Shown here: piece after piece, positions 1 through 64,000 of the stretch | How positions within the stretch are numbered: the stretch's first letter is position 1 | How the letters are laid out: the number at the start of each line of letters is the position of its first letter | Assembly (NCBI GenBank): GCA_003228685.1 | Contig: QIFC01000115.1 | Coordinates: 6,028 to 70,027 of the forward strand | Length of the DNA: 64,000 nucleotides | Source of the DNA: Chloroflexota bacterium | GTDB taxonomy: Bacteria > Chloroflexota > Dehalococcoidia > DSTF01 > RBG-16-68-14 | Reading direction: 5' to 3' | The notes under the pieces: model-generated | The model's database searches: none | What the model saw: the letters and a program-made list of their open reading frames with translations, nothing else | Told to the model about the DNA's origin: nothing | Program-made: the position numbers and the translations under genes

Positions 1-305
1 TGAGACTGGAGGCGGGCAGCCGCCTGAGAGAGCTGTACGCCAGCGACGAGATGGAGGTCAATTCCCGGCATCATCAGGGCGTTCTCCTGGAGATGGTCGC
101 GCCGGGGCTAACGGCGGCCGCCCTCTCGCCCGACGGGGTGGTCGAAGCCACGGAAAGCACGGCCCACACTTGGGTCATCGGAGTGCAATGGCACCCTGAA
201 CGCGTGGAGGCTGAACATCCGCACTTCCTGCGCGAACAACGCGCGCTCTTCGCGGCGTTCGTAGGCGCGGCAAAGAGGCAGCCAGAGAACGCGCCAAGCG
301 CATGA
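1..305 (+). CDS. class I glutamine amidotransferase / gamma-glutamyl-GABA hydrolase-like (peptidase C26), 5' end outside window
   Basis: The frame is open from nt 3 (RLEAGSRLRELYASDEMEVNSRHHQGV...). The HHQ and GVQWHPE motifs are typical of the C26/GATase1 catalytic His-Glu region. Confidence 0.6.
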   Translation, partial: RLEAGSRLRELYASDEMEVNSRHHQGVLLEMVAPGLTAAALSPDGVVEATESTAHTWVIGVQWHPERVEAEHPHFLREQRALFAAFVGAAKRQPENAPSA

Positions 306-1669
306 CCACGCCGGACATTCAGTTTACGAACACGGCCGATGGTACGACTATTGCTCATGCGTCCACAGGGAACGGCAACCCCTTGGTCATGACGCCGGGG
401 TGGGTGAGCCACTTAGAGCTGGTCTGGACCGGTAATGCCGGAGCGTTCAACGAGCGGCTGGCGCGGTCACATCGCCTCATCCAGTTCGACGGGCGTGGCA
501 CGGGGCTCTCGGACCGCAATGTCGATGACATCTCGGTCGAGGCCAGACTGGGGGACCTGGAGGCCGTCGTTGAACAGCTCAATCTTGACTCGTTCGCCCT
601 CCTTGGCCTGAGCCAGTGGTCGCCTGTGGCCATGCTCTATGCCGCTCGCCATCCAGAGAAGGTCTCCAAATTGCTGCTCTACGCACCGTTTTGCAGTGGC
701 TTCATCGGCGACAAGCGCGATGAGCTGGCGCAGGCGCTGCTGGGCCTGATTCGTGCCGAATGGGGCGTAGGAGCCCGAACCACCATGGGCTTCATCCATC
801 CCGACGCGGACAGGGAGCATCAAGAGGTCAGCTTGGAGTTCCTGAGAAGGTCTAGTTCGGGCGATATCGCGGCGCGAATTCTTGAAGAAGGCATGTTCCA
901 AGTGGACGTCTGCGACGTAGTGCCGGAACTGCAAATGCCGTCATTGGTGATGCACCGGCGCGACGACAACGCGGTGCGGTGGGAGTGCGGACGGCAAGTG
1001 GCGTCGCTGCTGCCCAACGTGAAGTTCGTGCCGCTCCAGGGCGACCACCACCTACCTGAGGATGGCGACTCCGAGGCGGTACTGCGCGCAATTGAGGACT
1101 TTCTTGGCGTCGAGGCGCCTTCCACCGACACACCGAAAGCAGTGCCGGCGGCGGCCTACGCGGACGCGCCGGTGACGCTGCTCTTTACGGACATCGAGGG
1201 CTCGACGACGCTGACGGAGCGCCTTGGTGACGCGAAGGCGCAGGAGTTGCTACGCGACCACAACCGCATCGTGCGGCAGGCGCTCAGCGCCCGCGGTGGG
1301 TCCGAAATCAAGCATACGGGCGATGGCATCATGGCGTCGTTCCCTTCGGCCTCGGGCGCGCTGGAGGCCGCGATTGCCATGCAGCGGTCGCTCGCGAAGC
1401 GGAACGAGGAGCAGCCGGACGAGCCGATCCAGGTCCGTATTGGGCTGAACTCAGGCGAGCCGGTGCGGGACGGCGATGACCTGTTCGGGACGTCCGTCCA
1501 GCTGGCCCGGCGCATCTGTGATAAGGCCGCTCCGGGACAGATCCTCGCGTCGAACGTCGTGCGGGAACTGGTGGCCGGGAAAGGATTTCTGTTCGCGGAC
1601 CTCGGTGAGACCGCGTTGCGAGGGTTTGAAGACCCGATACGGGTGTATGAAGTGCGCTGGAGCGAATAG
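302..1669 (+). CDS. alpha/beta-hydrolase-fold domain fused to class III adenylate/guanylate cyclase domain
   Basis: The N-terminal half looks like an alpha/beta hydrolase (HRLIQFDGRGTGLSD, LLGLSQWSP elbow, C-terminal GDHHLPED). The C-terminal half has VTLLFTDIEGSTTLTERLGD...HTGDGIMASF...RIGLNSGEP...FGTSVQLARRI, the class III cyclase signature. Confidence 0.75.
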   Translation: MTTPDIQFTNTADGTTIAHASTGNGNPLVMTPGWVSHLELVWTGNAGAFNERLARSHRLIQFDGRGTGLSDRNVDDISVEARLGDLEAVVEQLNLDSFALLGLSQWSPVAMLYAARHPEKVSKLLLYAPFCSGFIGDKRDELAQALLGLIRAEWGVGARTTMGFIHPDADREHQEVSLEFLRRSSSGDIAARILEEGMFQVDVCDVVPELQMPSLVMHRRDDNAVRWECGRQVASLLPNVKFVPLQGDHHLPEDGDSEAVLRAIEDFLGVEAPSTDTPKAVPAAAYADAPVTLLFTDIEGSTTLTERLGDAKAQELLRDHNRIVRQALSARGGSEIKHTGDGIMASFPSASGALEAAIAMQRSLAKRNEEQPDEPIQVRIGLNSGEPVRDGDDLFGTSVQLARRICDKAAPGQILASNVVRELVAGKGFLFADLGETALRGFEDPIRVYEVRWSE

Positions 1670-1696
1670 CGTCAAGAGCTTAGGGGAGACGAGCGT

Positions 1697-4434
1697 ATGA
1701 CCACGAACGGCAACAGCAACATCGGAACGGTCCGGCCGGTGAAGATCGAAGAAGAGATGCGCACGTCGTATCTCGATTATGCGATGAGCGTCATCGTCTC
1801 GCGCGCGCTCCCGTCGGCCCAGGACGGCCTCAAGCCCGTCCAGCGCCGGATCTTGTACGCGTTCCACGAGCAAGGGGTGCGCGCCGGTACTCGCTACCGG
1901 AAGACCGTCGGCATTGTCGGCGAGGTGATGAAGAGCTACCACCCGCACGGCGACTCGGCCATCTATGACGCGATGGTCCGTATGGCGCAGGACTGGACGT
2001 TGCGCTACCCGCTCGTTGACCCCCAAGGAAACTTCGGCAGCGTTGACGGCGACCCGCCGGCCGCCATGCGCTACACCGAAGCGCGGCTGGCGGTGATCGC
2101 CGGCGAAATGCTGGACGCCATCGACAAAGAGACCGTCGACTTCGTGCCTAACTTCGACGACAGCACGCGCGAACCAGTCGTGCTGCCGGCCAGGCTCCCG
2201 AACCTGCTGGTCAACGGCGCCAGCGGCATCGCCGTTGGCATGGCGACGAACATTCCTCCGCATAACCTCAACGAAATCTGTGATGCGATCATCAAGCTCC
2301 TTGAGGAGCCCGAGACGACGACCGACGAGCTGTCCGAAATCGTGAAGGGCCCCGATTTCCCGACGGGCGGCATCATCTACCGCATGCGGAGCGAACGCGA
2401 GTACGACGCGGAAGGCAACCGCGTCGAGGTGCTTCGCGACGCCGTGAAGCAGACCTACGGCGACGGCAGGGGCCGCATTGTGATGCAGGCCAGGACGCAT
2501 GTGGAAGAGGCGGCGCGCGGGAACAAGATGCAGATTATCGTGACGGAGTTGCCCTTCCAGGTGAACAAGGCATCGCTCGTGGAGCGCATCGCGGACCTGG
2601 TCCGCAACAAGAAGGTCGATGGCATCAGCGACCTGCGCGACGAAACCGACCGCCACGGCATGCGCATCGTGATCGAGCTGAGCCGGACCGGCCAGCCGCA
2701 ATCAGTCCTCAACTCGCTGTACAAGCATACGGCCATGCGGAGCACGTTCCCGGTGAACATGCTCGCGCTGGTTGACGGGCAGCCTCGGGTGATCAACCTC
2801 AAAACGGCGCTGGAGCAGTACATCATCTTCCGCCGCGAGGTCATCCGCCGGAGGACGGAGTTCGATCTGGGGAAGGCGCGCGAGCGCGATCATATCTTGC
2901 AGGGCCTGATCAAGGCGCTGGACAAGCTGGACCAGGTGATCAAGACGATCCGTGGCGCCCAGTCAGCCGACAAGGCCAAGGAAGCCCTGATGGCCAAGCC
3001 GTTCAACCTGACTGAGATCCAGGCGCAGGCCGTGCTGGACATGCAGCTCCGGCGCCTGGCGCGCTTGGAGCGACAGAAGATCCAAGAGGAACATGAAGAA
3101 CTGCTGAAGCTCATCGCTGAACTGGAGGACCTGCTCGCGCATCCGCACAAGATCGACTTGCTCGTCAAGGAGGACCAGCTCGAGCTAAAAGAGAAGTATG
3201 GCGACGACCGAAGGACGCAGATCGTCGCTCAGGTAGCGGAGCAGTACAGCGAGGAAGATCTCGTCGCCCATCAGGAGGTCGTGATCACGCTGAGCCAACG
3301 CGGCTACATCAAACGTCTGCCGTTGGAGACGTATCGTCCGCAGTTGCGCGGCGGCCGCGGCGCGGCATCGCGGGCATGGGCACGCGCGAGGCCGACGCCG
3401 TGCATCGTCTGGTTGTCGCCGATACACACGACAGCCTGCTGTTCTTCACGGACCGTGGCCGCGTGTTCCAGTTGCGGGCCTTCGAAGTGCCGGATGCTTC
3501 CCGGCAGGCGAAGGGCCTGCCGCTGATCAACCTGATCGAAATCGAACAGGCCGAGCAGGTGACGGCCGTCGTGGCGGCCCGCGACTTCGAGAAGGACGCG
3601 ATGGTGCTGGGCACCAAGCTGGGCGAAGTGAAGCGCACGGCGCTCTCCGAGTTCTCCTCGGTGCGGCGTTCAGGCCTAATCGCCATGAACCTGGAGAAGA
3701 ACGACGTGCTCATGTCCGCCAAACTGGCGCACGATGACGACCACGTCGTTTTCGTGTCATCCGATGGCCAATCGGTGCGATTCCCGGTGTCTGAGCTGCG
3801 CTCCGCATCGCGTGCCAGCGGTGGCGTGCGGGGCATCAAGCTGGCGAAGAACGCGACCGGCGTAAGCATGGAGATCGCCTCGGCGGGCGACGAGCTGCTG
3901 ACGCTGACCGAGTTCGGCGCCGGTAAGCGCACTCCGATCGACGAGTATCCGAGACATCATCGCGGCGGAAGCGGCGTCATCACGTTCAAGGTCTCCAGAG
4001 CCACGGGATCTGTCATCGCGGGGCGCATGGTGAAGGATTCGCAGGAGTTGATCGTGATCTCTCAGGACGGCATCGTGCTGCGGACAAGGATGGATGGCAT
4101 CTCCATTCAGGGCCGCTCGACTCAGGGTGTCGCGGTCATCAACCTGGGCGAGGGTGATCGCGTGGGCTCCGTTGCGACGATCGAGATGGCGCCAGATCAG
4201 GCCGCGGCGACCGCGGAGGGACCCGCAGCCAAGACGCTACCTGGCATGGAGCCGGAGGCGGGGTCAGGCAAGAAGGCCTCTTCCGCAAAAGCATCTTCTG
4301 CGAAGGTCTCGGCAAAGAGGGGTAAGGCTGCGCTTGGTCAGGCCGACGCCGCGATGCGAAAGGCCGACGCGACGCTCAAGAAGACCAAGTCGAACGGCCG
4401 TAAGCCAGGGCCTTCGTCTAAGCGCTCCAAGTAG
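1697..4434 (+). CDS. gyrA: DNA gyrase subunit A, interrupted by an apparent 1-nt frameshift near 3362-3366
   Basis: ORF 1697..3526 carries the GyrA N-terminus ([24 protein letters not shown], active-site [10 protein letters not shown]). ORF 3376..4434 in another frame continues exactly where GyrA should (..RGGRG / [34 protein letters not shown], followed by beta-pinwheel repeats). Confidence 0.9.
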
Positions 4435-4443
4435 GCGCCGCTC

Positions 4444-4905
4444 ATGGCATCGCAGGTGAGGGTCGCCACGGAGGCCGACCTACCGCGCGTCGTCGAGCTG
4501 CTGGCGCAGCTATCGGTCGATGACCCGCGAGAGCAGCCCGGCCCGCCTCCGCCCGATGTGTACGCGGAGGCCTTTCGGCGCATGCGGGCCGATGAAGAAC
4601 AGCGTCTGCTCGTTCTGGAAGCTGACGGGCGGATCGTAGGCTCGCTGGTGCTGCTGATCATTCCAAACCTCACGCACCAAGGACGCCCATACGCGACGGT
4701 CGAGAACGTGATCGTGGACGAGTCAGAGCGAGGCAGCGGTCGCGGGCGTCAGCTTATGGAGCATGCGATCGATGAGGCGAAGAAGGCGGGCTGCTACAAG
4801 ATTGCGCTCACGAGCCACAGGAGCCGAACGGAGGCGCACCGCTTCTACGAGGACCTCGGCTTCGAGTCGACGCATGAGGCGTACCGGATCAATTTTTCGG
4901 ACTAG
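4444..4905 (+). CDS. GNAT family N-acetyltransferase
   Basis: 153 aa with the acetyl-CoA-binding motif VIVDESERGSGRGRQLMEHAI and a C-terminal RFYEDLGF. Confidence 0.75.
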   Translation: MASQVRVATEADLPRVVELLAQLSVDDPREQPGPPPPDVYAEAFRRMRADEEQRLLVLEADGRIVGSLVLLIIPNLTHQGRPYATVENVIVDESERGSGRGRQLMEHAIDEAKKAGCYKIALTSHRSRTEAHRFYEDLGFESTHEAYRINFSD

Positions 4906-5960
4906 CGTTCGGCTAGCCAGCTCCGCACAGAGGTGCCGATCTTGGCGAACTCGTAGGCGATCGGCCCGGTGGGGTCGCCGAGAACGAGTGGCCGGCCTTG
5001 GTCCGCTGTCTCCGAAAGGCGGGTGTCGAATGGGATCCGGCCGAGCACCGGCAAGCCGGCGTCGCTAAGCCTGGATGAGGTCCCGAACAGGTCGATCTGC
5101 TCTTCGCAATGCGGGCAGCGCAGCTCCGCCATGTTCTGCACCCAACCGATCACGGGCACGTTGTGCTCCGTCAGCAGCGCCAGGGTGCGCTCGGCGTCCA
5201 TCTGGGCCAGGTCCTGTGGCGTGGTGACGAAGATGGCGCCTGAAATCGGCAGTTCGCTGGCCATGGCCAGCAGCTCGTCGCCGGTACCGGGTGGCGCGTC
5301 CATCACGAGGACGTCGGCCTGCCACGCCACCTCGAATACCAGGTAGCGGAGTAGCGTAGATACCAGCGTCCGGCCTGCGAGGTTCGGCGCCATCCGTTCG
5401 GGAACCATGAACCCGACCGACATCACCTCCAGATCGAACTGCACGTGGGGCCGGTTGCGTTGCGAAGGCGGTTTGACCTTCTTGGACATGAGCTGCCAGC
5501 CGAACCCTCGCGGCGCCTGCTCCGGATGGAGGCCCAGAAGATGAGGAAGGTCCGGTGCGCTTAGGTCGCCGTCCAGCAGGCCCGCTGACACACCCATCGC
5601 CGACAGCGTCAGCGCCAGATTGACCGCCAGCGTGGACTTGCCCACGCCACCCTTCCCGCCGAACACCGCGACGATGTGGCGTCCTTCTCCGAAGCCCTGC
5701 CCGCCGCGATAGACCTGGCGACCCGCGCGAAGTTCGAACTCGATGCCTGGAAACGCCGTCGTGAGGAGCGCATGCGCGCTCGCGAGCAATCTTCGCGGTG
5801 TGTCCTCTCTCCCGATCGCGACGGCCGCCCAGCTGCCTTCGCTGATCACATCCGCGATCTCGTCGCCGGCGAACGATGGCGAGCCGTCCGGCTCGCGCAG
5901 CGATGCTAGGGCTGCCCGGACAGCAGCCGCGTCGAGGTCAGTCGCGCCCTGCCCGGCCAT
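4902..5960 (-). CDS. Mrp/ApbC/NBP35-family Fe-S cluster carrier ATPase
   Basis: Deviant Walker A VAVFGGKGGVGKSTLAVNLA, the CPHC motif (ELRCPHCEEQIDLFG) and the VLGRIPFD tail. Confidence 0.85.
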   Translation of the reverse strand: MAGQGATDLDAAAVRAALASLREPDGSPSFAGDEIADVISEGSWAAVAIGREDTPRRLLASAHALLTTAFPGIEFELRAGRQVYRGGQGFGEGRHIVAVFGGKGGVGKSTLAVNLALTLSAMGVSAGLLDGDLSAPDLPHLLGLHPEQAPRGFGWQLMSKKVKPPSQRNRPHVQFDLEVMSVGFMVPERMAPNLAGRTLVSTLLRYLVFEVAWQADVLVMDAPPGTGDELLAMASELPISGAIFVTTPQDLAQMDAERTLALLTEHNVPVIGWVQNMAELRCPHCEEQIDLFGTSSRLSDAGLPVLGRIPFDTRLSETADQGRPLVLGDPTGPIAYEFAKIGTSVRSWLAER

Positions 5961-6351
5961 TGAACTCGATCACCTTGTCCGGACGCAGCCGGATCGTCAC
6001 GGAATTCCCGCCTTCCGTGCTCTTGAGGTAGGCGCGCCCCATCTCTTCGCCCAGATAGCGGAACGCCAACTTCTGACGCCGCTCGTCCGACAACGCATCC
6101 TCGAGCTGGGCCTTCCCGCGCACCATGGCCGCGAGGTAGGGGACCTCGCGGCGGTCGATGACGAGCGTGACGTCGGGGTGCGCCTCAACGTTGAGGTGCT
6201 TCTGCGAACCGCGGCCGGTCGAGATCAGGAACTCACCGTCCTCGTACAGGTACCAGATAGGCGCGGCGCGAGCGCGGCCTTTCGTGTCGACGGTCGCGAG
6301 GACGGCGACGTTCGCCTCCTCGAGCATGGCTTCAATTTCAGAGCTGGTCAT
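5938..6351 (-). CDS. pyridoxamine 5'-phosphate oxidase family (PPOX / F420-dependent-like) protein
   Basis: 137 aa with VAVLATVDTKGRARAAPIWYLYEDGEFLIST, the split-barrel PPOX pattern. Confidence 0.6.
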   Translation of the reverse strand: MTSSEIEAMLEEANVAVLATVDTKGRARAAPIWYLYEDGEFLISTGRGSQKHLNVEAHPDVTLVIDRREVPYLAAMVRGKAQLEDALSDERRQKLAFRYLGEEMGRAYLKSTEGGNSVTIRLRPDKVIEFNGRAGRD

Positions 6352-6360
6352 GTGTGCCTC

Positions 6361-6966
6361 CTAGTCTAGGTGCGTTCGCACGAACTCGACGACGCCACGG
6401 TCGATCTCAAGCTCGGCGTCCGCACGCTCCTGCACTGTCATCTCAGATCTGTACTTCCCGGCTTTGGAAACGAACTGGAGCGAACTCAGCGGCTCGCCGG
6501 GCGTCAGCACGGGGCTCCGCACGCTCCTGAACAGGGTGCGCTCGGTCAGGCGTCGCACGAATACGCGATCCTGCGCGAGCACCACCACGACCGCGGCGAT
6601 CCACGACGCTTCGCTCTCGCCCCCAATCCCTCGAAGCTCGCGGGCGTAGTAGTCGAGGATCTCATCATCCGGCGCAGTTCCAGGATTGCCTAGGATTCGA
6701 CCGACGAGGACACCAGGCTGCCTTTCTGGCGGAAAGGCATCGATGAAGAGGGAGTAGTCTGTGGCGAACGTAGGGAGGCCGGCCGCCTCGAAGTAGGCCA
6801 TTGCCTTCATTGTCGCGTTTCCTTCAGGCGTGTCAGAGCTTTCCACAACCGACAGCTCGATGCCTAATTCTGCCGGGCTGAGTACAGCAATGCCGGCCGG
6901 CACCAACAGTTCGCGGAACCGCTCAAGCCGCGTAGCATTCCTCGAACCCAACAGGACTTGTCTCAT
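6361..6966 (-). CDS. Ham1/ITPase-like non-canonical NTP pyrophosphatase (divergent)
   Basis: LLGSRNATRLERFRELL and E..DTPEGNATMKA....GLPTFATDYSLFIDAF parallel the Ham1 motifs (T.N..K..E; ETG.TF.ENA..KA; ADDSGL.VDAL). The C-terminal motifs are not clearly seen. Confidence 0.45.
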   Translation of the reverse strand: MRQVLLGSRNATRLERFRELLVPAGIAVLSPAELGIELSVVESSDTPEGNATMKAMAYFEAAGLPTFATDYSLFIDAFPPERQPGVLVGRILGNPGTAPDDEILDYYARELRGIGGESEASWIAAVVVVLAQDRVFVRRLTERTLFRSVRSPVLTPGEPLSSLQFVSKAGKYRSEMTVQERADAELEIDRGVVEFVRTHLD

Positions 6967-7634
6967 CGCTCCCAGATTACAGCATCGTGGCTGAAGTAGA
7001 CGCGCCCCGGGGCCAACGCTCGCAGCAGAGCCAACGAACGCTCGTACGCGGCGTCGTCCCAGTCGCCGCCCGGGGCAGGCTCCCTGTCCGCGTACTCGGC
7101 GGCGGTGTAGGCCGCGTGCCCGGCGATGATGGCGAGGCCGCCCTCCGTCTCCACCAATACGGACTGATGGCCGGGTGTGTGGCCGGGAGTTTGCAGCACG
7201 GAGACTCCCGACGCGATCTCGGCCTCACCGGTTAGCTGTTCATATATCGCTCTGGGGAACTGGAACCACTCGGGCACGGTGTAGGCGTAGGCTGCTGCCG
7301 CCTTGTACTCGGCGGCCTGGACGTAGATCGGCCCGCCGGCGAAGAGCCTGTTCTCGCCGCAGTGGTCGAAGTGGAGATGCGTGTTGATCACGGCAGCGAT
7401 GCCGGCCGGGGCGCACCCTGTTGCCGCCAGCGCGTCCGTCAGCGCGATTCGGTCCTGCTCGTAGAGCGTGTCGATGCCGTCATGCCCGCTGCCGGCGCCG
7501 ATGTCGACGAGAAACGGCCCCCCTGGATCACGAATGAGGAACGCGTGTATCGGAGCGCGCTTGCCTGCGAACGGCCCGCGCCGGGGCGTGACCTGGCCGA
7601 GGGCCAGCGGAACGACTTCGACGCCCGTCGCCAC
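6963..7634 (-). CDS. MBL-fold metallo-hydrolase (lactonase-like)
   Basis: The VINTHLHFDHCGEN metal-binding motif plus the later TPGHTPGH. It overlaps the downstream gene by 4 nt. Confidence 0.75.
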   Translation of the reverse strand: MATGVEVVPLALGQVTPRRGPFAGKRAPIHAFLIRDPGGPFLVDIGAGSGHDGIDTLYEQDRIALTDALAATGCAPAGIAAVINTHLHFDHCGENRLFAGGPIYVQAAEYKAAAAYAYTVPEWFQFPRAIYEQLTGEAEIASGVSVLQTPGHTPGHQSVLVETEGGLAIIAGHAAYTAAEYADREPAPGGDWDDAAYERSLALLRALAPGRVYFSHDAVIWER

Positions 7635-7639
7635 AGCGC

Positions 7640-8695
7640 TCAGTAGCCGCGCGCGGGGTCGGCCAGGTTCTTGAGCGGTTCGTCCGCTAGATAGCGGCGT
7701 AGGTTGTCGCAGAAGATGCCGACGGCGCGCTGGTTGTAGATCTCGGTACCTCCGGAGATGTGGGGGCTCATGATGACGTTCTCCATCCCCCAGAGTTCGC
7801 TATCCGCAGACAGCGGCTCCTGATCGAAGACGTCCAGCCCCGCGCCCGCGATCCCGCCGCTCTCGAGCGCTTCGATCAGCGCGTCCTGGTCGACCACGGC
7901 CCCGCGGGCGATGTTGATCAGCACGGCGCTCTGCTTCATCGCTGCCAGCTCTGCCCTGCCGATCAGGTGGCGGGTCTCCTCTGTGAGCGGCGTCGCCAGC
8001 ACGACGAAATCGCTCTCGGCAAGGAGCGACGGCAGCTCCGACGGCGGCATCAACTCGCCGATCTCTTCATCGACGGACCGTTGGGTGATGGAACGCCGGA
8101 TCGCGAGCACGCGGCAACCGAACGCCTTCGAGAGCCGGGCCACCTCGGCTCCAATGTGGCCCAGTCCGACGACGCCCACCGTCTTGCCGAACAGTTCCTG
8201 CGGCATGAAGCGCACCCACTCCTTGCGTCCTTGAGCGCGTACAAAGGTGTGGGCCTGCTTGCAGAACATGAGCATCACGGTGAGCACGTACTCGCCGATG
8301 GGCGTGGCGTGGAGGCCGCTGGCACTCGTGACCATGATGTCGCTCTCCAGCAGGCCGCTGCGCATCGCCCGGTCCAGGCCCGCGCTCGTGAGCTGCAGCC
8401 AGCGGAGCGCGGGCGCCTCCTTCTTGAGCGCGTCGACTGTGGGGTACATCTCGATCAACGAAGGGCCCCAGAAGCCGAACAGCACCTCGGCCTCGGCTAT
8501 CGCATCGTCGAACTCGGCGCGGGCCGTCTGAGCCTCCAGTTCGCTCGGGTACTTGCGCTGGCCGCGAAAGAGCCGCCGGGCGGCCTGGCCGAGGACCGTG
8601 GCTCGCACGCGCGGATCGACGCCCTCGATCTCTTTAACGAGTTCTGGCTCCAGCGCGAACGTGATGAGCACGTGGACGTCGGACTTGTCAGACAC
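7640..8695 (-). CDS. D-isomer-specific 2-hydroxyacid dehydrogenase, NAD-binding
   Basis: Rossmann motif GKTVGVVGLGHIGAEVARL, plus NIARG.VVD and SPHISG. I chose the GTG start at 8695 because GAGGAGG lies 5 nt upstream; the longer ATG at 8740 overlaps the upstream gene. Confidence 0.8.
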   Translation of the reverse strand: MSDKSDVHVLITFALEPELVKEIEGVDPRVRATVLGQAARRLFRGQRKYPSELEAQTARAEFDDAIAEAEVLFGFWGPSLIEMYPTVDALKKEAPALRWLQLTSAGLDRAMRSGLLESDIMVTSASGLHATPIGEYVLTVMLMFCKQAHTFVRAQGRKEWVRFMPQELFGKTVGVVGLGHIGAEVARLSKAFGCRVLAIRRSITQRSVDEEIGELMPPSELPSLLAESDFVVLATPLTEETRHLIGRAELAAMKQSAVLINIARGAVVDQDALIEALESGGIAGAGLDVFDQEPLSADSELWGMENVIMSPHISGGTEIYNQRAVGIFCDNLRRYLADEPLKNLADPARGY

Positions 8696-8706
8696 GGGCG
8701 CCTCCT

Positions 8707-9441
8707 CTACTTCCCGTAGGCCAGCCGTTCGATCAGCCAAGCCGGCAGCCCGGCTTGCTGCATGGCCGCCTGCGTTTCGGGGATGTCGTACTCCACGCGA
8801 GAGAACGTGATCGTCGCCGAATCGCTGTCGTACAGCGCGTAGGCGGCGCGCGGGTCACCGTCGCGAGGCTGTCCCACGCCCCCGGGGTTGATGATCATGC
8901 GCTCCTCGGTGAGTTCGACGCGCGCGCCGTCCTCGGCCGGGCGTAGTGGTGGTGGTGAAGCGATGTCTTCCCGGCACATGGCGGGGAGGTGCGTGTGCCC
9001 GACCAGGCTGAAGCGCGTCTTCTGCAACTCGAACTGCGCCTGCGCCTGTTCGCTCGAGAGCAGGTACTCCCACTCCGGCCAGCGAAGACTGCCGTGCACG
9101 AGCGTAAAGGCGCCTTCTTCAATCACCAATGGAAGCTCGGTCAAATAGTCGCGGGAGCTGTCCGAGAGTTCTTTGGCGGTCCACTCGGCGGCCGTGGCGG
9201 CCGCTCCGTTGAAGTCGTCCGTCGGCATCTTGCCGCACGATGCGAGGTCGTGATTTCCAGCGACCGTCACGTTCTTGTAGGAGCGCAGCATCTCGACGCA
9301 TTCGTTCGGTTGGGGGCCGTAGCCGACTGTGTCTCCCAGGCACCAGAGCGCGTCCAGGCTGCCGCCGGCCTCCGCGCCGGCAAGCACCGAGCGAAAGGCG
9401 GCTAGGTTCGCGTGGATGTCTGAGACGATGGCGATCCGCAA
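8707..9441 (-). CDS. metallophosphoesterase (YfcE/MJ0936-like)
   Basis: Motifs MRIAIVSDIHAN, GDTVGYGP, GNHD and VGHTH. Confidence 0.8.
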   Translation of the reverse strand: MRIAIVSDIHANLAAFRSVLAGAEAGGSLDALWCLGDTVGYGPQPNECVEMLRSYKNVTVAGNHDLASCGKMPTDDFNGAAATAAEWTAKELSDSSRDYLTELPLVIEEGAFTLVHGSLRWPEWEYLLSSEQAQAQFELQKTRFSLVGHTHLPAMCREDIASPPPLRPAEDGARVELTEERMIINPGGVGQPRDGDPRAAYALYDSDSATITFSRVEYDIPETQAAMQQAGLPAWLIERLAYGK

Positions 9442-9506
9442 TGAGCGCTCCTTGCCGTCGCGAAGGGGACGTGGGCGGATCTTAACACACGACTCACAAG
9501 GGGTCG

Positions 9507-10535
9507 TTGAGTATAATCCACCTTGTGAAGGTATCAGAGCTTGGCGAATTCGGCTTGATCGATCGCCTCACGGAGGTGCTCGCTACGGAGTCGTTCGCTA
9601 CTCCCCGGGAGCGGCTCCTTGTCGGCATCGGCGACGACGCCGCCGTCTGGCGCAACGAATGGGCCGCGACGGTTGCGACCACCGATACGCTTGTAGCGGG
9701 CGTCCACTTCTTGTTGGAGAAGACGCCCTGGAACGACGTCGGGTGGAAGGCGATCGCGGTCAACGTGAGCGACGCCGCCGCCATGGGAACCCGACCGGAT
9801 TTCGCGCTGATCACCTTGGGCCTGCCCGCCAACGCCGAGAGCGAAGACATCGACAAGCTCTACGCTGGCGTCGCGGAGGCCACCGACGCCTTCGATGTCG
9901 AAATCGCCGGTGGCGACATTGTGCGAGCGCCCGTCACGTTCATTTCGGTCGCACTGACGGCCCAGGCGCAGGTTGGCGAGGATGGCCAGCCGCTGGTGCT
10001 TCGCCGCAACGCCGCGAAGGCGGGCGACCTGATCGCCGTCACCGGCTCGCTCGGCGGTGCGGCCGCCGGACTGCGCGTCGTCGTACGCGAAGAGCCAGCG
10101 ACGGAGGAGGAGCGCTCGTTCGTTGAGCGATACCAGCGGCCGCAACCACGAGTTGAGGCAGGGGTGCTGGCTGTCGAATCGGGGCTGGTCTGCGGCATCG
10201 ACGTGAGCGATGGGTTGTTGCGCGACCTTGGGCACATCTGTCAGGAGAGCGGGCTCGGCGCGTTGGTCGGCGTCGAGAAGCTACCGATCGAGCCCGGGCT
10301 GGCAAGTTCGTTCGGGTCGGCGGAAGCGCTGGCCCTGGCCGCGGGCGGAGGCGAGGATTACGAGCTGCTGTTGGTCGGCGAGAGCGACCGGATCGCCGAG
10401 CTGGAGAACGAGATCGACGTGCCGTTAACGGTGATCGGTGAGATGACGCCCGACGAATCGCGGAAGGTGCAGCTGCGCACGGCAGCGGGCCAAGGAATCG
10501 AGCTGCCGTCTGGGGGCTGGGACCATCTCGCGTAG
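9507..10535 (+). CDS. thiL: thiamine-monophosphate kinase
   Basis: Motifs GEFGLIDRL, GIGDDAAV, GDIV and GGEDYELL, which fit the PurM-like ThiL pattern. Confidence 0.85.
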   Translation: MSIIHLVKVSELGEFGLIDRLTEVLATESFATPRERLLVGIGDDAAVWRNEWAATVATTDTLVAGVHFLLEKTPWNDVGWKAIAVNVSDAAAMGTRPDFALITLGLPANAESEDIDKLYAGVAEATDAFDVEIAGGDIVRAPVTFISVALTAQAQVGEDGQPLVLRRNAAKAGDLIAVTGSLGGAAAGLRVVVREEPATEEERSFVERYQRPQPRVEAGVLAVESGLVCGIDVSDGLLRDLGHICQESGLGALVGVEKLPIEPGLASSFGSAEALALAAGGGEDYELLLVGESDRIAELENEIDVPLTVIGEMTPDESRKVQLRTAAGQGIELPSGGWDHLA

Positions 10536-10614
10536 CCTGGAGTTCGAGACGAAGACACCGTCCGAGACGAGGCGGCTGGGCGCTCGGATAGGCAGGCTAT
10601 TAGAGGCGGGTGAC

Positions 10615-11007
10615 GTGCTCCTCTTCCAAGGTGAGCTGGGGAGTGGCAAGACCGTGCTGGCGCAGGGTGTGGGCGAGGGGCTGGCCGTTCGCGAGCCCGT
10701 CAAGAGCTCCTCGTTTGTCCTGGTGAACGAATACCACGGCCGCCTGACGGTCCAGCATGCCGACCTCTACCGCCTGGAGGAGGCTGCCCAGGTCTTCGAT
10801 CTGGGGCTGGAGGAGATAGCCGCGCCCGGCGTCCTCATCGTCGAGTGGCCTGAGCGCGCTTGGGACGAACTGCCGCCGGAGCATCTCCTGATCCGCATTG
10901 TCGAGGCTGGAGATGGGCGGACGCTCACACTGGAGGCGAAAGGCTCGCGATACGAAGAGTTGATCGAACAGCTCCAACGCCGGAGTAGACAGGTGGCGAA
11001 GGCTTGA
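10615..11007 (+). CDS. tsaE: tRNA t6A37 biosynthesis ATPase TsaE
   Basis: P-loop LFQGELGSGKTVLAQGV plus HADLYRL and VEW. The true N-terminus probably extends upstream: the frame is open back past 10537 and encodes ..TRRLGARIGRLLEAGDV.., but there is no ATG/GTG/TTG there. Confidence 0.8.
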   Translation: MLLFQGELGSGKTVLAQGVGEGLAVREPVKSSSFVLVNEYHGRLTVQHADLYRLEEAAQVFDLGLEEIAAPGVLIVEWPERAWDELPPEHLLIRIVEAGDGRTLTLEAKGSRYEELIEQLQRRSRQVAKA

Positions 11008-11690
11008 GCGAGCCGCTCAATCCCTCGCTCGAGCTTTCGATCGACACCTGTTCGGACAACGCTTCGGTCGCGCTCTCCAGAGAGGGCGTTCTCCTCGTCG
11101 AGCTGACGTGGCAGATAGGGCGGGAGCACTCCAGACAGTTGCTGCCCGCGATAGACGGCCTTCTGGGCCGTCTGAGCGCGTCTAAGGATGATCTGGCGGC
11201 GTTGCTCGTCGCAAAAGGCCCCGGTGGCTACGCGGGCGTTCGAGCGGGCGTCAGCACGGCCAAGGGCCTCGCGTTCGGGCTCGAACTGCCGCTGGTCGGC
11301 GTGGGCCGCCTGGAAGTGGAGGCGTACGCGTGGCGGGCCGCCGGCGGGCCGATCGTCGCTGTGCATCGTGCCGGGCGTCGCGACGCCGCATGGGCAGCCT
11401 ACGAGGGCGTACCGGAGTGGAGAGAACTATCGGCGCCGCGGTTGAGCCCGCTGAAGGATCTGGTCTCGCTCCTTCCTGCGGAATCACTCGTTACGGGCGA
11501 CCTAGAGCAGGAGGCGGTCGCAGAGATGACGGCGCTCGGCCATCGCACCGTCACGGGCGCCGCGACGATCCGCCGCGCCGCCATCCTGGCCGAACTGGGC
11601 TGGCAGCGCCTGCAGGCGGGCGAGACGGATGATCCTAAGACATTCGTGCCTCTATACTTACGCGAGCCCGCCATTGGGCCGCAACCATAG
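11004..11690 (+). CDS. tsaB: tRNA t6A37 biosynthesis protein TsaB (YeaZ)
   Basis: LSIDTCSDNASVAL....GPGGYAGVRAGVSTAKGLA. The TTG start overlaps the tsaE stop. Confidence 0.8.
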   Translation: MSEPLNPSLELSIDTCSDNASVALSREGVLLVELTWQIGREHSRQLLPAIDGLLGRLSASKDDLAALLVAKGPGGYAGVRAGVSTAKGLAFGLELPLVGVGRLEVEAYAWRAAGGPIVAVHRAGRRDAAWAAYEGVPEWRELSAPRLSPLKDLVSLLPAESLVTGDLEQEAVAEMTALGHRTVTGAATIRRAAILAELGWQRLQAGETDDPKTFVPLYLREPAIGPQP

Positions 11691-11699
11691 AAGTAGGTT

Positions 11700-12149
11700 A
11701 TGGAACGTACGCTCATCCTCCTGAAACCAGACACTCTGCAACGCGGCCTGGCCGGCGAGATCATCTCGCGGCTGGAGCGCCGCGGCCTGAAGTTCGTCGG
11801 CATGAAGCTCCTGCAGCTCGATGACGCGTTCGCTCGCCGCCACTACGCCGAGCACGAAGGCAAACCGTTCCTGGACTCGCTGATCGAGTTCATCACGTCC
11901 GGTCCGCTGATCGCGGCGGCGCTGGAAGGCCCCAACGCGATCGCGCTGGTCCGCAAGCAGATGGGCGCGACCGACCCGCAGAACGCCGACAGCGGTACGA
12001 TCCGCGGCGACCTGGCGCTCTACGTGCAGTTCAACCTGATCCACGGCTCCGATTCGCCGGAATCCGCCGAGCGGGAGCTTGCTCTCTTCTTCAACGACGA
12101 TGAGATCGTCTCCTGGGACCGCGCCGTGGACGCCTGGATCGTTGACTAG
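11700..12149 (+). CDS. ndk: nucleoside-diphosphate kinase
   Basis: Motifs [17 protein letters not shown] and NLIHGSDS (active-site His). Confidence 0.95.
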
Positions 12150-12678
12150 CGAGCCCAACCAAACGTTCTCCGTTCGTCCTGAAGCCCCCGCCGATTACGC
12201 CGCTATCCATACGCTGGTGACGGCCGCGTTCGGCCGCGAGGACGAAGCCAAGCTCGTCCGTCTGCTCCGCAACGATGCCGATGCCTACGTGCCTGACCTA
12301 ACGTTGGTCGCGGAAGAGGCTGGCGAGATCATCGGGCACATCATGTTGACCAACGCGATGCTTCAGGGCGAGGAGGACTGGCGGGTGCTTGCGCTGGGAC
12401 CGCTCTCTGTCACGCCCGAACGGCAGCGGACGGGCGCCGGCATCGCGCTCACCGAGGCCGCGCTCGAACTGGCTGACGCTCGAGGCGAACCACTCGTGGT
12501 TCTGCTCGGGCACCCGGCCTACTATCCGCGCTTCGGCTTCGAGCCGGCGCGCGGCCGCGGCATCACACCGCCGTCGGAGGAAATGCCGGATCCCGCATTC
12601 ATGGTCAAGGTGCTCTCAAACTACGAGGAGCGCTACCGAGGGCGCTTCGAGTACGCCCCCGCGTTCGACCAGGTCTAA
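12142..12678 (+). CDS. GNAT family N-acetyltransferase
   Basis: [16 protein letters not shown]...[17 protein letters not shown]...[11 protein letters not shown]. The TTG at 12142 overlaps the ndk stop. The longer ORF from 12079 runs inside ndk. Confidence 0.7.
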
Positions 12679-12697
12679 GGCTGGACCGTCGTCTAGG

Positions 12698-13084
12698 CTA
12701 CTGGATGCGCACGATCTCTGTGGCGTCCTTCCACAGCTCTTCAAGCGCATAGTAGGCGCGTAGCTCGGGCGAGAAGATGTGCAGGATGATGTCTCCGTAA
12801 TCTGCGAGGACCCATCCCGAGTCGACGCCGCCCTCGCGATGATGGGGCTTAATGTCCTTTTCGCGCAGTTCGTTATTGACCAGTTCGACGAGTGCGCGCA
12901 TCTGGCGGTTGTTGACGGCGGTGGCGATCACGAAGTAATCGGCGAAGGAAGCCACGTTCCTAATATCGAGGAGCAGCACGTTCTCCGCCTGGCGGTCAGC
13001 TAGCAGGTCGACGATGCGGCGGGCGAGGTCGGTGGGTGCGTTCAGTAGGTGCCCTTCAGGTGCAGTTGACGTGGCTGGACTCAT
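12698..13084 (-). CDS. rsfS: ribosome silencing factor RsfS (iojap-like)
   Basis: [32 protein letters not shown]....[15 protein letters not shown]....YALEELW. I chose the ATG at 13084; the longer ORF to 13291 runs antisense into mnmA. Confidence 0.85.
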
Positions 13085-13144
13085 GCGTCCGCCAGTATAC
13101 CACTCGCACTGTGCAGGTCTTTCTATTCGGTAGAATGGGGTGCT

Positions 13145-14245
13145 ATGTCTCGTGATCGCGTCGTTGTTGCGATGAGCGGTGGTGTTGACTCCTCCGTGGC
13201 CGCTGGGTTGCTGCTGCGAGAGGGCTACGACGTCGTTGGGGTGACGATGCGCCTCTGGGCGCAGGAAGACGTGCAAGCGCCCCGCTACCACAGACGCTGT
13301 TGCTCAGTAGAGGACATCGACGACGCGCGCTCCGCGGCGGACGTCCTCGGCATTCCTCACTACGTTGTCAACATGGAGCAGGAGTTCATGGCGAACGTCG
13401 TCGACTACTTCGTGGCTGAGTACAGCCGCGGACGGACGCCAAATCCCTGCCTTCCATGCAACGAGCACGTGAAGTTCCGAGCGCTGGTACAGCGGGCGGA
13501 GGCGATGGAAGCTCGCTATCTGGCCACCGGCCACTACGTGAAGATCGTCGAATCGCACGGGGTCTACGGACTCCACCGCGCAAGAGACGAAGCGAAAGAC
13601 CAATCGTACGTGCTCTACATGCTGGGTCAGGAAGATCTGGCGCGCCTGCTCTTTCCGATGAGCGCGTTCGAGAAGGACGAGATTCGGGAGCTGGCGACCG
13701 AGATGGGCCTGCCCAACGCGAGCAAGCCCGACAGCGCCGATATCTGTTTCCTGCCGAACGAGGACTATCGAGACTTCATCGCAGAGCGGGTCCCGCAGGC
13801 CGCAGGTGACGTCGTCGACAGCGATGGCTCGGTCGTGGGGAGGCACGAAGGCGTCGCCAGGTTCACGATCGGCCAACGGCGCGGCCTGGGCGTCGAGGTA
13901 GGGGAGAAGCGCTACGTGACGTCGATCGACCCGCAGCTCAACCTGATTACGATCGGGCCGGAAGAAGCGCTGCTGTCCGGGGGTCTGAGCGCGGAAGCGC
14001 TCTCCTGGGTGGGTGGCGAACCGCCCGCGGACGAATTCGAGGCTGATGTGAAGATCCGCTATCAGGCACAAGCGCAACCGGCCCGCGTAAGACTGACCGA
14101 GGCGGGCGCGAAAGTGCGCTTTCGCGAGCCACAACGCGCCATTACCGCGGGGCAGGCGGCAGTCTTCTATCACGGGGATGAGGTGCTGGGCGGCGGGATC
14201 ATCACGCGCGCGGAAGACGGGAAGTCAGGGCCAACGAACGGATAG
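13145..14245 (+). CDS. mnmA: tRNA 2-thiouridine(34) synthase MnmA
   Basis: PP-loop [28 protein letters not shown] and the ADICF motif region. Confidence 0.9.
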
Positions 14246-14333
14246 GCGGCGGCGGTTTCGTCTGAGGCGTCGTCTACCGATGCTTCTCTAGAGACCTGCG
14301 TGCTTCGACCGGCCATGCTATCATGCAGCGCTG

Positions 14334-14696
14334 ATGGAGGTGGTTTTGTTGAGTTATCCGTTGTTGTTCCTCGATAGCCTCGCGAACTGGCGCGATGTGA
14401 TGATCATCGCAGTCGGTTCACTTACATTTGTGGTGTTGGCAGTGATCCTCGTCGCCGTTGTCGTACTAGGCCTGGCAACCCGCGTGCTCATCCGCAGGGC
14501 AAACCAACTGCTGAACGACGAAGTCTCGCCGCTCGTGGGTTCGGCGCAGGAGACGCTCGATACGGTCCGGGGCACCGCATCGTTCGTGAGCGAGTCGACG
14601 GTGACGCCGATCATTCGCGTTTATGGTGTTGTGGCCGGCGCGAAGCGGGCGGCCAGTGTGATCACGGGCATCGGGCGGAGTGACAGCAGCGAGTAG
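14334..14696 (+). CDS. small membrane protein (DUF948-like)
   Basis: One N-terminal TM helix followed by a coiled segment. It sits immediately upstream of a YtxH-like gene, a common pairing. The start is uncertain (alternatives TTG 14346/14349 after GGAGG, or ATG 14400). Confidence 0.5.
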   Translation: MEVVLLSYPLLFLDSLANWRDVMIIAVGSLTFVVLAVILVAVVVLGLATRVLIRRANQLLNDEVSPLVGSAQETLDTVRGTASFVSESTVTPIIRVYGVVAGAKRAASVITGIGRSDSSE

Positions 14697-14726
14697 CCTC
14701 GCGCTTATCGCGAAAGGAGTTCGCAT

Positions 14727-15131
14727 GTGTCTGAGGAGATCGAAGCGCTAGCCGACGTGATGGACGAAGAGTTCGCTGACGAGTCAGCCGGCGACGAAGC
14801 GGATGAGCACAAGTCGCACGGTCCGGGCCTGAGGCTCGGCATCCTCGTAGGGCTGATCGCCGGTGCTGTTGTGGCCATCCTGTTTGCGCCGCCGACCGGC
14901 GAAGAGACGCCGCTGGATCAGGCTGCGGAAGGGCTGGCGGAGGGAAGCGAGGCATCGCCGCCGGGCTCGGATGAGGACACGCCGATGGCTCGTGTACGTT
15001 CGCTCATCGAGCACGTGCGCGCGCGTGTGCGCGAAGCGTCCCGAGAGGCGGAGATCGCCACGCGTGGGACCGAAGAGCTAGCTCAGGCTCGCTACGCTGA
15101 GCTGACGCACCAAGAAGGGAAGAAGAAGTAA
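14727..15131 (+). CDS. YtxH-domain protein
   Basis: GLIAGAVVAILFAPPTGEETP matches the YtxH motif. The GTG start lies 7 nt after AAAGGAG. Confidence 0.6.
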   Translation: MSEEIEALADVMDEEFADESAGDEADEHKSHGPGLRLGILVGLIAGAVVAILFAPPTGEETPLDQAAEGLAEGSEASPPGSDEDTPMARVRSLIEHVRARVREASREAEIATRGTEELAQARYAELTHQEGKKK

Positions 15132-15170
15132 GACGTAGCGCGGGGATGAGACACTCCGCGCATCGCACCG

Positions 15171-15518
15171 TTACTGTTGAGGCGCTAGTACAAAGCTAAT
15201 ACTTTCGTCCACCAGCCTTCCGATTTCAGGAGCGTCTTCCAGCATCCGTCTAGGTATCACGGCATATTCTCTCTTGATGTGTCCCTTGGGGAAGTATCGC
15301 AAACGCCTTGCGCCTTGCTCCTTGAACAGGACTTCAAGAGCCTGAGGCGGGAGCCGGAGAGCAATTCCAAACCTTCCGCAGGAAATGAATATCCGGCCGT
15401 TCACGTAGCCGCCTACCGCACCAAAAACGTTTCTAAATTCTATCCGATGAGTAGTGGCGAGGTTGGGCCGAACTTGGTCCAACAGCGCTGCGATCCTGCC
15501 GGAATACTGATTCTTCAT
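15171..15518 (-). CDS. TfoX/Sxy N-terminal-domain protein
   Basis: FRNVFGAVGGYVNGRIFISCGRFGIALRL fits the TfoX_N pattern. GC content is visibly lower than in the flanks. Confidence 0.6.
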   Translation of the reverse strand: MKNQYSGRIAALLDQVRPNLATTHRIEFRNVFGAVGGYVNGRIFISCGRFGIALRLPPQALEVLFKEQGARRLRYFPKGHIKREYAVIPRRMLEDAPEIGRLVDESISFVLAPQQ

Positions 15519-15555
15519 GGACCACTGGAAGAAGAACTACGAACGACGTCGCTCG

Positions 15556-15643
15556 TGGCGGAGAGGGTGGGATTCGAACCCACGAGGGCTTGCACCCTAC
15601 ACGCTTTCCAGGCGTGCCTGTTCGGCCGCTCCAGCACCTCTCC
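15556..15643 (-). tRNA. tRNA-Ser (anticodon GGA)
   Basis: The reverse complement reads GGAGAGG..CACGC-CTGGAAA-GCGTG..long variable arm..GGTTCGAATCC..CCTCTCC-G-CCA. The cloverleaf has a long extra arm and an encoded CCA. Confidence 0.9.
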
Positions 15644-15701
15644 GCTCTCAGAGTCGAATACAATGCGGGCGCTAACCCGCATCGCGGCATATTCCTTGTG
15701 A

Positions 15702-15789
15702 TGGCGGAGAGGGTGGGATTCGAACCCACGAGGGCTTGCACCCTACCGCTTTTCGAGAACGGCACCTTCGGCCACTCGGACACCTCTCC
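15702..15789 (-). tRNA. tRNA-Ser (anticodon CGA)
   Basis: The reverse complement reads GGAGAGG..CCGTT-CTCGAAA-AGCGG..long variable arm..GGTTCGAATCC..CCTCTCC-G-CCA. The 3' half is identical to the neighbouring tRNA-Ser. Confidence 0.9.
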
Positions 15790-15911
15790 GCAGATAGGAT
15801 ATGCCTCCATCGCGAGTATACCAGCCTTCGCATTCGCTAACCATTTACTACTGGCGAATCGGCGAGTAGCGCCATGGCCAACACACTCACACTTTGTATA
15901 TACTCCCTCGC

Positions 15912-16847
15912 ATGAAGGAGTTCCGCGATAAGCTCGCTGTAGTCACGGGCGCTGGTACCGGCATGGGCCGGGAGCTTGCTCGTCAGCTCGCGGCCGAGGG
16001 CTGCCACGTCGCCATCTGCGATGTGCTCCCCCAGAACATGGAGGAGACCAGAAAGGCCTGCGAGGAGATCTCCCCAGAAGGCGCGCGCATCACCGCTCAC
16101 GAGTGCGACGTCTCCGACGAAGCGCAGGTCCTGGCGTTTCGCGATGCGGTCCTGCAAGAGCACGCCACCGACTTCGTCAACCTGGTCTTCAACAACGCGG
16201 GCGTCGGCGGAGGAGGCAGCATGCTCGTCGACAGCCGCGAAGAGTGGGACAGGACCTTCGGCATCTGCTGGTCCGGCGTCTACTACTGCACTCGCGCGTT
16301 TCTGCCGCTGTTAGTCGCCAGCACCGAAGGGTACCTCGTCAACACCAGCAGCCTGAACGGCTTCTGGGCATGCCTTGGTCCGGGAATCGCGCACACCGCG
16401 TACAGCACGGCAAAGTTCGCGGTAAAGGGCTTCACGGAGGCGCTGCTGACCGACCTGCGCGTGAACGCGCCCCACGTCAAGGCCGCGGTCGTGATGCCGG
16501 GCCACATCGGCACATCGATTGCCATCAACAGCCGGCTCGTTCACGGCAAGGCCAGCGTCGAGGACATGTCTCCCGAGGAGCTGCAGGAGACGCGGGAGCG
16601 CATGGCGCGCCAGGGCATGCCAACCGACGGCGCCAGCGACGAGCAACTGAAGGCGGCCATGAAGCAGCGAGCCGAGCAGTTCCGTGACAACGCTCCAGTC
16701 TCGGCGGCGCAGGCGGCCACGATCATCCTGGACGGGGTCCGCAACGACGAGTGGCGCATCCTTGTCGGTGAGGACGCGAAAGCGCTGGACGGGCGCGTGA
16801 GAGCGAATCCCGAGGACGCATACGACCTCTCTTTCGTTCGCCGATGA
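15912..16847 (+). CDS. SDR-family oxidoreductase
   Basis: Motifs KLAVVTGAGTGMGREL, NNAG and YSTAK. The ATG at 15912 is preferred over the ORF start at 15894. Confidence 0.8.
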   Translation: MKEFRDKLAVVTGAGTGMGRELARQLAAEGCHVAICDVLPQNMEETRKACEEISPEGARITAHECDVSDEAQVLAFRDAVLQEHATDFVNLVFNNAGVGGGGSMLVDSREEWDRTFGICWSGVYYCTRAFLPLLVASTEGYLVNTSSLNGFWACLGPGIAHTAYSTAKFAVKGFTEALLTDLRVNAPHVKAAVVMPGHIGTSIAINSRLVHGKASVEDMSPEELQETRERMARQGMPTDGASDEQLKAAMKQRAEQFRDNAPVSAAQAATIILDGVRNDEWRILVGEDAKALDGRVRANPEDAYDLSFVRR

Positions 16848-16863
16848 GCGAACGCGTTTGCCG

Positions 16864-17790
16864 ATGAGCGAACGAGTCTTCGATACGCCACTGACCCTTT
16901 CAGGGCCGTATCGCGCGCCTCGCCAGATGCTCGCTACGCAGGAGTACGGCGGGCACGTTTCGATCCACGATGACAGCATGGCCCAGGACCTGGGATTCGC
17001 GGGGGCGCCAATCGAAGGGCCTACCCACTTCAGCCAGTTCGTCCCGCTGCTGCATCAAGTATGGGGCCGCGATTGGGAAGAGCACGGCTGCCTCAGCGCG
17101 CACTACAAGAACCCGGTGGTCGAGGGCGAAGAGGTCAAGGCCTTCGTCGAAACGACCGAACAGCCGAACTACGCTCGCATCTGGGCCGAGAAGAAGGACG
17201 GCACGCCGGTGCTGGAGGGTAGCGCGACGCTCGGGCCCGACCACCCGGAGACCGCGCTGGAAGCGCGGCGCAAGCGGCTCCCGCCGCCCGAGAAGCTGAT
17301 CATCCTGCGCGACGTGGAGGTCGGTTTTCGCGGTCCGCGCGGCACGGTGAAGATGGACTTCGACCAGAACCTGGGTGCGCTGTATCCCTTCACGTTGCTG
17401 GACAAGCTTGAGGTGATCACGGAGCGCTCCGCCTGGTGCACGCCTGAAGGCGGGCCTCAGTCCCCCTGGGGGCGAGCCATTGTGCCGCTCGAGATGATGG
17501 GCCCCCTGACCCAGTACACGAGCCACGAGTCGCAGATACCCGTGCGCGGCCCGGCCGTGGGCCTGTTCGCAGACCTGGAGATCCGCATGGTCAGCGGGCC
17601 CGTATTCGTCGGCAAGGAGTACAACATCGAGCGCGAGGTCGTCCAGCTCAGCGAGAGCCGCCGCACCGAGTCCTACTGGGTGCTGACGTCACTGAGCGAC
17701 CCCGACAACGAGAAACTCGTGGCCCAGGCGCTGCTCAACAGCGCCAGTCTGAAAGACTCCTTCGCGACCTACGCTGAAGAGGCGGGCTAG
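16864..17790 (+). CDS. hypothetical protein (possibly hot-dog-fold / MaoC-like dehydratase)
   Basis: A long ORF with coding-like composition in an acyl-CoA gene neighbourhood. No motif was confidently recognised, so the function is a guess. Confidence 0.45.
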   Translation: MSERVFDTPLTLSGPYRAPRQMLATQEYGGHVSIHDDSMAQDLGFAGAPIEGPTHFSQFVPLLHQVWGRDWEEHGCLSAHYKNPVVEGEEVKAFVETTEQPNYARIWAEKKDGTPVLEGSATLGPDHPETALEARRKRLPPPEKLIILRDVEVGFRGPRGTVKMDFDQNLGALYPFTLLDKLEVITERSAWCTPEGGPQSPWGRAIVPLEMMGPLTQYTSHESQIPVRGPAVGLFADLEIRMVSGPVFVGKEYNIEREVVQLSESRRTESYWVLTSLSDPDNEKLVAQALLNSASLKDSFATYAEEAG

Positions 17791-17952
17791 GCCTACGGCC
17801 TAGCTTGGCAGAAGCTTTGCTTCTGCTCGCACTCTCGCCGGTCTTCTTTCAGCCAGCTCTTACGGCTAGGCCTACGGCCAGCTTGGCAGAAGCTTCGCTT
17901 CTGGTTGCACGGCCAGGCCTGCGGCCTAGCTTGGCAGAAGCTTTGCTTCTGC
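17789..17952. repeat. three copies of a ~38-nt hairpin-containing intergenic repeat (REP-like / terminator array)
   Basis: AGGCCT(A/G)CGGCC(T)AGCTTGGCAGAAGCTT(T/C)GCTTCTG(C/G) occurs at 17789-17826, 17868-17904 and 17915-17952. Each unit has an AGGCC-nnn-GGCCT hairpin and a GCAGAAGC-ttt-GCTTCTGC hairpin. The array lies between convergent genes. Confidence 0.85.
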
Positions 17953-17967
17953 TCCACTCGCGCGCGT

Positions 17968-18795
17968 CTAGCGCCCCTTGAAGACCGGGTCCTCTTTGGC
18001 GACGAACGCCTTGACGGCGTCCCGATGGTCCTGCGTCATGCCTGTGTGAATGTGGTGGGTCGCTTCCAGGTCGAGGCAGTCGTCGACATCGCCGGCCATG
18101 GCGCGGTTCAGGTTCTCCTTCATGTACCTGAAGGCGACGGTCGGCCCGGAGGCGAGCCGCGACGCTAGCTCGCGGGTCTTATCGGCGAGTTCTTCCGGCT
18201 CGCAGACCCAGTTCGTCAGGCCTAGGCTATGCGCCTCTTCCGCGCTGACCCGTTCCGACAGGAAGTAGAGTTCGCGCGCTTTGGCCGAACCGACCAGTTG
18301 CGTCATGAAGAAGGTGCCACCGTAGTCGCCGGAGAATCCGACGCGGGCGAACGCCGTCGTGAGGATCGCGTTGCTCGCCATGATTCTGAGGTCGCAGGCG
18401 AGCGCCAGACCTAACCCCGCACCGGCGGCGGCGCCGGGCAATGACGCGACCGTCGGCTTTGGCATCTTGAAGAGCTTGCCGGCTGTCGCGCGCTGGTTGA
18501 CTCGCTGGGCGTGAATGGCGCCGTCGAGCGTGGTTGGCGCGGACCCACTGCCGCCTCCGCCGGCCATCGCCTTCACGTCGCCACCGGCGCAGAATCCTTT
18601 GCCCGCGCCCGTGAGCACGATGCACTTGACGCCGGCGTCGAGCTCGGCAGTTGCGAGCTGCTCCGCCAGCGCGCCCGTCATCGCGCCGGACATCGCGTTG
18701 CGCGCTTCCGGTCGGTTCATGGTGAGGGTCAGTACGCCTTCGTCCAATGACGCGAGTAGGTCGTTGGTTCCGGTGTCGATCTCTTCTGCTGCCAT
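17968..18795 (-). CDS. enoyl-CoA hydratase/isomerase (crotonase) family
   Basis: LTLTMNRPEARNAM...FCAGGDVK...LPGAAAGAGLGLALACD. The ATG at 18795 (MAAEEIDTG) is preferred; the ORF extension to 18948 overlaps the next gene. Confidence 0.85.
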   Translation of the reverse strand: MAAEEIDTGTNDLLASLDEGVLTLTMNRPEARNAMSGAMTGALAEQLATAELDAGVKCIVLTGAGKGFCAGGDVKAMAGGGGSGSAPTTLDGAIHAQRVNQRATAGKLFKMPKPTVASLPGAAAGAGLGLALACDLRIMASNAILTTAFARVGFSGDYGGTFFMTQLVGSAKARELYFLSERVSAEEAHSLGLTNWVCEPEELADKTRELASRLASGPTVAFRYMKENLNRAMAGDVDDCLDLEATHHIHTGMTQDHRDAVKAFVAKEDPVFKGR

Positions 18796-18817
18796 GTGAT
18801 GTGCCTCCTCTACTGCG

Positions 18818-19873
18818 CTACTTGCTCTCCAGCCGGGCGACGGCCTGCTCGGCCAGGGTGAGCGCATACTCAACGCTCTTCCGCAGGCCCTCCGTATCGA
18901 TGCCCTCAGTGCTCTTCTGGCCTTCCATGTACCTCGCATACACGCCATGCGTAATCGCCGCGGTCTTCCAGCGATTGAACCCGGCGTAGTAGTCCAGCAT
19001 CGAAAGGTCCCGGCCCGTCCGCTCCGCGTACCACTGCGCCATCTCGCTGCTTCGCGGGAACCCCGGAGCGGACGTCGCCATTACGCCTCGCGGAGAGACC
19101 GAGCCGCTGCCATCGGGCCATTGGTTGAGCGCGTACGCGAGGTCGGCGAGCGGATCGCCGAGCGTCGAGATCTCCCAATCGAGGACGGCCGCAATACCGC
19201 CCTCAGGCGTGGTCAGGATGTTGTGGACGCTGTAGTCACCGTGAACGACTTTCGCCGGACCCTGGCCGGGCATGTTGGCGAGAAAGTACTCCTGCAGCGT
19301 GTGGGCCCGAGGGTCGTCGAACTGAGCGCCCTCGATCGAGGCGTTCCAGGACCGGTACCAGGTCTTGATCTGGCGTCCGACGTAGTTCTCCTTCTTACCC
19401 AAGTCGCCGAGGCCGACCTCGTCTGGATCCAGCGCGTGCAGTTCGGCCAACACTTCGATGAACCTGCGCGCGAATTTCATGCGGCCTGCTTCGGGCAGCC
19501 ATCGCTCGGTGTCATGCACACCATAGAGGGGGTTGCCTTCGACGAACTCCATGACATAGAAGTGGGCGCCCGTCACGTCCACATCCTCGCAGAAGCCCAG
19601 CGCTTCCGGAACAGGCACGGCCGTCGGTCCTAGCGCCGAGATGAGCGCCCATTCGCGGGCCATGTCATGCGCCTTAGGCAGCAGCTTCCCGAGCGGGGGA
19701 CGGCGGATGACGGCGATGTTACCGCGCCCGTCTTCCAGCCTGTATGTCAGGTTGGAATGCCCGCCCTCGATCCAGGTCCACGTCAGCGGCGGCCGCAGCG
19801 CGGCCACGTTGCGCGCGATCCAGGCTTCAACGCGCTGCGTGTCGTACCCCGGCAGGCTGTCTGCCGTCGTCAT
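18818..19873 (-). CDS. phosphotransferase (APH/ChoK-like kinase) family, LvaA / ACAD10-11 kinase-domain-like
   Basis: Motifs GGHSNLTY, VIRRPP, VVHGDYSVHNIL (HGD catalytic loop) and AVLDWE. Confidence 0.8.
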   Translation of the reverse strand: MTTADSLPGYDTQRVEAWIARNVAALRPPLTWTWIEGGHSNLTYRLEDGRGNIAVIRRPPLGKLLPKAHDMAREWALISALGPTAVPVPEALGFCEDVDVTGAHFYVMEFVEGNPLYGVHDTERWLPEAGRMKFARRFIEVLAELHALDPDEVGLGDLGKKENYVGRQIKTWYRSWNASIEGAQFDDPRAHTLQEYFLANMPGQGPAKVVHGDYSVHNILTTPEGGIAAVLDWEISTLGDPLADLAYALNQWPDGSGSVSPRGVMATSAPGFPRSSEMAQWYAERTGRDLSMLDYYAGFNRWKTAAITHGVYARYMEGQKSTEGIDTEGLRKSVEYALTLAEQAVARLESK

Positions 19874-21576
19874 ACAGATGCCGTTTCAGTTTCCAACGCC
19901 AGTGCGGCGATCGCTTCATCGCGGAGCTGACGTTTGAAGATCTTTCCAGAGGCCGTTCGCGGCAACGGCGCGGAGGACAGCCGGACATAGCGCGGCACAG
20001 CAAAGCGAGCCAGATGCTCGCGCAGGCTTTCGCGCAGCTCGTCCGCCTCCAGTGTCTCGCTGCCATAGACCGTAGCGCCGACCTCCTCGCCGAGGCGGTC
20101 GTCCGGCACCGCGTACACGGCAGCCTCGCGCACGTCGGGGTGCAGGAGCAGCGCGGCCTCCACCTGTCCGCAACCGATGTTCTCGCCGCCGCGAATAATC
20201 AGGTCCTTGATCCGGTCGACGATGAAGAGATACCCCTCGTTGTCCAGGTACGCGACATCTCCGGTGCGGAACCAGCCATCGTCGAACAACTCGGCGTTGA
20301 TCTCCGGCCGATTCCAGTATCCGCGGAACATTGACGTGCCGCGTACCAACAGCTCGCCCCGTTCGCCGGCGGGCAGCTCACCTCCGCTGTCGTCGACCAC
20401 CTTGAGTGCGAGCACGGCCGAAACGCGGCCTGAGCTGCCCGGCCGCGTCAGGTAGTCCTGGCCACCAATGCCGGTGCCGATGGCATTGGTTTCCGTCATG
20501 CCCCAGCCGGTGTTGGGCATCGCTTTCTGGAAGGACGCATCGATCTCCTTCACCTGTTCCGGCTCGCGGGGCGCACCCCCGCCGCCCACCGTTAGCAGCG
20601 TGCTGAGATCGCGTTTGGTGCGCTTCGCTTCCCGAATCAGGTCTCCTGTCATGGCGGCCGGCGCGATGAAGGACGTGATCTGTTCTCGCTCGACCAACTC
20701 CGCAGCCTGTTCTGGGTCCCACTTGTACATCGAGACGATCTTGCGCCGCGCTCGATATGACGACAGATAGACCGCGTGGGAGCCCGTGGCGTGGAAGAGC
20801 GGAACACCCAGCAGCGTGGCCGGCTGTTCGCGTGGCGCTACCGGCGTCACGCCCGCCATCAGCATGCCGGCGCGGGCGTCCAGCTCCCAAGAGAGCAGCG
20901 CGGTCAGGACGTTGCGATGTGTCGACACCACGCCCTTTGGCTGGCCCGTGGACCCGGACGTATAGACAATCGTGGCGTCATCCTCAGGTGCGACGTCCGC
21001 TGGCGGCATTTCGACATCGCCAACATCTTCCAGAATCTGAGTAAGCTCAGGCGCGCCATCATTGGCCCGCGCCGGCCGGACGGCGACAGCGCGGACACTG
21101 AGACTCTTCGAGCACTGCGAGAGCCTATCCAGCCGCTCTTGATCGGCGAACAGCACCTTGGCGCCGGAGTCATCGAGCCCGTATTCCATCTCCTCGGGCG
21201 GCCACATGGAGTTCATCGCCACCGCGATGGCGCCGATCGAAGTGGCGGCCATGAACGCGAGGATCCATTCCGGGTAGTTGCGCATGGAGATGGCGACACG
21301 GTCGCCCTTCGCCACGCCATACTCATGCACTAGGAGGTGGGCGACCCGGGCGGCGTCGCGATAGGCGTCGGCGAAGGTCAGGCGCTCGTCGTCGTAGACG
21401 ATGAACGGCTTGTCGCTCTTGGTATCTGCGTAGAGCGCGCGAAGCGACGACGGCGCGTTCTTGAACACACGCAGCGGCACGCCGTTGATCTCGAGTTCCT
21501 GTAGCTCGTAGCGCTCACCCGATTTAGCGAGCGCGGCGATGGCTTCGCTGCGCGTCATGGTCTGCGCTTCGGCCAT
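19870..21576 (-). CDS. acyl-CoA synthetase (AMP-forming, ANL superfamily)
   Basis: AMP-binding motif TIVYTSGSTGQPKGV, plus GWGMTE, TGD..YLD.EGYLFIVDR.KD and SGKI.K. Confidence 0.9.
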   Translation of the reverse strand: MAEAQTMTRSEAIAALAKSGERYELQELEINGVPLRVFKNAPSSLRALYADTKSDKPFIVYDDERLTFADAYRDAARVAHLLVHEYGVAKGDRVAISMRNYPEWILAFMAATSIGAIAVAMNSMWPPEEMEYGLDDSGAKVLFADQERLDRLSQCSKSLSVRAVAVRPARANDGAPELTQILEDVGDVEMPPADVAPEDDATIVYTSGSTGQPKGVVSTHRNVLTALLSWELDARAGMLMAGVTPVAPREQPATLLGVPLFHATGSHAVYLSSYRARRKIVSMYKWDPEQAAELVEREQITSFIAPAAMTGDLIREAKRTKRDLSTLLTVGGGGAPREPEQVKEIDASFQKAMPNTGWGMTETNAIGTGIGGQDYLTRPGSSGRVSAVLALKVVDDSGGELPAGERGELLVRGTSMFRGYWNRPEINAELFDDGWFRTGDVAYLDNEGYLFIVDRIKDLIIRGGENIGCGQVEAALLLHPDVREAAVYAVPDDRLGEEVGATVYGSETLEADELRESLREHLARFAVPRYVRLSSAPLPRTASGKIFKRQLRDEAIAALALETETASV

Positions 21577-21581
21577 TCAGC

Positions 21582-22361
21582 CTAGCTCCACATATGCGAC
21601 CCACCGCAGACGGTGAGCGCCTGTCCGGTGATATATGAGCTTGCATCGGAGGCCAGGAAGACGGCGAGCCCTTTGAGGTCCTCGGCTTCTCCCAGGCGTC
21701 GCATCGGTATCTGCTGGTTGGCGTGCTGCTCTGCCTGCGGGTTGTCCCAGAGCGCCTGCGCGAAGGCGGTCTTGATCAGGCCCGGGCAGATGGCGTTGAC
21801 GCGCACACCGCGTGGCCCCAATTCGCCGGCCAGATTCCTCACGAGCGCAATCACGGCCAGCTTGGAGATGTTGTACGTGCCGAGCACGGGCGATGGTGAA
21901 AAGGCTCCTGTGCTGGAGGTGATCATGATCGACCCGCTGCCGCGTTCGATCATGTCCGGCGCAACCATCTGTACCAGCCAGTGATTGGCCTTGACGTTCG
22001 TGGACATGATCTTGTCATAGGCTTCATCGGGTATTTCGGACATGGGTCCGAAGAAGGGATTCACGCCGGCATTACCCACCAGAATGTCGATGGCGCCCAA
22101 TTTGTCATGCGTCGCGTCCACCAGGGCCTGCAACTGCTCCTTGTAGCCAGCGTTGCAGGAGTGGCCGAACACGCGCTCCTGGCCACACTTGGCGTTGATC
22201 TCGGCGGCTGCCGCCTCGCATTGATCTAGTTTGCGGCTCGACAGCATCACCCGCGCGCCGTGTTCGGCCAAGGCTTCGGCCATGGCCTTCCCCATGCCTT
22301 TGGAGGCGCCGGTGAGCAGCGCCACTTTGCCGGTCAGATCGAATAACTCGGTCGAAACCAT
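21582..22361 (-). CDS. SDR-family oxidoreductase (3-oxoacyl reductase-like)
   Basis: Motifs KVALLTGASKGMGKA, GNAG, YNISK and AICPG. Confidence 0.85.
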   Translation of the reverse strand: MVSTELFDLTGKVALLTGASKGMGKAMAEALAEHGARVMLSSRKLDQCEAAAAEINAKCGQERVFGHSCNAGYKEQLQALVDATHDKLGAIDILVGNAGVNPFFGPMSEIPDEAYDKIMSTNVKANHWLVQMVAPDMIERGSGSIMITSSTGAFSPSPVLGTYNISKLAVIALVRNLAGELGPRGVRVNAICPGLIKTAFAQALWDNPQAEQHANQQIPMRRLGEAEDLKGLAVFLASDASSYITGQALTVCGGSHMWS

Positions 22362-22384
22362 GATGACTCCTCGTTGAGGGAGGC

Positions 22385-23638
22385 TTACGCCTCCATGTAT
22401 TTGCGCATCTCATGGCGGCCCACGACCAGGTGGTGGACCTCATCCGGCCCGTCGGCGAGTCTGAGCGTGCGCTGGCTGGTATACATGTCGGCGAGCGGCG
22501 TCCATTGCGATACGCCGGTGGCGCCGTGCATCTGGATGGCCTGATCGATAATCTGGCACACGCGCTCGGGAACCATGGCCTTCACCATGTGCACCCAGAT
22601 GCGCGCCTCGCGGTTGCCCAGCACGTCCATCGCCTTCGCGGCCTTGAGCACCATCAGCCGCATGGCCTCGATGTCGATGCGGGCGCGAGACACCAGCTCG
22701 ATGTTCTTGCCGAGCTGAATGATCGGCTTGCCAAACGCTTCCCGGGACGTGGCCCGCTTCATCAGAAGGTCGAGCGCTCGCTCGGCCTGGCCAATAGAGC
22801 GCATGCAGTGGTGAATGCGCCCTGGGCCGAGCCGGATCTGCGAGATTTCAAAGCCACGCCCTTCGCCAAGGAGCATGTTCGTCCTCGGCACTCGCACGTT
22901 GTCCAGTTTGATGTGCATGTGGCCGTGGGGCGCGTCATCCTTGCCGAACACGTGCATGGGTCCGACGATGTTGACGCCGGGAGTGTCCATGGGCACGAGG
23001 ATCTGAGACTGCTGCTTATCGGGCGCCGCGTCTGGGCTCGTCTTGACCATGCAGATCATGACCTTGCAGCGTGGGTCGCCCGCGCCGGAGATGTAGTACT
23101 TCTCGCCGTTGATGACATACTCGTCGCCATCGAGCACGGCTCGGGTGTTGATGTTTTTCGCGTCAGACGAAGCAAAGGCGGGCTCGGTCATGCCGAAGCA
23201 GGAGCGGATCTCTCCGTTGAGGAGCGGCTTGAGCCACTGCTCCTTCTGCTCCGGCGTCCCGACGCGCTCCAGCACCTCCATGTTGCCGGTGTCGGGCGCG
23301 GAGCAATTGAGGGACTCGGAGGCCAGCGGGGTCTTGCCGAGTTCGGCCGCAATGTAGGCGTAGTCCAGGTTCTTGAGTCCCTCGCCGGTTTCCGCGTCCG
23401 GCAGAAAGAAGTTCCACAGTCCCGAAGCCCTAGCCTTGTCCTTGGCTCCTTCGAGCAGCTCCAGTTGACCCGGCGCCCAACTCCAACGGTCCTCGCGGCC
23501 TTCACCCAGCTCGTAGAACTCCTCAACGATCGGCGCCACGTTCTCGGAGATGTGCTTCTTCACCGCGTCGAGCAGCGGCCGGGCCTCTTCAGACATCTCC
23601 AGGTTATTGAGGTCAGCCGCTACATCAGTCTCGCTCAT
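22385..23638 (-). CDS. acyl-CoA dehydrogenase, FadE2 / ACAD10-11 C-terminal type
   Basis: GLWNFFLP, CFGMTEP..ASSDA, YYISGAG, RLGPGRIHHCMR and QMHGA.G. The ATG at 23638 lies 4 nt after AAGGAGGAA. Confidence 0.85.
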   Translation of the reverse strand: MSETDVAADLNNLEMSEEARPLLDAVKKHISENVAPIVEEFYELGEGREDRWSWAPGQLELLEGAKDKARASGLWNFFLPDAETGEGLKNLDYAYIAAELGKTPLASESLNCSAPDTGNMEVLERVGTPEQKEQWLKPLLNGEIRSCFGMTEPAFASSDAKNINTRAVLDGDEYVINGEKYYISGAGDPRCKVMICMVKTSPDAAPDKQQSQILVPMDTPGVNIVGPMHVFGKDDAPHGHMHIKLDNVRVPRTNMLLGEGRGFEISQIRLGPGRIHHCMRSIGQAERALDLLMKRATSREAFGKPIIQLGKNIELVSRARIDIEAMRLMVLKAAKAMDVLGNREARIWVHMVKAMVPERVCQIIDQAIQMHGATGVSQWTPLADMYTSQRTLRLADGPDEVHHLVVGRHEMRKYMEA

Positions 23639-23790
23639 TGATTCCTCCTTGTTCATTCTGAATGTGCTTCAGTTTTGGCGTGGGCTTATTATAGACGGTG
23701 GCTCTGCCCTTGTGGCAGCGATGCCACTGTAGCAGTTGCCGAGCAACGTTATGAAGAGTCCCTCTCAGTGATGTGCTACAACGAGGAGTC

Positions 23791-24413
23791 ATGAGTTCTC
23801 CCCTTCGCACAGTCCAGGGCTTCGTCCGGCTTTTGGGCGGCAAGCATAACGACGTATTCTCCGCCGCGGCCCGCCCCCACGACCCGCGCGACTACGCGCG
23901 GCCCGAACTCGACGGCTCGGGCCCCGTGGCCACCGACTTCCCCCTTGGGAAGACGGCACCCGGCGCATCGCTCGACGTATGGCCCGACAGGGTTCTGGAA
24001 GGATGTACCGAGCCGCTTGCCGCGGGTGCCCCCGACCTGCGCGGCGTATGGGAGGTCTACGCAGGGCGCATGAAGGGACACGTCGAGCGCATCGAGCAGC
24101 CGGCAACCGGATCTGCATCACGGCGGGCGGCCTCGTTCACGACATGTACTGCGATGGAACGCTGGAGAACGGCGTGGACGACATCGCGGGATTCGAGGGC
24201 GGCCGGATTCGCGTCGCCGCGACGTTCGAGAACGGCGTCCACAAGCTGCGCCCCTGGGCAACGCGGATCGTCATGGTTACCAGGAGCCTAGACGGCGACG
24301 AGATGCGGTGGCGCTACGGACCCTTCCGCAACAAGCTGCGCCGCCTCACCGAGCCACCCCTGGACCACGCAGCAACCGCTGCGGCTGCAGAGCCTATTGC
24401 AACCAGGGCGTGA
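23791..24413 (+). pseudogene. hypothetical protein, apparent 1-nt frameshift near 24097-24102
   Basis: Frame 1 (from ATG 23791 after GAGGAG) reads plausibly up to ..RGVWEVYAGRMKGHVERIEQ and then turns Arg/Ser-rich. Frame 3 picks up with ..GNRICITAGGLVHDMYCDGTLENGVDDIAGFEGGRIRVAATFENG.. and runs to 24413. Confidence 0.6.
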
Positions 24414-24485
24414 ACGAACGCCCTAACGAGCGGGACCTCTTGAGGCCTAAAGCCCGCGTCAGCCACCCCGTCGCCGGGTACCAGC

Positions 24486-25631
24486 TTACTTGACCGAGAA
24501 TACGATCGCCGGTTCTCTATCGGCGTAATCGTTCTCGAGATACTGGTCGTAGCCCTCTTCATCCAGGAGGTGGCGCTTGAAGAACGAGACGACGTAAAGG
24601 TTCTGTAATCGAGTCGCCTCCGCGATCGGGAACGAATCAGGGCTGCAGGTCACCTCGTAGGGTTCGAGCAGAGCCTCTGCCCCGATCTCCGGCCAGACTT
24701 CACGGCCCAACCCGAGTTCGATCAGCAGATTGCCGATGGCGCAGATGTTCGCAAAGTGGGTATGCGTCGCTCCGACGACGTCCACCTTGTAGACCCTGGG
24801 TGCATTCGTGATCTGTTCGAACGCGATCTCATTGTTGGCGATCGGCACGGTCGTATCCTCGGTGCCGCCCACCAGCATGACCGGAACGCCGATGCTCGCT
24901 AGTTGCTGTGGGTCGAAGCCGGCGTTCGGTCCGCTTCGAATATCACTTTGCAGCTCGGGATCGATCACAGCAGAGATCGGCGCGATGGCCGCGACTCTCG
25001 GATCGGGGGCGGCCCCCGCCCAGCCCGCCGCCATCCCGATCGCCGTCATCCCGCCAAACGAGTGGCCGACGACGCCGACGCGGCTCTCGTCGATCCGATC
25101 GAAGAACTCGTCCTCCGGGTCCTGGTTACGAGCCAGCATCTCGTCGATCACAAAGGAAACATCCGGCACCCGATTGGCAGCGGCCTCGTTGAATTCGTCG
25201 GTCAATGAAGCTTGCGCATTGCCGGTGTGCTCGGGAGACGCGACCACGAACCCGTGGCTGGCCAGGGCTTCCATGAGCTCGACTGACTGCGTGTTGATAC
25301 CGCCGTAGCCGTGCGAAAACACGAGCAAGGGCTGGTCCTGCCTCGCGGATACCGGCAGATCGTCCACGGCGACTTCGGAATCGAGGCCGATGCCTGCTGC
25401 CAGCGGGTAACTCGTGCGCGGCGAGTCCTGCGCGTCCTCCGCATCGACCGGATACCAGACGTCGACCAGCAGCGAGCGATCAGCTCGGCCCTCATCGACC
25501 GGGGTGAAGGACGTGTGCCCCACGCCGAATGAGCCGAGGAGGTCGGGCGGATCGATGGGTTGTGAGGAGTCTTGGTCACTGCAGGCACTGATTCCCACCA
25601 CCAACAAGATCAGCAGCAGAACACTAAACAT
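24486..25631 (-). CDS. secreted alpha/beta hydrolase lipoprotein (PAF-acetylhydrolase / lipase-like)
   Basis: Signal peptide with lipobox MFSVLLLILLVVGISAC, nucleophile elbow VVGHSFGGMTA and LVFSHGYGG. The ATG at 25631 is preferred. Confidence 0.7.
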   Translation of the reverse strand: MFSVLLLILLVVGISACSDQDSSQPIDPPDLLGSFGVGHTSFTPVDEGRADRSLLVDVWYPVDAEDAQDSPRTSYPLAAGIGLDSEVAVDDLPVSARQDQPLLVFSHGYGGINTQSVELMEALASHGFVVASPEHTGNAQASLTDEFNEAAANRVPDVSFVIDEMLARNQDPEDEFFDRIDESRVGVVGHSFGGMTAIGMAAGWAGAAPDPRVAAIAPISAVIDPELQSDIRSGPNAGFDPQQLASIGVPVMLVGGTEDTTVPIANNEIAFEQITNAPRVYKVDVVGATHTHFANICAIGNLLIELGLGREVWPEIGAEALLEPYEVTCSPDSFPIAEATRLQNLYVVSFFKRHLLDEEGYDQYLENDYADREPAIVFSVK

Positions 25632-25749
25632 CGTTGTCACAATTGCGTCTCCCTTTTGAATGGCGGCCGATTCTATCATAGCAGCGTGGCGAGGCGGCAA
25701 CTCAGGCGGTGAGTCGCGACTTCGGGCAGACGCTCATCTCGCGCTCGAA

Positions 25750-26349
25750 CTACGTCATCCTGCCGCTGACTGATTCTCCCGAACGCTGCTGCCAGCCACT
25801 TGCCAGGATGATCAGCGTGGAGGCAGTCACCGAGCCTGCGAGGCCCAGCCCAAGATCGCCGAGCGTGTCCGTGTACGCGGTCGCTAGCTCGGGCGAGTTA
25901 CGAATGAACGTAACGTACTCCATCAGTTCCCAGAGGATGGCCGTCGTCGCCCCAAACCCAATGCCGAGGAGGCCGGCGACGAGCGCAGTCACGTCAGACC
26001 AGCGAAGCAGCAGCACGAATCCGCCCGCGAGCAACGCCCAATTCATGAAGTGGTTGGCGTCGTCCCACCAGCCGATGCTGTCGTAGAGGTCCAACGCGTT
26101 TCCCACGGTATCGATGAGGAATGGCGCCGTGATGAGCAGGTCCGCCACGAACGGGTAACGCCGGTCCCGAGCGAACAGCCACCAGCCGATGGGAACCACC
26201 ATGGTGGCGAGAGGATAGGCGATCGCCCGTCCGGTCATCGCCTTGCCCGCGAACTGAGGAAGGCCGGGGTTCAGCGCCCCGTAAACGAGCAGACCGACGA
26301 GCAGAACCTTAGCGGCAATGTTGGCGATGAGCCCGACGCGGCTGGACAT
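25750..26349 (-). CDS. polytopic membrane protein, unknown function
   Basis: 199 aa with about 6 hydrophobic helices. No motif was recognised. Confidence 0.5.
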   Translation of the reverse strand: MSSRVGLIANIAAKVLLVGLLVYGALNPGLPQFAGKAMTGRAIAYPLATMVVPIGWWLFARDRRYPFVADLLITAPFLIDTVGNALDLYDSIGWWDDANHFMNWALLAGGFVLLLRWSDVTALVAGLLGIGFGATTAILWELMEYVTFIRNSPELATAYTDTLGDLGLGLAGSVTASTLIILASGWQQRSGESVSGRMT

Positions 26350-26426
26350 CGGAGGTGAGTATATCAGGGAGATAGCAGTAGCCGCGAAACCCGCCCGCAG
26401 GCGCTTCCCGAGCAGAGAGTACGATC

Positions 26427-27155
26427 TCAGGGCGCGAGTTGTGTGGCGCCCGGGTCATCCGGGGCGTCCGGCATGCGCGTGGCGCGCACAATCACCCGCT
26501 GATCGTACTCACCGATGCTCGGGTCGAAGCTTCCGCCGCAGGTGATCAGCGTGATCACTTCCTCTAACGTGTCGCCGACGATCTCCTGGATAGGCGCCGT
26601 CTGCGCGTCGACCGTCCGTCGCTCGCTGACGCCGTATTTGTAGATGGTGCCATCTGTGAGGCGCACCTCTATCACGTCGTCGCGTTCCAGGTCCTTGAGG
26701 TTCCAGAACACGGCTGGGCCGTAGTCGAAGTAGTCCACGTGTCCTGAGAAGACCGCGTTGCCGCCTTCCGCGTCCGGCGGGAAGCCTGGGCGGGCGCTGA
26801 AGTCGTACCAGGCGACGTTCAGCGGGCCATCCGGCGTCTCCATCACGCCGTCGTTGTCGACGCCGAGCACAACGATGGCCGCGTCGACGTCGAACTTGGG
26901 AATCGAGAGACTCGCTATGGGCGCTGCGCTGGGAGGTGGGGGTGACGCCGTCGGCGTGGCCACGATTCGCTGCACGAGTGCGCGTGGCGTTGCAACGATA
27001 GGAGAGGCCCGCCCGGGGCCTTCGTACGTATCTTCGTCCACGATTCCCATGATGCTGAGGAGGAAGAGGACGCCTGCCGCGGCGAGCGCCATGATGCCGG
27101 CGCCCATTGCCGAGAGCGAGAGCTTGTTCCAGCCGCTGGAGGTCTTTCTGGCCAT
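26427..27155 (-). CDS. sortase (class E/F-like) paralog 1
   Basis: N-terminal TM anchor, catalytic His in NAVFSGHVDY, TLITCGG (catalytic Cys) and VIVRATR (Arg). Confidence 0.85.
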   Translation of the reverse strand: MARKTSSGWNKLSLSAMGAGIMALAAAGVLFLLSIMGIVDEDTYEGPGRASPIVATPRALVQRIVATPTASPPPPSAAPIASLSIPKFDVDAAIVVLGVDNDGVMETPDGPLNVAWYDFSARPGFPPDAEGGNAVFSGHVDYFDYGPAVFWNLKDLERDDVIEVRLTDGTIYKYGVSERRTVDAQTAPIQEIVGDTLEEVITLITCGGSFDPSIGEYDQRVIVRATRMPDAPDDPGATQLAP

Positions 27156-27198
27156 GACGACACCACACCAGCCGGGTAGACGTTCGCTACCCGCCGCT

Positions 27199-27233
27199 GG
27201 CTATCACTATATCGTGCGCGTTTGGAGTGCTAT
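27199..27233 (-). repeat. 35-nt element abutting the DUF3105 stop codon (copy A)
   Basis: ggctatcaCtatatcgtgcgcgTttggagtgctat differs at 2 of 35 positions from the copy at 27987-28021. On the minus strand it contains TATAGT. Confidence 0.8.
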
Positions 27234-27841
27234 TGCGAAGCCTGATTGCCTTCCGGGGCGCGCCCGCGGTTCTCGCTGACAAATTTCTCGACGCGCTCAA
27301 GGTCGAACTCGTCCAGCAGGTCGATCTGTCCCCAGGATGTGAGGGCGATCCTGGCGTTCATCTCGGAGTAAGGGGCCAGGATCACGCCACGATCGTAGCC
27401 ACTGGTGATGAGCCGGAGGTTCCTGACAAGCTCCAGACATGGCGTTGAGCAGTTGTACTGCACCAGTACCCCACCGTGTTCCAGCCCGTGCACCTGCGAG
27501 GCTTCGGAGAGGCTGCGCTGCTCACCCCAGGAAGGCGCCTGCGCCAGATGCGGTCCCGAGGTCGGCGGTGATGTTGAGTAGCCACCGGCGGGTTGTCCTG
27601 AGTGGTCTCCTGCGCCGTACGTCGATACGCTTTCGCCCGGCCGCGGCTGAAGGTAGACCAACCAGATGACGGCGGCAAGAGCGGCGACGGCGGCCAACCC
27701 GGCCAGACCAAAGCCGATCCTCCGCAGCCGCTGACGGCCGCGGTCGTGTTCGACCTGCCGGTCGCGTTCCGCTCGGCGCTCCAGACGCCGTTGACGCTTG
27801 GCTTCTTTCTTCTCCCGCTGTTCCCGTGTCGGCACTAGCAC
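27230..27841 (-). CDS. DUF3105-domain membrane-anchored protein
   Basis: Lys/Arg-rich N-terminus, one TM helix, then SGPHL....HGLEHGGVLVQYNC......ILAPY....IALTSWG, the pattern I associate with DUF3105. Confidence 0.65.
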   Translation of the reverse strand: MLVPTREQREKKEAKRQRRLERRAERDRQVEHDRGRQRLRRIGFGLAGLAAVAALAAVIWLVYLQPRPGESVSTYGAGDHSGQPAGGYSTSPPTSGPHLAQAPSWGEQRSLSEASQVHGLEHGGVLVQYNCSTPCLELVRNLRLITSGYDRGVILAPYSEMNARIALTSWGQIDLLDEFDLERVEKFVSENRGRAPEGNQASQ

Positions 27842-27986
27842 ACTCCCACATCGGGCCGGTGGCCCTGCTACACGATGGGTCCATCTTGCCCGTCCGTCCA
27901 GGCTACCTACGTAATCACATCATCTACGCCGATAACGTGTTGCGGATCACCAAGGGGTCGATCCCAGCCGCCGTTACCTGGCCACA

Positions 27987-28021
27987 GGCTATCAGTATAT
28001 CGTGCGCGGTTGGAGTGCTAT
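27987..28021 (-). repeat. 35-nt element abutting the sortase-2 stop codon (copy B)
   Basis: ggctatcaGtatatcgtgcgcgGttggagtgctat. On the minus strand it contains TATACT. Confidence 0.8.
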
Positions 28022-28749
28022 CTGGAGGCTTGGGCGCCGACGGGGCCTGTGGGGTCGTAGATCCGCTGAGCGCGGACGATCACGCGGTCGTCGTACTCGC
28101 CGATGCTCGGATCGAAGGTGCCGCCGCAGGTAATCAACGTGATCACCTCGTTTGGCGTATCGCCAACGATCTCCTGGATAGGGGCTGTCGTCGCGTTGTA
28201 CTGGTTTCTGGAGGTGACACCATACCGATAGACCGTGCCGTCGGCGAGGCGGACCTCGATCTCGTCGTCCAGTTCAAGGTTCGTCAGGTTCCAGAACACG
28301 GCCGGGCCGTAGTTGTAGTAGTCCACGTGTCCTGAGAAGACCGCATTGCCACCGTTGCTTTCTTCAGGAGCGAAGCCAGGACGCCCACTGAAGTCGTACC
28401 AGGCGACGACGGTCGGGCTGTCCGGCGTCTCCATGACGCCCTGGTCGTCTACGCCAAGAGTCACGATTGGCGCCTCGATGTCGAAGCGCGGGATGGAAAT
28501 CATCTCGATCGGCGCTTCACTTGGAGGGGGAAGCTCGGCCGTTGGCGAGGCCACCGGGGTCAGTACCTGGCTGATGTCCCCGAAGTCGACCCTGGTAGCA
28601 GGCCCGCTGTACCCCTGGTCGCCGACTGTACCCGTGATCTGAAGGACGAAGAGGACGCCGGCCGCCAGCAGCGCTATCAAGCCAGCCGCCATCACGGCGA
28701 GCGAGAGGCGGTTCCAGCGGGCGGTTTCTGGTGGGTTCGTCTCCGTCAT
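28018..28749 (-). CDS. sortase (class E/F-like) paralog 2
   Basis: It aligns with paralog 1 along its length: NAVFSGHVDYYNYGPAVFWNL, TLITCGG and VIVRAQR. Confidence 0.85.
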   Translation of the reverse strand: MTETNPPETARWNRLSLAVMAAGLIALLAAGVLFVLQITGTVGDQGYSGPATRVDFGDISQVLTPVASPTAELPPPSEAPIEMISIPRFDIEAPIVTLGVDDQGVMETPDSPTVVAWYDFSGRPGFAPEESNGGNAVFSGHVDYYNYGPAVFWNLTNLELDDEIEVRLADGTVYRYGVTSRNQYNATTAPIQEIVGDTPNEVITLITCGGTFDPSIGEYDDRVIVRAQRIYDPTGPVGAQASR

Positions 28750-28910
28750 GCTCCTACATTATGGTCGATCACAGTGGGTCACGCACTGTACGCGGGATCA
28801 CTCATTGATCCGTTACTATACGAACATGCGGGGTTACCCGCATGTCACGTAGAATCATAACAGCGGTTAAGCGCCCAATCAATAAGGATTGCCTGTATCT
28901 TTCTTCCAGC

Positions 28911-29978
28911 ATGGCCTCGCGGACTCGTACGAATGGCCGCATGACGTTTCGACTTGCGGCTTTCGTCCTCATCGCCGCCGCGCTGCTGGCGTTCGCGTGC
29001 AGCGGCGATGATGACGCCGCTCCGGGCAGCGGCTCCGGTCCGAGTGATGTGATCGCGTTCGGGGCGGAAGGGCCGGATGGCGACGGCCTCTACATCGTCA
29101 AGCCGGATGGCTCCGGCTTGCGCCTGCTGACGGCGGAGTCCGGCTTCGTCGCCTATCCAATGTGGTCGCCCGGTGGCGGCCGAATCGCGTATGTCGCCGG
29201 CGTGCCCGGAGGCGTCGATCCTGTGCTGCTGCGCCTCTACGAGTTCGAGACCGACACCGCGCTCACGGTGAGCACGCTGGCGGTAGCGGGCCAGTTCGGC
29301 GCGCCCGCCACATGGTCTCCGGATGGCCGCAGGATCGCCTTCTCGGAGGTTGCGGGCGACGCCCCGCGCCTCCGCGTCTACGACCTTGAGCGCGCCGAGC
29401 TGATCGATAGCGCGCGCGTGTCCGGCAGGTCTCCGAGCTGGTCGCCAGACGGGGAGGAGCTGGCGTTCGTCAGCGATAGCGGCCAGGGTGGCCTGCTGGT
29501 GATGGACGTGGCCGGAGGCGAGCCAGAGGTGCTCGCGAGCAGGCCGGGCGGGGAGGAAGGCCCGCGTTGGTCCCCAGACGGCGACGTGATCGCCGTGGTC
29601 GAGGGCGAGGAGGGCGAGGAGGCGCTGCTGCTGGTGGAGCGCGCGTCGGGCGCCGTGACCGAGCTGGGCGCTGGGCTGGTCCCGTCCTGGTCCCCGGACG
29701 GCAGGCGGCTCGTCTTCAGCGCGCCTTCCGAAGACGGCAAGACGGACCTGGACATCTTCTTCATTGCTATCGAAGGCGGGGCCCGGCAGCCGCTCAGCCA
29801 GTCGACCACGCGCGACCTCTGGCCGGCGTGGTCGCCGGACGGGAACAGCGTTGCTCTCCTGAGCCAGGTCGACAGGCAGTCCGCCTTCATCTGCGTCGTG
29901 CGGCTCCAGCCCGAAGGGCGCGATTGCCTGAGCCTGCCAGGCCTGCTGCCGGCGACGCCGGCCTGGTCTCCGCGATAG
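28911..29978 (+). CDS. TolB-like WD40/PD40 beta-propeller lipoprotein
   Basis: Signal and lipobox LLAFACSGDD, plus a repeated WSPDG(R/E/D)..AF motif (about 6 times). Confidence 0.75.
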   Translation: MASRTRTNGRMTFRLAAFVLIAAALLAFACSGDDDAAPGSGSGPSDVIAFGAEGPDGDGLYIVKPDGSGLRLLTAESGFVAYPMWSPGGGRIAYVAGVPGGVDPVLLRLYEFETDTALTVSTLAVAGQFGAPATWSPDGRRIAFSEVAGDAPRLRVYDLERAELIDSARVSGRSPSWSPDGEELAFVSDSGQGGLLVMDVAGGEPEVLASRPGGEEGPRWSPDGDVIAVVEGEEGEEALLLVERASGAVTELGAGLVPSWSPDGRRLVFSAPSEDGKTDLDIFFIAIEGGARQPLSQSTTRDLWPAWSPDGNSVALLSQVDRQSAFICVVRLQPEGRDCLSLPGLLPATPAWSPR

Positions 29979-30026
29979 CCAACCCGGCCCGCGCCCGCTA
30001 GCCCGGTCTCCGCGCTCGCCAGATAG

Positions 30027-30056
30027 AGAGAGGGCGCCGGTACCGGCGCCCTCTCT
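30027..30056. terminator. perfect 30-nt palindrome, probable bidirectional terminator
   Basis: agagagggcgccgGTACcggcgccctctct lies between the convergent stops at 29978 (+) and 30077 (-). Confidence 0.7.
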
Positions 30057-30076
30057 GACACTTCGTTGCTATGCGT

Positions 30077-32953
30077 CTAGTACGCGAGCCAGCTCCAGAA
30101 GATACCGCTCGGCGCGCCCGGGAAGGTATCGATCAGGCCGGCGGCGTATTGGAGGATCAGCGCGGCGTCCAGCGGGTCGATGACGCCGTCGCCGTTGACG
30201 TCCGCGACGTTCGGGAACGGCACCTCGGCGATGTTTGCCGCCTGGAAGAGCACCCAGAGCGCGTCCAGCGGGTCGATCACTGTGTCGCCGTTGACGTCGC
30301 CCAGGTCGGGCTTCTCAGCAGGTGTCGTCGGTTCGCCGAAGTTCCATGCGCTCGCGGTGGAGCTGTGGATTGTGATTTCGATGTCACCTTCGGCGGTGCC
30401 GGTGAGCAGATTGCGCTTCGAGACGCACGGGTCCGGCGAGGCCGTGCCTGAGAGGCCCGTGCAGTTCGGCACCAGGATGCCGCCCTTGAAGACCGGCAGG
30501 TTGGCCGCCGTGATATCGTCCGGGACGATCGATTCGTCCAGGAGGAACCGGACGATCAGCGGGAACTGCGAGGTGCCGGCGGGCGCGCTGATGTTGGACT
30601 GCTGGCCGAAGAGGTGGTAGCCGGGCGGGTCCGGCTGGTTGATCAGCTTCTCAGTGATCGTGACCTTGCCGCCGACGGGCAACGTCACCGACGTCTCGAG
30701 CGGGTCGTCGGGCGTGGCGTCGAAGCCGGTCGTTACCTTGCCGCCCGGCGGCACCGTGCCTTGTGCGCCGTCCGGCGGCGCTGGCGTTGGCGTAATCGTC
30801 GGGGTATTCGTCTCGGTCGGCGTCGACGTTTGCGTCGGCGTGTCGGTCACCGTCGGCGTGTTTGTCGGCGTGGGCGTCGGGCAGGCGCTGGGGCCGCCGG
30901 GGCACGGGGTGTTCGTCGCTGTCGGCGACTCCGCGGGCGTTAAGGTCACGGTTGGCGTGATGGTCGCCGTCGGCGCCGGCGGCGGAGCTTCGCAGTTGAT
31001 GCGCAGCAGGTCGAGGAGCACGAAGTTATCATCCTCGTCCTTCACCGTGTCGCCGTCTTCATCCAGGGTGCGCGCGCCAATATCGGGCATGCTTCCGGGC
31101 GTGTAGAAGAGGTTGCTCTCCAGCGCTTGGTCCGGCTTGAAGAACGCGGAGCCGGTTTCGTTGAGGATGCCTCCCTGCTGGTTGTTCGCCGTCCGTTTCG
31201 TCAGGCCGATCGCGAACTGGCCCTCCTCCTGGCAGCGCACGTTCATCTCGGCGAGCCTGCCGACGCTGAGGTCTGAGAGGAGGGGCAAGAGCCCGTTCTC
31301 GGTTGCCCTGGCGTCCAGTCTGATCACGTTGGAAGGGTTGCTGCCACTCTTTGGGAATCTGTCGCAGTTGAAGGCGGTCCCGCTATCCGGCCGCCAGATG
31401 ATGTCATCGACGCACGGACGCGGCTCGTACACCAGCCCGGCAAGGTACGTCTCCAACTGGAAGCCGCCGTAGCCGTCCGGGATCGCGTCCGCGTTGACGG
31501 CGATCGTGAACGTGCTGGGGTCGTCCGCGTTGAACGGCGCCGTGCACTTGTCATCGGAGTCGCACACGATGCCGGTCCCTTCGGCAGAGAGCGACATCTT
31601 CTGCTTGATGAGCGCGCAGTCGATCTCGAGCACGTCGGCGTACGGATCGTCGACGAGGCCGACCTCCACGGGAGTGCCGTCGGCCAAGAAGAACGCCGAT
31701 GTCTCGGTCAGTCTGGCGAACGTGTCGTTGTTCGTGAGCCCGTTGCAGTAGACGTCCAGCTCCACGAGCGAGCCGTCGTGATCGCTGTTCGGGAAGGGCG
31801 GCTCCGCGGCTCTGCTCGCCTGGTGCTGAACTTGGAGCGCTGGTGGAGTGGCTGGCGCCGGTGTGATGGAACGTTCGCAGCTAGCGTTGAACAGGTCCGG
31901 CCAGATGTCGACCTCCTCCACGCAGCCGGCGGCATCGTCATCAGGGTTGCGCGGGTTGTACGTGAGTTTCTCGTCCAACAGCACCTCGGACTGGAAGCCG
32001 CCGTAGCCATCCGGCGTCGGGATCGTGTTGGCGTTGACGAAGAGCGTAAATTCGCCGAGTTTCTCCTGGCCGGGCCAGAAGTTCGCGCGGCATTGGGTCG
32101 GCTTGTCCTCGTCCCCCGTGCACGAGACGTAGCCGGGCTCGTCTTCGAGCGCGCCGGGCTCGCCGGTCGCGCTGAGCGACATGATGGCGCCCGGCAGCGG
32201 CGTGAATGTTGGCGTGATGGTGGGCGTGGTGGTTGGTGTTGCTGTTTCGGTGGCGGTTGGCGTGGGTGTCGCCGTTGGCGTGTTCGTCGGAGTGGCGGGC
32301 AACGCCCCTCCGGCGCCGCAGTTCACGTGCAGCGTGTCGACCTTCGGAATGATCTGGATGTTATTGGGATCTACGAACAATGAACCACTCGAACCGGCCG
32401 GGGGTACGCCGTTCGGCAGGAGTTCAATGATCTGACTGCTGCCCGTAGCCGAGCAGGTCATCGAGAGGTCGACGAAGTTGCCCGTGTAATTACTGACTGG
32501 CAGCGGGGGGAAAAAGCCCGTGACGCAGCCATGGCCGACGTTGCCAGCAGGAGGAGGATTGTTGGTCTGCGTGGGATCGATCCTGAGCAAGATTGCCCCC
32601 AGGCCGCACAGTGGCGGCTGCATCTCTTCAAGAACCGGCGTGCCCAAGTTGTACGTGACGTTTTCGAAGTAGTTGACCCAGGAGTTCACCGTCGTGAAGC
32701 CGGCGTCCGGAGCATCGATGATATCGACCGAGAGCGTGAAGTCGCCGTTGAGCGGAACACAGACCTCGCCCGGCGCGGTCGTGGCGCAGGTCTCAAAGCC
32801 ATCTTTGACCACCAGGACCATCTCGGCATCCGGTTCTACGGCGGACGTGACATTGAGTTCGTTGACGATAATGAACGCGCCCGCCACGAACGCGACGAGA
32901 ACGGCTGCCAGCACCGCAAGCCGGCCGGTCTCTCCCTGCCTTTGGAAACTCAT
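30077..32953 (-). CDS. secreted 958-aa protein: 3 Cys-bracketed cohesin-like modules, PT linkers, an unknown domain and a C-terminal type-I-like dockerin
   Basis: N-terminal hydrophobic anchor (LAVLAAVLVAFVAGAFIIV). Module copies end in ..VNCG, ..IDCA and ..INCE. Linkers include [32 protein letters not shown]. The C-terminus is GDVNGDTVIDPLDALWVL...DVNGDGVIDPLDAALILQ. Confidence 0.8.
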   Translation of the reverse strand: MSFQRQGETGRLAVLAAVLVAFVAGAFIIVNELNVTSAVEPDAEMVLVVKDGFETCATTAPGEVCVPLNGDFTLSVDIIDAPDAGFTTVNSWVNYFENVTYNLGTPVLEEMQPPLCGLGAILLRIDPTQTNNPPPAGNVGHGCVTGFFPPLPVSNYTGNFVDLSMTCSATGSSQIIELLPNGVPPAGSSGSLFVDPNNIQIIPKVDTLHVNCGAGGALPATPTNTPTATPTPTATETATPTTTPTITPTFTPLPGAIMSLSATGEPGALEDEPGYVSCTGDEDKPTQCRANFWPGQEKLGEFTLFVNANTIPTPDGYGGFQSEVLLDEKLTYNPRNPDDDAAGCVEEVDIWPDLFNASCERSITPAPATPPALQVQHQASRAAEPPFPNSDHDGSLVELDVYCNGLTNNDTFARLTETSAFFLADGTPVEVGLVDDPYADVLEIDCALIKQKMSLSAEGTGIVCDSDDKCTAPFNADDPSTFTIAVNADAIPDGYGGFQLETYLAGLVYEPRPCVDDIIWRPDSGTAFNCDRFPKSGSNPSNVIRLDARATENGLLPLLSDLSVGRLAEMNVRCQEEGQFAIGLTKRTANNQQGGILNETGSAFFKPDQALESNLFYTPGSMPDIGARTLDEDGDTVKDEDDNFVLLDLLRINCEAPPPAPTATITPTVTLTPAESPTATNTPCPGGPSACPTPTPTNTPTVTDTPTQTSTPTETNTPTITPTPAPPDGAQGTVPPGGKVTTGFDATPDDPLETSVTLPVGGKVTITEKLINQPDPPGYHLFGQQSNISAPAGTSQFPLIVRFLLDESIVPDDITAANLPVFKGGILVPNCTGLSGTASPDPCVSKRNLLTGTAEGDIEITIHSSTASAWNFGEPTTPAEKPDLGDVNGDTVIDPLDALWVLFQAANIAEVPFPNVADVNGDGVIDPLDAALILQYAAGLIDTFPGAPSGIFWSWLAY

Positions 32954-33324
32954 CCTCAGCCCCTTCCTCTCTGCCCCACCCCGCCGCTGACCCTCATGCC
33001 GCGCGGGAGTGTCGTGCTGACTGCCCTTCTAAAGACAGCCGTGGCCGGCATGCACGACCTCCACTTCACCTCATCCACCCGTACCGACGTGCTTGTCGGC
33101 CTCGCACACGGGCCTGATTCCTCACTCAGGCCCACTGAACTGGGAGTAAGCTTACCACACATAATGTGTAACGTAGCAGCCCGCGTCCTAGCCAGTATTT
33201 AACACATGTTAAGAGTACTACGGGGCTGGACTGCGGGGTATTAGGGTTTTCCCTTAATTGTGCTAACAGTCCGTCATAGGGAGCCCGGTCCGTGACGCTT
33301 CGAGAGACCTCAAGCTTGGGCGGC

Positions 33325-34332
33325 TCAGAGGCATCTGAACAGGTTGAGTTCGATCCAGAGGATGAACAGGGCATCGAGGGGGTCAACGACGCCGTCGCCG
33401 TTGACGTCGCCCGGGTGAGGCAGGCTGGGGATCATGGTGGTGCTGAACCAGAGCACCCAGAGCGCATCCTCCGCGTTGACGCGCCGGTCGCCGTTGACAT
33501 CGCCGCAGGGGAGGATGGCGCTGACGAAGGTGGCGGTCGGCGTCACCGGAGGCGGCGTGGCGGTGGGCGACGGCGTGGGTGTCGACAGGTCCGGCGTCGG
33601 CGTTACCGTGTCCGTGGGGCCGCCGGGGGTGCGCGTGGGCCCCGGCGTGGGCGTGGGCGGCTCGCCGCAGATCATGGTCAGCCCCGTGGTCTTGGGAACG
33701 ACATCCTCGTTGTCCGGGCCGCGGAACAACGAGCCGACGGTGCCGGTGGGGGAGGCGTCCGACGAGAACCTGGCGTAGGGGAGCATCTCAATTGGGTTGC
33801 TGCTGTCCCGCGGCGAACAGACCAGGACGATCTCCACGCCGATGCCGACGAAGCTGCTCGGCGGCGGCGCTATGATGCCGGAGAGGCAGCCGTGGCTGAC
33901 GAGCGTGTCGGTGTTATTCCCCAAACCGGGGAGCCGCTGGTCTGTCTGGGACTTCAGGGCGGTGGCGGGTTCGCAGTTCGGCCAGAGGATCTCAGAAATG
34001 GCGGTTGGCGAGAAGTCGTACGTGATGGCGCTGCCGTAGAGGATGGACGACTGGAAGATGATGTAGCCGGGGTCGCCGTTGCTGTCGGCGGCCGGGGCGC
34101 GGACGATCTCCACGCCGAGCTTGAAGGACTCGTTGGTGGCGAGCTGACACACCCCTTCCACGCAAACGTCCGGCGGGTCCGTCACAAGGAGCCGCATCTC
34201 GGGTCCTTCTCCGAAACCGGACGTCGGCGTCGCCGTCTGATCGGCCAGGACCAGCGTAAGGGCCAGCAGCAGTCCCAGTCCGAGGAGGAACGCTGTGAGA
34301 TGCTTGGCACGCCGTCCGGGTTGCACGCTCAT
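33325..34332 (-). CDS. secreted protein: cohesin-like N-module, PT linker and type-I-like dockerin
   Basis: The ATG at 34332 follows GGAGGG. Signal peptide LTAFLLGLGLLLALTLVLA. The module runs GPEMRLLV...GLTMICG. The C-terminus is CGDVNGDRRVNAEDALWVL...GDVNGDGVVDPLDALFIL. Confidence 0.8.
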   Translation of the reverse strand: MSVQPGRRAKHLTAFLLGLGLLLALTLVLADQTATPTSGFGEGPEMRLLVTDPPDVCVEGVCQLATNESFKLGVEIVRAPAADSNGDPGYIIFQSSILYGSAITYDFSPTAISEILWPNCEPATALKSQTDQRLPGLGNNTDTLVSHGCLSGIIAPPPSSFVGIGVEIVLVCSPRDSSNPIEMLPYARFSSDASPTGTVGSLFRGPDNEDVVPKTTGLTMICGEPPTPTPGPTRTPGGPTDTVTPTPDLSTPTPSPTATPPPVTPTATFVSAILPCGDVNGDRRVNAEDALWVLWFSTTMIPSLPHPGDVNGDGVVDPLDALFILWIELNLFRCL

Positions 34333-34539
34333 CGACCGGATCCCTCCAGAAAGCCCCACCCATCACGTCCGGTTCTGCCGCCGCCGATCTACAGCGGCTA
34401 TCGATCAGTTTACCATACGTGCGCTGAGCGGCCGTAGCGGGACTGGGGCGTCTCCTCAATCAGAGGGGGCACCCCGACTTGCGTCGGAGCGCCCCCCCAA
34501 TGAATCTCGAGTATCGTTACGCGTTCGCGATAACGGCTC

Positions 34540-35487
34540 CTAGCAGGTAAGCCTGTCCTGGTCGAGCAGACCGGCAACTACTTGCTGGATGAGAGCGGCG
34601 TCTCTGCTGTCCACGTTGCCGTCGCCGTTCACGTCCGCCTGATCACCCTTCGGCAGGCGGTCTGCGCCGTCAATGAGCCCGGCCTCTACTTGGAGGATGA
34701 GGAGCGCGTCTACGGCGTCCACCGCCTCGTTGTCGTTGACGTCGCCACACTGCTGTTCCGACGGGGTGCTGGTCGGCGGGACCGGCGTATTCGTCGGCGT
34801 GTTGGTGGGCGTGTCGACCGGTACGTCGTCCGGCGTGTTGGTCGGCGTTTCGTCCGGCACGTCCGGCGTGTCGGTTGGATCACCGCCACCAGCACCGCAG
34901 ACGATAGTGATGTTGCTCACCTTCGGAATAATGGGATTATCGCCAGGATCCTTGAACAGCGCGCCATTGGTGAGAGCGATCGGGTCGCCCTCTGGTAGCA
35001 GTTGCACTAACGTGCTGCTATCACCAGCCGAGCAGTTCATGGAATAGTTCAGAAAGTTGCCCGTGTAGGTGCTTACGGGACGCACCAGAATCCCGGTGAT
35101 GCAACCGCTAAGGACCGACTCTGGGTCCAACTGATCCCGCAGCGCTATAGACGCAGGGCTGCACTCTGGGAAGGAGAACTCGTCGAGAGGCAAATCCGTT
35201 GGCTTGTAGGTCAGGTCAGAGCCAAATACGACATATGACTGGGCCAAAATGTAGCCTTCGGCCGGCGCCGTCAAGACCTCCACCGAGAGGGTAAAGGCAG
35301 CGCCCGGTTCGACCGTGCAGGTGGAGCCTTCGCAAGTCCCACCTTCGCTGACTGTCAACGCCATCTCCGGGCCACCTTCGGCCGCGTCCGTGGTGCTGGT
35401 CAGGTTATCGGCCATGAAGAACGTCATTGCCAGCAGGGCAATCACGGCTGCCGCGCCGAGCCCTAGAATCCTTTTGCTTCGCTCCAT
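34540..35487 (-). CDS. secreted protein: cohesin-like N-module, PT/D linker and type-I-like dockerin
   Basis: The ATG at 35487 lies 6 nt after AAGGAGGT. The module runs GPEMALTVSEGGTCEGSTC...NITIVCG. The C-terminus is CGDVNDNEAVDAVDALLILQ...DVNGDGNVDSRDAALIQQ. Confidence 0.8.
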   Translation of the reverse strand: MERSKRILGLGAAAVIALLAMTFFMADNLTSTTDAAEGGPEMALTVSEGGTCEGSTCTVEPGAAFTLSVEVLTAPAEGYILAQSYVVFGSDLTYKPTDLPLDEFSFPECSPASIALRDQLDPESVLSGCITGILVRPVSTYTGNFLNYSMNCSAGDSSTLVQLLPEGDPIALTNGALFKDPGDNPIIPKVSNITIVCGAGGGDPTDTPDVPDETPTNTPDDVPVDTPTNTPTNTPVPPTSTPSEQQCGDVNDNEAVDAVDALLILQVEAGLIDGADRLPKGDQADVNGDGNVDSRDAALIQQVVAGLLDQDRLTC

Positions 35488-35525
35488 GCTGTTACCTCCT
35501 TGCATTTCCTACTTGGTCTCTACTC

Positions 35526-36317
35526 CTAGCGGCTGCGTGCCGCGCGCCAGCCGGACGCACCGAGGCCGGCGGCGCCAATGGCGAATAGGCCGCCGATCAC
35601 GAGCCACAGCATCGCGTTAGAACCATTGTCACCGGTCGAAAGCGGACCGCTCCCTGAGGGCGGAAGCACGATATCGCCGTCGCCGTCTCCGTCGCCGTCT
35701 CCGTCCGGGGTCGCGGTCGGCTCTGGCGGCGCTTCGCCGCAGTTGACCGTCACGGAGGCAACCTTGGGGAAGATCTGCTCGCCATTGTCCCCCGTCAAGA
35801 GAGCGCCGCTCGTGCCCGCGACGGGGTCGCCCTCGGGCAGCAACTGCACGTTGTTGCTGGAGAAGGTGTCGCTGCATTCCATTGCAAGCTCGAATACGGA
35901 GCCTTCGTAGGTGCTCAGCGGCAGCGGCGGGATGACGCCCGTGAGGCCGCCGTGCAGCACGGTATTTGGCGCAATCGAGTCGCGGACGACGACGTCCGGT
36001 ATCACGTCTGGCCACGTGACCTCTTCTCCGGCAGTGTCGGTCATATTGTATGTAAGGTCTGGGCCGTAATCGATGAACGACTGCACGAGCACGTAACCCT
36101 CGGCAGGCGCGGCGTCGACGTTGACTGTAAGTGTGAACGACTCTCCAAGATCGAGGTCGCACTCATCACCAGAGCATCCTGACACGCTGAGCGACATTGC
36201 TGCCGCTTCTTCAGCCAGCGCTGCCGGCTGAGCGAGGTGGCCCAGCATGAACACCGCGGCAAGGGCGGCGCCGATGATTGCTATGCGACTGAATGTGTTC
36301 CGTCCCTGTACTCCCAT
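35526..36317 (-). CDS. cell-wall-anchored protein: single cohesin-like module plus an LPPSG sorting signal (no dockerin)
   Basis: Signal peptide, then a module AMSLSVSGCSGDEC...SVTVNCG. It ends in DGDGDGDGDIVLPPSGSG + LWLVIGGLFAIGAAGLGASGW + RAARSR, that is, LPXTG-like motif, TM helix and basic tail. Confidence 0.8.
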   Translation of the reverse strand: MGVQGRNTFSRIAIIGAALAAVFMLGHLAQPAALAEEAAAMSLSVSGCSGDECDLDLGESFTLTVNVDAAPAEGYVLVQSFIDYGPDLTYNMTDTAGEEVTWPDVIPDVVVRDSIAPNTVLHGGLTGVIPPLPLSTYEGSVFELAMECSDTFSSNNVQLLPEGDPVAGTSGALLTGDNGEQIFPKVASVTVNCGEAPPEPTATPDGDGDGDGDGDIVLPPSGSGPLSTGDNGSNAMLWLVIGGLFAIGAAGLGASGWRAARSR

Positions 36318-36574
36318 GTTTATCCTTCCTCCTGCTTCCAGTCTTACCCCAAGAACCTACGGCAGGGCCATTCTCCCGAGGAGTTCAGCCCAACCTCTAC
36401 CCAATACTGTGTGTGTCCCCCGCCACCAAATGCGGAAAGTCACCCCAGCACAGGGCTTAGCCTAGCGCATTGGCCAACAGAGCACCATGTCTCATTCGCC
36501 GGGCGCTATCCAAGTTCGCAACAATAATACTGGATCGTTCCGCATGCGCAAGGCCACGTTCGGCAGCTACGAGT

Positions 36575-36609
36575 CCGGGGGAGCCGTCCGTATGTGGCGG
36601 CTCCCCCGG
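36575..36609 (-). terminator. 12-bp GC-rich hairpin downstream of the 36632 gene
   Basis: ccgggggagccg-tccgtatgtgg-cggctcccccgg begins about 23 nt after the stop on the minus strand. I see no clear U-tract. Confidence 0.6.
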
Positions 36610-36631
36610 AGAATATCAGGCTTCGAAGGCG

Positions 36632-37465
36632 CTAAGGCTGGTTGCAGGGCAGTTGGAACTGCAGGATCGTGCCTAGGATGTCGTTTGCCAAGTCGATGAA
36701 GCCATCGCTATTGATGTCGAACGCGGGGCTCCAGTCAGGATCGAGGGGCGTCATCTGGAACCGGATAATCACGCCCAGGATGTCGTTCGCCAAGTCGACG
36801 ACTCCGTCTCCGTTTGGTGGCGGCGAGTTGTCCGCGCAACCAAGGTAGACGATGTTGGAGTTCTTCAAGGTGAGCGGTATCTGCTCCAAATCCAGGTCGA
36901 CCGGAGCGTCAAGCAGGAACGTTCCCTGAACGCCGACATCTGGGGCCACAAACGCGAGCGGCGAAGAGAGGGCCATCTCTGAGCCTGGAGTCAGCACGAG
37001 GTGCCCGATCAAGCCGGTGCCGGTCGGCCCCAGGGGCGGAGGAGGACTCAATGTTGAGCACAGTCCGATGACTTGACCTGCCTGGGGGTTCTGACCGGGA
37101 ATGCACGCTCCGGACCGGTTGGTTGACTGGAGCCACGCCCTGTCGCCAATCCCGTCTGCGTCGCCAGGGGCGGCGGAAGCTGCGAAGAGGGAGTCATCAT
37201 ACTGTACGGCGATGTTGAAGCCCGAGACGCCGGTAGGCTCCTTGACGTTGGTAGCCCACACGTAGATGTCACGTGGAAATCCGTTTGGAGTGAGGATGAT
37301 AGCCGGTGCGCCTATAGGACTTAGGCTTGAATAGCTGAACATGATCTGCGTGTCGGTTGCGCTCTCGGCGCTGGGTTGCCGCGCCAGGCTTAACGTGATA
37401 ACAACCGCGGCTGCCAGGATAACGACCTTCGTCAGAGTGAGCGTGCTGCCTATCAAGACCTTCAC
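36632..37465 (-). CDS. secreted protein: cohesin-like domain plus a 'DLANDILG'-type double dockerin-like module
   Basis: The GTG at 37465 lies 4 nt after AGGAGGAAG. TGVSGFNIAVQYDDSLF is a cohesin-like strand. The C-terminus is DGVVDLANDILGVIIRFQ...DGFIDLANDILGTILQFQ. Confidence 0.75.
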   Translation of the reverse strand: MKVLIGSTLTLTKVVILAAAVVITLSLARQPSAESATDTQIMFSYSSLSPIGAPAIILTPNGFPRDIYVWATNVKEPTGVSGFNIAVQYDDSLFAASAAPGDADGIGDRAWLQSTNRSGACIPGQNPQAGQVIGLCSTLSPPPPLGPTGTGLIGHLVLTPGSEMALSSPLAFVAPDVGVQGTFLLDAPVDLDLEQIPLTLKNSNIVYLGCADNSPPPNGDGVVDLANDILGVIIRFQMTPLDPDWSPAFDINSDGFIDLANDILGTILQFQLPCNQP

Positions 37466-37769
37466 TAAACTTCCTCCTGCGCCGTTCTTCGCCGGCAGGC
37501 GCCTCGTCTTCTGCTCCCCACGTCTATTCACGCCGCCGTAAGAGCCCTCAGGCGCACCAACGTATCGCCTGAGTCTTGCGCGCTACGAACGCTTGCGTTG
37601 CGTCATTCCTTAGCACTCTGCGTCTCTCCATTAATCCAACGGTCGAATGCGACAATTCGTAACGCAATCTGTCGCTGTCGTGCCTTTTTCTGATGGCTCC
37701 CCTCGTCAAGGCCCGCGTCCCGTCCCTCCCGGGACCTAACGAGGACAGCCATGCCGGCCAGAAGATGAA

Positions 37770-37812
37770 GGGACGGGGGAGCCGAACTCTTGGTCCGGTG
37801 CTCCCCCGTCCC
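37770..37812 (-). terminator. 13-bp perfect hairpin downstream of the 37895 gene
   Basis: gggacgggggagc-(17 nt)-gctcccccgtccc begins about 80 nt after the stop on the minus strand. Confidence 0.6.
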
Positions 37813-37894
37813 TGTGGTCACTCCTTGACCTGCTGTATTTGCTTTCCCCGCAACCTCTTTCTCAGGTTACGGACTAACTACGTTCGTTGCCTCC

Positions 37895-39424
37895 TTAGGC
37901 CTTCGGGTTGACCGGATCCTGCGTCGGGTGCGGTGTCTCGCAGGTGCTGCCGAATCTGCCGAATACGAACTGTAGGTCGTTGATATCGATGTCCAAGTCC
38001 GACTGCTGGCTTGAGGGCTCCAGGTTCATGAAGTCCTTGTAGATCAGGCTGCCCTTCTCTACGCCCCAGCGGAAGGCGATCGCTTGTGCGTCAACAGCAG
38101 TGACGGCACAGTCAGCATCCACATCTCCCTCGAGGTAGCGGAACGTGATGCTCGCGTCGTCGCAGGAGAAGATCGGAATCGCGTGGCCCTGCTCGTCGCC
38201 AAGGTCACAGTTCACGTTGCTGATGAAGACGACGTTACCGTTGTCCTGGTTCGGCTTCATTTCCGAGTACAGGTCCGGCTGCGGGTAGATGTCCACGGAA
38301 GCCAGTGCAAGCAGCTCATCGATCGCGTGGCCCTTGCCAACGGTGACACAACCGATGCGGGCTACGCCCTCGAGCTGCGGCTTGGAGTCAGGCTGGTCAT
38401 CTTCGATGATGCAGATGGCCGGTCCAGGAGACTCCGGGTCCTTGATCGGGTTGCCACCCCACTCTTCGCCTGCGTTGATGTCAACACAGACCTTCTTGTT
38501 GTCGTAGCGCACCTCGAACTCGAAGGCTGCGAGCTGCTGGAATTCGCTCTCGCCCTTGGGGTCCGGAGAGACGATTTCCTGGTTCAGAATCTCGGCGAGC
38601 TCGCCAACGTTGGCGTTTGTCCCCTTGGTCGACAGACAAGAACTCGGAGGAATCTTCGCGCCCTGGCGCGTCAGGAACACGTTCTGCAGCGCCGGGTCCT
38701 TGCTCATGCGCGGGATCGGCGGCGGCGTCGCTGTCGGCGTCGCGGTCGGTCCAGGTGCGCAGTTCACAGTAAGACCGGTGACGGACGGGTTAATCTGCTT
38801 GTCCGTGCCGCCCTCGGTGAAGAACGTTCCGTTCGTCAGAGCGGGAGCTTGGTCACCCACAATCAGGGTCAGTACGGACGTGCTGGCCGTGGTCGTGCAC
38901 GTGAACGAGAACCCGAACAGGTCGCCCACGTAGTCGCTGATCGGCAACGGCGGAATGCCTGCCGTGGTGGCGCCAGCTTGGTAGCCGTTGTTCGCCACGT
39001 CATCGATCGTGAGGAACGGGCCGAACGCCTGGTCCCAGATCATACATGGGTCCCCAACGCCCGTGTCGCACTTGTTGTCGACCGGAACGCCTGTGGCATC
39101 CGCGGGCTTGGTTACTAGGCCCTGGTTGTCGTAGTCGATCCACGTGTTCACCAGGACATAGCCACCGGTCGGGATCACGTCCGCGACCGAGATGACATTA
39201 AACTTTGCGCCCAGGGGTACACAGACCTTGCCTGCTGCAGGATTGGCGCAGTCGAAAGCGTCGCCGGCGGGTATGCGCAGGCTGACTTGCGGATCCTGGT
39301 TGTCTGGGTTGAGCGCACTAGCGCTGTCGGAGCTTTGGCCAATTGCAAAGACCATGACCGCTACCGCAATTGCGAGCAGCGGAAGGCCCAGCAGACCCAG
39401 CACCTTGATTCGGTTGATATTCAC
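37895..39424 (-). CDS. secreted protein: cohesin-like N-module, second cohesin-like module and a '[14 protein letters not shown]'-type dockerin-like module
   Basis: The GTG start lies 7 nt after TAGGAGGT. The N-module runs DPQVSLRIPAGDAFDC...GLTVNCA. The C-terminal half (FEFEVRYDNKKV..IGCVTVG..) plus GDVDADCAVTAVDAQAIAFRWG...[20 protein letters not shown] parallels aa ~1330-1543 of the scaffoldin. Confidence 0.8.
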   Translation of the reverse strand: MNINRIKVLGLLGLPLLAIAVAVMVFAIGQSSDSASALNPDNQDPQVSLRIPAGDAFDCANPAAGKVCVPLGAKFNVISVADVIPTGGYVLVNTWIDYDNQGLVTKPADATGVPVDNKCDTGVGDPCMIWDQAFGPFLTIDDVANNGYQAGATTAGIPPLPISDYVGDLFGFSFTCTTTASTSVLTLIVGDQAPALTNGTFFTEGGTDKQINPSVTGLTVNCAPGPTATPTATPPPIPRMSKDPALQNVFLTRQGAKIPPSSCLSTKGTNANVGELAEILNQEIVSPDPKGESEFQQLAAFEFEVRYDNKKVCVDINAGEEWGGNPIKDPESPGPAICIIEDDQPDSKPQLEGVARIGCVTVGKGHAIDELLALASVDIYPQPDLYSEMKPNQDNGNVVFISNVNCDLGDEQGHAIPIFSCDDASITFRYLEGDVDADCAVTAVDAQAIAFRWGVEKGSLIYKDFMNLEPSSQQSDLDIDINDLQFVFGRFGSTCETPHPTQDPVNPKA

Positions 39425-39761
39425 TTATTCGACCTCCTACCGAGAAGTTGATACTTCTCTACCTTGTTGATGTTGCCTTGTGTAATGCTAGACATCCCCC
39501 CTTTCATGGCTCCAGACGGGGTAGGAACCAATGCCAATACGGCGAACTAGCAATCAACCGGGCGGGTTCGGCGATTGGTCAATTTTGGCCGCAGCGCGAC
39601 CGTCTCAGGCGGGGTACCTGTGGAATTTCTTCCACCAGCTTGTCCTTGTATATCATGGGTACCTGTCTTTGTCAACCCATCCCTCATGGGTACATTACGC
39701 TTCAAACCAGATTCCGACCCTCTCCTAGCTACGAGCCCAATGGGATTCCAGACGTATTTCA

Positions 39762-41966
39762 CTAGAGCAGCAGCGAGCAGTCTTGTGTGAAGTTCTGGAT
39801 TACGGGCAACATATCGAAGGCCAGGCCGACGAATCCGTCACCGTCGAAGTCGTAGAGCACGTCGAATTCGATGTCACTATCCGAGAGGCCGAGGGACTCA
39901 ATCATCGTGAGAATGTCGTTAGCCAGGTCAACAATGAGGTCTCCGTCGATATCGAAGCAGGCGCGTAGCAGGGTCGTTTCGCTCGCGTCGTTGCCCGCTG
40001 GTATCTCGTCGGGGTCGGACGCGGTGACGGTCACGCTGTTGATGATGTTCCTGTCCTCCAGCAGGGTTGGGGCCCGCACGTTGAGCGTGATCACCACCTG
40101 CTGGTTGACGTTGATCTCGTCGATGGTGCATTCCACTTTGTCGCCAGGTATCGCCTGACAGGCGGCGCCAACCGCGGACTCGAACGTGGCTGGCCTAAAG
40201 ACCGAGCCGGTGACGAGCGTAATGCTCGCGAGGGGCAGCGTGTCCGTCACAACAACGTCCAAGGCGTCTCCCAGGCCCTGGTTGAGGACGGTGATCTCGT
40301 AGCTGTAGTAGCCCAGGCGCAGCACAGGATCTTGGGAGTCCGTCTTTGAGACGACGAGGTCCGGTGGCGGCGCGATCACGGCTGTGTTCTCGACAGCTAG
40401 GTTGTTGCCTGTCTGGAGGAACAGCTCGTTGTCGGAGGTGACGAACGCCGAGTTCTTGAGGAAGGTACTTCTCGTGACTTCCGGCGCGGTCAGGACGATC
40501 TGGACGATCGACTCCGCGTTGGGAGCGAGCTTGCCGAGGTCGCACGTCACCTCACCGCTGTCCAATACGCACCCGGGGCCGGCCGAGACGAACGCCGCCT
40601 CCGGCGGCAGGGTGTCGACAATCTGGACGTTCTGCGCCGGGTGCGGCCCCAGGTTCTTAGCGACGAGGGTGTACGTGACGTCCTCACCACCGTCCAGAAA
40701 CGTGGGATCCCCTACCTTGGTAAGGATGACGTCGGAACGGGGCGCCAGCACCATCGTCTGCTCGATGTCTTTGTTGTTCCCCGTGTTGGCGAACGGTTCG
40801 TTCGTGGACGTCACGGTCACATTGTTGTCCACCAGCGCGTCCGTCACCTGCGTGGGCGCGTTGACGGTGATATCGATTGTGATGATATCGGTGGGCGCCA
40901 TGTCGCTCGTGACAGCGCAGGTCACGACGCCGGCCACGTGGTTGCACGTGGCATCGGCGGACGCCGCCGACTTGAACACTGATCCGGCGGGCAGCGTGTC
41001 TTCAACGACGACATTTTCGGCGGTCTGCAGTCCGATACTCTCGACCGTGATCTGATACGAAAGGCTGCCACCTGAGTCGACCGGGTCGATGAGGTCGACT
41101 TTCGTGACCTTCACGTCGGGCCGCTCGCTGGGTGGAGGGAGCGGCGTTGGCGTGTTCGTCGGCGTCGGCGATACGGTCGGCGTGGGCGTCGGCGGTATCG
41201 GCGTGTCCGTGGGTGTAGGTGTCGGGCCGACGCACTTGATCGTGAGCGTGTCCACCTTCGGTATTATTTGCGTGTTCGTACCGAATTCGGTGAACAGACT
41301 GCCGCTGGTCCCAGCCAGTGGGTCTCCTTCAGGGAGTAGCCGCACGAGCGTGCTGCTGGAGGAGGCGGAGCAGTTGATGTTAAGGATCACGAGGTTGCCA
41401 ATGTAGTCACTCGGCGGCTGTGGAGGAATTAGCGCGGTCAGTCCGCCATGGCCGATCGAAGCTGGAGCAATGTCCGTCCTGAGTGCGCCGCCGGGGAACA
41501 AGTGGGGCCAGACAACCTCATCACTCGGAAAGGTCGTGGGTTTGTAGGTCAAGTCCTCGGTTACGCAGTCGGCGTCTCTCCTGTCCGCGCCGCCGCCGCC
41601 ATTATCGATGTTGTCGCTGCACGTATTGGGGCCGTAGCCATCTTCGCTTGCGCTTGGGTTGTACGTGCCGAAGTCAACGAATGTATTCATCAGGATGTAC
41701 CCGCCGGCCGGGATACCCACTGCCTCTACGGCTAAGGTGAAGGGATCTTCAGCCATGACACATATCGTGTCCGGCCCGGTTCCCAGCGGACACGTTGTGC
41801 TGCCGCTCTTGACTGAAAGCGCCATCTCGGGCCCACCGCCAGCGGCCTCGGCTCGCTCATGAGCCGGCTGTTGCCATGTAAGGACGACCGCTACGGCCGC
41901 CACAATAATGGCCGGTACGATCAGAAGTCGCAGAGCCATCCTCTTCCGTTTCGTGTTGCCCTCCAT
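39762..41966 (-). CDS. secreted protein: cohesin-like N-module, PT linker, DUF11-type repeats and a 'DLANDIL'-type dockerin-like module
   Basis: AAGGAGGAGGG precedes the ATG. The module runs GPEMALSVKSGSTTC...TLTIKCVG. There are about 4 repeats of the pattern V.K.....V..G..V.Y.I.V.N.G...A.NV.V.DTLP, which I take as DUF11-like. The C-terminus is DGDLIVDLANDILTMI...DGDGFVGLAFDMLPVI. Confidence 0.8.
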   Translation of the reverse strand: MEGNTKRKRMALRLLIVPAIIVAAVAVVLTWQQPAHERAEAAGGGPEMALSVKSGSTTCPLGTGPDTICVMAEDPFTLAVEAVGIPAGGYILMNTFVDFGTYNPSASEDGYGPNTCSDNIDNGGGGADRRDADCVTEDLTYKPTTFPSDEVVWPHLFPGGALRTDIAPASIGHGGLTALIPPQPPSDYIGNLVILNINCSASSSSTLVRLLPEGDPLAGTSGSLFTEFGTNTQIIPKVDTLTIKCVGPTPTPTDTPIPPTPTPTVSPTPTNTPTPLPPPSERPDVKVTKVDLIDPVDSGGSLSYQITVESIGLQTAENVVVEDTLPAGSVFKSAASADATCNHVAGVVTCAVTSDMAPTDIITIDITVNAPTQVTDALVDNNVTVTSTNEPFANTGNNKDIEQTMVLAPRSDVILTKVGDPTFLDGGEDVTYTLVAKNLGPHPAQNVQIVDTLPPEAAFVSAGPGCVLDSGEVTCDLGKLAPNAESIVQIVLTAPEVTRSTFLKNSAFVTSDNELFLQTGNNLAVENTAVIAPPPDLVVSKTDSQDPVLRLGYYSYEITVLNQGLGDALDVVVTDTLPLASITLVTGSVFRPATFESAVGAACQAIPGDKVECTIDEINVNQQVVITLNVRAPTLLEDRNIINSVTVTASDPDEIPAGNDASETTLLRACFDIDGDLIVDLANDILTMIESLGLSDSDIEFDVLYDFDGDGFVGLAFDMLPVIQNFTQDCSLLL

Positions 41967-42023
41967 GTCGTGCCCTCCTCCTTGATCCTTCGTGCCCGAA
42001 TTCTGACGTTCAGGAATCCCCTA

Positions 42024-43754
42024 TTATACAGGCAGGCGCGGCAGCAGACCTGCATCGAATTGCAGGACGAGCGCGGCGTCCACACTATTGATTCCACCGC
42101 CGTTGACGTCGCCTTCCGCATCGCATGGGAGCGACGACACCAGCCCCGCGACGCGCTGTAGGATCAGGGCCGCATCGACGCTGTTCGTCGTCGCGTCACA
42201 GTTCACGTCGCCCGATCCACCCGTGATGCCCGCTGGCCCCGCGCAGCTCGCTGCGTCGATGTCGTCCGTCTGGCGCAGGCCGAGTGTCGCGGCGCTGTAC
42301 GCCACGACCGGTGGACTTCCGGCCTTGATCATGTCGCCCGCACTGGCCCCTATCGCGGGCAGGGTAGGCGAGCCCGGCGCCAACGAGAACAGCAGCGTGT
42401 CTGATGCGCTGTAGACGTCGTCACCACGTTCAACGAGGCAGAGGCCGTCGACGTCGTCCGTCGCCTGAAGACCCAGTTGTTCGCGAGATGCGTAGAGGGA
42501 TGGAGTCTCGGCGTTCGAGGTGCGCAGTATATCGCCCGCGGTGAAGCCGAGCGCGGCCAGAGAAGGCGACGAGGCGTCCAGAGAGAAATAGACTGGGCTC
42601 TCCGGCACGCCGTCCGCGTTCCGGTCGACGACCGATGGATCCCAGGCAACGAACGCATCCAGCTCATCTCTCATGGACACCGCTTCGAGAAGCCCGAGCG
42701 GGAAGGCTGCCTGGCAAGCGCCCACTGGCCCGTTTCCGTCAAAGAGAAGCAAATTCGTCCCAGCCAGCAGCGAGCGAAAGATATCCGACTCTGGTTCCGG
42801 GGAGAGGCCGGGCTCCGCGGGAGGGCAGAGGCTCTGCACCTCTACGGCGCTGCCGTCGCTGCCGAGCGCTCCGGCAGTCACAGAGAAGTCGACCGCCGGT
42901 TCAGTCTCCACGACCGCTGAGCCGAACGACAGAGCGTCTACGTTGTCTTGGCCAAAGGAATCATCGCAGCCGTCGTCCGAGAGCCCCAGACTATCGCACG
43001 CAATGCGCAGATACGGCGCCTGACCGACGCCTGGCAGCGCCACGGCCGGCAAAATTCCGAGAATGTCCGCTGGATGGAATTGGGACGCATCTCTACCAAC
43101 TGAGAAGCTCGCCGGGAGCGGGGCCACCGCGATACTCAGGCTACGGATGCAGAGTCCCAGTTCGGATTCGAGGTTCGCCTCGTCCACAAGCGGGATGCAG
43201 GCGTCCGATTCAGGAAGCTCGAACGTCACGTCAAACGGTGGCCATGCTTCAAGGAGAGTTGCTGTTCCGTCCGATGCGGGCTCCAGGTCCAGACTGGCTT
43301 CATTGTGCAGAAGCAAGGGGCCAGCGGGGCTGGAAGGCACCTCCAGATCGAGGAACAGGTTTAACGTGGCCGTAGCCGGGAAGGGCTGGCCGGGCGTGAT
43401 GCCACGCAGTTGACCACCTGACTTGTATGATTCTCCGGCGTTCGCCCGTTCCGTGACGGCCACGAGACCGAAACGGCTCGCGCCAACAAGCTCAAGGCTG
43501 GCGATCTCAAGGTCCACGATCTCAATGCCATCCTCCGTATGCGGTGCTCCGCGGATCACCTCAATCCAACCTCTTAGGATCACCAGATCCTCGCCCAGCA
43601 GACTGCCCGCCTCAGCGACCACGGCCACGGGAAGCACATCGGCGCCAACTACCGGCATGCCGCCTGCCCTGGCGGGGCTGCCGGCTCCCGCCAGCACCAC
43701 GAAGGAGAGGGCGCAGACGCCTGCCATCGCGTAACCTGCAGTGCGAATGTTCAT
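42024..43754 (-). CDS. secreted protein of unknown fold with a C-terminal type-I-like dockerin
   Basis: The ATG at 43754 gives the signal peptide MNIRTAGYAMAGVCALSFVVLAGAGSPARA. The longer ORF start at 43862 would overlap the scaffoldin stop by 4 nt. The C-terminus is GDVNCDATTNSVDAALILQ...GDVNGGGINSVDAALVLQ. Confidence 0.75.
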   Translation of the reverse strand: MNIRTAGYAMAGVCALSFVVLAGAGSPARAGGMPVVGADVLPVAVVAEAGSLLGEDLVILRGWIEVIRGAPHTEDGIEIVDLEIASLELVGASRFGLVAVTERANAGESYKSGGQLRGITPGQPFPATATLNLFLDLEVPSSPAGPLLLHNEASLDLEPASDGTATLLEAWPPFDVTFELPESDACIPLVDEANLESELGLCIRSLSIAVAPLPASFSVGRDASQFHPADILGILPAVALPGVGQAPYLRIACDSLGLSDDGCDDSFGQDNVDALSFGSAVVETEPAVDFSVTAGALGSDGSAVEVQSLCPPAEPGLSPEPESDIFRSLLAGTNLLLFDGNGPVGACQAAFPLGLLEAVSMRDELDAFVAWDPSVVDRNADGVPESPVYFSLDASSPSLAALGFTAGDILRTSNAETPSLYASREQLGLQATDDVDGLCLVERGDDVYSASDTLLFSLAPGSPTLPAIGASAGDMIKAGSPPVVAYSAATLGLRQTDDIDAASCAGPAGITGGSGDVNCDATTNSVDAALILQRVAGLVSSLPCDAEGDVNGGGINSVDAALVLQFDAGLLPRLPV

Positions 43755-43858
43755 GAGAACCGGGCCTTCGACCCGCTGCGAGGCGGGAATACCAGCTTGG
43801 AGAGGGCGTGGCGCCAGTATACGTTCCCTCTTAACAGTGTCGCAAACAGCTAGCCTGT

Positions 43859-46800
43859 TCAAGGCCTAGTGTCCTGCCGCTCGGACGCTAGGACCTCTCT
43901 GAACCGAAGCCTGAACGGTTCCCGCGCGCTCACTCTCTGACGTCGCCACCAAAGCATCCGTGACCCGATCAACATGGCGAGGCCGCCGAGCAGGGCCGCG
44001 CCGGCCAATGATGTCGAGAGCCGGTCCTGGCTGTTTGAGCCGCTCCCTGTGTCTGGGAGGCCGACCACGGGCCCGCGTGCGGATGGCGCGACATCGCTGA
44101 CGGGTGTAGCCGTCGACGCGCCGATGACGGGCGGCCCGGTGTCGGTACCGTCCGTGGGCGTGGCGGTTGCCTGCGGGCTGTCGGTGGGCCTCGCGATGAA
44201 CACGGGCGTAGCCGTTGGGACCGGCGGCGAAGTCGACGTTGCTGTAGGCAGTGGCGTCGCTGTCGGCGGCCGCAGTGGCGTGGGCGTCGCGGTGTTTGGA
44301 AGAACGGGCGTGTCCGTGGCCGTTGCGTCTGGCGCTGGAGTATCGGTCACCGTGGCGCCCGGTACCGGCGTGTGCGTCGAGGTTGCCGTCACCGTAGCCA
44401 GCGTCGTTGGTGATGGCTCTGGCGTGCCCGAGCTGGACGGCTCCTCGGTTGGCGTAACCGTTGCCGTTACGGTCGGGAGCGGTGTCGCCGTTGGCGTGTC
44501 GCCCTCGGTTGGCGTGGCCGTCGGCGTCACGGTTGCGGCGGGCGTGCCAGCATCCTCACCGCCGGGCGTTGGCGTGCTCGTCGTGGCCGGAGTGACCGTC
44601 GCGCCGGGAGTCGTGGTGACGGTGGCCACAGGCGTCGGCGTTGGCGTCTGATCTATCGGCGATGGAGTCGGCGTAAACGTCGGCGTGGTCTTCGTGGGTG
44701 GTTCCTGCGCCTGCCACGGGTTCGCACAGGTGCTGCCATGACGGCCGTAGACGGCCTGCAGGTCGTTGATGTCGATGTCTCCGTCCGCCACGCCTTCCGG
44801 TTCCAGGTCGAACCATGTTTCGTAGAACTTGGAGCCCTTTTCAGCTCCGAAACGGGCGGCGACCATCTGCTCGTCTGAGACGTTCACCGCGCAGTCGGCG
44901 TTGATGTCCGACTCAAGGACACGGACGATGATTCTGGCATCTCCGACGAGGTTAAGCGGGATGGAGTTGCCGAGCGTATCCGAGAGCTGCGTATTGCCCG
45001 CGATATCGTCGAGGACCACCTCGATGCCGTTACCCGGCGCGGGGCGTAGCGGCAGATCTGAGAGAGGCGTGACATGGACGCGAGCGAGGTCGAACGTCCC
45101 GGTCGGGCCGGGGTCAGATCCAGACGTGACGCAGCCGAAGCGAATCTCTCCTTCCGTGAGGTCTGAGAGACAGGTAGCGGTGCGGTCCGTGCCTGCGATG
45201 GCATCTAGGAAGGGCTGACCATCAATTTCGAGCGATACAACCTTATGGTTGAACTTGATGGAAAGCTCAAATCCGCCTACCCCAGGCCCCGCCGGTGTGT
45301 TGTAGGCACGTTCGTAAATGATCAACGGCTCATTTCCGATGAAGAGGTTGGCTTCACTCGGTTCCTTGGCGATGGCCACCACCCCTTCGCCGGGCTCCAC
45401 GGCGGGAGCAGCGACGCTTTGCGTGCCGTCCGGATAGGCGACGGCCAATTTGCCTGACGTGACGGCAACTCTCAACGGTGCAGGAGAGATCCCGGACAGG
45501 GATGGGCTTCCCGGCGTGGCTGTCGGCGTCTGCGTTGCGGCCGGGAGAGGCGTGGCCGTCGATGGCGCGACAACTCCAATGATGCCGTCCTGTGTCACGA
45601 TGGGCAGCAGAAGCGCGCTCGAAATGTCTGTGAGGATCGGGTTAGACAGGTGCTGCGTTGAAAGACCTTCGCCGACGGCCAGGTAGGTGAACGTCGCGAT
45701 GACGCCGGAACCGTCAGGTCCAGGGACGATGGAGCCAATCGATGCGCAGGCGAAGTCCACGAATCCGGCTCCGAACGTCGCCGGAAGACAGGCGAGACTC
45801 CTTCCGGTGCTGCCCAGGAACGGGCCAACTGCAACCTCTTGTATTGTTGTCACCGCCGGGCTGAAGTCGAGCCTAAATTGGAAGGCCCCCAGGTCGGTCA
45901 CGTTCTCCACGACGACGTCGACGGAGGTGATTGTTCCCAGGTCCACTGTCTGATTTGTCGGCTGGATACGCATCGTAATCGGGCCAACTGCGGGCGTTGG
46001 CGTCGCTGTTGGCGTGTCTATAGGTATGGGCGTGTCCGTTGGCGTGGGTGTATCTGTTGGCGTTTGCGTGATGGTGGCCGTCGGGCAGATGCCGCCTGGA
46101 CACGGGGTTGGTGAGAGCGTCGGTGTTGGCGTGTCCGAAGGCGTTGGACTCAGCGTCGTCGTCGGTGTGCTGCTTGGCGTGACGGTTGGAGCGACGCCGA
46201 CGGACAGCGAGCCGCCTTGAAGCACCGGTGCCAGATGGGCGAGCCCTCCAATGTCCGTCAGGATCACGTCCTGGAGCGTCAGTGATGTGAAGCCGATGGC
46301 GTCTCCGGTCAAGGTGACGAATGCCAAGACTCCCGAGCCGGTGGGCCCTGCAGGCTCGGGTTCAAGCGTAACGCAGACGTATTGGATGATCCCTGGGCCA
46401 AACGTTGGGGCTAGACACGTGGTGTTCCGCAGCGTGCTCGAAAGGAAGGGTCCTGGGTCGATCCCGGTCACCGATGCGACGGCCACATCGTGGGTCAGCG
46501 TTACCTGGAATGCGCCCAACTCAGGCGAATTAGCGACCGCGATTTCGTAGACGGCGTCGCTGCCTTGGGCGATCGACTGGTCGGCAGGCTGGAGGCAGAC
46601 GGTGAGCACTAAGGCCGCGTTACAGGCCGGCGGCGTTGGTGTGGCGCTCGGCGTAGCTGTTGGACCTGTGGGCGTGGACGTTGGCGTGGCCGACGGTGGC
46701 GCCGGTGTGGGACACGTGATGTTGCCCAACACGGTCACGTCACTACCCTGGGAAGCGACGGGAATGGGGAGGCCGGCCGTGTCCGCGATCTCCAGCGAAC

Positions 46801-49354
46801 TCAGTTCCAGCACGTCGCTCCCAGTGCAGAACGTCCCAAGGCGGACGTTCGCCAGAACGCCGCTCCCCGTGATGCCGGGCGCGCTACTCATGACACAGCC
46901 GTAGGCCATTGTGCCGGCGATCGGATCGACGTCGGGGCCGACGCAGACGACGCCGCCCCCGGTCGACGCGAGGAACGGACCGTTGGTGATGCTGTCGAAC
47001 GTCAGTAGGGTCGGGTCGAACGCAAGCGTAAACTGGTAGGCACCGAGGTCGGCGACGCTATCAATCTCAAGTCCGAAGACAACGTCCGCGCCTTCGGTGA
47101 CGCCCTGTGAGCTTGGGTTGAAGCGGACGTTCGTAGCGGGAGTTGGGGCCGGCGGCGTTGGTGTGTTCGTTGATGTCGGTGTTGGTGTTGGGACGGGCGT
47201 TGGGCAGCCCGTGCTGCCGATCACCGTCGCGCTGCCGTTCTGGCTCGCGGCCGCTATCGGACTGCCGGCTGAATCGGCGAGGCTTAGTTGTGTGATGGCC
47301 AAGCCGCTCGTGCCGCCGCAGAACGTAGCCAAACGAACAGTGGCAAGTACACCCGTCCCGTCAGGGCCAGCGGCGCCTGTCAGCGTACAGCCGATCTGGA
47401 CGGTCCCAGAGATCGGATTGACGTTGGGCCCGAGACAGAACGCCGCGCCTCCGGTGCTCTCAAGGAAGGCGCCATTGAGTGTATCAATGTGAGTCAGCAG
47501 GGTGGGGTCGTAGCTCAGCGTGAACGTGTAGCCGCCGAGGTCGGTGACGTCGTCGACCACAAGATCAACCACCACGTCAACGCCCTCGACCACGCCTTGG
47601 GAACTCGGATCTACTCGAACCAGCGTAGACGGGGCCGGCCCGGTCGGGGTCGCCGTAGGTATGGCCGTGGCGGTCGCTGTGGACGAAGGCGAGCAGCTTG
47701 TACCGCCGTTCACCCCAACGCTTGCATTGTGACCGACTGACGGTATCGCTCCGCCGACCGCGTCCGCGACGCTGACGTTCGCGAGTGTCAGCGCACCCGT
47801 CCCGGCGCATGAGGTTCCAAGCCGGACCGTTGCGAGCGTACCCGTGCCTGTGACGCCTGTCGCACTAGTTGACAAGCACCCGAAGCCGACCGTGCCCAGC
47901 GTTTCATCGACGGTGGGTCCGACGCAGACCACGGAGCCTCCGCTGCTACCCAGGAAGCTGCTGTTCGTGACATCCACGAACGTCAACAGCGATGGGTCAA
48001 AGGCGAGCGTGAAGTCGTATGCGCCCATCTCCGTGACAGCGTCAATGACGACATCGATGACGACATCGGCGCCCTCGCCGACGTTCTGGGCGTTCGGGTC
48101 GATGCGAACGACGGTCTCCGGAAGCGGCCCTGGCGTCGGCGTGGCTGGCGGTGTCGGTGAGGGCACCGTCGCCGTTTCTGTCGGCGTAAATGTGTCGGTT
48201 GGTGTCAGCGTATCCGTAGGCGTTGGGGGATCCGCGATGGTGATGTCGCCGCCTTGTTCCGATGCGATGAGGATCTTGGCACTCGTAATATCCGCCAGAA
48301 GCGTGTTCTCAAGCGTTAGGGTTGAGAAGCCGACGGCATCTGCCTGGAGCACTACGAGCGCCAACATGCCCGAGCCGTCCGGACCGGGCGGTTCGGTGCC
48401 AATCGATGCGCAGGCGAATGTCACTCGGTCTGGCAGCAGTTCAGGCAGGCAAACTATGGAGCGGCCGGTACTGCCCAAGAAGGCTGCGTTCAATACCGCG
48501 GCCGGTGACAGCAGTACGCTGTCGAAGACCAGATCGAACTGGAACGCCCCCAGGTTCGCGACGTTGTCAACGGCGATCAGGACCTCAGCCTGCCCGCCGG
48601 TGAAGGCGGCCTGCGAGACCGGCACGACACAGATGGCCGGACCGGCTGCGGCCGCACAGAGCTGCGGTGCTGGCGTTGGGGGCGGGCCTGTCGAGGTGGC
48701 CGTGGCCGTCGGCGTCGGACTCGGCGTAGGTGACGCGGGTCCGGGCGTTGGGGTCACGGTTGGCGTCGGACAGGCGCCGCCCCCAGTTACCGAAGCGCTG
48801 CCGTCTTGAGTCTGCGATGGAAGACCTGTTCCGAGTGCATCTCCAAGACCGGCAAGGGTGAAAGCGAGTGGAGTTGAGCCGGCGCATGATGTGCTGAACG
48901 TGATTGTTGCCAGTACGCCGCTGCCGCTCGGCCCATCTGGCGGCGGTGGCGCAAAGGTCACGCAGCCGTAGCGGACCGTGTCCGGACCGAGCTGCGGCGG
49001 CAGACAGGTGACACTTCTGCCAGTACTGCCGAGGAATGGGCCGTTCGTGACCGAGACGAAGGTTAGGATGCTCGGTTCGTATTGGATCTCGAACTCGTAG
49101 GCCGCAAGGCTTGTGACATTGTCGATGCGAATGTCGACGACGACGTCTGTTCCCGCGGAGACGTTCTGCGCCGGCGGGTCGACTCGAATGATGGTCGCAG
49201 GCGTCGGCGTAGGCGTAGGCTGCTGCGCTTGGGCTGTCGATGGAGCGAGCGTGCCTGTCGCTATCAAGAGGACGAGCACAGCTAAGGCCGCTCCGGCTCG
49301 TACTACAGTGGCCAGATGCAAGAGACTGGTCTCGCCGGAGGAGCGCAGCATCAT
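43859..49354 (-). CDS. 1831-aa scaffoldin-like protein: 7 tandem cohesin modules, 1 divergent cohesin, a dockerin-like module, a ~200-aa PT stalk and an LPDTG sortase signal
   Basis: Signal peptide ..[10 protein letters not shown]. Repeated ~140-aa modules follow the pattern (V/I)R(V/I)DP..Q.V..G.DVVVD..(I/V)D.V..LGAY.F.L..DP..L..V......FLGSTG....C.....G.V..GC.......G.GVLA...... and are separated by PT linkers. The C-terminus is [10 protein letters not shown] + hydrophobic helix + WWRRQR. Confidence 0.85.
45569..49195 (-). repeat. seven tandem ~420-nt cohesin-coding modules separated by PT-linker low-complexity DNA
   Basis: Module boundaries come from a hand count of the translation: aa 54-193, 232-373, 413-553, 577-716, 741-880, 910-1054 and 1124-1262. 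Confidence 0.75.
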
Positions 49355-49716
49355 CCTAGCTGCGCCCCCGAGCGTGGATCAGCGTCTTTGGGAGTGTCGG
49401 GGAATGGTAATCGAGTCACCTACGCCTTCCATAGTCCCAACGTTCACCCCGAGGGCAACATAACGACAGGGTCTCAAGGCGTCCGTGCACTCAAGTCCGT
49501 GCTTGGGCTCATCGGGTGGCTTGGGAGTGGCAGTTGCTCGTCATGAACTCCGCTCCCTCACGTAGCGGTGCCACCGATCTCGGTAACAGGTCAACTATAG
49601 TATCCCCGCATGATGTTTAGGGCTCATATATAAGGTGTCAAATGGTTGTTAAACATAATCAGCTAGTTCCATCGCTTCTTGCGTCGCGAGGCGAGAGGTT
49701 CGTAGAATGATTCTCG

Positions 49717-50355
49717 ATGACGCAAGACATTATTCCGCTGGAAGACACCGACGTTGAGGAGGAGCTGAAGAGCAACCTGCTCATGGGCTCAGTCGATCAA
49801 CTGCTCAACTGGGCTCGCAGTTCTTCGCTCTGGCCCGCCATGTTCGGCCTCGCTTGCTGCGCGATCGAGATGATCGCGACGGCCACGTCACGCTATGACA
49901 TCGCTCGTTTCGGCGCCGAGGTGTTTCGCGCTTCGCCACGACAGGCCGATCTGATGATCGTCGCCGGTACGGTGACGTGGAAGATGGCCCCGGCGGTACG
50001 GCGGGTCTACCTGCAGATGGCAGAGCCGCGCTGGGTGATCGCATTCGGCGGCTGCGCGACCATGGGCGGCCCGTTCGCGTTCGGCTACAGCACGTTGCCC
50101 GGCGTCAATCTGGTTGTGCCGGTGGACGTCTACGTACCTGGCTGCCCGCCCAGGCCGGAATCGCTTCTCCAAGGGCTGATGCTGTTACAGGACCAGATCA
50201 TGGAATCGGGCCCCAACGGCCGCCGAGACCGGCCGGCTCCTGACGGCGACTTCAGCCCCTATCTACCGGAAGGCGATCCTATCCGGCTTGAACTGGAATC
50301 GCTGTTTCCGCCCTTCACACCTGCCGCGGACGCTGCCGCCACCACTGCCAGCTAA
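49717..50355 (+). CDS. nuoB: NADH-quinone oxidoreductase subunit B (NuoB/NQO6-like), not adjacent to other nuo genes
   Basis: Motifs [24 protein letters not shown] and PGCPPRPE (N2 cluster cysteines). Confidence 0.85.
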
Positions 50356-50421
50356 CCAAAGCTAGCCGCAAGCCCGCCGACTATATAGATAGGCCTACTA
50401 CTGAAGTAAAGGGGCACGTCT

Positions 50422-51387
50422 ATGTTACGTACACTCGCTCTGATTCTCTTGCCGATCGCGCTGCTCGCGGCTGCCTGCGGAGGCGGTTCGTCCAACGATG
50501 GCGCAGTCCGTGACTCAGGCGATGAGCCGATCGAGTCGGCGCCCGCCGCGGCGCGCGATGCGGGACCGGACGGAATTTACGGCACTGACGATGACACTGT
50601 TGTCGGTGACGTTCAGCAGTTCGATAAAGCCTTCGATGACTCGGTGGTGTCCATCGAGCCCGGCGACGTAAACGACTCCAGTGGCGATAGCAGCGCTGGC
50701 CCCGCCAGCTTCAGTGGTGGTGACTTCGTCATCGGCGACGGTGGGCTGGATGGCGGGCTCAACGACAACGCGGTTCTTGGCGCGCTCAATCCCTTCTCCT
50801 TTTTAGGAGGAATGAGTGTCGGTGCGTCGCTGCAGGAGATCGACCCGGAACTCGGGTCGGCGCTGCTGGTCGACTCGGACGTCCCCAGCGGCTTCGTCCC
50901 GATGGGTGAATTCTCGTTCTCCGCACCGTCCGAGTTCGGAGACATGGACATGGCCGGCCGCATGTGGGGCCGCGGCGTCGAGTCCGACGAATTCGGCGCG
51001 ATGATCATGTCGGCCGCAATGGTGTTGCCGCCTGAGGCGATGGGAGAGATCGATGAGCTGACCGGCCTGACGGAAGCCGACCTGGCCGAGATGCAGGGCG
51101 CGTCGGAAGACTTCGGGATGGACTTCGCAAAACTCGAACTCCTGGACGTCGATGGCCTTGGCGAGGACGGCTTCGGCATGCACATGGAACTCGATTTCGG
51201 AGCATTCTTCTCGGCGTTTGGCGCCTCCGAGGAGGACGCTGGCCCCGCGGGCATCGCGATGGACATGTACGCGTTCGTGGTTGGAGACCGTGTGCTGATG
51301 CTGATGGTGATGTGGCCGATAGGTGAGCCGCAAGGAGCGGACGGCCGCAGCCTCGCCGAGATCATGGCGTCGCGGGCCCAGGCCTGA
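50422..51387 (+). CDS. acidic lipoprotein, unknown function
   Basis: Signal and lipobox LLPIALLAAACGGGSS. The mature part is rich in D, E, G and M. Confidence 0.55.
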   Translation: MLRTLALILLPIALLAAACGGGSSNDGAVRDSGDEPIESAPAAARDAGPDGIYGTDDDTVVGDVQQFDKAFDDSVVSIEPGDVNDSSGDSSAGPASFSGGDFVIGDGGLDGGLNDNAVLGALNPFSFLGGMSVGASLQEIDPELGSALLVDSDVPSGFVPMGEFSFSAPSEFGDMDMAGRMWGRGVESDEFGAMIMSAAMVLPPEAMGEIDELTGLTEADLAEMQGASEDFGMDFAKLELLDVDGLGEDGFGMHMELDFGAFFSAFGASEEDAGPAGIAMDMYAFVVGDRVLMLMVMWPIGEPQGADGRSLAEIMASRAQA

Positions 51388-51403
51388 AGGCTGCGCCTTC
51401 AGG
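51383..51403. terminator. 8-bp hairpin between convergent genes
   Basis: cctgaagg-ctgcg-ccttcagg spans the stop at 51387 (+) and lies just 3' of the stop at 51406 (-). Confidence 0.5.
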
Positions 51404-51405
51404 GG

Positions 51406-51723
51406 TTAGTAGCGGAACCAGACCTTTCCCAGGATCAAGTTGGCCGGCACGGGGCCGAACGCGCGGCTGTCGGTGCTTGCGTCCGCATGATCGCCCGCCA
51501 CCTCGACACTGTTGCCGTGCGTTGTGTCGATCCGCTTGATTAGCAATCGTTCCGGCTCGCGGGGGTCACGCAGCACGACGATGTCGCCCGCCCTCGGGGG
51601 GCGGAACCAGTAGGAGGCTCGGCTGACAACAACGCGCTCGCCGGGAGACACCGAGGGCGCCATGCTCTCCCCTTCGACCACGAATCGGTCGAAGGGGAGC
51701 AGAGCGCGCAATCGGCGCAGCAT
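51406..51723 (-). CDS. sodX: nickel-type superoxide dismutase maturation protease (S26/S24 signal-peptidase-like)
   Basis: VEGESMAPSVSPGERVVV, GDIVVLRDP, LIKRI and DSRAFGPV. It sits immediately downstream of sodN. Confidence 0.8.
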   Translation of the reverse strand: MLRRLRALLPFDRFVVEGESMAPSVSPGERVVVSRASYWFRPPRAGDIVVLRDPREPERLLIKRIDTTHGNSVEVAGDHADASTDSRAFGPVPANLILGKVWFRY

Positions 51724-51743
51724 GAATCGTGTTGCGGCCGGCG

Positions 51744-52262
51744 TTAGGCCGGCAGGACGGACTCGCCCCCGACAGCCTGGTTGGAGGGGCCCCGCCTGGT
51801 GGCGACACCCTTGGTCGCCCAGAACGCCTCGGCGAACTGCTGCACGGCGGCGAGCAGTTCATCGGCGGCAGCCGCGTCGACCGTCTGGCGTACCTTGGAG
51901 CCGAGCTTCAAGATGTTCCAGACTTTCGTGTGCAGCTCTGGGTGGTCTTCCAGGTGCTCCGGCTTGAAGTAGTCCGCCCAGATGATGCGGACCTCGTGCT
52001 TGCACAGCTCGGCGTGCTCTTCCTTCACGGAGATGTAGCGCAGCATCGAGTTCGCGTATGCGTTCCTGGTCGCGTCGTCCGCGTCCGGCCCCGGCCGCTC
52101 CAGGCCATCGATGAGCTGGTGCATGCGAACGACGGTCTGCGCGGCGATCTGCGCCATGCCGGGATCGTAGATGCCGCAGGGAATGTCGCAGTGGGCGCTG
52201 ACCTTCTGAGGCGGGCTGAGCCGGTCCAAGACTCTTAGCGATGAACGAACCAGTGTATTCAT
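51744..52262 (-). CDS. sodN: nickel-containing superoxide dismutase (NiSOD) precursor
   Basis: Leader MNTLVRSSLRVLDRLSPPQKVSA, followed by the Ni-hook HCDIPCGIYDP. GGAGGT lies 6 nt before the ATG. Confidence 0.9.
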   Translation of the reverse strand: MNTLVRSSLRVLDRLSPPQKVSAHCDIPCGIYDPGMAQIAAQTVVRMHQLIDGLERPGPDADDATRNAYANSMLRYISVKEEHAELCKHEVRIIWADYFKPEHLEDHPELHTKVWNILKLGSKVRQTVDAAAADELLAAVQQFAEAFWATKGVATRRGPSNQAVGGESVLPA

Positions 52263-52295
52263 ATGAGTACCTCCATGTAATCCCGGGGGATGATG

Positions 52296-52315
52296 TTGTT
52301 AGCACAGTCTAACAA
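52296..52315. promoter_or_regulatory. perfect 7-6-7 inverted repeat upstream of sodN (candidate operator)
   Basis: TTGTTAG-cacagt-CTAACAA lies 34-53 nt upstream of the sodN start, in the divergent sodN/crotonase intergenic region. Confidence 0.4.
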
Positions 52316-52414
52316 AGTGGCATTTCGCTGTAAATAGACTTCAAAAGCGAGCGACACGAATGGCTGCTATGATCGTTCGTTGATCATCTTCGCTCATCTA
52401 TGAGGGAGGCTGCT

Positions 52415-53263
52415 ATGGCAGACAGTCCAATCGACTACAGTACACGAGGCGCCCTGGCGTTCATCACGTTGAACAGGCCGGAACGGCTCAACGCGATCGG
52501 GCTTGGGATGACCGCGGGCCTGCGCGACGCCGTCGCTAAGGCGAACGGCGACGGGGATGTCCGCGTGATCGTTCTGCGCGGAGCCGGGCGCGCGTTCTGC
52601 GCCGGCTACGATCTACAGGGGGCGCCGCAGGCCGAGGCGGACGCGCAAGAGCGCACAGGCGGTTGGGACCCGGTGGCCGATTACTCGTTCATGTCCGAGA
52701 ATGTCCGCTGCTTCATGAGCCTCTGGGAGTCGAGGAAGCCGGTGATCGCGCAGGTGCATGGCTGGTGCGTGGGCGGCGGCACAGACATGGCGCTGTGTTC
52801 CGACCTGATCTTCATGGCCGACGATGCCCGCATCGGCTATCCGCCGGCGCGCATCTGGGGAACGCCGACGACGAACATGTGGGTGTATCGCCTCGGGCTT
52901 GAGAACGCGAAGCGCATCATGCTCACCGGCGAGTCGCTCGATGGGCCGGAGGCGGTGCGGCTTGGGTTGGCATCGAGATCCGTGCCGGCAGACCGGCTGC
53001 AGGAAGAGGTGGAGACGTTCGCCGAGAAGCTGGCCACGACCCCCGCGAACCAGTTGGCGATGAACAAGCTGCTGGTCAACCAAGCCTATGAAAATATGGG
53101 CCTGCGAACGACGCAGACGCTGGGGACGTTTTTCGACGGGATTGCGCGGCACACGCCTGAGGGGCTGGCGTGGCGAGACCTAGCGCTGAAGGAAGGCTTC
53201 CAAGAAGCGGTGCGTCAGCGAGACGAGCCTTGGTCTGACTACGGAAGCAGGCCGCGGGCCTAG
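52415..53263 (+). CDS. enoyl-CoA hydratase/isomerase (crotonase) family
   Basis: ALAFITLNRPERLNA, FCAGYDL and HGWCVGGGTDMAL. The ATG lies 6 nt after GAGGGAGG. Confidence 0.85.
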   Translation: MADSPIDYSTRGALAFITLNRPERLNAIGLGMTAGLRDAVAKANGDGDVRVIVLRGAGRAFCAGYDLQGAPQAEADAQERTGGWDPVADYSFMSENVRCFMSLWESRKPVIAQVHGWCVGGGTDMALCSDLIFMADDARIGYPPARIWGTPTTNMWVYRLGLENAKRIMLTGESLDGPEAVRLGLASRSVPADRLQEEVETFAEKLATTPANQLAMNKLLVNQAYENMGLRTTQTLGTFFDGIARHTPEGLAWRDLALKEGFQEAVRQRDEPWSDYGSRPRA

Positions 53264-53493
53264 ACGCCCGGCGGCGTCTCGCCGATAGGCCCGCCGGGGT
53301 CGAGCACGTCGCCATCGAGCGAGATGATGGACGGGCGCTCTTCGCAGTAGCCGCCGAACTCACACTTATCGAACGCGAAGGCGTTGCGCTCCTTGTCGTA
53401 GCGGATCTCCCACGTCCCGCCGATCACGTTGCGATCCAGCGCGAGTTGCTGCTCGAGGATCTTCTGTAGCGCTTCGAGTTGTCTGCGTCCCAT
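53260..53493 (-). CDS. small hypothetical protein (77 aa)
   Basis: Its start overlaps the stop of the upstream thioesterase gene by 1 nt (stop/start coupling). Composition looks coding. No motif was recognised. Confidence 0.45.
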   Translation of the reverse strand: MGRRQLEALQKILEQQLALDRNVIGGTWEIRYDKERNAFAFDKCEFGGYCEERPSIISLDGDVLDPGGPIGETPPGV

Positions 53494-53957
53494 CAGTCGT
53501 CCTTCCCCGAGCCCCGCTTTTGAAGCATTACGTGAGTGCCGGTTACCGTTGCGAGTAGCCGTCCCTCATCATCGTGGATTTCCGAACCCACGACCATCAT
53601 TGTGCGCCCCCTGTGGACGATGCGCGACGTGGTGGTGGCCTTGCCTTTGTCTGTGTTGCGCAGGAGGTTGGAGCTGATCTGCACTGAGAGCGGAAACGGC
53701 AGATCGTCGCGCTCGCCGGTCGGGTCGATCGCTCGGAAGCAGACCATGGTGGCCGCGACGTCGGCGAGCTGGATCAGTGCGCCCGCCGCGAAGACGCCTG
53801 TTCCTTGGCGGACGTTAGGGCCGTGTGGCATCTCCATGACAACTTGCTCTGCCGATGCCTCGATGGGGCGCAGACTAAGGGCGAGGATAACGTTTCCGCC
53901 CGATTCCTCAAGCCCTTGTTGCCAGGACTCAAACCAGTCGTCGTCGAACTCGGACAC
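53493..53957 (-). CDS. PaaI-family hot-dog thioesterase
   Basis: GTGVFAAGALIQLADVA....VHRGRTMMVV matches the pattern of PaaI/YbgC-type thioesterases. Confidence 0.65.
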   Translation of the reverse strand: MSEFDDDWFESWQQGLEESGGNVILALSLRPIEASAEQVVMEMPHGPNVRQGTGVFAAGALIQLADVAATMVCFRAIDPTGERDDLPFPLSVQISSNLLRNTDKGKATTTSRIVHRGRTMMVVGSEIHDDEGRLLATVTGTHVMLQKRGSGKDD

Positions 53958-54607
53958 TAGCTCTCTTCCCAGCTGACGTCGCCGCGGAGGTCGGCCGGGT
54001 GTTCCTTCGACGCGAAAGTTGCGTACTCGCGCTTTGAGTCGCCGATCCGCCCGTCGTCGCCGTGGCCCGGGTGAATGACGGTGTCGTCCGGCAGGCCGAA
54101 GAGCTTGGACGTGATCGATTGGATCGATTGCTGCAGGTCGGCGTTGGTGCTCGTACGGCCCGGCCCGCCCGGGAAGAGCGTGTCGCCGCTGATCAGCCGG
54201 TCCTCGATGAGGAGGCAGGTGCTGCCCGGCGTGTGGCCCGGCGTGTGGATGGCCTTCACGGTCAGGCCGCCGATAGCGAACTCTTCGCCGTCCGCGATCG
54301 TTTCATCGACCTTCGAGGAGTAGGGTTCGCGGTCGCTGTCGTGGGTGGCGACGGGGGCGTCCGTCACCGCCTTCACGGCATCGATGCCCGCCCAGTGATC
54401 TTGATGGCGATGCGTGATGAAGATGCGCACGATGTTCCCGCCATCGAGAGCGCTCAGGATCGTCTCGCCGTCCTGCGGCGCGTCGACGAGGAGCGTGTCG
54501 CCGGTCTCCTTATCCTGGATCAGGTAAGCGTTGTTGGCAATGGGCCCGAGCGGCCCCGCTTTGACCAGCCTGAGCCGGCCTTGTTCGTGTACGTCCATTG
54601 GATGCAC
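53957..54607 (-). CDS. MBL-fold metallo-hydrolase (glyoxalase II-like)
   Basis: Motifs FITHRHQDHWAG, TPGHTPGS and GDTLF.GG.GR. Confidence 0.8.
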   Translation of the reverse strand: MHPMDVHEQGRLRLVKAGPLGPIANNAYLIQDKETGDTLLVDAPQDGETILSALDGGNIVRIFITHRHQDHWAGIDAVKAVTDAPVATHDSDREPYSSKVDETIADGEEFAIGGLTVKAIHTPGHTPGSTCLLIEDRLISGDTLFPGGPGRTSTNADLQQSIQSITSKLFGLPDDTVIHPGHGDDGRIGDSKREYATFASKEHPADLRGDVSWEES

Positions 54608-54646
54608 CTCCAGTTCGCGAATATAGCAGAGGACAGTGCGGTAGGT

Positions 54647-57004
54647 CTACGTTGTCCTGTTGCATCGCTCGCCGGGCGGGATGCTGACGCCGAGTACTTC
54701 CGTTAAGAGGGCTGCGGAAGCGTCCACCGAGGGCTGCGGAGCTTCCACCGGCGCGGGTAGAACGCGAAAGACGTACGCTTGCTGGCCGAGCGTCGCCTCG
54801 AGATGGAAGAACCGGGAGTCGAGAAACGGCACCACCATCGTAGGATACACATCGCCGGTCGCCCCGCCTCTCGGAGAGATGCCTTCCTGACGCTCCCAGA
54901 CGAATGTCTTTGAGGTCCAGACGACGTAGTAGTCTGGCTTCTCCGACTCCGCGCCAAGGGATTCGAGGTAGCGCCGTTCGCGGGACGGCTCGCTTCCACG
55001 GAGCGACCGTACGGCGTCGTACGCGCCGCAGCCGTCGCTGGCGCCAAGGACGGCTTCTTTGATGTAGTACATCTGCTCCCGCCCCGGTTCGGTCATCTCG
55101 CTGGGCAGGTACCGGCGCTCTGAAAGGCTGACCTTGTTGCTTAGCGAAGAGAGGACAAACATCGTCTGGTAGTCACTGATAATGCGCACATTTTCGTCTG
55201 TGTGCTGGGCGAACCAATCCGCCAACTCATACTCGACGTCCGCGATGACGCTGTTGTGTGTCCTGAATGGGAGGGGTGTAATGTCGTCGAGAAACGGAAG
55301 GAGCAGTACCGGCAGCACGGCCGCGACGAGACCGAGTTGTGCCATCTCCTGCACCAGCGGGACATCACTGGTTAGCCAGCGCAGAGCCTGTCGGGCGTAT
55401 GAGCCGATGCTGTCCGCCCCCGCGACAACCAGGAAGGCGAGGAATGGCACCATGCCCTTATTGGTCCGGTAGGCGAACGCGTCCGGCAAGAGATACACCG
55501 CGAACATGATCGCAGCTGCCATCAAGACCGCCCTGCCAGCTGGCCCGGCTCTCTTTGTGAAGCAGGCGACAGCGCCCAGGAGCATGAGAACGATCACGAA
55601 CGGAGAAAGGACGCTGTCTAGCAGAGTGACCCGTTGCGCGAAGCTGAATGAGATGTTCTCATACGTGCTGCCAAACACGGCTGATGAGAGTGAGAAACCC
55701 GACGGGAACGAGACGATGTCGACGTATTGCAGCAGGAAGAAGCCCGCCACACTCGCGCAGACGCCGGCGGTGATTGTCTCTTCCAGCCTGGCGCCGCGCA
55801 GCGCTAATGCCAGTCCGTAGACGATCATGCCGGTCAGATAGACCGGCCCCTCGTACACGTGGAACACTTGGAACCCGACGATGACAGCGAAGAGGGCCGG
55901 CATGCCTGTCCAATGCCAGCGCCGCTGATTCGCTTGCATGAGCAGGAAGCCGAGCACCGCGGCGGCCCCAAGCATGATGGGCATGCGTGTTTCCATCCCG
56001 AGTGAGTTCATGATCAGGAAGAGCACGCCAATGACGCCCTGCAGCGCGATGAGCGCTTCGATCTTGGCACGCCGCGACGTGCTCTGATCGTCGACCAGGC
56101 GGTGCATGAGATAGAGCGCCAGTGGGAAGACGGAGAAGAGCAGCCGGTTCGAGCGGAGGGCGAGTGGCGTGCCACTAAACGCGGCGTTTCCAGTGAGGAC
56201 GAAGAGGCCGACAGCCGTCACGAGCAGCGCCGTCGTCCAGCGCCGGGAGATGGCTTTTCCCCAAAGGAGGAGTCCAGCTCCGAACACCGCGAAGAGTAGG
56301 AACGGCCCCATCCAGAGGAATGAGAGAGGCTGGACATTGTAGAGCTGCGACTGCACACTGGTCAGGATGACGAGCCCCGGCGGGTGAGATCTGTTCTCCA
56401 GCGTGAGGTAGCCGTGGTCAATGAGGCGCGACGCAGGCTGGGCAAAATGAAAGGCGTCCAAGAAATTGTCGCCCAGGAGCGGGAACGGCGTCGTCTGGGC
56501 GGCCATGATCTTCGGCGTCATCGAAAGCAGCAGCGCGGCGGCCAGCACCAGCAGCAGTCCGATGTCCACGCGGCGGGGCAGCGGCTCGTCCGCGACGCGA
56601 AGCCCTGCGCCGGCAGCTACGACCGCGAGGCCCAAGGCCAGCCACCCAATGTGTTGCAGCGCCACCATCTGGCCCCCGAAGTAGAGGGCAAAGGCCAAGG
56701 TGACCAGCGCCAGACTTCCTGCCAGCCACTCCACCAGCGCGCGCGCAGGGCCTGCGATGGCGACGACATCGTCGGCGAGGGGAGAGTACCGGAGGAGAGC
56801 GTGCCCGATCAGTAGCGGTACGAGCGCGAATGCCGGGAGCGCCAGCGCCGCTTTCAGGGCCTCCGCGACGGGAAGCCAGTTTGCCAAAGCGATGCTCGGC
56901 AACAGATACGCGAGAGACAGCGCCACCATTGGGCGCTGCCGCAGCCAGTAGCCTGCCGGTTCGGGCTGTGAGTCGCTGGGCTGCCTGCCCGCTAGGGTCA
57001 TCAT
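54647..57004 (-). CDS. large polytopic membrane protein with a C-terminal soluble domain (possible GT-C-type glycosyltransferase)
   Basis: About 15 hydrophobic helices followed by a ~200-aa hydrophilic tail. The ATG at 57004/57001 is preferred because the ORF extension to 57292 overlaps the mutY-like gene. The functional call is speculative. Confidence 0.45.
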   Translation of the reverse strand: MMTLAGRQPSDSQPEPAGYWLRQRPMVALSLAYLLPSIALANWLPVAEALKAALALPAFALVPLLIGHALLRYSPLADDVVAIAGPARALVEWLAGSLALVTLAFALYFGGQMVALQHIGWLALGLAVVAAGAGLRVADEPLPRRVDIGLLLVLAAALLLSMTPKIMAAQTTPFPLLGDNFLDAFHFAQPASRLIDHGYLTLENRSHPPGLVILTSVQSQLYNVQPLSFLWMGPFLLFAVFGAGLLLWGKAISRRWTTALLVTAVGLFVLTGNAAFSGTPLALRSNRLLFSVFPLALYLMHRLVDDQSTSRRAKIEALIALQGVIGVLFLIMNSLGMETRMPIMLGAAAVLGFLLMQANQRRWHWTGMPALFAVIVGFQVFHVYEGPVYLTGMIVYGLALALRGARLEETITAGVCASVAGFFLLQYVDIVSFPSGFSLSSAVFGSTYENISFSFAQRVTLLDSVLSPFVIVLMLLGAVACFTKRAGPAGRAVLMAAAIMFAVYLLPDAFAYRTNKGMVPFLAFLVVAGADSIGSYARQALRWLTSDVPLVQEMAQLGLVAAVLPVLLLPFLDDITPLPFRTHNSVIADVEYELADWFAQHTDENVRIISDYQTMFVLSSLSNKVSLSERRYLPSEMTEPGREQMYYIKEAVLGASDGCGAYDAVRSLRGSEPSRERRYLESLGAESEKPDYYVVWTSKTFVWERQEGISPRGGATGDVYPTMVVPFLDSRFFHLEATLGQQAYVFRVLPAPVEAPQPSVDASAALLTEVLGVSIPPGERCNRTT

Positions 57005-57095
57005 CACTGCCCTGTGCCTCCTTGCGCCGCTCCTTGGGAAGGTCGTCAGGAGGAAAGGTCGCCGGGATGAGGAGAAACCCTTACGACGGGATGGC

Positions 57096-58013
57096 TTAAG
57101 GCAGAAGAACCCTTCCGTTCGATTCGATTCGAACCAGACCGTCGCGTTGCAGCGCAGCCAGCAGGTCGCTGAGTTCGCCGGCGCGGATGTCCAGCCGCCG
57201 CGCGAGCTGCCTCGGGGAGAGCGAGCCGCTCGCGGGCAACTCCCGGAGCGCCTGGACGATGCGGCCTCGATAGTAGCGTCGCGATCCTGCAAACGGCGGC
57301 TGCGGCTTGTAGCCGGCGCGACGCTCGCCGATCTTGTGCGCGCGCTTCGCGAGCTTGGGACGAGATCGACACCAGCGAGCGATGGGGCAGACGTCGCACT
57401 TGGGCGATCGGGAGACGCAGACGCGGCCGCCGAGATCCATGATCGCCTGGTTCCAGCGGCCGGGTGCGCGACGGGAGATCAGGGCGTTCGCGGCGGGTTG
57501 GACGTCGCGGTCGCTGAGCGTGAAGTCGACATCGCCGGAGAGGCGGGCGACGACGCGGCGGACGTTGGTGTCGACGGCCGCGGCCGGTTCGCGGAAAGCG
57601 AACGAAGAGATGATGGCGGCCGTGAACGGGCCGATGCCCTCGATCTGCTCCAGTTCGCCGGCGGCGCGCGGAAAGCCGCCCCGACGCACGATCAACTTAG
57701 CTGCCCGATGCAGGCGAAGCGCCCGCAGGTTGTAGCCCATGCCCTCCCAGACGCGGAGCACGCGGGCGGTGCGGGCGCGGGCGAGCGCCTCGACGGTGGG
57801 GAAGGCGGCGATGAATTCGTCGAACTTGAGGAGGACGCGCGAGATCTGCGTCTGCTGGGCCATGACGGCGGCTACGAGCACATGGTAGGGGTCGCCGCTG
57901 GTGCGCCACGGCGCCTTGAGCGCGTGACGCCGGTGCCATGCGAGGAGGGCGCGCCGGAGTTGACGTTCGTCTTCCTCAGCCAAACGAAGGACGGGCTTTG
58001 GTCGGTTGGGCAT
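57096..58013 (-). CDS. HhH-GPD base-excision glycosylase, MutY-like (A/G-specific adenine glycosylase)
   Basis: PYHVLVAAVMAQQT, GIGPFTAAII, VDTNVRRV and the Fe-S cluster loop CVSRSPKCDVCPIARWC. The ATG at 58013 is preferred. The C-terminus is not obviously NUDIX-like. Confidence 0.75.
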   Translation of the reverse strand: MPNRPKPVLRLAEEDERQLRRALLAWHRRHALKAPWRTSGDPYHVLVAAVMAQQTQISRVLLKFDEFIAAFPTVEALARARTARVLRVWEGMGYNLRALRLHRAAKLIVRRGGFPRAAGELEQIEGIGPFTAAIISSFAFREPAAAVDTNVRRVVARLSGDVDFTLSDRDVQPAANALISRRAPGRWNQAIMDLGGRVCVSRSPKCDVCPIARWCRSRPKLAKRAHKIGERRAGYKPQPPFAGSRRYYRGRIVQALRELPASGSLSPRQLARRLDIRAGELSDLLAALQRDGLVRIESNGRVLLP

Positions 58014-58391
58014 GATGGGGAATTGTATTTCAGAAACGTACGCGCGTCGATTCCGCAACGTGCCGGTTTCGCGAATTGACTGTCGCCGGGTGGTGCCGTG
58101 CCGGCGTTCGTGTGTCGGATCGCGGTGCTCGCAATCATGCGTCGGGTTGAGGGAACGGGGTGGGGCGAGCGGCGGAGGCTTTTCGGGGTTGACATCTCTG
58201 GATCAACACGTTAAGTTTCCGCCTGCGGGGTGAGGGCTTGCCTAAGCGGGGTGGCAAGTCGATACCTCGATTACAGAGGAGCGGGACCGATACGGGGCTC
58301 CCCCGGTAGCGGTCCCGTTCCTTCACGATTCAATGCAGCTTGAACTGACCAAGGCGCGCCCAAGCCTAGATCGAGGTTTGGGATCGGAGCG

Positions 58392-58413
58392 CTTCTATAT
58401 ATCTATATAGAAG
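58392..58413. terminator. AT-rich perfect 10-2-10 palindrome downstream of the 58466 gene
   Basis: CTTCTATATA-tc-TATATAGAAG lies 53-74 nt past the stop on the minus strand. It could be a terminator or an operator. Confidence 0.4.
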
Positions 58414-58465
58414 AGAGCGAGCCACCGGCCCGCTATCTCTTAGCGCATGCCTTTTCGATGGCCGA

Positions 58466-59353
58466 TTATTGCTTCGCGCAAGGGTCGTTCGGAAGCGGAC
58501 AGAAGTGCTGAATGACTCCGAGGATGTCGTTCGCCAGATCCACTATCCCGTCTAACTCTACGGATTGGTTGGGGCCGTGGACGTCCCAGGGGTAGTAGTT
58601 ATCGCAGTTGATCACCAGCGTTTCGGCCGGCCCGTCCTCGTGGTCTGGAAGCAGCGGGCTAGACGTCGATGTGGGATTCGAAATGAGGCGGGTGTCATAC
58701 CCGTGCTGCACACCATACAAAGTCCCTTCAAGGAAGATCGGTTGGTCACGCCCGTGGACGAGAGTGATGGTCTGTGTGCTCTTCTCCGCCGGGCAAGTGA
58801 AGTCTAATTCCAGCACCTTCTGACCGGTCTGGGTCGACTGGGCGGCTGAACCGCATGAGTTCCCATACTGACCGGGCTCGTCAATTACAATTGACGCGGG
58901 GGTAGTGCAGCCGGCCCAGAAACGATTGCCCCCGGGCCCCCATTCCGTGTCGCCTGCGCGGTCAACCCGGGTCAATCCCGGCGAGTAGTGGACTCCAACG
59001 GACACGGCCGTGTACCACGGGTTGTCCAGCCCGGCGTAACTGTCGACATAAGTGGCAACAGTGAACGAAGCACCCGGTTCTATCCGGCACTCGCGGTTGT
59101 TGCCAGGAATCCAAGTGTCGCATGAGATGCCATCGGCGTCAGAACTGATTCCGATGTTCAAGTCTGGCCTTGTGGCATTGGAGGCAATCTCGCCTTCGCC
59201 GTTCGCCGCGCGCGGCCCCTCGCCTTCCTGCGCGACGACGGACTCGCCGCCGCCGCTGCCCCAAACGAGCATCAATGCGATGGCGAACGCTGGTAGGAGC
59301 GACCACTTCAACAATCGAAGCGCGAATGTTGGTATATAGATCGAAATCCGCAT
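58466..59353 (-). CDS. secreted protein: cohesin-like Cys-bracketed module plus a single 'DLANDILG' dockerin-like segment
   Basis: The ATG at 59353 lies 4 nt after AGAGGAGGT. The module runs DADGISCDTW..ECRIEPGASFTVATYVD...ETLVINC. The C-terminus is DGIVDLANDILGVIQHFC. Confidence 0.7.
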   Translation of the reverse strand: MRISIYIPTFALRLLKWSLLPAFAIALMLVWGSGGGESVVAQEGEGPRAANGEGEIASNATRPDLNIGISSDADGISCDTWIPGNNRECRIEPGASFTVATYVDSYAGLDNPWYTAVSVGVHYSPGLTRVDRAGDTEWGPGGNRFWAGCTTPASIVIDEPGQYGNSCGSAAQSTQTGQKVLELDFTCPAEKSTQTITLVHGRDQPIFLEGTLYGVQHGYDTRLISNPTSTSSPLLPDHEDGPAETLVINCDNYYPWDVHGPNQSVELDGIVDLANDILGVIQHFCPLPNDPCAKQ

Positions 59354-59728
59354 GCTGACCTCCTCTTTTGATTCCTGGCGACGCACCCAAGGGTTGGGCG
59401 CGTGGCACCTTCCTGTATCAGTGCTGCCGGTTGCTCAGACGCTTACCTCCCCTGTCAGCGGCATGACGAATACAGCCGAACGCCGCAGAGCGGCCGGCAC
59501 TGCCAGATGCGATTGGACGGTGGAACTCCCGCAGTCACTCGCGGGGAACGAAATACAATGGTGCGAGACCACCAGTCGCCGCTGGTCTACACGGCTGTCT
59601 AGAATCGTCAAGAGCCATATGGCAGGTAGGAAGCTAACCTCGCCCGCCCGCTTTCCCGTGAGCCCTTGGCTTAGCCCGCGCGAGGCCCATCCCGCTCAGA
59701 TGTTCCAGCGAGCCTCTAGATCGTTGCG

Positions 59729-60628
59729 TTACCGTTCCGCGTACTGTCCCAGCTCCGCAGCCGTCAACTCCAGCAGCGGGTATCCGGCGGCGGCCAGCGC
59801 CATGCGTTCTTCTTTCGTGGTAATCTTCTCACGCTCCAGGCCTGGGCCAACGTAGAGCCGGAAGCTCTCGAACTGGTCCGTCCCCAGCGTTGCCCGGTCA
59901 CAGCCTACGCCTATGAATGTCATGGTGTCTCTCTCCTCTGAGAATGCCTGCCACTCGTCCGCCGTCGCGTGTCCGATGGTGTATGCCTGATATCCGCGCA
60001 GGCCGCGACGCTCACACTCGGCGATCTGCAGGCTAACGGCCTCAGCGCCGATACCGCGAGACGTCTGGATCGTGGGGAGCACCGGCAGGCCGCCGAAGTT
60101 CTGACCGTCATCCAGGCTGTCTGAGAACGCCCGCGGCACATGAGTACGCGGCTTGAAGCGCGCCGGGTAGAACTCCTCGGGGTAGATCATCGGCATCCAG
60201 GCGGTGATCTCTGCCGCAAGTACGCGCTGGTGTGGCAGATCGATCCTCCCACCCCGCGTGTCGACGGAGGCGTAGAGTTCCACGCCGCGGCCCACCTGTC
60301 CCCGAATCTGGGAGATGAAGTTCTGCATCAGTGTGCGAGCCCCACTGCCTAACGGCTCCCACTCCTTCTCAGCGTTGATGACGATGAACTCAGCGCCGCG
60401 CCGGACTGCGTTGCCAAGGTACTGAGCTTCGAGTCGTGGTTGGCTTGGATAGGCGTAGCGCTCCGTCCCCCATCGGACGCCAGCCCGCGTTAAGGTCCGT
60501 TCGATGTCGATGTAGCCTGCCTTGACGACCATGAAGTCGAGCTGGGCCTGCTGGATACGATCGATCAGCGCCTGCCCGTTAATGTTAGAGTGCTGATTCC
60601 ACCAGGCTCCTCGGCCTGCCGCCTCCAT
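59729..60628 (-). CDS. hypothetical protein, possibly a glycoside-hydrolase-like TIM barrel (GH25 / Rv2525c-like)
   Basis: GGGAGGTGA lies 6 nt before the ATG. AWWNQHSNINGQALIDRIQQAQLDFMVVKAG loosely resembles the GH25-type N-terminus. The functional call is weak. Confidence 0.4.
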   Translation of the reverse strand: MEAAGRGAWWNQHSNINGQALIDRIQQAQLDFMVVKAGYIDIERTLTRAGVRWGTERYAYPSQPRLEAQYLGNAVRRGAEFIVINAEKEWEPLGSGARTLMQNFISQIRGQVGRGVELYASVDTRGGRIDLPHQRVLAAEITAWMPMIYPEEFYPARFKPRTHVPRAFSDSLDDGQNFGGLPVLPTIQTSRGIGAEAVSLQIAECERRGLRGYQAYTIGHATADEWQAFSEERDTMTFIGVGCDRATLGTDQFESFRLYVGPGLEREKITTKEERMALAAAGYPLLELTAAELGQYAER

Positions 60629-60855
60629 ATGGCATCACCTCCCATGATCGGGTACGCCCGCGACGCGACACGGTCTGGCACGAAGCCTTCGGAGATCAAC
60701 ATGCGGAGCCGCCTATTGGCCACCGTGCCAGGGAACAGATCGTAGTCTCACCGGCATCATCCGCCAATATCCTCCTGTCATCGGCTCAGCTTGGCTGAAC
60801 GCTTGATCTTCAGCAAATGTTTGGCGTCAGCATGCCGCTAGGTTAGGCTCCAGGC

Positions 60856-61587
60856 ATGGCTGAAGGAGAAAGCTGGAAGGACGCGAGGCTGGTTGGCGCG
60901 TACTTGAGCGGGATCCGCGGTGGCATCCCGCTGGCGCAGGAGCAGGTCGACGTGGCACTGCGGCTGATCGACCAGGCGGGCGTGCCGGTGCGGCGCTTCC
61001 TTGACGTCGGATGCGGCGATGGCTTCCTAGGCGCCGTGCTGTTGGAGCGCTTCCCCGACGCGACAGGCACGTTCGTCGACTTCTCCGAGCCGATGCTGCA
61101 GGCGGCGCGCGAACGGCTGGCGCCATTCGGCGAGCGAGTGAACATCGAGCATGCGGACCTGTCGGGCCCAGCGTGGAGCACGGCGCTCGGCGAGGGCGGG
61201 ACGTTCGACATCGTAATCTCCGGCTTTGCGATCCACCACCTGACGGACGATCGAAAGCGCGAACTGTACTCGGAGGTGCTGGAGCTGCTGACGCCGGGCG
61301 CCTTCTTCATTAACATCGAGCATGTGAGTTCGCGGACGCCGTGGCTGACGGACGCCTTCGACGAACTGTTGACCGACAGCTTTTACGACCACCAGCTGGC
61401 GAGCGGGCAAGACGTGACGCGCGCGCAGGTCGCGGCGGAGTACGTGCACCGGCCGGACAAGCAAGAGAACATCCTGGCGCCGGTTGAGACGCAGTGCGAC
61501 TGGCTCCGCGAACTGGGGTTCGTCGACGTTGACTGCTACTTCAAACTGCTCGAGCTGGCGGTGTTCGGCGGCCGGCGAGCGCTCTAG
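60856..61587 (+). CDS. class I SAM-dependent methyltransferase
   Basis: Motif I RFLDVGCGDGFLG, followed by FDIVISGFAIHHL. Confidence 0.8.
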   Translation: MAEGESWKDARLVGAYLSGIRGGIPLAQEQVDVALRLIDQAGVPVRRFLDVGCGDGFLGAVLLERFPDATGTFVDFSEPMLQAARERLAPFGERVNIEHADLSGPAWSTALGEGGTFDIVISGFAIHHLTDDRKRELYSEVLELLTPGAFFINIEHVSSRTPWLTDAFDELLTDSFYDHQLASGQDVTRAQVAAEYVHRPDKQENILAPVETQCDWLRELGFVDVDCYFKLLELAVFGGRRAL

Positions 61588-61653
61588 ACAGGCTCGCGAC
61601 GCAGTTGCTACCATCGCGGCGCATCTACTTCTACTGATGTAAGGAGCTTTCAC

Positions 61654-62601
61654 ATGGAAGAGGTCACGCCGCACGTCTACAGCCTGGACGTCAAGATCGA
61701 TTGGTTCCCGCAGCCGTTCCCGCCGAACGTCCACTTGATCATGGATGGGGGCGAGGGGGCGCTGATCGATGCCGGGTTCCCGGACGATGAGTCGTTCAAC
61801 ACGCGGATGGAGTGGCTGCGCAGCGTGCCCGACCTGAAGCTGAAGTACATCGTGATTACGCACCACCACTTCGATCACTCGTCAGGCGCGGCGAAGCTGC
61901 GCGACGCCACGGGCGCGAAGATCGTGATGCACAAGGACGAGGAGCCGCTCCTGAAGCGCTCCGCAACCGAGGAGATCCCGTCCGATGTGGACGTGCCGAA
62001 GCAGGACGCCGGCAAGGAGCTGCCGGAGGGGGTCAAGGAGTGGATCGAGCGGACGGCCCAGTGGCGCAAGGAGGCGGCCGAAGCGGGCGCCGACGAGCTG
62101 GTCTCCGACAACGATACGCTGAGCATCGGCGGTCTGACGCTGCGAATGGTGCACTCGCCGGGGCATACGGCGGGGCACATCTCGCCGTTCCTGGAGCAGG
62201 GCGGCGTGCTGTTCGCGGGCGATAACGTGCTCGGCATGGGCACAACAGTGGTACCGCCGCCGCCCCACGGCGACATGTTCGACTACATCGCGTCGCTGAA
62301 GAAGATGCAGGCGCTGAACGCGGACGTGATGTGCTGCGGGCACGGGCCGGTGGTGCGCGAGCCGAACCGCAAGCTGCAGGAGCTGATCGATCATCGCCAC
62401 GAGCGCGAGGAGCAGATCCTGGCCCTCGTGGGCGAGGGCCGCGACACGGTGAAGTCGCTCGTGAAGGCGATCTACCCGGAGCTGGACAAGCGCATCCTAG
62501 GGATGGCGACGAGCCAGGTGCTGTCGCACCTCTCCAAGCTGGAGCGTGAAGGCCGCGCGAAGACAGACGGCGAGGGCGCGGAGATGCGAGTCAGCGTCTG
62601 A
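61654..62601 (+). CDS. MBL-fold metallo-hydrolase with a C-terminal winged-helix-like tail
   Basis: Motifs IVITHHHFDHSSG, SPGHTAGH and CCGHG. Confidence 0.8.
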   Translation: MEEVTPHVYSLDVKIDWFPQPFPPNVHLIMDGGEGALIDAGFPDDESFNTRMEWLRSVPDLKLKYIVITHHHFDHSSGAAKLRDATGAKIVMHKDEEPLLKRSATEEIPSDVDVPKQDAGKELPEGVKEWIERTAQWRKEAAEAGADELVSDNDTLSIGGLTLRMVHSPGHTAGHISPFLEQGGVLFAGDNVLGMGTTVVPPPPHGDMFDYIASLKKMQALNADVMCCGHGPVVREPNRKLQELIDHRHEREEQILALVGEGRDTVKSLVKAIYPELDKRILGMATSQVLSHLSKLEREGRAKTDGEGAEMRVSV

Positions 62602-62604
62602 CGG

Positions 62605-64000
62605 CTAGCTAGCAACGCAGCTATGGTTGAACTGCAAAATGACGCCCAGTATGTCGTTCGCCAGGTCGATGACGCCGTCCGGCGGACCCATGTTCCAGGT
62701 GTTCGCGCCGATCTGCGGTCCTCGGTCGAACCGCACATCGTACTCTGGCTCTGTACCGAGGGGCGCGAAGCGCACGATCACGCCTAGGATGTCGTTCGCC
62801 AAGTCGATGACGCCGTCGGTCGGCAACGCCGCGCCCGGGCCGAGCACGTCGTAGAAGTCGTACGGGTTGAGCGGGTCCCGGAGGCCGCCGACGTGCTGTG
62901 CTTCCTTGGGGCCGGCACCGTCAGGATCGTCTTCGTTGAGTTCCGTGCTGTCCGTACAGCCGTCCGCGTCCGTGTCAGGGAATAGCGGGCTGGTACCGTG
63001 GATGAGCACTTCGTCGCCGTCCGACAGCGCGTCGCCGTCGTGGTCGGCGTCAATGTAGCTCGTGCCAAGTTCAATCTCGAGGTGGTCCTTGAGGCCGTCG
63101 CCGTCGGTGTCGGGACAGGTGAGGCCGACGTCGAGGTCGGTCACCGGCGGCGGGATAGTGACGACGATACTCTCCTCGGTCGAGCAGCCGGGCTTGCTGA
63201 CGATCACCTTGTAGTCGCCGGGAGCGACGTCCCAGGCATAGCGCCCATCCTCTCCGGTGACCTGTGGGTTCACCTCAGGATCGAACATGCCGGCGTGGGT
63301 TATCGGGTCCATCTCATCGAACTCGAGCGTCGCCGGGTTCTTGACGAGCAGGCGCACGGTGGCGCCTTCGATCAGGTCCAGCGTGTCGATATCGAAAATG
63401 TCGCCGCTCGGGTCGATCAGGGTGATGCCGAAATCATCTAACGGAGAATCATCATCGAAGATCTCCACGATCGGCGTGTCGCCGGGTTTCCATGCCGTTG
63501 GTATGGTGAACATGTACTCCCATCGGAGACCGTCGCCGTTGACGTCGGTCATGGCGTCAGGGCCCAGGACGGGCGGGTTCGATGCGGTGATGCTGATCGT
63601 CACATTGCTTGTAGTCGAAGGCGGCTTGTATGAGAGCGTCACGTCCCGCCCACGGATACCCTGGAGGGAACCGTCCGGAGCGGGCGAAGTGCCGGTATCC
63701 ACGTCGACTCCTGGTGGCGGGAACCCGGCGCAGTCGCTGTCATCGCCGTCTGTGTCGCTGTCCAGGTCATTGTCCTGCGCGTCCTCGCACGTACTCGGAA
63801 TGCTAAAGTGCTCCGGCGTGCTGCCATTATCACAAGGGTCGGAGCCGAGCGTGATCTCCTGGCCGTCTCCGAACGTGTCGCTGTCGGTGTCCGCGAGATT
63901 GGGGTCCGTACAGCCGCTGACTTCGAACCCGTCGTTCAGGCCATCGGCATCTGAGTCGTAGAGAAGGGGCGACGTAGGGCCTGAAACTTCAACGGGGTCG
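62605..64000 (-). CDS. secreted protein (5' end outside window): thrombospondin-type-3-like Ca-binding repeats, a CarboxypepD_reg-like beta domain and a double 'DLANDILG' dockerin-like module
   Basis: I translated the frame by hand and it stays open to nt 64000 (..DSDADGLNDGFE..DTDSDTFGDGQE..DSDTDGDDSDC..). It also has DTDGDGLKD, DADHDGDALSDGDE, DTDADGCTD and GATVRLL..DGRYAWDVAPGDYKVIV. The C-terminus is DGVIDLANDILGVIVRF...DGVIDLANDILGVILQF. Confidence 0.75.
   Translation of the reverse strand, partial: DPVEVSGPTSPLLYDSDADGLNDGFEVSGCTDPNLADTDSDTFGDGQEITLGSDPCDNGSTPEHFSIPSTCEDAQDNDLDSDTDGDDSDCAGFPPPGVDVDTGTSPAPDGSLQGIRGRDVTLSYKPPSTTSNVTISITASNPPVLGPDAMTDVNGDGLRWEYMFTIPTAWKPGDTPIVEIFDDDSPLDDFGITLIDPSGDIFDIDTLDLIEGATVRLLVKNPATLEFDEMDPITHAGMFDPEVNPQVTGEDGRYAWDVAPGDYKVIVSKPGCSTEESIVVTIPPPVTDLDVGLTCPDTDGDGLKDHLEIELGTSYIDADHDGDALSDGDEVLIHGTSPLFPDTDADGCTDSTELNEDDPDGAGPKEAQHVGGLRDPLNPYDFYDVLGPGAALPTDGVIDLANDILGVIVRFAPLGTEPEYDVRFDRGPQIGANTWNMGPPDGVIDLANDILGVILQFNHSCVAS

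Follow-up and report, generated by a model that had tools for sequence, protein, structure and literature searches.

A conserved cohesin-dockerin locus in uncultured Dehalococcoidia that may encode a sortase-anchored surface complex

Introduction

What does a run of exported proteins, made almost only of cohesin-like and dockerin-like modules, do on the surface of a Chloroflexota bacterium? The parts have precedents. The sortase-anchored scaffoldin ScaE has been described in Ruminococcus flavefaciens (Rincon 2005, as cited in PMC12484212), and the R. bromii amylosomes are non-cellulolytic cohesin-dockerin complexes (PMC4611034). As both precede this locus, the original prediction of a novel system is too strong. 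Sortase anchoring of scaffoldins and the use of cohesins and dockerins outside cellulose breakdown are already known; the new elements are the CohX family of cohesins, the link between the flexitail domain and dockerins, the conserved operon, and the lineage in which they occur. The window discussed below is the whole stretch of DNA analysed, 64 kb in length.

Results

Composition of the locus

On reading the open reading frames, we find nine consecutive genes, g1 to g9, on the minus strand at 30077-49354, all coding for exported proteins. They lie exactly where the original prediction had put nine same-strand genes of this kind, and an N-terminal hydrophobic stretch is present in 9 of 9 proteins (best 15-aa Kyte-Doolittle mean 2.2-3.2). 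The strong GGAGG-type SD sites claimed for most genes are also there in g3 to g9. The site is upstream of the first start codon in g3, g4, g6 and g9, and it belongs to an in-frame start slightly downstream in g5, g7 and g8; those of g1 and g2 are weak. These two genes overlap by 4 nt, and codon 37 is probably the true start of g2, whose database copy (P0166) has 576 aa.

Cohesin-fold modules, dockerin-type modules and Pro/Thr linkers make up nearly the whole of the nine proteins. Eight carry a cohesin-fold module, and seven of those eight also bear a dockerin-type module. The assignment of these modules as cohesin folds and dockerins is borne out by Pfam, by AF2 with Foldseek, and by profile matches to solved dockerins. 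The idea that only a few module types are used has to be refined, in that there are two cohesin families and three dockerin classes, not one of each. The cohesin-like families look unrelated in sequence: one is canonical, and the other, CohX, is detectable by structure only. Among the dockerins, class A is canonical Dockerin_1 (g2, g7, g8, g9), class B (DocB) is of the flexitail type (g3, g5), and class C (DocC) occurs only in direct fusion with a cohesin (g1, g4). Pfam agrees with the original prediction that no GH, CBM, SLH, protease or lipase family occurs in any of the nine proteins. The genes are:

43859-49354, minus strand: g1, 1831 aa, predicted wall-anchored primary scaffoldin
42024-43862, minus strand: g2, signal peptide, DynF-like beta-barrel, Cys-rich four-repeat domain, class-A dockerin
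39762-41966, minus strand: g3, predicted adaptor; CohX, Pro/Thr linker, three DUF11/CLIPPER stalk domains, class-B dockerin
37895-39424, minus strand: g4, predicted adaptor; CohX, linker, class III cohesin fused to DocC
36632-37531, minus strand: g5, cohesin (6e-34) directly fused to a class-B dockerin, the DocB match being contiguous
35526-36317, minus strand: g6, ScaE-like; single CohX (8e-75), short acidic linker, LPPSG sorting signal
34540-35505, minus strand: g7, predicted adaptor; CohX, Pro/Thr linker, class-A dockerin
33325-34359, minus strand: g8, predicted adaptor; CohX (4e-60), Pro/Thr linker, class-A dockerin
30077-32953, minus strand: g9, predicted multi-CohX adaptor; three CohX, Pro/Thr linker, unassigned domain of ~135 aa, class-A dockerin

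The only subunit without a cohesin is g2. Its homologues (n=154) mostly carry Dockerin_1, and its AF2 model (pLDDT 93) has one fold match only in the PDB, DynF (6ubl, prob 1.0, TMt 0.67). The DUF11-like repeats of the original prediction are found in g3 as three Pfam DUF11 matches (1e-41), together with a DUF7619 match and HMM matches to CohX and DocB; CLIPPER domains belong to stalks and resemble CnaA (PMC12617251). In g9, the CohX matches are 3e-64, 2.5e-49 and 2e-6, the third module being divergent, and there is a DocA match. Its ~135-aa domain has no Pfam match and no sequence match in the PDB.

The system reaches past 30077-49354: two sortase genes and two further dockerin/flexitail proteins are in the window.

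The scaffoldin and its anchoring

The g1 protein runs from a signal peptide through seven free cohesins (c1-c7), an eighth cohesin with a class-C dockerin, and a Pro/Thr stalk of ~230 aa to an LPDTG signal. It matches Pfam Cohesin PF00963 at E 1.7e-37 and 129.2 bits (gathering cutoff 24.1), with eight Coh HMM matches along its length. Its parts and the nearby sortase genes are:

45560-49207, minus strand: g1 cohesins c1-c7, on the basis of an identity matrix
44720-45403, minus strand: g1 cohesin c8 (class III) and DocC, fused directly without a linker, as given by contiguous HMM coordinates
43862-44029, minus strand: g1 sorting signal, with LPDTG, hydrophobic segment, RRQR and a 24-aa tail
28018-28749, minus strand: sortase 1, membrane-anchored, Pfam Sortase 2e-20
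26427-27155, minus strand: sortase 2, paralogue of sortase 1, Pfam Sortase 4e-21

The identity matrix divides the free cohesins into class I (c1, c3, c4 and c5) and class II (c2, c6 and c7). The Coh-DocC dyad at the base of g1 is the same as that in g4 (g1 1254-1552 against g4 203-504, 32% identity, E 4e-32), and the CohX-Coh-DocC architecture of g4 is found again in relatives.

As originally predicted, two proteins bear a sortase signal, read directly off the sequence. The C-terminal part of g1 has GLPDTG, 28 residues with a hydrophobic stretch, and WWRRQR. That of g6 is LPPSG...MLWLVIGGLFAIGAAGLGASGWRAARSR, with S in place of T, a hydrophobic stretch and then WRAARSR. Thus, g1 and g6 both have the LPXTG-like motif, hydrophobic segment and basic tail of a sortase substrate. 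Every g6 orthologue in other MAGs closes in this way, with a TM segment and a basic tail after an LPxTG-like motif. Downstream of g9, the last gene, come the two sortase genes at a distance of 1.3-3.6 kb, with a gene on the opposite strand in between. Sortase 1 is closest to class F, with 110.9 bits against the NCBIfam class_F_sortase cutoff of 166; sortase 2 scores 107.8 bits, under the same cutoff.

Dockerin classes and the flexitail domain

Three of the class-A dockerins exceed the Dockerin_1 (PF00404) gathering score of 22.9 bits (g7 33.5, g8 34.2 and g9 37.7 bits). That of g2 reaches 20.9 bits in the full protein and passes only as an isolated segment, with 25.1 bits. Classes B and C stay under the gathering score, the best being g5 at 15.0 and g4 at 12.6 bits. 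Because their family profiles reach solved dockerins, we regard both as relatives of dockerins and not as Pfam members. The DocB profile matches 4u3s_B at 3.4e-8, with type II dockerins among its matches, and the DocC profile matches solved dockerins at 7.7e-4 to 7e-3. DocC and DocB align with each other in hhalign with a prob of 94.7.

The flexitail family NF041520 (NCBIfam, cutoff 40 bits) is reached by the protein at 62605-64000, with 135.9 bits. Matches under the cutoff are seen in g5 (33.1), in the protein o2 at 58466-59386 (27.4), in g3 (18.3) and in the DocC of g1 (20.3) and g4 (15.0). At the level of profile comparison, these results establish the flexitail domain as a duplicated EF-hand-type relative of dockerins that co-occurs with cohesin modules.

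Canonical cohesins and CohX

The profile of the canonical family was built from ten modules, eight from g1 and one each from g4 and g5, and it matches solved cohesins (3l8q at 2e-9). CohX is a recurrent N-terminal module of ~170 aa with no match in Pfam or NCBIfam. Cohesin PF00963 has no match in g6, nor over the CohX regions of g3, g4 and g7-g9, and hhalign detects no sequence similarity between CohX and the canonical cohesins of the window (prob 0.6). Its sequence profile reaches only 5lxv (E 0.42) and 3ul4 (E 1.2), both sub-threshold. The CohX family has ~680 clusters and no annotation.

The CohX of g7 was modelled with AF2 (pLDDT 94.3, pTM 0.89). In a Foldseek search of the PDB, each of the best 50 matches is a cohesin or a cohesin-like module (prob 1.00, TM mostly 0.5-0.8, lowest E 5e-8), and the best of them is the cohesin of R. 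flavefaciens ScaC, 5lxv. In the model, CohX thus adopts the cohesin fold, a nine-stranded jelly-roll superimposable on solved cohesins. The fold alone does not prove that CohX binds dockerins. Clostridium perfringens has cohesin-dockerin glycosidase/toxin complexes with GH84 and sialidase passengers. Among the CohX fold matches are 2jh2 and 2w1n, which we take to be structures of these complexes. CohX always stands at the mature N-terminus, distal to the dockerin, and has its own conserved Cys pattern and an LLPEGDPxAxTxG motif. CohX with LPXTG is a recurrent architecture among relatives.

Conservation in related genomes

The survey of related genomes proposed with the original prediction finds that at least seven Chloroflexota/Dehalococcoidia MAGs share the gene order. 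The arrangement g1-g2-g3-g4-(Coh)-g5-g6-g7-g8 occurs unchanged in L003/L011, L004/L010, L006, L008, L012, L013 and L016. Cohesin positions c1, c2, c6, c7 and c8 are each orthologous across MAGs, and only the class I copies vary in number, as c1-c2-[0-3 extra class I]-c6-c7. The scaffoldins of L006 and L012 have no sorting signal of their own and end in a dockerin instead; the g6 orthologue is the sole sortase substrate in these two loci.

Outlying members and possible cargo

The two flexitail proteins of the window that lie outside the operon are both non-enzymatic:

58466-59386, minus strand: o2, exported, 306 aa, with a CohX-like module (HMM match 3.9e-8) and a single flexitail-type half-dockerin (DocB match 3.7e-6; LDGIVDLANDILGVIQHF)
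62605-64000, minus strand: candidate cargo, a surface protein with its 5' end beyond the window, TSP3 repeats, a CarboxypepD_reg-like domain and a full flexitail (DocB match 7e-15)

In metagenomes, flexitail-bearing proteins carry Peptidase_S8 in 4 of 20 cases, and the rest of this set includes C1, M23+C92, M28, M10, M20, RCC1, FG-GAP and TSP3. The flexitail-peptidase proteins sit on related high-GC metagenomic contigs, some beside cohesin genes. The neighbours of flexitail genes encode Coh-DocC (L034), CohX-DocB (L030) and a g2-type domain (L048). The flexitails of the peptidase proteins, which come from other organisms, are 28-57% identical to those of the window. In addition, some CohX-family proteins are fused to RCC1, FG-GAP, PD40 or Peptidase_S8. 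No GH is found in the 64-kb window, and no GH or CBM is found among the extra domains of 72 relatives (52 CohX-family and 20 flexitail proteins), in which the sole CAZy-type match is a weak Pectate_lyase22 in the CohX-family set.

The original prediction of no enzymatic cargo is right for the nine genes, but it probably fails for the system as a whole, because the flexitail proteins of related contigs are often peptidases and sometimes lie beside cohesin genes. It was also overstated because it was judged from the locus alone, while cellulosome producers have their dockerin-bearing enzymes scattered over the genome, away from the scaffoldin cluster.

Discussion

On balance, we think that the nine genes are the structural core of a sortase-anchored, multi-tier, cellulosome-like surface complex with a display or proteolytic role in an uncultured bacterium of the Dehalococcoidia. 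We suggest that the sortases would cut LPDTG and LPPSG and attach both g1 and g6 to the wall by a covalent bond. At each of the divergent cohesin positions in g1, one particular dockerin would bind in a Ca2+-dependent manner, and one dockerin per position would give a defined hetero-complex in which the slots are not interchangeable. The docked subunits may be adaptor scaffoldins, with their CohX modules providing a second docking tier; by analogy, the layout of g9, with three CohX and one dockerin, is that of an adaptor scaffoldin. Potentially, the CohX sites recruit dockerin- or flexitail-tagged secreted proteins coded elsewhere, such as g2 and the TSP3 protein at the end of the window. In related organisms, the recruits could be subtilases, other peptidases, and RCC1 and FG-GAP propellers. 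The complex is likely to present binding proteins and hydrolases, the latter probably proteolytic, on the cell surface, where they would serve to attach the cell to particulate organic matter and to exploit it; a role in breaking down plant cell walls is not what we expect.

A more specific form of this proposal is possible, and we put it forward only tentatively. This would be a 'peptidosome', an ordered sortase-anchored scaffoldin with position-specific adaptors, in which CohX, as a new class of cohesin, displays peptidases, propellers and binding proteins tagged with the flexitail, as a new class of dockerin. If true, it would be the first cohesin-dockerin machine outside Bacillota that is dedicated to particle attachment and the degradation of extracellular protein or necromass, and the flexitail domain and the unannotated cohesin family would each gain a function.

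It seems unlikely to us that the locus makes a closed, self-assembling lattice or adhesive coat, S-layer-like or fibrous, in which subunits with a dockerin and Coh or CohX join up head to tail, with g1 and g6 as anchors and without enzyme passengers. Chains or networks are geometrically possible, since eight of the nine proteins have a cohesin fold and seven of these also a dockerin-type module. The lack of a catalytic domain among the nine proteins and the CLIPPER stalk domains in g3, typical of fibrillar adhesins, fit such a coat, and the Coh-DocC dyad in both g1 and g4 could permit a reciprocal handshake. However, the divergent cohesins follow one another in a conserved, position-specific order, and this speaks for a hetero-complex of defined stoichiometry and against a random lattice or open polymerization. 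Many extra-operon proteins, peptidases included, also carry dockerin or flexitail tags, and g2, which has no cohesin, is conserved as a passenger.

A quite unlikely alternative makes CohX not a dockerin receptor but a displayed jelly-roll head that binds ligands or glycans, with g1 presenting the CohX heads of g3, g4, g7, g8 and g9 via their dockerins as an adhesion organelle. The distal position of CohX, its own Cys pattern and motif, its lack of sequence similarity to canonical cohesins and the jelly-roll nature of the cohesin fold itself would suit a head, and the seven free cohesins of g1 stand against seven dockerin-bearing operon subunits besides g1. Yet g6 and its orthologues, with CohX and LPXTG on a short linker, resemble an anchoring cohesin and not a distal head, the signal-less scaffoldins end in a dockerin where the g6 orthologue is the sole sortase substrate, g9 resembles an adaptor scaffoldin, and the best 50 structural neighbours are cohesins or cohesin-like modules, not CBMs. 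Least of all do we expect an ordinary cellulosome that organizes glycoside hydrolases coded elsewhere for plant polysaccharide breakdown. Here the scaffoldins have no CBM, and neither the window nor the 72 relatives offer a GH, the weak Pectate_lyase22 match aside; among the papers in the library searched, none ties cohesin and dockerin to Dehalococcoidia. This reading can call on the fact that true producers also encode enzymes away from the scaffoldin cluster, and on g1 being a multi-cohesin scaffoldin with eight cohesins. The cohesin-dockerin and sortase logic is also the same as in the R. flavefaciens cellulosome (PMC12484212).

Our preferred reading, the multi-tier surface complex, has its closest likeness in R. 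flavefaciens. The scaffoldin genes of its sca cluster are likewise clustered, its ScaC resembles the adaptors here with one cohesin and one dockerin, and both systems have divergent cohesin types, for which we predict distinct specificities here. Like ScaE, which is covalently anchored through its signal (PMC12484212), g6 has a single cohesin and an LPXTG sortase signal. In contrast to R. flavefaciens, the host belongs to Chloroflexota and not Bacillota, neither GH cargo nor a CBM or cellulose-binding protein is in sight, and the main scaffoldin bears its own sorting signal. CohX lies outside Pfam Cohesin and two of the three dockerin classes lie outside Dockerin_1. Moreover, nearly every dockerin-bearing subunit of the cluster also has a cohesin.

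The R. bromii amylosome and the C. perfringens complexes are precedents for cohesin-dockerin use beyond cellulose degradation. Both carry known enzymes as passengers (GH13 amylases in the former, GH84 and sialidases in the latter), whereas the passengers encoded in the present locus are non-enzymatic and the probable enzymatic ones, seen in relatives, are peptidases. Peer et al., in FEMS Microbiol Lett in 2009, reportedly catalogued non-cellulosomal cohesin and dockerin modules across bacteria and archaea, including a pair in Archaeoglobus fulgidus. Those modules, too, occur in non-cellulolytic hosts, often on proteins with no assigned function, but they are mostly isolated; here, several genes form a conserved operon with predicted sortase anchoring and a scaffoldin of ordered cohesins, and some module classes escape sequence profiles.

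NCBIfam names NF041520 ('flexitail domain-containing putative surface protein') only as a putative surface-protein domain, and we add its kinship to dockerins. The 62605-64000 protein is a full member, and the C-termini of g5, g3 and o2 are sub-cutoff relatives. Fibrillar adhesins carry DUF11/CLIPPER stalks in a head-stalk-anchor layout (PMC12617251). The g3 protein is like them in that three CLIPPER domains separate its N-terminal module from the attachment module at its C-terminus, but its attachment would be through a dockerin-type module and not through a direct sorting signal.

Organization of the gene cluster

The original prediction described nine consecutive genes on the minus strand at 30077-49354, all of them encoding exported proteins. 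The nine open reading frames, named g1 to g9 in transcription order, are found at exactly these places, and all nine products begin with a strongly hydrophobic segment, as expected for export.

Genes of the cluster
43859-49354, minus strand: g1, scaffoldin, 1831 aa
42024-43862, minus strand: g2, open reading frame
39762-41966, minus strand: g3, open reading frame
37895-39424, minus strand: g4, open reading frame
36632-37531, minus strand: g5, open reading frame
35526-36317, minus strand: g6, open reading frame
34540-35505, minus strand: g7, open reading frame
33325-34359, minus strand: g8, open reading frame
30077-32953, minus strand: g9, open reading frame

The g1 and g2 frames overlap by 4 nt. 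Strong GGAGG-type Shine-Dalgarno sites had also been proposed. These precede the first start codon of g3, g4, g6 and g9, and in g5, g7 and g8 they lie ahead of an in-frame start slightly downstream of the first, but the sites of g1 and g2 are weak. Promoter and terminator scans of the cluster were uninformative, giving background level only, and the four operon spacers longer than 300 nt contain no Rfam family and no terminator-like signal.

The sorting tails LPDTG-TM-RRQR in g1 and LPPSG-TM-RAARSR in g6 are present as predicted. Pro/Thr linkers are a further type of part, and the one in g1 forms a stalk of about 230 aa (Pro+Thr 51%). Pfam bears out the predicted domains: g1 matches Cohesin (E 1.7e-37); g7, g8 and g9 exceed the Dockerin_1 threshold, which the g2 segment passes only when scored alone; and all three DUF11 domains are in g3. 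It finds no glycoside hydrolase (GH), carbohydrate-binding module (CBM), SLH, protease or lipase family in the nine proteins.

Canonical cohesins and dockerin classes

With all-against-all BLASTP and custom HMMs, g1 to g9 resolve into only a few types of part. There are eight canonical cohesins in g1 (c1 to c8), one in g4 and one in g5, and the profile of these ten matches solved cohesins (3l8q at 2e-9). Class I comprises c1, c3, c4 and c5 (mutual identity 44-54%), class II comprises c2, c6 and c7 (36-41%), and class III comprises c8 and the g4 cohesin (30%). The identity matrix leaves the g5 cohesin on its own, outside these classes. No tandem repeats were found at the DNA level under the g1 cohesins.

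The dockerins also fall into classes. Class A (DocA) is the canonical Dockerin_1 of g2, g7, g8 and g9. Class B (DocB), in g3 and g5, is a duplicated ...DGxIDLxNDILGVI..F segment, and its family profile matches solved type II dockerins (4u3s_B at 3.4e-8, also 4wi0_B, 5k39_B, 2y3n_B and 2b59_B). This class corresponds to NCBIfam NF041520, 'flexitail', with g5, g3 and the outlying protein o2 scoring below the cutoff; a literature search on 'flexitail' returned only unrelated antibody-engineering papers. Class C (DocC) directly follows a class III cohesin without a linker, internally in g1 and C-terminally in g4. Its profile matches solved dockerins at 7.7e-4 to 7e-3 and aligns with class B at an hhalign probability of 94.7.

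In classical primary scaffoldins the cohesins are near-identical and interchangeable. Among the metagenome-assembled genomes (MAGs) that carry a related locus, c1, c2, c6, c7 and the c8-DocC dyad each match their own counterpart by position, and the scaffoldins vary only in the number of extra class I cohesins (0, 1 or 3). Because every g1 cohesin slot keeps its own identity across MAGs, this positional orthology implies that the slots would have specific partners and that a defined hetero-complex would form on g1.

A cohesin-fold family outside Pfam Cohesin

A module of about 170 aa, which we call CohX, occupies the mature N-terminus of g3, g4, g6, g7, g8 and g9, and g9 has it three times. 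Neither Pfam nor NCBIfam has a match for it, and a profile comparison by hhalign with the canonical cohesins of the window is not significant. An AlphaFold2 model from a 23-sequence alignment reaches pLDDT 94.3 and pTM 0.89, and its best 50 Foldseek matches in the PDB are all cohesins or cohesin-like proteins of types I, II and III (probability 1.00, TM mostly 0.5-0.8). As these matches are all cohesin-like while profile similarity is insignificant, the model indicates a cohesin fold that lies outside PF00963 by sequence. The structure model was needed for this assignment, since hhalign alone would have rejected it. A homology search with a single CohX gave only 2 matches; the size of the family rests on profile and exhaustive searches, with HMMER finding 679 clusters at 50% identity (E<=1e-3) among 1.84 billion representatives. 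CohX is thus a sizeable family covered by neither Pfam nor NCBIfam.

Three architectural arguments favour the view that CohX may also act as a cohesin. The g6 layout of CohX, short linker and sorting signal recurs throughout the family and is the same as that of ScaE, the anchoring scaffoldin of Ruminococcus flavefaciens. Further, the arrangement of g9 (three CohX and one dockerin) and of g3, g4, g7 and g8 (one of each) is that of adaptor scaffoldins. Lastly, in two related loci (L006 and L012) the scaffoldin is without the c8-DocC-LPXTG end and terminates in a dockerin, of class A in L006 and class-B-like in L012, and the g6 orthologue is the only sortase-type substrate of the locus. This is as expected if CohX-LPXTG proteins are anchoring cohesins.

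Other domains of g2, g3 and g9

The N-terminal region of g2 (about 480 aa) is well conserved, with 154 homologues, most of them carrying Dockerin_1; their source names include 'Chloroflexi bacterium' and 'Dehalococcoidia bacterium'. PDB sequence searches with this domain gave nothing useful. Its AlphaFold2 model has a pLDDT of 93, and the sole fold match of the first ~190 residues is DynF (6ubl; probability 1.0, TM 0.67), a beta-barrel protein of the dynemicin pathway. The Cys-rich four-repeat remainder has no fold match. The region is not a recognisable enzyme. In some relatives (P0226, L017 7925-9727), a Pro/Thr linker and an LPQAG-TM-RR sorting signal come after the g2-type domain, and the dockerin is absent. 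Because the dockerin is swapped for a sorting signal in this way, the g2-type passenger can apparently be attached by two routes, direct sortase linkage or a dockerin.

The DUF11 domains of g3 belong to a family since renamed CLIPPER; it is a CnaA-like domain that builds the stalks of fibrillar adhesins and often has an isopeptide bond (PMC12617251). A domain of about 135 aa in g9 has no match in Pfam or by PDB sequence search.

The system extends beyond the cluster

The cohesin-dockerin system reaches past the reported 30077-49354. Two sortase-domain genes, with a DUF3105 gene between them, are close by, and a six-frame HMM scan found two outlying members upstream of g1.

Features around the cluster
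62605-64000 (off the window end), minus strand: flexitail surface protein with TSP3 repeats, a CarboxypepD_reg-like domain and a full flexitail domain
58466-59386, minus strand: o2, exported, 306 aa, with a CohX-like module and a single flexitail-type (class B) half-dockerin LDGIVDLANDILGVIQHF
51406-52262, minus strand: nickel superoxide dismutase (Ni-SOD) and S26-type maturation peptidase, flank of the operon
49717-50355: NuoB-like gene, flank beside the scaffoldin operon
28842-29978, plus strand: TolB/PD40-type beta-propeller protein with N-terminal signal, between g9 and the first sortase gene, on the opposite strand
28018-28749, minus strand: sortase-domain gene 1, closest to class F, below cutoff
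26427-27155, minus strand: sortase-domain gene 2, closest to class F, below cutoff
24486-25700, minus strand: alpha/beta hydrolase with PAF-AH, PETase or scl-PHA-depolymerase-like matches

The o2 gene is 9 kb outside the reported locus. The protein at the window end scores 135.9 bits against the NCBIfam flexitail model (cutoff 40) and is likely a passenger of the scaffold. PD40 propellers are fused to CohX in two relatives. The alpha/beta hydrolase, on the same strand as the second sortase gene and downstream of it and of a small membrane protein, has a lipoprotein-like N-terminus (...LLVVGISAC) and no dockerin.

Conservation across MAGs

Relatives were gathered by looking up identical proteins and by scanning genomes with the g2 family, and their loci were annotated with our own HMMs; a genome-contig scan with g7 alone gave no match. 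All but one of the 21 loci recovered are from Chloroflexota/Dehalococcoidia MAGs. The exception, L007 (JADFIY010000016.1, 'Acidobacteria bacterium'), has an 82%-identical g2 orthologue at a contig end with the scaffoldin absent upstream; since every other carrier is Chloroflexota, its label is probably a binning error.

The same gene order is found in seven distinct loci (L003/L011, L004/L010, L006, L008, L012, L013, L016), and its g1-g2-g3 section is present on the short contig L009. The genes run as follows: scaffoldin, g2, CohX-(CLIPPER)-DocB, CohX-Coh-DocC, (cohesin-only protein), Coh-DocB, CohX-LPXTG and one or more CohX-DocA. The cohesin-only protein (~305-415 aa), located between the g4 and g5 orthologues in other MAGs, is absent from the window, where only 363 nt separate g4 and g5.

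Counterparts in related loci
Cohesin-only protein: L004 16172-17113; L006 15917-16867; L012 16263-17177; L013 16225-17472
Ni-SOD and S26 peptidase flank: L003 2181-3021; L004 1244-2097

The upstream flank of Ni-SOD, its S26 peptidase, a hypothetical gene and the NuoB-like gene is common to the window and two MAGs. By these comparisons the cluster is an operon conserved in the chromosomes of a Dehalococcoidia lineage and no isolated case. A mobile-element or phage origin was rejected, since the locus is flanked within the window by housekeeping genes of the chromosome and the Ni-SOD, S26 peptidase and NuoB-like flank is syntenic in other MAGs.

Candidate passengers

The original prediction of a surface assembly without enzymatic cargo is correct for the nine genes. 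However, it was judged from the locus alone, and flexitail-tagged peptidases occur in related metagenome contigs. Scanning metagenomes with the full flexitail domain of the window gave 25 loci of similar GC content to the window (0.62-0.70), and 20 flexitail-bearing ORFs from the metagenome loci were scanned against Pfam. Peptidase_S8 is present in four of them (L031, L034, L044, L049), Peptidase_C1 in one (L040), M23 together with C92 in one (L046), and M28, M10 and M20 in one each; the remainder have RCC1, FG-GAP or TSP3, Cohesin with DUF11, or no recognisable domain. A Coh-DocC protein is encoded directly upstream of the L034 subtilase, and neighbours on flexitail contigs include a CohX-DocB protein (L030) and a g2-type domain (L048).

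Extra regions in 52 CohX-family proteins comprise RCC1 propellers (9), FG-GAP (4), PD40 (2), Peptidase_S8 (2), DUF11 and others. No GH or CBM is among these added domains, and the sole CAZy-type match is a weak Pectate_lyase22. On this domain census, peptidases and propeller or adhesin-like proteins, not CAZymes, are the best-supported candidate passengers, with the carriers all taken from related contigs.

Proposed mechanism and alternatives

We suggest, with a modest degree of confidence, that the most likely mechanism is a sortase-anchored, two-tier cohesin-dockerin display of tagged proteins. All subunits would be exported by the Sec pathway, in keeping with their signal sequences. Judging from the motifs and the adjacent sortases, LPDTG and LPPSG would then be cleaved and g1 and g6 joined covalently to the wall, with the Pro/Thr stalk holding the g1 cohesin array outward. 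Dockerin-bearing subunits would dock on the g1 slots in a class-specific, Ca2+-dependent manner. CohX on the docked adaptors and on g6 would form the second tier, recruiting dockerin- or flexitail-tagged proteins encoded elsewhere. More speculatively, the Coh-DocC dyads at the g1 base and the g4 C-terminus could pair reciprocally. The probable role is attachment to particulate organic matter and extracellular, probably proteolytic, processing.

A closed structural lattice or coat without passengers, as originally envisaged, would suit a cluster whose own products include no enzyme family, but leaves aside the tagged peptidases of related contigs, and we consider it unlikely. CohX could instead be a polyvalently displayed binding head. 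Its sequence distance from canonical cohesins and its repeated display on the adaptors would be compatible with this role, but the ScaE-like and adaptor layouts argue for cohesin function, and we rate the binding-head reading as about as unlikely, or slightly more so. An ordinary cellulosome shares the cohesin-dockerin parts. We reject it as very improbable, given the lack of GH and CBM families in the whole window and in the census of relatives, apart from the one weak pectate-lyase-like match.

Relation to known systems

Among modular extracellular protein machines, cohesin-dockerin assemblies are the usual textbook case, and they provide synthetic biology with a major toolkit. To our knowledge, nearly all of those characterised are from cellulolytic Bacillota. 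Because there are precedents in R. flavefaciens, R. bromii and Clostridium perfringens, the general kind of system is already known. Non-cellulolytic use occurs in the enzyme complexes of C. perfringens, and non-cellulosomal cohesin and dockerin modules were reportedly surveyed by Peer et al. in 2009. In R. flavefaciens and other cellulosome producers, adaptor scaffoldins are established, as is a single-cohesin scaffoldin anchored by sortase (PMC12484212). A non-cellulolytic use is established in the R. bromii amylosome (PMC4611034), so the originally proposed novelty of the concept does not hold.

A literature search combining cohesin, dockerin and Dehalococcoidia found no paper, and the lineage appears new for such systems. 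Also apparently new are the CohX family, as a modelled cohesin fold; the recognition, from profiles, that flexitail is related to dockerins and travels with cohesins; the obligate pairing of Coh and DocC in a dyad; the operon, conserved and with slot-specific cohesins; and the probable peptidase cargo. The locus is real and conserved, and it merits experiments. It offers a conserved, ordered, sortase-anchored version of cohesin-dockerin assembly in uncultured Chloroflexota, and a dockerin class whose sole database label at present is 'flexitail, putative surface protein'. Should the pairings hold, they would bring new orthogonal Coh-Doc specificities, explain the surface organisation, including secreted peptidases, of widespread sediment and subsurface bacteria, and assign a concrete function to two domain families that have little or no annotation. 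Should they fail, re-annotation of the locus would still be clearly warranted.

Further features of the window

GC content is 0.59 at 36000-40000, covering g4, g5 and their 310-360-nt intergenic spacers, versus about 0.64 elsewhere. An 881-aa polytopic membrane protein at 54647-57292 (minus strand) has no Pfam or NCBIfam match; its long, Arg-rich N-terminal extension suggests that the true start is further downstream. The gyrA gene at 1697-4434 (plus strand) is in two overlapping frames, 1697-3526 and 3376-4434 (the C-terminal beta-pinwheel), which places a frameshift around 3376-3526. Since gyrA is essential, this split is probably an assembly or sequencing error. The only Rfam matches in the window are two tRNAs far from the locus, 85-nt genes with a long variable arm, side by side at 15559-15789 (minus strand).

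Follow-up and report, generated by a model that had tools for sequence, protein, structure and literature searches.

Three discrete dockerin-derived classes and an expanded set of candidate cohesin-like receptors in a putative sortase-anchored surface assembly of uncultured Dehalococcoidia

Introduction

No modular protein glue of bacteria has been studied as closely as the cohesin-dockerin pair, on which synthetic biology also relies heavily, and to our knowledge nearly all of the specificities characterised so far come from cellulolytic Firmicutes. A 64-kb stretch of DNA from an uncultured member of the Dehalococcoidia (Chloroflexota), referred to here as the window, encodes a multi-cohesin scaffoldin together with proteins that end in dockerin-like segments, and raises the question of what these modules could hold together and by which rules. 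The original prediction distinguished three dockerin flavours (A, B and C) facing at least three types of receptor, and proposed a combinatorial code with hierarchical wiring. When we searched the literature for cohesins and dockerins of Chloroflexi and Dehalococcoidia, metagenome surveys were the only matches. Here, we ask whether the three flavours are separate classes, which modules are candidates to receive them, and how plausible a flavour-specific wiring is.

Results

The locus belongs to a conserved cluster of uncultured Dehalococcoidia composed of a scaffoldin with an LPxTG signal, approximately 9-10 partner genes and two sortases, and synteny of the cluster extends over at least seven MAG loci of the Dehalococcoidia (L001, L004, L017, L019, L021, L025 and L031). 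All ten dockerin-like segments, which lie on the minus strand like the genes described below, translate in frame to the expected motifs at the positions originally assigned to them, with one coordinate given as "62608-26" taken as 62608-62826. The segments end high-GC3 open reading frames at the extreme C terminus, with the exception of 44726-44911, which lies within the scaffoldin. Six-frame regular-expression and HMM scans found no further A, B or C motif elsewhere in the 64 kb and none on non-coding frames. Among the cluster proteins, Pfam and NCBIfam scans matched only the cohesin, dockerin and DUF11 families; glycoside hydrolase, carbohydrate esterase, polysaccharide lyase and carbohydrate-binding module (CBM) domains were absent from all of them, so that the cluster has neither the dockerin-borne carbohydrate-active enzymes nor the scaffoldin CBM by which a cellulosome is recognised.

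The scaffoldin (43859..49354, minus strand, 1831 aa; Pfam Cohesin PF00963, 129 bits) consists of a signal peptide, seven cohesins, a divergent eighth cohesin, flavour C, a Pro/Thr linker of about 220 aa and an LPDTG signal, an architecture shared by 16 or more MAG scaffoldins. The seven tandem cohesins (45569..49198) are 29-54% identical to one another. Coh1 (48770-49198), Coh2 (48233-48664), Coh6 (46223-46624) and Coh7 (45569-45985) are each closer to their positional orthologues in other MAGs than to any paralogue in the window, and Coh3 (47693-48118), Coh4 (47207-47626) and Coh5 (46715-47134) represent an expansion of the Coh1 type. The scaffoldin cohesins thus form four conserved positional types rather than the single type for which they had been taken. 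The divergent cohesin 8 (44912..45397, aa ~1320-1481) is fused directly to flavour C and is 37% identical to a module of p509. Profile comparison with hhalign relates the cohesin 8 type to the scaffoldin cohesins at E 1.5e-17, and an AlphaFold2 (AF2) model of the p509 paralogue has only cohesins as its top Foldseek/PDB matches (E 1e-6).

A candidate receptor module absent from the original list was found in p299 (36632..37531, minus strand; probable start at 37465), which carries an N-terminal hydrophobic helix, a cohesin-fold module (36842-37351) and a doubled flavour B (36638-36838). Its AF2 model has a pLDDT of 79.7, with the tail at 85-89, and the top Foldseek matches of its N-domain are cohesins (E 8e-9). 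For the cohesin 8 type and the p299 N-domain, no fold other than cohesin stands among the top 30 or more Foldseek matches (TM to target 0.65-0.75, E 1e-6 to 1e-9), which include cohesins of Archaeoglobus fulgidus (2xdh) and of Clostridium perfringens GH84 proteins (2jh2, 2o4e). A single profile-profile comparison places the Cys-bracketed N-modules in the cohesin superfamily as well: with deep alignments of 78 N-modules and 150 cohesins harvested from related loci, hhalign matched them to the scaffoldin cohesins at 92.8% (E 4e-7, 102 columns), while small alignments built from the window only gave a non-significant E of 0.09. All candidate receptor modules of the cluster therefore fall in the cohesin superfamily. 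The eighth cohesin and the N-modules are cohesin-like, as had been proposed, and the classes exceed the three that had been named, comprising four positional scaffoldin types, the cohesin 8 type, the p299 cohesin and the N-modules.

Flavour A corresponds to Pfam Dockerin_1 (PF00404), which matched all four segments, and both of its Ca-loops are canonical. Against a gathering cut-off of 22.9 bits, it scores 37.7 in p958 (30077..32953, minus strand; three N-modules, an unassigned region and flavour A at 30080-30301), 34.2 in p344 (33325..34359, minus strand; N-module, linker and a Trp-rich subtype at 33328-33504) and 33.5 in p321 (34540..35505, minus strand; N-module, linker and flavour A at 34543-34746, the architecture delimited with local HMMs). 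In p612 (42024..43862, minus strand), an N-terminal region of undefined type precedes a subtype with an internal Cys pair (42027-42212) that scores 20.9 bits, slightly under the cut-off; p612 orthologues occupy the same position in seven loci and keep the Cys pair across them. The flavour A subtypes are generally conserved among orthologues and closer between species than between paralogues.

Flavour B, by profile score, is assigned to the curated NCBIfam domain "flexitail" (NF041520, cut-off 40 bits). The segment in p365 is a full member (136.4 bits), and those of p299 (33.1), p306 (27.4) and p734 (18.3 for the tail alone) fall under the cut-off as divergent or partial members. The p365 gene (62605..63702, minus strand, outside the cluster) combines, by Pfam, a CarboxypepD_reg-like module and TSP3 repeats with a full flexitail at 62608-62826; its frame is open to the window end at 63999, and its N terminus may be missing from the window. 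Also outside the cluster, p306 (58466..59386, minus strand) carries an N-module and one repeat (58469-58558). Within the cluster, p734 (39762..41966, minus strand) has an N-module (41232-41831), three DUF11 repeats (~39972-41114; 142 bits) and flavour B at 39765-39953. The repeat numbers follow the original description, being doubled in p299 and p365, single in p306 and degenerate in the second half in p734 (D9 to G, N12 to F).

By sequence, flavour B is a Cys-bracketed pair of predicted F-hand repeats. Both loops are present, each with one residue more than the loop of GC-type dockerins (N12, D13), and in the p299 family D1 is missing from the first of them; AF2 places the start of the helices exactly at loop position 10. 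Pfam Dockerin_1 gave 15.4 bits (E 0.022) on segment B1 and no match at E up to 10 on the other B segments. In hhalign, flavour B matched flavour A at 49% (E 1.7e-4), with a score of 24.5 against a maximum of 17.8 in 60 column-shuffled controls, and the best PDB matches of its profile were 4wi0_B and 4u3s_B (E 1.3e-4), type II X-Doc structures from ScaA of A. cellulolyticus. In sister lineages, flavour B shades into the NCBIfam "GC-type dockerin" (NF041540), which is borne by the p299 and p734 orthologues of L017, L019, L025 and L031 (at most 31 bits, cut-off 29), and in the p299 homologue P0150 the place of flavour B is taken by a classical dockerin, aligned column for column. The B-type tails of these two unrelated genes switch in concert between lineages (permutation p 0.00085). 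We rejected this within-genome co-variation as proof of receptor co-evolution, since two clades, as a block, supply most of the signal and drive the p value, and gene conversion inside the locus could account for it instead.

Flexitail-type tails were found in 593 representative clusters, nearly always at the extreme C terminus of diverse secreted cargo. The cargo was determined by an exhaustive search of representatives followed by Pfam (a word-indexed database search returned nearly only short fragments), and sampled cargo outside the cluster comprised proteases, propellers and hydrolases. A literature search for "flexitail" found only unrelated antibody-engineering papers. Flavour B had also been described as conserved at the DNA level through a repeated 26-mer. 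The repeats do exist (four matches with at most three mismatches, 0 expected), but all four are in-frame codons for VIDLANDIL in p299 and p365, which rules out a separate DNA element and reflects amino-acid conservation together with codon bias.

Flavour C occurs twice in the window, in p509 (37895..39424, minus strand; N-module 38756-39292, Pro/Thr linker, cohesin 8-type module 38141-38707, flavour C 37940-38140) and in the scaffoldin (44726..44911, minus strand, aa 1482-1543; identified by hhalign, PDB profile search and Ca-loop conservation), in each case immediately behind the same divergent type of cohesin, as first noticed. The two dyads align at 37% identity (E 4e-32; p509 residues 298-503 with scaffoldin residues 1359-1551), and a cohesin-fold module directly precedes flavour C, without a linker, in 88/88 instances. 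Flavour C has no Pfam or NCBIfam model, its best match being flexitail at 16-20 bits, and Pfam Dockerin_1 gave no match to either segment at E up to 10. Its profile nevertheless matched flavour A in hhalign at 93% (E 2.8e-7), with a score of 37.0 against a maximum of 16.2 in 60 column-shuffled controls. In the PDB, its first match was the dockerin 2y3n_B (E 3e-4). This was followed by 2b59_B, the type II X-Doc of CipA (E 0.03), in an alignment that spans the whole of flavour C with its KGS..Y linker.

Over 87 instances, loop 1 of flavour C is canonical with a Cys at position 6 (D1 98%, N/D3 72%, D5 89%, D/N9 91%, D12 100%), and loop 2 reads D-x-D-I-D-I-x-D with every Asp at 94% or more and only positions 5-12 kept; the loops are separated by 25-30 residues with a "KGS..Y" motif, as in type II dockerins, and a terminal Cys is invariant. 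In the AF2 model of p509, the flavour C helices begin exactly at loop position 10, in a region of low confidence (pLDDT 53-71), and the two-module model of the dyad has a pTM of 0.75. The module before flavour C has a cohesin fold and not the Ig-like fold of an X-module, and the resemblance of the dyad to X-Doc is confined to its position in the protein and to the dockerin linker motif. Because the flexitail loop has N12 with the Asp moved to 13, and loop 2 of flavour C is without positions 1 and 3, Ca2+ coordination may differ in flavours B and C and may be altered or lost. Three discrete dockerin-derived classes, as originally proposed, are supported by the hhalign comparisons and PDB profile searches.

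The scaffoldin sorting signal (43931..44059, minus strand), read from the sequence, consists of LPDTG, a hydrophobic helix and RRQR, and orthologous scaffoldins keep the order of LPxTG motif, TM helix and basic tail after flavour C. A second such signal (LPPSG, TM helix, basic tail) follows the N-module of p263 (35526..36317, minus strand), which has no dockerin and whose orthologues bear LPxTG; p263 is a candidate wall-anchored single-receptor protein. The two sortase genes lie at 26427..27155 (paralogue 1, Pfam Sortase 75.5 bits) and 28018..28749 (paralogue 2, 73 bits), both on the minus strand, with a DUF3105 gene (27230-27841, 72 bits) between them, and L001 and L021 also carry a sortase at this end of the cluster. 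With their sorting signals and the adjacent sortase genes, the scaffoldin and p263 are predicted to be attached as sortase-anchored surface proteins.

Discussion

We consider that the cluster encodes a sortase-anchored cohesin-dockerin surface assembly and not a cellulosome, with a probability of about 0.6. In such an assembly, distinct flavours would bind distinct cohesin classes, giving a surface complex with several layers. Sortase would fix the scaffoldin to the wall, and the four positional types of cohesin on it would bring in defined partners, in the simplest case the flavour A proteins of the cluster. Through their cohesin-like N-modules, those partners could in turn bind a second tier. 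Candidates for it are the many secreted proteins with a flexitail whose genes lie in other parts of the genome, among them proteases, hydrolases and beta-propellers. The cohesin-flavour C dyad would act as a rigid unit in the manner of an X-dockerin and tie the scaffoldin and p509 to one more partner. That the wiring follows a code specific to flavour is plausible because the placement of flavours is conserved, the same orthologous genes bearing A, B and C across at least seven syntenic MAG loci, and because flavours switch in concert between lineages. Where we infer a combinatorial code and a hierarchical wiring, as the original prediction did, we do so from sequence. We hold it unlikely that the assembly goes as far as an ordered, programmable protein lattice of several tiers and fixed stoichiometry on the cell surface, in place of a stochastic complex like that of a cellulosome. 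In such a lattice, the anciently diverged Coh1, Coh2, Coh6 and Coh7 types would each take one flavour A subtype (those of p612, p321, p344 and p958), scaffoldins or p509 would be cross-linked head to tail through the flavour C dyads, and the N-modules would display flexitail-tagged enzymes.

Other explanations of the same modules have to be weighed. The cohesin-flavour C dyad could be self-contained, with flavour C bound by its own cohesin in a closed, capped or auto-inhibited state, or with the cohesin serving only to brace flavour C, which would then add no intermolecular specificity to a code. The linker-free junction in every instance, the strict co-occurrence of the cohesin 8 type with flavour C, the pTM of the two-module model and the presence of the CipA X-Doc among the best PDB relatives of flavour C all fit this idea, and X-module-dockerin dyads are a known rigid arrangement. 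However, the low pLDDT of flavour C means that AF2 does not confidently seat it on the cohesin, its conserved surface Asp, Gln and Arg over 87 instances suggest an external partner, and a linker of zero length would hinder it from reaching the face by which that cohesin would normally bind a dockerin; we regard a self-contained dyad as improbable. Somewhat more doubtful still is the view that flexitail is no cohesin ligand but a general C-terminal tag for surface retention or sorting, directed to an envelope polymer or a processing machine, whose likeness to dockerins would reflect no more than common EF-hand ancestry. The NCBIfam model claims no function beyond "putative surface protein" for this tail, which marks hundreds of unrelated secreted proteins, scores under the Pfam dockerin threshold and has an extra loop residue that alters the canonical Ca-loop spacing. 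Against this, bona fide classical and GC-type dockerins replace flexitail on orthologous genes, the PDB entries closest to it are type II dockerins that bind cohesins, the surrounding cluster is rich in cohesins, and flexitail itself has no hydrophobic anchor or cleavage-type motif.

The flavours might also have drifted from a single dockerin type and bind promiscuously, with specificities that overlap, on a one-tier scaffold without a code. Flavour B shades continuously into GC-type dockerins across lineages, the flavour on a given gene can change between lineages, and cross-reactive dockerins are known in cellulosomes. Yet A, B and C stay discrete in each genome examined and are fixed to the same orthologous genes, and the scaffoldin cohesins and flavour A subtypes are closer between species than between paralogues, which is the pattern expected if distinct specificities are maintained; we give this alternative the lowest weight of all. 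A layered, flavour-specific surface assembly remains our preferred reading.

Among known systems, the Ruminococcus flavefaciens cellulosome offers several parallels, and its ScaE is a single-cohesin protein anchored by sortase through an LPXTG motif. That cellulosome (ScaA, ScaB, ScaC and ScaE) has six dockerin groups (PMC5301203) which map to distinct cohesin specificities, and, like the present cluster, it combines multiple dockerin groups with adaptors that carry both a cohesin and a dockerin. The single flavour B repeat of p306 resembles the natural truncated single-repeat dockerins that have been described (PMC12270676). Unlike R. flavefaciens, the present organism belongs to the Chloroflexota and not to the Firmicutes, the cargo of its cluster includes no glycoside hydrolase, esterase, lyase or CBM, the scaffoldin itself is predicted to be sortase-anchored, and one dockerin class is fused to a cohesin-fold module instead of an X-module. 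The cohesins of A. fulgidus (2xdh) and C. perfringens (2jh2, 2o4e) are examples of cohesin/dockerin folds outside plant cell-wall degradation, but there single or few modules sit on enzymes or toxins, whereas here a multi-gene locus combines an eight-cohesin scaffoldin with three dockerin classes.

If our reading is correct, uncultured Dehalococcoidia would be a source of cohesin-dockerin systems new at the level of the phylum, with two dockerin classes new to experiment, one of which has no family model, and with an unprecedented direct fusion of cohesin to dockerin. The conservation of the scaffoldin cohesins by position would hint at ordered assembly, the "flexitail" tag of hundreds of secreted Chloroflexota proteins would gain a function and with it offer insight into cell-surface organisation, and new orthogonal Coh-Doc pairs would be of direct use for designer protein assemblies.

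In PDB profile searches, flavours B and C are closest to the type II dockerins of clostridial scaffoldins; those of C. thermocellum CipA and A. cellulolyticus ScaA (2b59, 3kcp, 4wi0, 4u3s) are their best or near-best matches, at weak E values of 1e-4 to 0.03. The sequence classes, proposed to differ from those of cellulosomes, are not wholly new, flavour B being already curated as flexitail; flavour C has no family model. The scaffoldin resembles CipA and ScaA in that tandem cohesins are followed by a specialised dockerin of another class, and the KGS..Y inter-helix linker of flavour C is common to their type II dockerins; the module before flavour C differs from theirs in having a cohesin fold instead of that of an Ig-like X-module. 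Since flavour C lies upstream of the long linker and the sortase signal, it would not be needed for anchoring, unlike the dockerin of CipA.

Three classes of dockerin-derived tail

Judged from sequence and profile comparisons, the C-terminal modules of this locus fall into three discrete dockerin-derived tail classes, so that the several dockerin classes proposed in the original prediction were borne out. All ten segments assigned to flavours A, B and C translate in frame to the motifs quoted for them (10/10), and six-frame regular-expression and HMM scans of the window confined the flavour motifs to these segments. Flavour A is Pfam Dockerin_1 and splits into subtypes conserved between species. 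Flavour B is the curated NCBIfam domain NF041520 ("flexitail"), whose cut-off of 40 bits is exceeded by protein p365 (136 bits) but not reached by p299 or p306. A profile built from 20 flavour B tails aligned to the local flavour A profile (E = 1.7e-4), and among PDB sequences its best matches were ScaA type II X-dockerins from A. cellulolyticus (E = 1.3e-4). Two Cys residues bracket flavour B, its loop is one residue longer than canonical, and in the AF2 model each of its two repeats has a helix starting immediately past loop position 9 (pLDDT 85-89).

The most telling evidence on the dockerin identity of flavour B is, at the level of sequence, orthologous replacement. In P0150, a homologue of p299, a classical dockerin occupies the alignment columns of the flavour B tail, and in four syntenic MAG loci the p299 and p734 orthologues have tails that are matched by NCBIfam NF041540 ("GC-type dockerin") and that grade continuously into flexitail. 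Tails of the flexitail type were found in 593 representative protein clusters and almost invariably stand at the very C-terminal end; among the cargo sampled were subtilase, FG-GAP and RCC1 propellers, GSDH, beta-helix, M23 peptidase and alpha/beta-hydrolase.

Flavour C matched no Pfam or NCBIfam model; flavour B is already curated as flexitail, without a stated function. A 31-sequence flavour C profile aligned to flavour A with 93% probability (E = 2.8e-7), its first PDB matches were dockerins, and the CipA type II dockerin aligned with it end to end, including a common "KGS..Y" linker. Across 87 instances, the first loop retains D1, N/D3, D5, D/N9 and D12 with Cys at position 6, the second retains four Asp (positions 5, 7, 9 and 12), and the terminal Cys is invariant. 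As in flavour B, each repeat has an AF2 helix that starts at loop position 10 (pLDDT 53-71). Column-shuffled controls never exceeded 16-18, against real profile-profile scores of 37.0 (C against A), 24.5 (B against A) and 20.0. These controls, the alignments to A and the PDB dockerin matches support B and C as dockerin relatives.

Flavour C lay directly behind a cohesin-fold module in 88/88 instances. More than 160 homologues of this cohesin-flavour C dyad were found in metagenomes, those named being labelled Chloroflexi or Dehalococcoidia, and a search of reference MAGs gave 75 dyad loci, often several per genome. In the metagenomic homologue P0073, flavour C is followed by a Pro/Thr linker and a second complete dyad; dyads can therefore occur in tandem.

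Cohesin-type modules and predicted surface anchoring

All partner-side modules are members of the cohesin superfamily and represent several classes of it. AF2 models of the p509 dyad and the p299 N-domain adopt the cohesin fold, their top Foldseek/PDB matches all being cohesins, and the Cys-bracketed N-modules, in alignments enlarged from related loci, matched the scaffoldin cohesins (92.8%, E = 4e-7), which identifies them as diverged cohesin-superfamily modules. The predicted receptor role of the divergent cohesin and the N-modules agrees with this assignment. Cys residues also flank most dockerin modules in each of the three flavours (33328-33504, 34543-34746, 36638-36838 and 37940-38140), and the N-modules too, which suggests disulfide "clasps" joining the module termini. 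Such disulfides would be a covalent counterpart of the intramolecular clasp reported in the R. flavefaciens ScaA dockerin (PMC3821032).

Nine minus-strand genes with high third-position GC lie between 30077 and 49354, in a window of 59-67% G+C (2-kb windows). In transcription order they encode the scaffoldin (1831 aa, 43859-49354), p612 (unknown N-terminal region and flavour A, 42024-43862), p734 (N-module, three DUF11 repeats and flavour B, 39762-41966), p509 (N-module, cohesin and flavour C, 37895-39424), p299 (cohesin and flavour B, 36632-37531), p263 (N-module and LPPSG sorting signal, 35526-36317), p321 and p344 (each N-module and flavour A, 34540-35505 and 33325-34359) and p958 (three N-modules and flavour A, 30077-32953). 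A plus-strand PD40 beta-propeller gene follows, and beyond it two sortase paralogues (65% identical) flank a DUF3105 gene (26427-28749).

The scaffoldin comprises seven tandem cohesins, a divergent eighth, flavour C, a Pro/Thr linker roughly 220 residues long, LPDTG, a hydrophobic helix and RRQR, and the design [cohesin]n-(coh8)-C-linker-LPxTG is common to at least 16 scaffoldins. In both the scaffoldin (LPDTG) and p263 (LPPSG), the sorting motif leads into GSG and then into some 15 residues, an unusually long spacer, ahead of the hydrophobic helix. That the seven tandem modules form one homogeneous receptor type was not upheld: all are cohesins, but they are only 29-54% identical to each other and form positional types. 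Within the array (45569-49198), Coh1, Coh2, Coh6 and Coh7 correspond to positions 1-4 of the scaffoldins with four cohesins in other MAGs, and each is closer to its positional orthologue there than to any paralogue in the window. Coh3-5 appear to have arisen by recent local expansion from the Coh1 type. This pattern hints at ordered assembly rather than random loading.

The predicted scaffoldin anchoring strategy differs between lineages, since in three related loci (L019 583-3837, L025 1835-4984 and L031 1594-4596) a four-cohesin scaffoldin lacks coh8-flavour C-LPxTG and terminates, after a Pro/Thr linker, in a GC-type dockerin bracketed by Cys. Lineages of this kind carry an additional membrane-anchored protein; a gene encoding one scaffoldin-type cohesin, a Pro/Thr linker and a C-terminal membrane helix lies between the p509 and p299 orthologues (L017 10811-12097, L025 10909-11943 and L004 11034-12035). 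It is absent from the window, where the p509-p299 gap is only about 360 bp.

Putative wiring of the complex

Sortase anchoring signals accompany strongly conserved synteny: the whole gene order (nuoB, scaffoldin, partner genes, PD40, sortase) is conserved in L001, L004, L017, L019, L021, L025 and L031. Under a putative specificity code, the flavour classes would pair with different kinds of cohesin and would thereby build a complex of several tiers at the cell surface. Such flavour-specific, putative partnerships are supported because every flavour keeps its place on the orthologous genes, because the B-type tails on two unrelated genes switch in concert from lineage to lineage, and because cohesin positions, like the flavour A subtypes, are maintained between species. 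Flavour C, invariably found behind a cohesin, may instead partner that module within the same molecule or in a purely structural way; the flexitail may be a non-cohesin surface tag; and the flavours may amount to promiscuous forms of a single dockerin type.

The cellulosome of R. flavefaciens, whose ScaE is sortase-anchored, is the closest analogue of the putative multi-tier complex, and the type I/II hierarchy of CipA and ScaA is also close. Six dockerin groups with distinct specificities are known in R. flavefaciens (PMC5301203). Unlike these systems, the locus has a Chloroflexota host, cargo that is itself cohesin-like, a scaffoldin predicted to be directly sortase-anchored, and one dockerin class fused to a cohesin rather than an X-module. 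It also differs in lacking CAZymes: Pfam and NCBIfam scans of the cluster proteins found no carbohydrate-active enzyme or CBM. In the literature library searched, no paper described a comparable system from Chloroflexi or Dehalococcoidia.

Neighboring genes

The N-terminal 550 residues of p612 (42213-43862) matched no Pfam or NCBIfam family and contain repeated "F/SL..GSP.L..(I/L)G..AGD(I/M)" motifs; the gene keeps its position in 7/7 syntenic loci. Long plus-strand ORFs opposite cluster genes (33292-34437, 38084-39118 and 47844-48809) were rejected as Arg/Gly- or Ser/Pro-rich high-G+C artefacts. Two additional flavour B proteins lie outside the cluster, p306 (58466-59386) and p365 (62605-63702; CarboxypepD_reg-like, TSP3 repeats and flexitail). 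The p365 reading frame stays open up to the window end (62605-63999), its N-terminus probably being cut off by the edge. An 881-aa polytopic membrane protein with no Pfam match (54647-57292) is encoded between the cluster and these two genes. A nickel superoxide dismutase gene (51744-52262) and an isolated nuoB-like gene (49717-50355) are also present, the latter directly upstream of the scaffoldin gene, an adjacency conserved in L019, L025 and L031.

Follow-up and report, generated by a model that had tools for sequence, protein, structure and literature searches.

A multi-cohesin scaffoldin with a predicted sortase anchor, a probable backbone for cohesin-dockerin assembly on the cell surface of an uncultured Dehalococcoidia bacterium

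In CipA (ScaA) of Clostridium (Acetivibrio) thermocellum, nine type I cohesins precede an X module, which is followed by a type II dockerin (PDB 3kcp, 4fl4, 2b59). Cohesins and dockerins outside cellulosomes were reportedly surveyed by Peer and colleagues in 2009; examples are 2xdh, a cohesin of Archaeoglobus fulgidus, and 2ozn, NagH/NagJ of Clostridium perfringens. As far as we know, such cases comprise single or very few modules, and in none of them is a scaffold of 8-14 cohesins anchored and served by an operon of its own. To our knowledge, no cellulosome has been described in the phylum Chloroflexota. In Ruminococcus flavefaciens, ScaB has two cohesin subtypes and an X-dockerin, and ScaE is sortase-anchored via LPXTG (PMC12484212, PMC11557425). 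In the amylosome of Ruminococcus bromii some proteins bear both cohesin and dockerin, and one cohesin protein is sortase-anchored (PMC4611034).

The window, i.e., the entire stretch of 64,000 nucleotides analysed here, originates from an uncultured Dehalococcoidia (Chloroflexota) bacterium. It contains a gene whose product is probably the backbone of an assembly of cohesins and dockerins at the cell surface (Table 1). The protein consists of a signal peptide, seven cohesins, a divergent eighth cohesin joined to a dockerin, a Thr/Pro stalk, LPDTG, a transmembrane (TM) helix and a basic tail. Most likely, it is a scaffold for cohesin-dockerin display that is anchored by sortase and does not belong to a cellulosome; its binding partners are inferred. 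Pfam Cohesin (PF00963) matches the whole protein with 129 bits (E 1.7e-37). Eight homologous modules, a conserved Cys pair in each of them and an architecture kept in orthologues put this arrangement far beyond chance. All 32 cysteines can be paired module by module. The signal peptide, delimited in the original prediction at the same residue, ends with AQA at residues 41-43, followed by Q at the predicted cleavage site. The claimed open reading frame exists, and what had been observed in it was upheld nearly residue for residue. The core interpretation likewise stands: the protein is a scaffoldin with many cohesins that is secreted, has a dockerin within the chain and a Pro/Thr stalk, and carries an anchor of the LPXTG type. 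This reading is supported by the models of module 8 as a cohesin and of the internal module as a dockerin, by the sortase genes in the cluster and by the dockerin genes directly downstream. Three subordinate points, concerning cohesin classes, the assembly and the status of the dockerin, had to be revised.

Table 1. Features of the scaffoldin gene and its cluster (window coordinates).
Feature	Residues	Nucleotides	Strand	Evidence or remark
Whole scaffoldin ORF	1831 aa	43859..49354	(-)	stop codon 43859-43861
Sec-type signal peptide	1-43	49226..49354	(-)	basic n-region, hydrophobic core; translation inspected directly, without a predictor
Cohesin 1, class A	53-193	48776..49198	(-)	Pfam 37.8 bits; own HMM; core Cys pair 117/131 plus C157, C195
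Cohesin 2, class B	232-376	48227..48661	(-)	Pfam 15.2 bits, sub-threshold; 35%, 82 bits to module 1; tree; Cx8C C233/C242
Cohesin 3, class A	413-552	47699..48118	(-)	Pfam 34.1 bits; module alignments, tree
Cohesin 4, class A	576-715	47210..47629	(-)	Pfam 29.3 bits; module alignments, tree
Cohesin 5, class A	740-880	46715..47137	(-)	Pfam 26.6 bits; module alignments, tree
Cohesin 6, class B	910-1055	46190..46627	(-)	Pfam 13.5 bits, sub-threshold; 37%, 87 bits to module 1; tree; Cx8C C911/C920
Cohesin 7, class B	1125-1265	45560..45982	(-)	Pfam 18 bits, sub-threshold; best match module 2, 96 bits; tree
Cohesin 8, class C (dyad cohesin)	1325-1480	44915..45382	(-)	AF2 and Foldseek; no linker before dockerin
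Type II-like dockerin (dockC)	1481-1550	44705..44914	(-)	profile against PDB, AF2, Foldseek
Thr/Pro-rich stalk	1551-1760	44075..44704	(-)	210 aa; T 31%, P 22%, A 12%
LPDTG sortase motif	1766-1770	44045..44059	(-)	translation; G-LPDTG conserved in orthologues P0001, P0002
C-terminal anchor		43862..44008	(-)	hydrophobic helix 1783-1803, stop-transfer WWRRQR 1802-1807, 24-aa tail
Secreted proteins with dockerins or cohesin-dockerin pairs		30077..43862	(-)	same strand, downstream of scaffoldin
Downstream protein	612 aa	within 30077..43862	(-)	Dockerin_1
Downstream protein	734 aa	within 30077..43862	(-)	DUF11 x3 and dockerin-like C-terminus
Downstream protein	509 aa	within 30077..43862	(-)	class C cohesin and dockC dyad
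Downstream protein	299 aa	within 30077..43862	(-)	cohesin and flexitail-like dockerin
Downstream protein	263 aa	within 30077..43862	(-)	LPPSG, then TM helix
Downstream proteins	321, 344, 958 aa	within 30077..43862	(-)	Dockerin_1
Two class F-like sortase genes		26427..28749	(-)	26427-27155 and 28018-28749, with a DUF3105 gene between them; Pfam, NCBIfam

The cohesin envelopes were set with an HMM built from the scaffoldin's own eight modules (residues 53-193, 238-376, 413-552, 576-715, 740-880, 916-1055, 1125-1265 and 1325-1480); boundaries counted earlier by hand lie within a few residues. Searched singly, modules 1, 3, 4 and 5 exceed the Pfam Cohesin gathering cut-off of 24.1 bits (26.6-37.8 bits), modules 2, 6 and 7 give partial matches below it (13.5-18 bits) and module 8 has no Pfam match; these single-module matches span only about two-thirds of the model. 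All eight modules align with each other over their full length, i.e., they are homologous. Protein identities among them range from 31 to 55%, with 35-40% (82-94 bits) for modules 2, 6 and 7 against module 1 and about 30% for module 8 against modules 1, 2 and 6. The AF2 model of module 8 has a pLDDT of 94-98 over the module, and its best 50 Foldseek matches in the PDB are all cohesins, as expected for the divergent eighth cohesin that had been claimed. The target-normalised TM score against 1g1k is 0.80; 2xdh is the closest structural neighbour, and 2jh2 is also among the neighbours.

As judged from module alignments and a tree, there are three cohesin classes, A (modules 1, 3, 4, 5), B (2, 6, 7) and C (8), in the order A-B-A-A-A-B-B-C. 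More than one class had been predicted correctly, yet as two interleaved subtypes. The grouping of modules 1, 3, 4 and 5 is retained, whereas module 7, formerly placed with them, joins modules 2 and 6 in the tree; it scores 96 bits against module 2, 94 against module 1, 89 against module 6 and 67-68 against modules 3-5. The N-terminal Cys loops of modules 2 and 6 are present, though with Cx8C instead of Cx7C spacing. In bearing more than one cohesin class the scaffoldin is comparable to R. flavefaciens ScaB; the sequence relationship to the ruminococcal proteins is only distant.

Two orthologues, P0001 (57% identity) and P0002 (51%), share the architecture with 7+1 cohesins within a syntenic operon. 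In the tree each of their modules groups with its positional counterpart in the scaffoldin. This bears on two other explanations. The first is that the repeat number is an artefact of assembly, produced by collapse, by expansion or by the chimeric joining of paralogous modules. The read type behind the assembly is not given and the Pro/Thr linkers are of low complexity, and the original prediction had voiced this worry. However, the modules are too dissimilar for this to be credible beyond a very faint chance: the longest direct-repeat families in the DNA measure 53-60 nt at 64-73% identity (no two copies exceed about 72% over 53 nt), long repeats of near identity are lacking, tandem repeats are only 24 and 37 nt long, and the two orthologues, assembled independently, agree with the scaffoldin in their eight modules, the order of these and the operon. 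Weakly similar DNA copies and preservation of all eight modules make a collapse unlikely.

The second explanation takes the protein for a surface adhesin or a fibre associated with the S-layer, in which the cohesin folds are rigid spacers or adhesive beta-sandwiches that bind no dockerins. Cohesin folds without known partners do occur in non-cellulosomal proteins, e.g., 2xdh and 2jh2, and cargo-type relatives bear adhesin-like domains. We consider this unlikely, because the scaffoldin gene comes first in a conserved operon with many genes for secreted proteins that bear dockerins, and the three cohesin classes remain positional orthologues across such divergent genomes. The latter suggests selection for distinct binding specificities, not for spacing alone.

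The internal dockerin was recognised in the original prediction at residues 1482-1543, and it is indeed modelled as a dockerin, although dockC has no match in Pfam, Dockerin_1 included. Its first Ca-loop (D1483-D1494) is canonical, the second (D1516-D1531) has a 4-residue insertion, and C1488/C1543 form a Cys pair. In profile searches against the PDB, dockerins rank first (2y3n_B 2e-4, CelS 8e-4, CipA XDocII 1e-3). The AF2 model (pLDDT 90.7) finds type II dockerins as its best 11 Foldseek matches (rmsd 1.0-1.5 A, 24-31% identity), and all type I dockerins have E values above 0.29 (E > 0.29). By profile and model, dockC is thus closest to type II, scaffoldin-borne dockerins. It is no stand-alone add-on: a class C cohesin lies directly upstream of dockC in 87 of 87 dockC ORFs of the fetched loci, and the pair also terminates many cargo proteins. 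A search with the dockC profile recovers 1517 representative clusters at E <= 1e-3, and the cohesin-dockerin dyad is nearly confined to Dehalococcoidia MAGs. Searched as a unit, the dyad has its best PDB match in CohI9-X-DocII of CipA (3kcp_A, E 1e-5). In the AF2 model of the whole dyad the dockerin part is of low confidence (pLDDT 45-55), so the packing of module 8 against the dockerin is not informed by it.

The scaffoldin is similar to CipA: in both proteins several consecutive cohesins precede a dyad near the C-terminus, the last module of which is a type II or type II-like dockerin, and the dockC model superposes on the CipA dockerin within 1.0-1.5 A at 29-30% identity. There are also differences. 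The module ahead of the dockerin is folded as a cohesin, in CipA it is an Ig-like X module; CBM3 is lacking; the phylum is Chloroflexota, not Bacillota. Further, the dockerin lies inside the chain, with a stalk and the protein's own LPXTG anchor behind it, so that the roles of primary and anchoring scaffoldin are united in a single protein. The dockerin also differs from the type III dockerins of Ruminococcus.

A different terminus is present in the paralogue P0005, which shares the cohesin run and the dyad, yet has a flexitail domain at its end (115.6 bits). Here NCBIfam NF041520 applies, the 'flexitail domain-containing putative surface protein' of Chloroflexota. The scaffoldin lacks this domain (16 bits against a cut-off of 40, restricted to the dockerin region) and ends with LPDTG and a TM helix. 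Elsewhere in the window a flexitail protein is encoded at 62605-63702 (136 bits) and a partial one at 58466-59386; the second half of the flexitail is a duplicated dockerin-like DGVIDLANDILGVI repeat.

The stalk has the predicted extent and a composition to match. LPDTG, TM helix and WWRRQR were also as predicted; the tail is one residue shorter than the 25 counted. The spacer of 12 residues ahead of the helix and the conserved tail of 24 residues are atypical for sortase signals. One may consider a C-terminally membrane-anchored type I protein with an LPDTG unused by sortase and a cytoplasmic tail with its own role. Points in its favour are the long tail itself, in which F-x-(L/P)-R-F-R is kept in the orthologues, a sub-threshold Pfam Gram_pos_anchor score (11.7 bits, cut-off 20) and several paralogous scaffolds in which a TM helix is present and LPXTG is missing. 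However, all three orthologues retain G-LPDTG at an identical distance from the helix, TM helix and basic tail being likewise conserved, many paralogous scaffolds end in LPPTG, LPPSG, LPATG, LPNTG or LPSTG, and the cluster holds two sortase genes. A pure membrane anchor therefore has a low probability. The sortases score 75.5 and 73.1 bits with Pfam Sortase, and 108 and 111 bits with the NCBIfam class_F_sortase model, below its cut-off of 166. The predicted covalent anchoring by sortase, not by SLH domains, is as in R. flavefaciens ScaE (PMC12484212, PMC11557425); unlike there, the LPXTG signal resides on the multi-cohesin scaffold itself.

At least six dockerin-bearing genes follow the scaffoldin on the same strand. 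No convincing terminators were found between the dockerin genes of the cluster, and the gene order is repeated in MAG GCA_029262675.1. The cargo contains an uncharacterised module of about 180 aa and DUF11 repeats; that of relatives includes SpaA-like, Kelch, S8 and M10 protease domains. Among 33 dyad-bearing proteins of related genomes, Pfam identified SpaA_2, Kelch, DUF11, SdrD_B, Peptidase_S8, Peptidase_M10 and Beta_helix; the majority have no Pfam family. A true cellulosome, i.e., a multi-enzyme complex for degradation of plant polysaccharides, would be in line with multiple cohesins, a type II-like, scaffoldin-type dockerin and a sortase anchor as in R. flavefaciens (PMC12484212). Yet no glycoside hydrolase, carbohydrate esterase or CBM family was found in the scaffoldin, its eight cluster neighbours or the 33 dyad-bearing proteins, and a cellulosome is thus very unlikely. 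The cargo differs from that of CipA in not being CAZymes, and the GH13 amylases of the R. bromii amylosome are not seen either. The amylosome is similar in that a cohesin-dockerin system serves a non-cellulose role and that proteins with both modules could self-assemble; its scaffoldins have one or two cohesins versus eight here and up to 14 in related proteins. The non-cellulosomal modules (2xdh, 2ozn) also share a place outside cellulose degradation.

For the display scaffold the following sequence of events is proposed. The signal peptide would export the scaffoldin via Sec, and one of the two adjacent sortases would cleave LPDTG and join the protein to the cell wall. [quoted passage not shown] The first seven cohesins, separated by Pro/Thr linkers and presumably disulfide-locked, would be sockets for the proteins encoded directly downstream, as suggested by the known function of the family. 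These proteins appear to carry at least two dockerin flavours, canonical or flexitail-like. The obligate dyad would be the counterpart of the clostridial X-module-dockerin dyad. Its position at the end of many cargo proteins, including the 509-aa neighbour, makes it a probable unit for linking scaffolds and cargo mutually, via branching or daisy-chaining. The scaffold may also polymerise or insert into another one.

Thus, a protein resembling the backbone of a cellulosome is encoded in this bacterium, yet apparently without carbohydrate-degrading enzymes. Because the cargo does not consist of carbohydrate-active enzymes, the complex is more likely a surface organelle for adhesion and proteolysis than a cellulosome.

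The minus-strand ORF at 43859-49354 encodes a scaffoldin of 1,831 aa in a window with a G+C content of about 64%. The complete protein matches the Pfam family Cohesin (PF00963) at 129.2 bits (E 1.7e-37), above the gathering cut-off of 24.1. Cohesin is the sole Pfam family found in the whole-protein scan; an NCBIfam scan of the scaffoldin returned zero matches. Scanned singly, modules 1, 3, 4, and 5 exceed this cut-off with 26.6-37.8 bits; the matches of modules 2, 6, and 7 are partial and stay below it (13.5-18 bits); module 8 has no Cohesin match. All eight modules align with each other over their full length, and the sub-threshold modules and module 8 are homologous to module 1. Each copy carries a Cys pair, and the modules have a conserved motif resembling FL(G/S)STGR in common. 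An HMM built from the scaffoldin's own modules set the envelopes at aa 53-193, 238-376, 413-552, 576-715, 740-880, 916-1055, 1125-1265, and 1325-1480, i.e., within a few residues of the boundaries counted by hand in the original prediction. The stalk (aa 1551-1760) contains 31% Thr, 22% Pro, and 12% Ala; by our own estimate its length would be roughly 60 nm at full extension.

Pairwise scores and a neighbour-joining tree of the scaffoldin modules together with those of five relatives resolve three clades: A (modules 1, 3, 4, 5), B (2, 6, 7), and C (8). Along the protein the order is A-B-A-A-A-B-B-C. The initial view of two interleaved subtypes, with module 7 grouped with modules 1, 3, 4, and 5, has to be revised to three classes; module 7 is assigned to class B because of its clade membership in pairwise scores and tree. 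The Cys map agrees with the three-class split. Among the 32 Cys of the scaffoldin are a core pair in every module, a second pair in class A modules formed by a strand Cys and the Cys directly after the module, and the pair C1488/C1543 in the dockerin. A Cys loop had been expected to open modules 2 and 6; the N-terminal loop is present, with a spacing of Cx8C instead of Cx7C. The even, module-wise pairable set of Cys would fit a secreted, disulfide-bonded protein.

The structure prediction proposed at the outset was carried out for module 8 alone, the most divergent of the eight, and yields a cohesin. The AF2 model (pLDDT 94-98) matches the nine-stranded beta-sandwich (jelly-roll) cohesin fold. 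In a Foldseek search of the PDB the top 50 matches are all cohesins, 2xdh, 1g1k, and 1aoh among them; TM scores normalised to the target are 0.7-0.8, with a maximum of 0.80.

The repeat number might have arisen by collapse or expansion during assembly, a worry expressed in the original prediction. A search for long or near-identical DNA repeats found none. The longest direct-repeat families comprise 53-60 nt at 64-73% identity, and the sole tandem repeats measure 24 and 37 nt. The independently assembled orthologues P0001 (57% identity, 97% coverage) and P0002 (51% identity) have the same architecture of signal peptide, 7+1 cohesins, dockerin, stalk, G-LPDTG, helix, and tail. In the tree each scaffoldin module clusters with the equivalently placed module of either orthologue. 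P0002 is located on a 326-kb contig of the MAG GCA_029262675.1, where the gene order is the same as in the window: a NuoB-like gene comes first, then the scaffoldin, a dockerin protein of 587 aa, a DUF11 protein of 732 aa, four smaller proteins, and a further dockerin protein. An assembly artefact is disfavoured by the weak DNA repeats, the matching orthologues, and the shared gene order. The same set of modules, positional grouping, and shared gene order argue that the cohesin copy number is ancestral to the lineages of the scaffoldin, P0001, and P0002.

The internal dockerin ("flavour C", here dockC) has no Pfam match to Dockerin_1 (PF00404) even at E <= 10; three of its short relatives carry a precomputed PF00404 annotation. 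An alignment of 25 regions comprising module 8 and the dockerin (A1) is highly conserved in the dockerin part, with the consensus RALEGDVNxDCxVNVxDxQ...Y...DLEP...DGDIDIKDLQFVFGRxGSTC. Compared with solved structures, the A1 profile matched best CohI9-X-DocII of CipA from C. thermocellum (3kcp/4fl4, E 1.1e-5), the cohesin part lying on CohI9 and the dockerin part on the type II dockerin. A dockerin-only profile of 35 homologues (A2) retrieved dockerins first (2y3n_B, 2.2e-4; CelS, 8e-4; CipA XDocII, 1.2e-3) and then troponin C; its matches to solved dockerins span E 2e-4 to 5e-2. AF2 on A1 produced a confident module 8 and a poor dockerin half, and is uninformative on the packing of the two. 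Modelled alone with a deeper alignment (73 sequences), the dockerin reached a pLDDT of 90.7 and has two helices (model residues 21-28 and 58-65). The top 11 Foldseek matches of this model are all type II dockerins (2b59_B, 3kcp_A, 4u3s_B, 5m0y_B, 2y3n_B, and others; rmsd 1.0-2.5 Å), among them those of A. cellulolyticus, CipB, and B. cellulosolvens. The CipA XDoc structures 2b59_B and 3kcp_A fit with an rmsd of 1.0-1.5 Å at 29-30% identity, and type I dockerins appear in the list only at E > 0.29. The sequence was compared with the duplicated Ca2+-binding loop-helix (F-hand) motif. The first Ca loop (D1483, N1485, D1487, N1491, D1494) is canonical save for a Cys at the usual Gly position; the second (D1516, E1518, D1524, D1528, D1531) needs a 4-residue insertion to place acidic residues at the ligand positions. 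Across relatives the acidic loop positions are invariant or nearly so. Profiles and model matches together support the original call of a dockerin-like module and argue for a genuine, if divergent, dockerin with type II features.

According to its model, the module preceding dockC has a cohesin fold and is not an Ig-like X module. This direct fusion of a class C cohesin and dockC, the dyad, recurs: the last cohesin abuts dockC in 46 of 75 scaffold-like relatives. A scan of species-representative genomes (one per species) with dockerin-derived patterns found 165 loci, nearly all in Dehalococcoidia/Chloroflexota MAGs, with more than one locus in several genomes. Two loci are in bins labelled Acidimicrobiales and Streptomycetaceae, probably as a result of mis-binning. 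Of the loci found, 75 were kept; they contain 87 ORFs with dockC, and in 87 of 87 a class C cohesin is positioned directly upstream of it. By this count the cohesin is as obligate as the X module. Searched with the dockerin profile, 1.84 billion representatives contained 1517 clusters at E <= 1e-3.

The dockerin-bearing ORFs are of two kinds. In multi-cohesin scaffolds, with 5-14 cohesins in these ORFs, a stalk comes after the dyad and leads to an LPXTG-like signal, to a TM helix, to a flexitail domain (NCBIfam NF041520), or to a second dockerin; across the family the number of cohesins ranges from 4 to at least 14. A relative in the Dehalococcoidia MAG LejiaD_68_21 (L012:1-12496, plus strand) has 14 cohesins before the dyad and at least 4165 aa, as the ORF runs off the locus. 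Cargo proteins have the dyad at the C-terminus, as has the 509-aa protein of the window. They were drawn from ORFs in the fetched loci; a word-indexed search with the dockerin profile returned short fragments of <150 aa only and no cargo information. Most of 33 dyad-bearing cargo proteins have no Pfam family. The few families are SpaA_2, Kelch propellers, DUF11, SdrD_B, Peptidase_S8, Peptidase_M10, and Beta_helix; glycoside hydrolases were not found among the 33.

Genes accompanying the scaffoldin in the window
Feature	Position	Strand	Characteristics
Fatty-acid/acyl-CoA genes	18818-23656; 52400-53263	-; +	APH-like kinase, AMP-binding ligase, SDR, acyl-CoA dehydrogenase, enoyl-CoA hydratase
Two sortase genes (242, 243 aa) flanking a DUF3105 gene	26427-28749	-	Pfam 75.5, 73.1 bits
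321-, 344-, 958-aa proteins	downstream of scaffoldin	-	Dockerin_1
263-aa protein	35526-36317	-	Shared N-terminal module; ends ...VLPPSGSG, TM helix, RAARSR; no dockerin
299-aa protein	36632-37531	-	One cohesin, flexitail-like dockerin
509-aa protein	37895-39424	-	C-terminal dyad of class C cohesin and type II-like dockerin
734-aa protein	downstream of scaffoldin	-	Three DUF11 repeats, dockerin-like C-terminus
612-aa protein	42024-43862	-	Dockerin_1
Nickel superoxide dismutase (Sod_Ni) gene and adjacent small S26-type peptidase gene	51406-52262	-	
881-aa polytopic membrane protein	54647-57292	-	No Pfam/NCBIfam family
306-aa protein	58466-59386	-	Single flexitail half-repeat
Flexitail-domain protein	62605-63702	-	Full domain, 136 bits

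The scaffoldin is followed on the same strand by a series of dockerin-bearing proteins. As called mechanically, the ORF of the 612-aa protein opens at a TTG overlapping the scaffoldin stop codon. The real start is probably further downstream, because the orthologue has 587 aa and the signal-peptide-like MNIRTAGYAMAGVCALSFVVLAG starts about 36 codons into the ORF. The C-terminus of the 509-aa protein (...DPVNPKA) is nearly identical to that of P0059, an S8 peptidase of 1747 aa encoded in a Chloroflexi MAG. The cohesin of the 299-aa protein scores 36.6 bits against the scaffoldin's own HMM and is nearest to classes B and C; its C-terminal DGVVDLANDILGVI / DGFIDLANDILGTI repeat aligns with the latter half of the flexitail model at 33 bits (cut-off 40). 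This protein may be an adaptor. Judged from its C-terminus, the 263-aa protein looks like a second sortase-type substrate of the operon.

An N-terminal module of about 180 aa (160-200) is present in eight copies between 30077 and 41966 (minus strand), i.e., in the 734-, 509-, 263-, 321-, 344-, and 958-aa proteins, with three copies in the last. The consensus has conserved Cys (PEMxLxV..C...C...FTLxV...P..GY...Q...LTY...HG..TG..PP.P.S.Y.G......C.....LLP.G.P.AGT.GSLF....I.PKV..LT..C), and no Pfam family was found for it. That it is a further cohesin class was rejected: a profile-profile comparison with the eight cohesins (hhalign, A5 against A6) gave a probability of 0.6%. Scans for promoters and terminators did no better than chance and were uninformative.

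Membership of the scaffoldin itself in the flexitail family was rejected as well, the match of 16.3 bits (against 40) being confined to the dockerin (profile positions 38-107). In the flexitail-domain protein at the far end of the window, thrombospondin-type-3-like Asp-rich repeats precede a duplicated dockerin-like DGVIDLANDILGVI motif. Judged by these sequences, flexitail domains seem to have a dockerin-like core. The 881-aa membrane protein has many TM helices and a large soluble C-terminal domain, recalling GT-C-type glycosyltransferases; it is our guess that it is GT-C-like and relevant to a possible O-glycosylation of the Thr/Pro linkers. Sod_Ni beside an S26-type peptidase is the usual sodN/sodX pair, which also adjoins the scaffoldin operon in GCA_029262675.1. 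The fatty-acid/acyl-CoA genes indicate a heterotrophic lifestyle.

The C-terminus of the scaffoldin has the layout of a sorting signal: an LPXTG pentapeptide (LPDTG, aa 1766-1770), a hydrophobic stretch (1783-1803), and a basic tail (WWRRQR, 1802-1807; RRQR, 1804-1807). Atypical for such a signal are the 12-aa spacer before the helix and a further tail of 24 aa, previously counted as 25, with the orthologue-conserved motif F-x-(L/P)-R-F-R. The anchor HMM PF00746 scores 11.7 bits at the scaffoldin C-terminus, below the cut-off of 20, and NCBIfam found nothing there. The two paralogous sortases mark the end of the cohesin-dockerin cluster. Among NCBIfam models class F fits them best, with scores (108 and 111 bits) that fall short of its cut-off (166). 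Two sortases and the motifs LPDTG and LPPSG in one cluster hint at two substrate classes. In Dehalococcoidia peptidoglycan is ancestral and was lost in some orders; the envelope of cultured basal members has a periplasm of ~40 nm with peptidoglycan, plus an S-layer (PMC10284905).

By analogy, the scaffoldin may work like a cellulosomal scaffoldin. CipA is closest with respect to the cohesin run and the type II dockerin dyad, R. flavefaciens ScaB/ScaE with respect to mixed cohesin classes and sortase anchoring. Unlike in cellulosomal scaffoldins, a cohesin stands where the X module would be, the primary scaffold bears its own anchor, and the phylum is a different one (Chloroflexota). For a strict cellulosomal scaffoldin the partner dockerins belong to CAZymes such as glycoside hydrolases, and the scaffoldin usually carries a CBM. 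GH, CE, PL, or CBM families were found neither in the scaffoldin nor in the cluster neighbours nor in the 33 dyad-bearing relatives; a weak fn3_3 match (PL4 domain II) and a Beta_helix match each occurred in one relative only. With neither CAZyme cargo nor a CBM found in this set, the feature that defines a cellulosome is missing, and the strict cellulosomal reading was down-weighted.

A mode of operation can be proposed on what is established, i.e., the modular anatomy, the folds of module 8 and of the type II-like dockerin, the conservation of protein and synteny, and the neighbouring dockerin proteins and sortases. Going by family knowledge (PMC12484212), the scaffoldin would be exported via the Sec pathway, a sortase would cut at LPDTG and attach it to the wall, the Thr/Pro stalk would present the cohesins, and the dockerin proteins of the operon would dock in a Ca2+-dependent manner. 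The dyad would stand in for the X-dockerin of clostridial scaffoldins. Since the dyad includes a cohesin and is also found at the end of cargo proteins, branched or chained assemblies could be built through it. The operon combines three classes of cohesin with three flavours of dockerin, which makes three binding specificities plausible; class A, B, and C cohesins may be matched to canonical, flexitail-type, and type II-like dockerins. We consider it possible, if rather doubtful, that Dehalococcoidia possess a lineage-specific, cellulosome-independent surface assembly in which three orthogonal cohesin-dockerin pairs and the dyad chain scaffolds and cargo into branched, wall-anchored super-complexes displaying adhesins and proteases beyond the S-layer. 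Unidentified protein complexes have been observed on the S-layer of cultured Dehalococcoidia (PMC10284905); to link the scaffoldin with these is pure speculation.

What emerges is a conserved scaffold with eight cohesins, its own type II-like dockerin, and a putative sortase anchor, which heads an operon of non-CAZyme dockerin-bearing proteins. With 165 loci and 1517 representative dockerin clusters, scaffolds of this type occur widely among uncultured Dehalococcoidia. Cellulolytic Clostridia and Ruminococci are the groups for which multi-cohesin scaffoldins count as a hallmark. Database labels of the relatives read "cohesin domain-containing", "hypothetical", or "flexitail domain-containing putative surface protein" only, and in the literature on cohesins, dockerins, and flexitail in Chloroflexota/Dehalococcoidia we found no description of such scaffolds. 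If it is indeed such an assembly system, multi-cohesin scaffoldin systems would be described here for the first time outside Bacillota. Synthetic scaffolds would gain new orthogonal cohesin-dockerin pairs and a new stabilised dyad in which a cohesin takes the place of the X module. The "plug and socket" principle of cohesin and dockerin would be extended to another phylum and to another biology, i.e., surface adhesion and proteolysis in Chloroflexota of soil and sediment.
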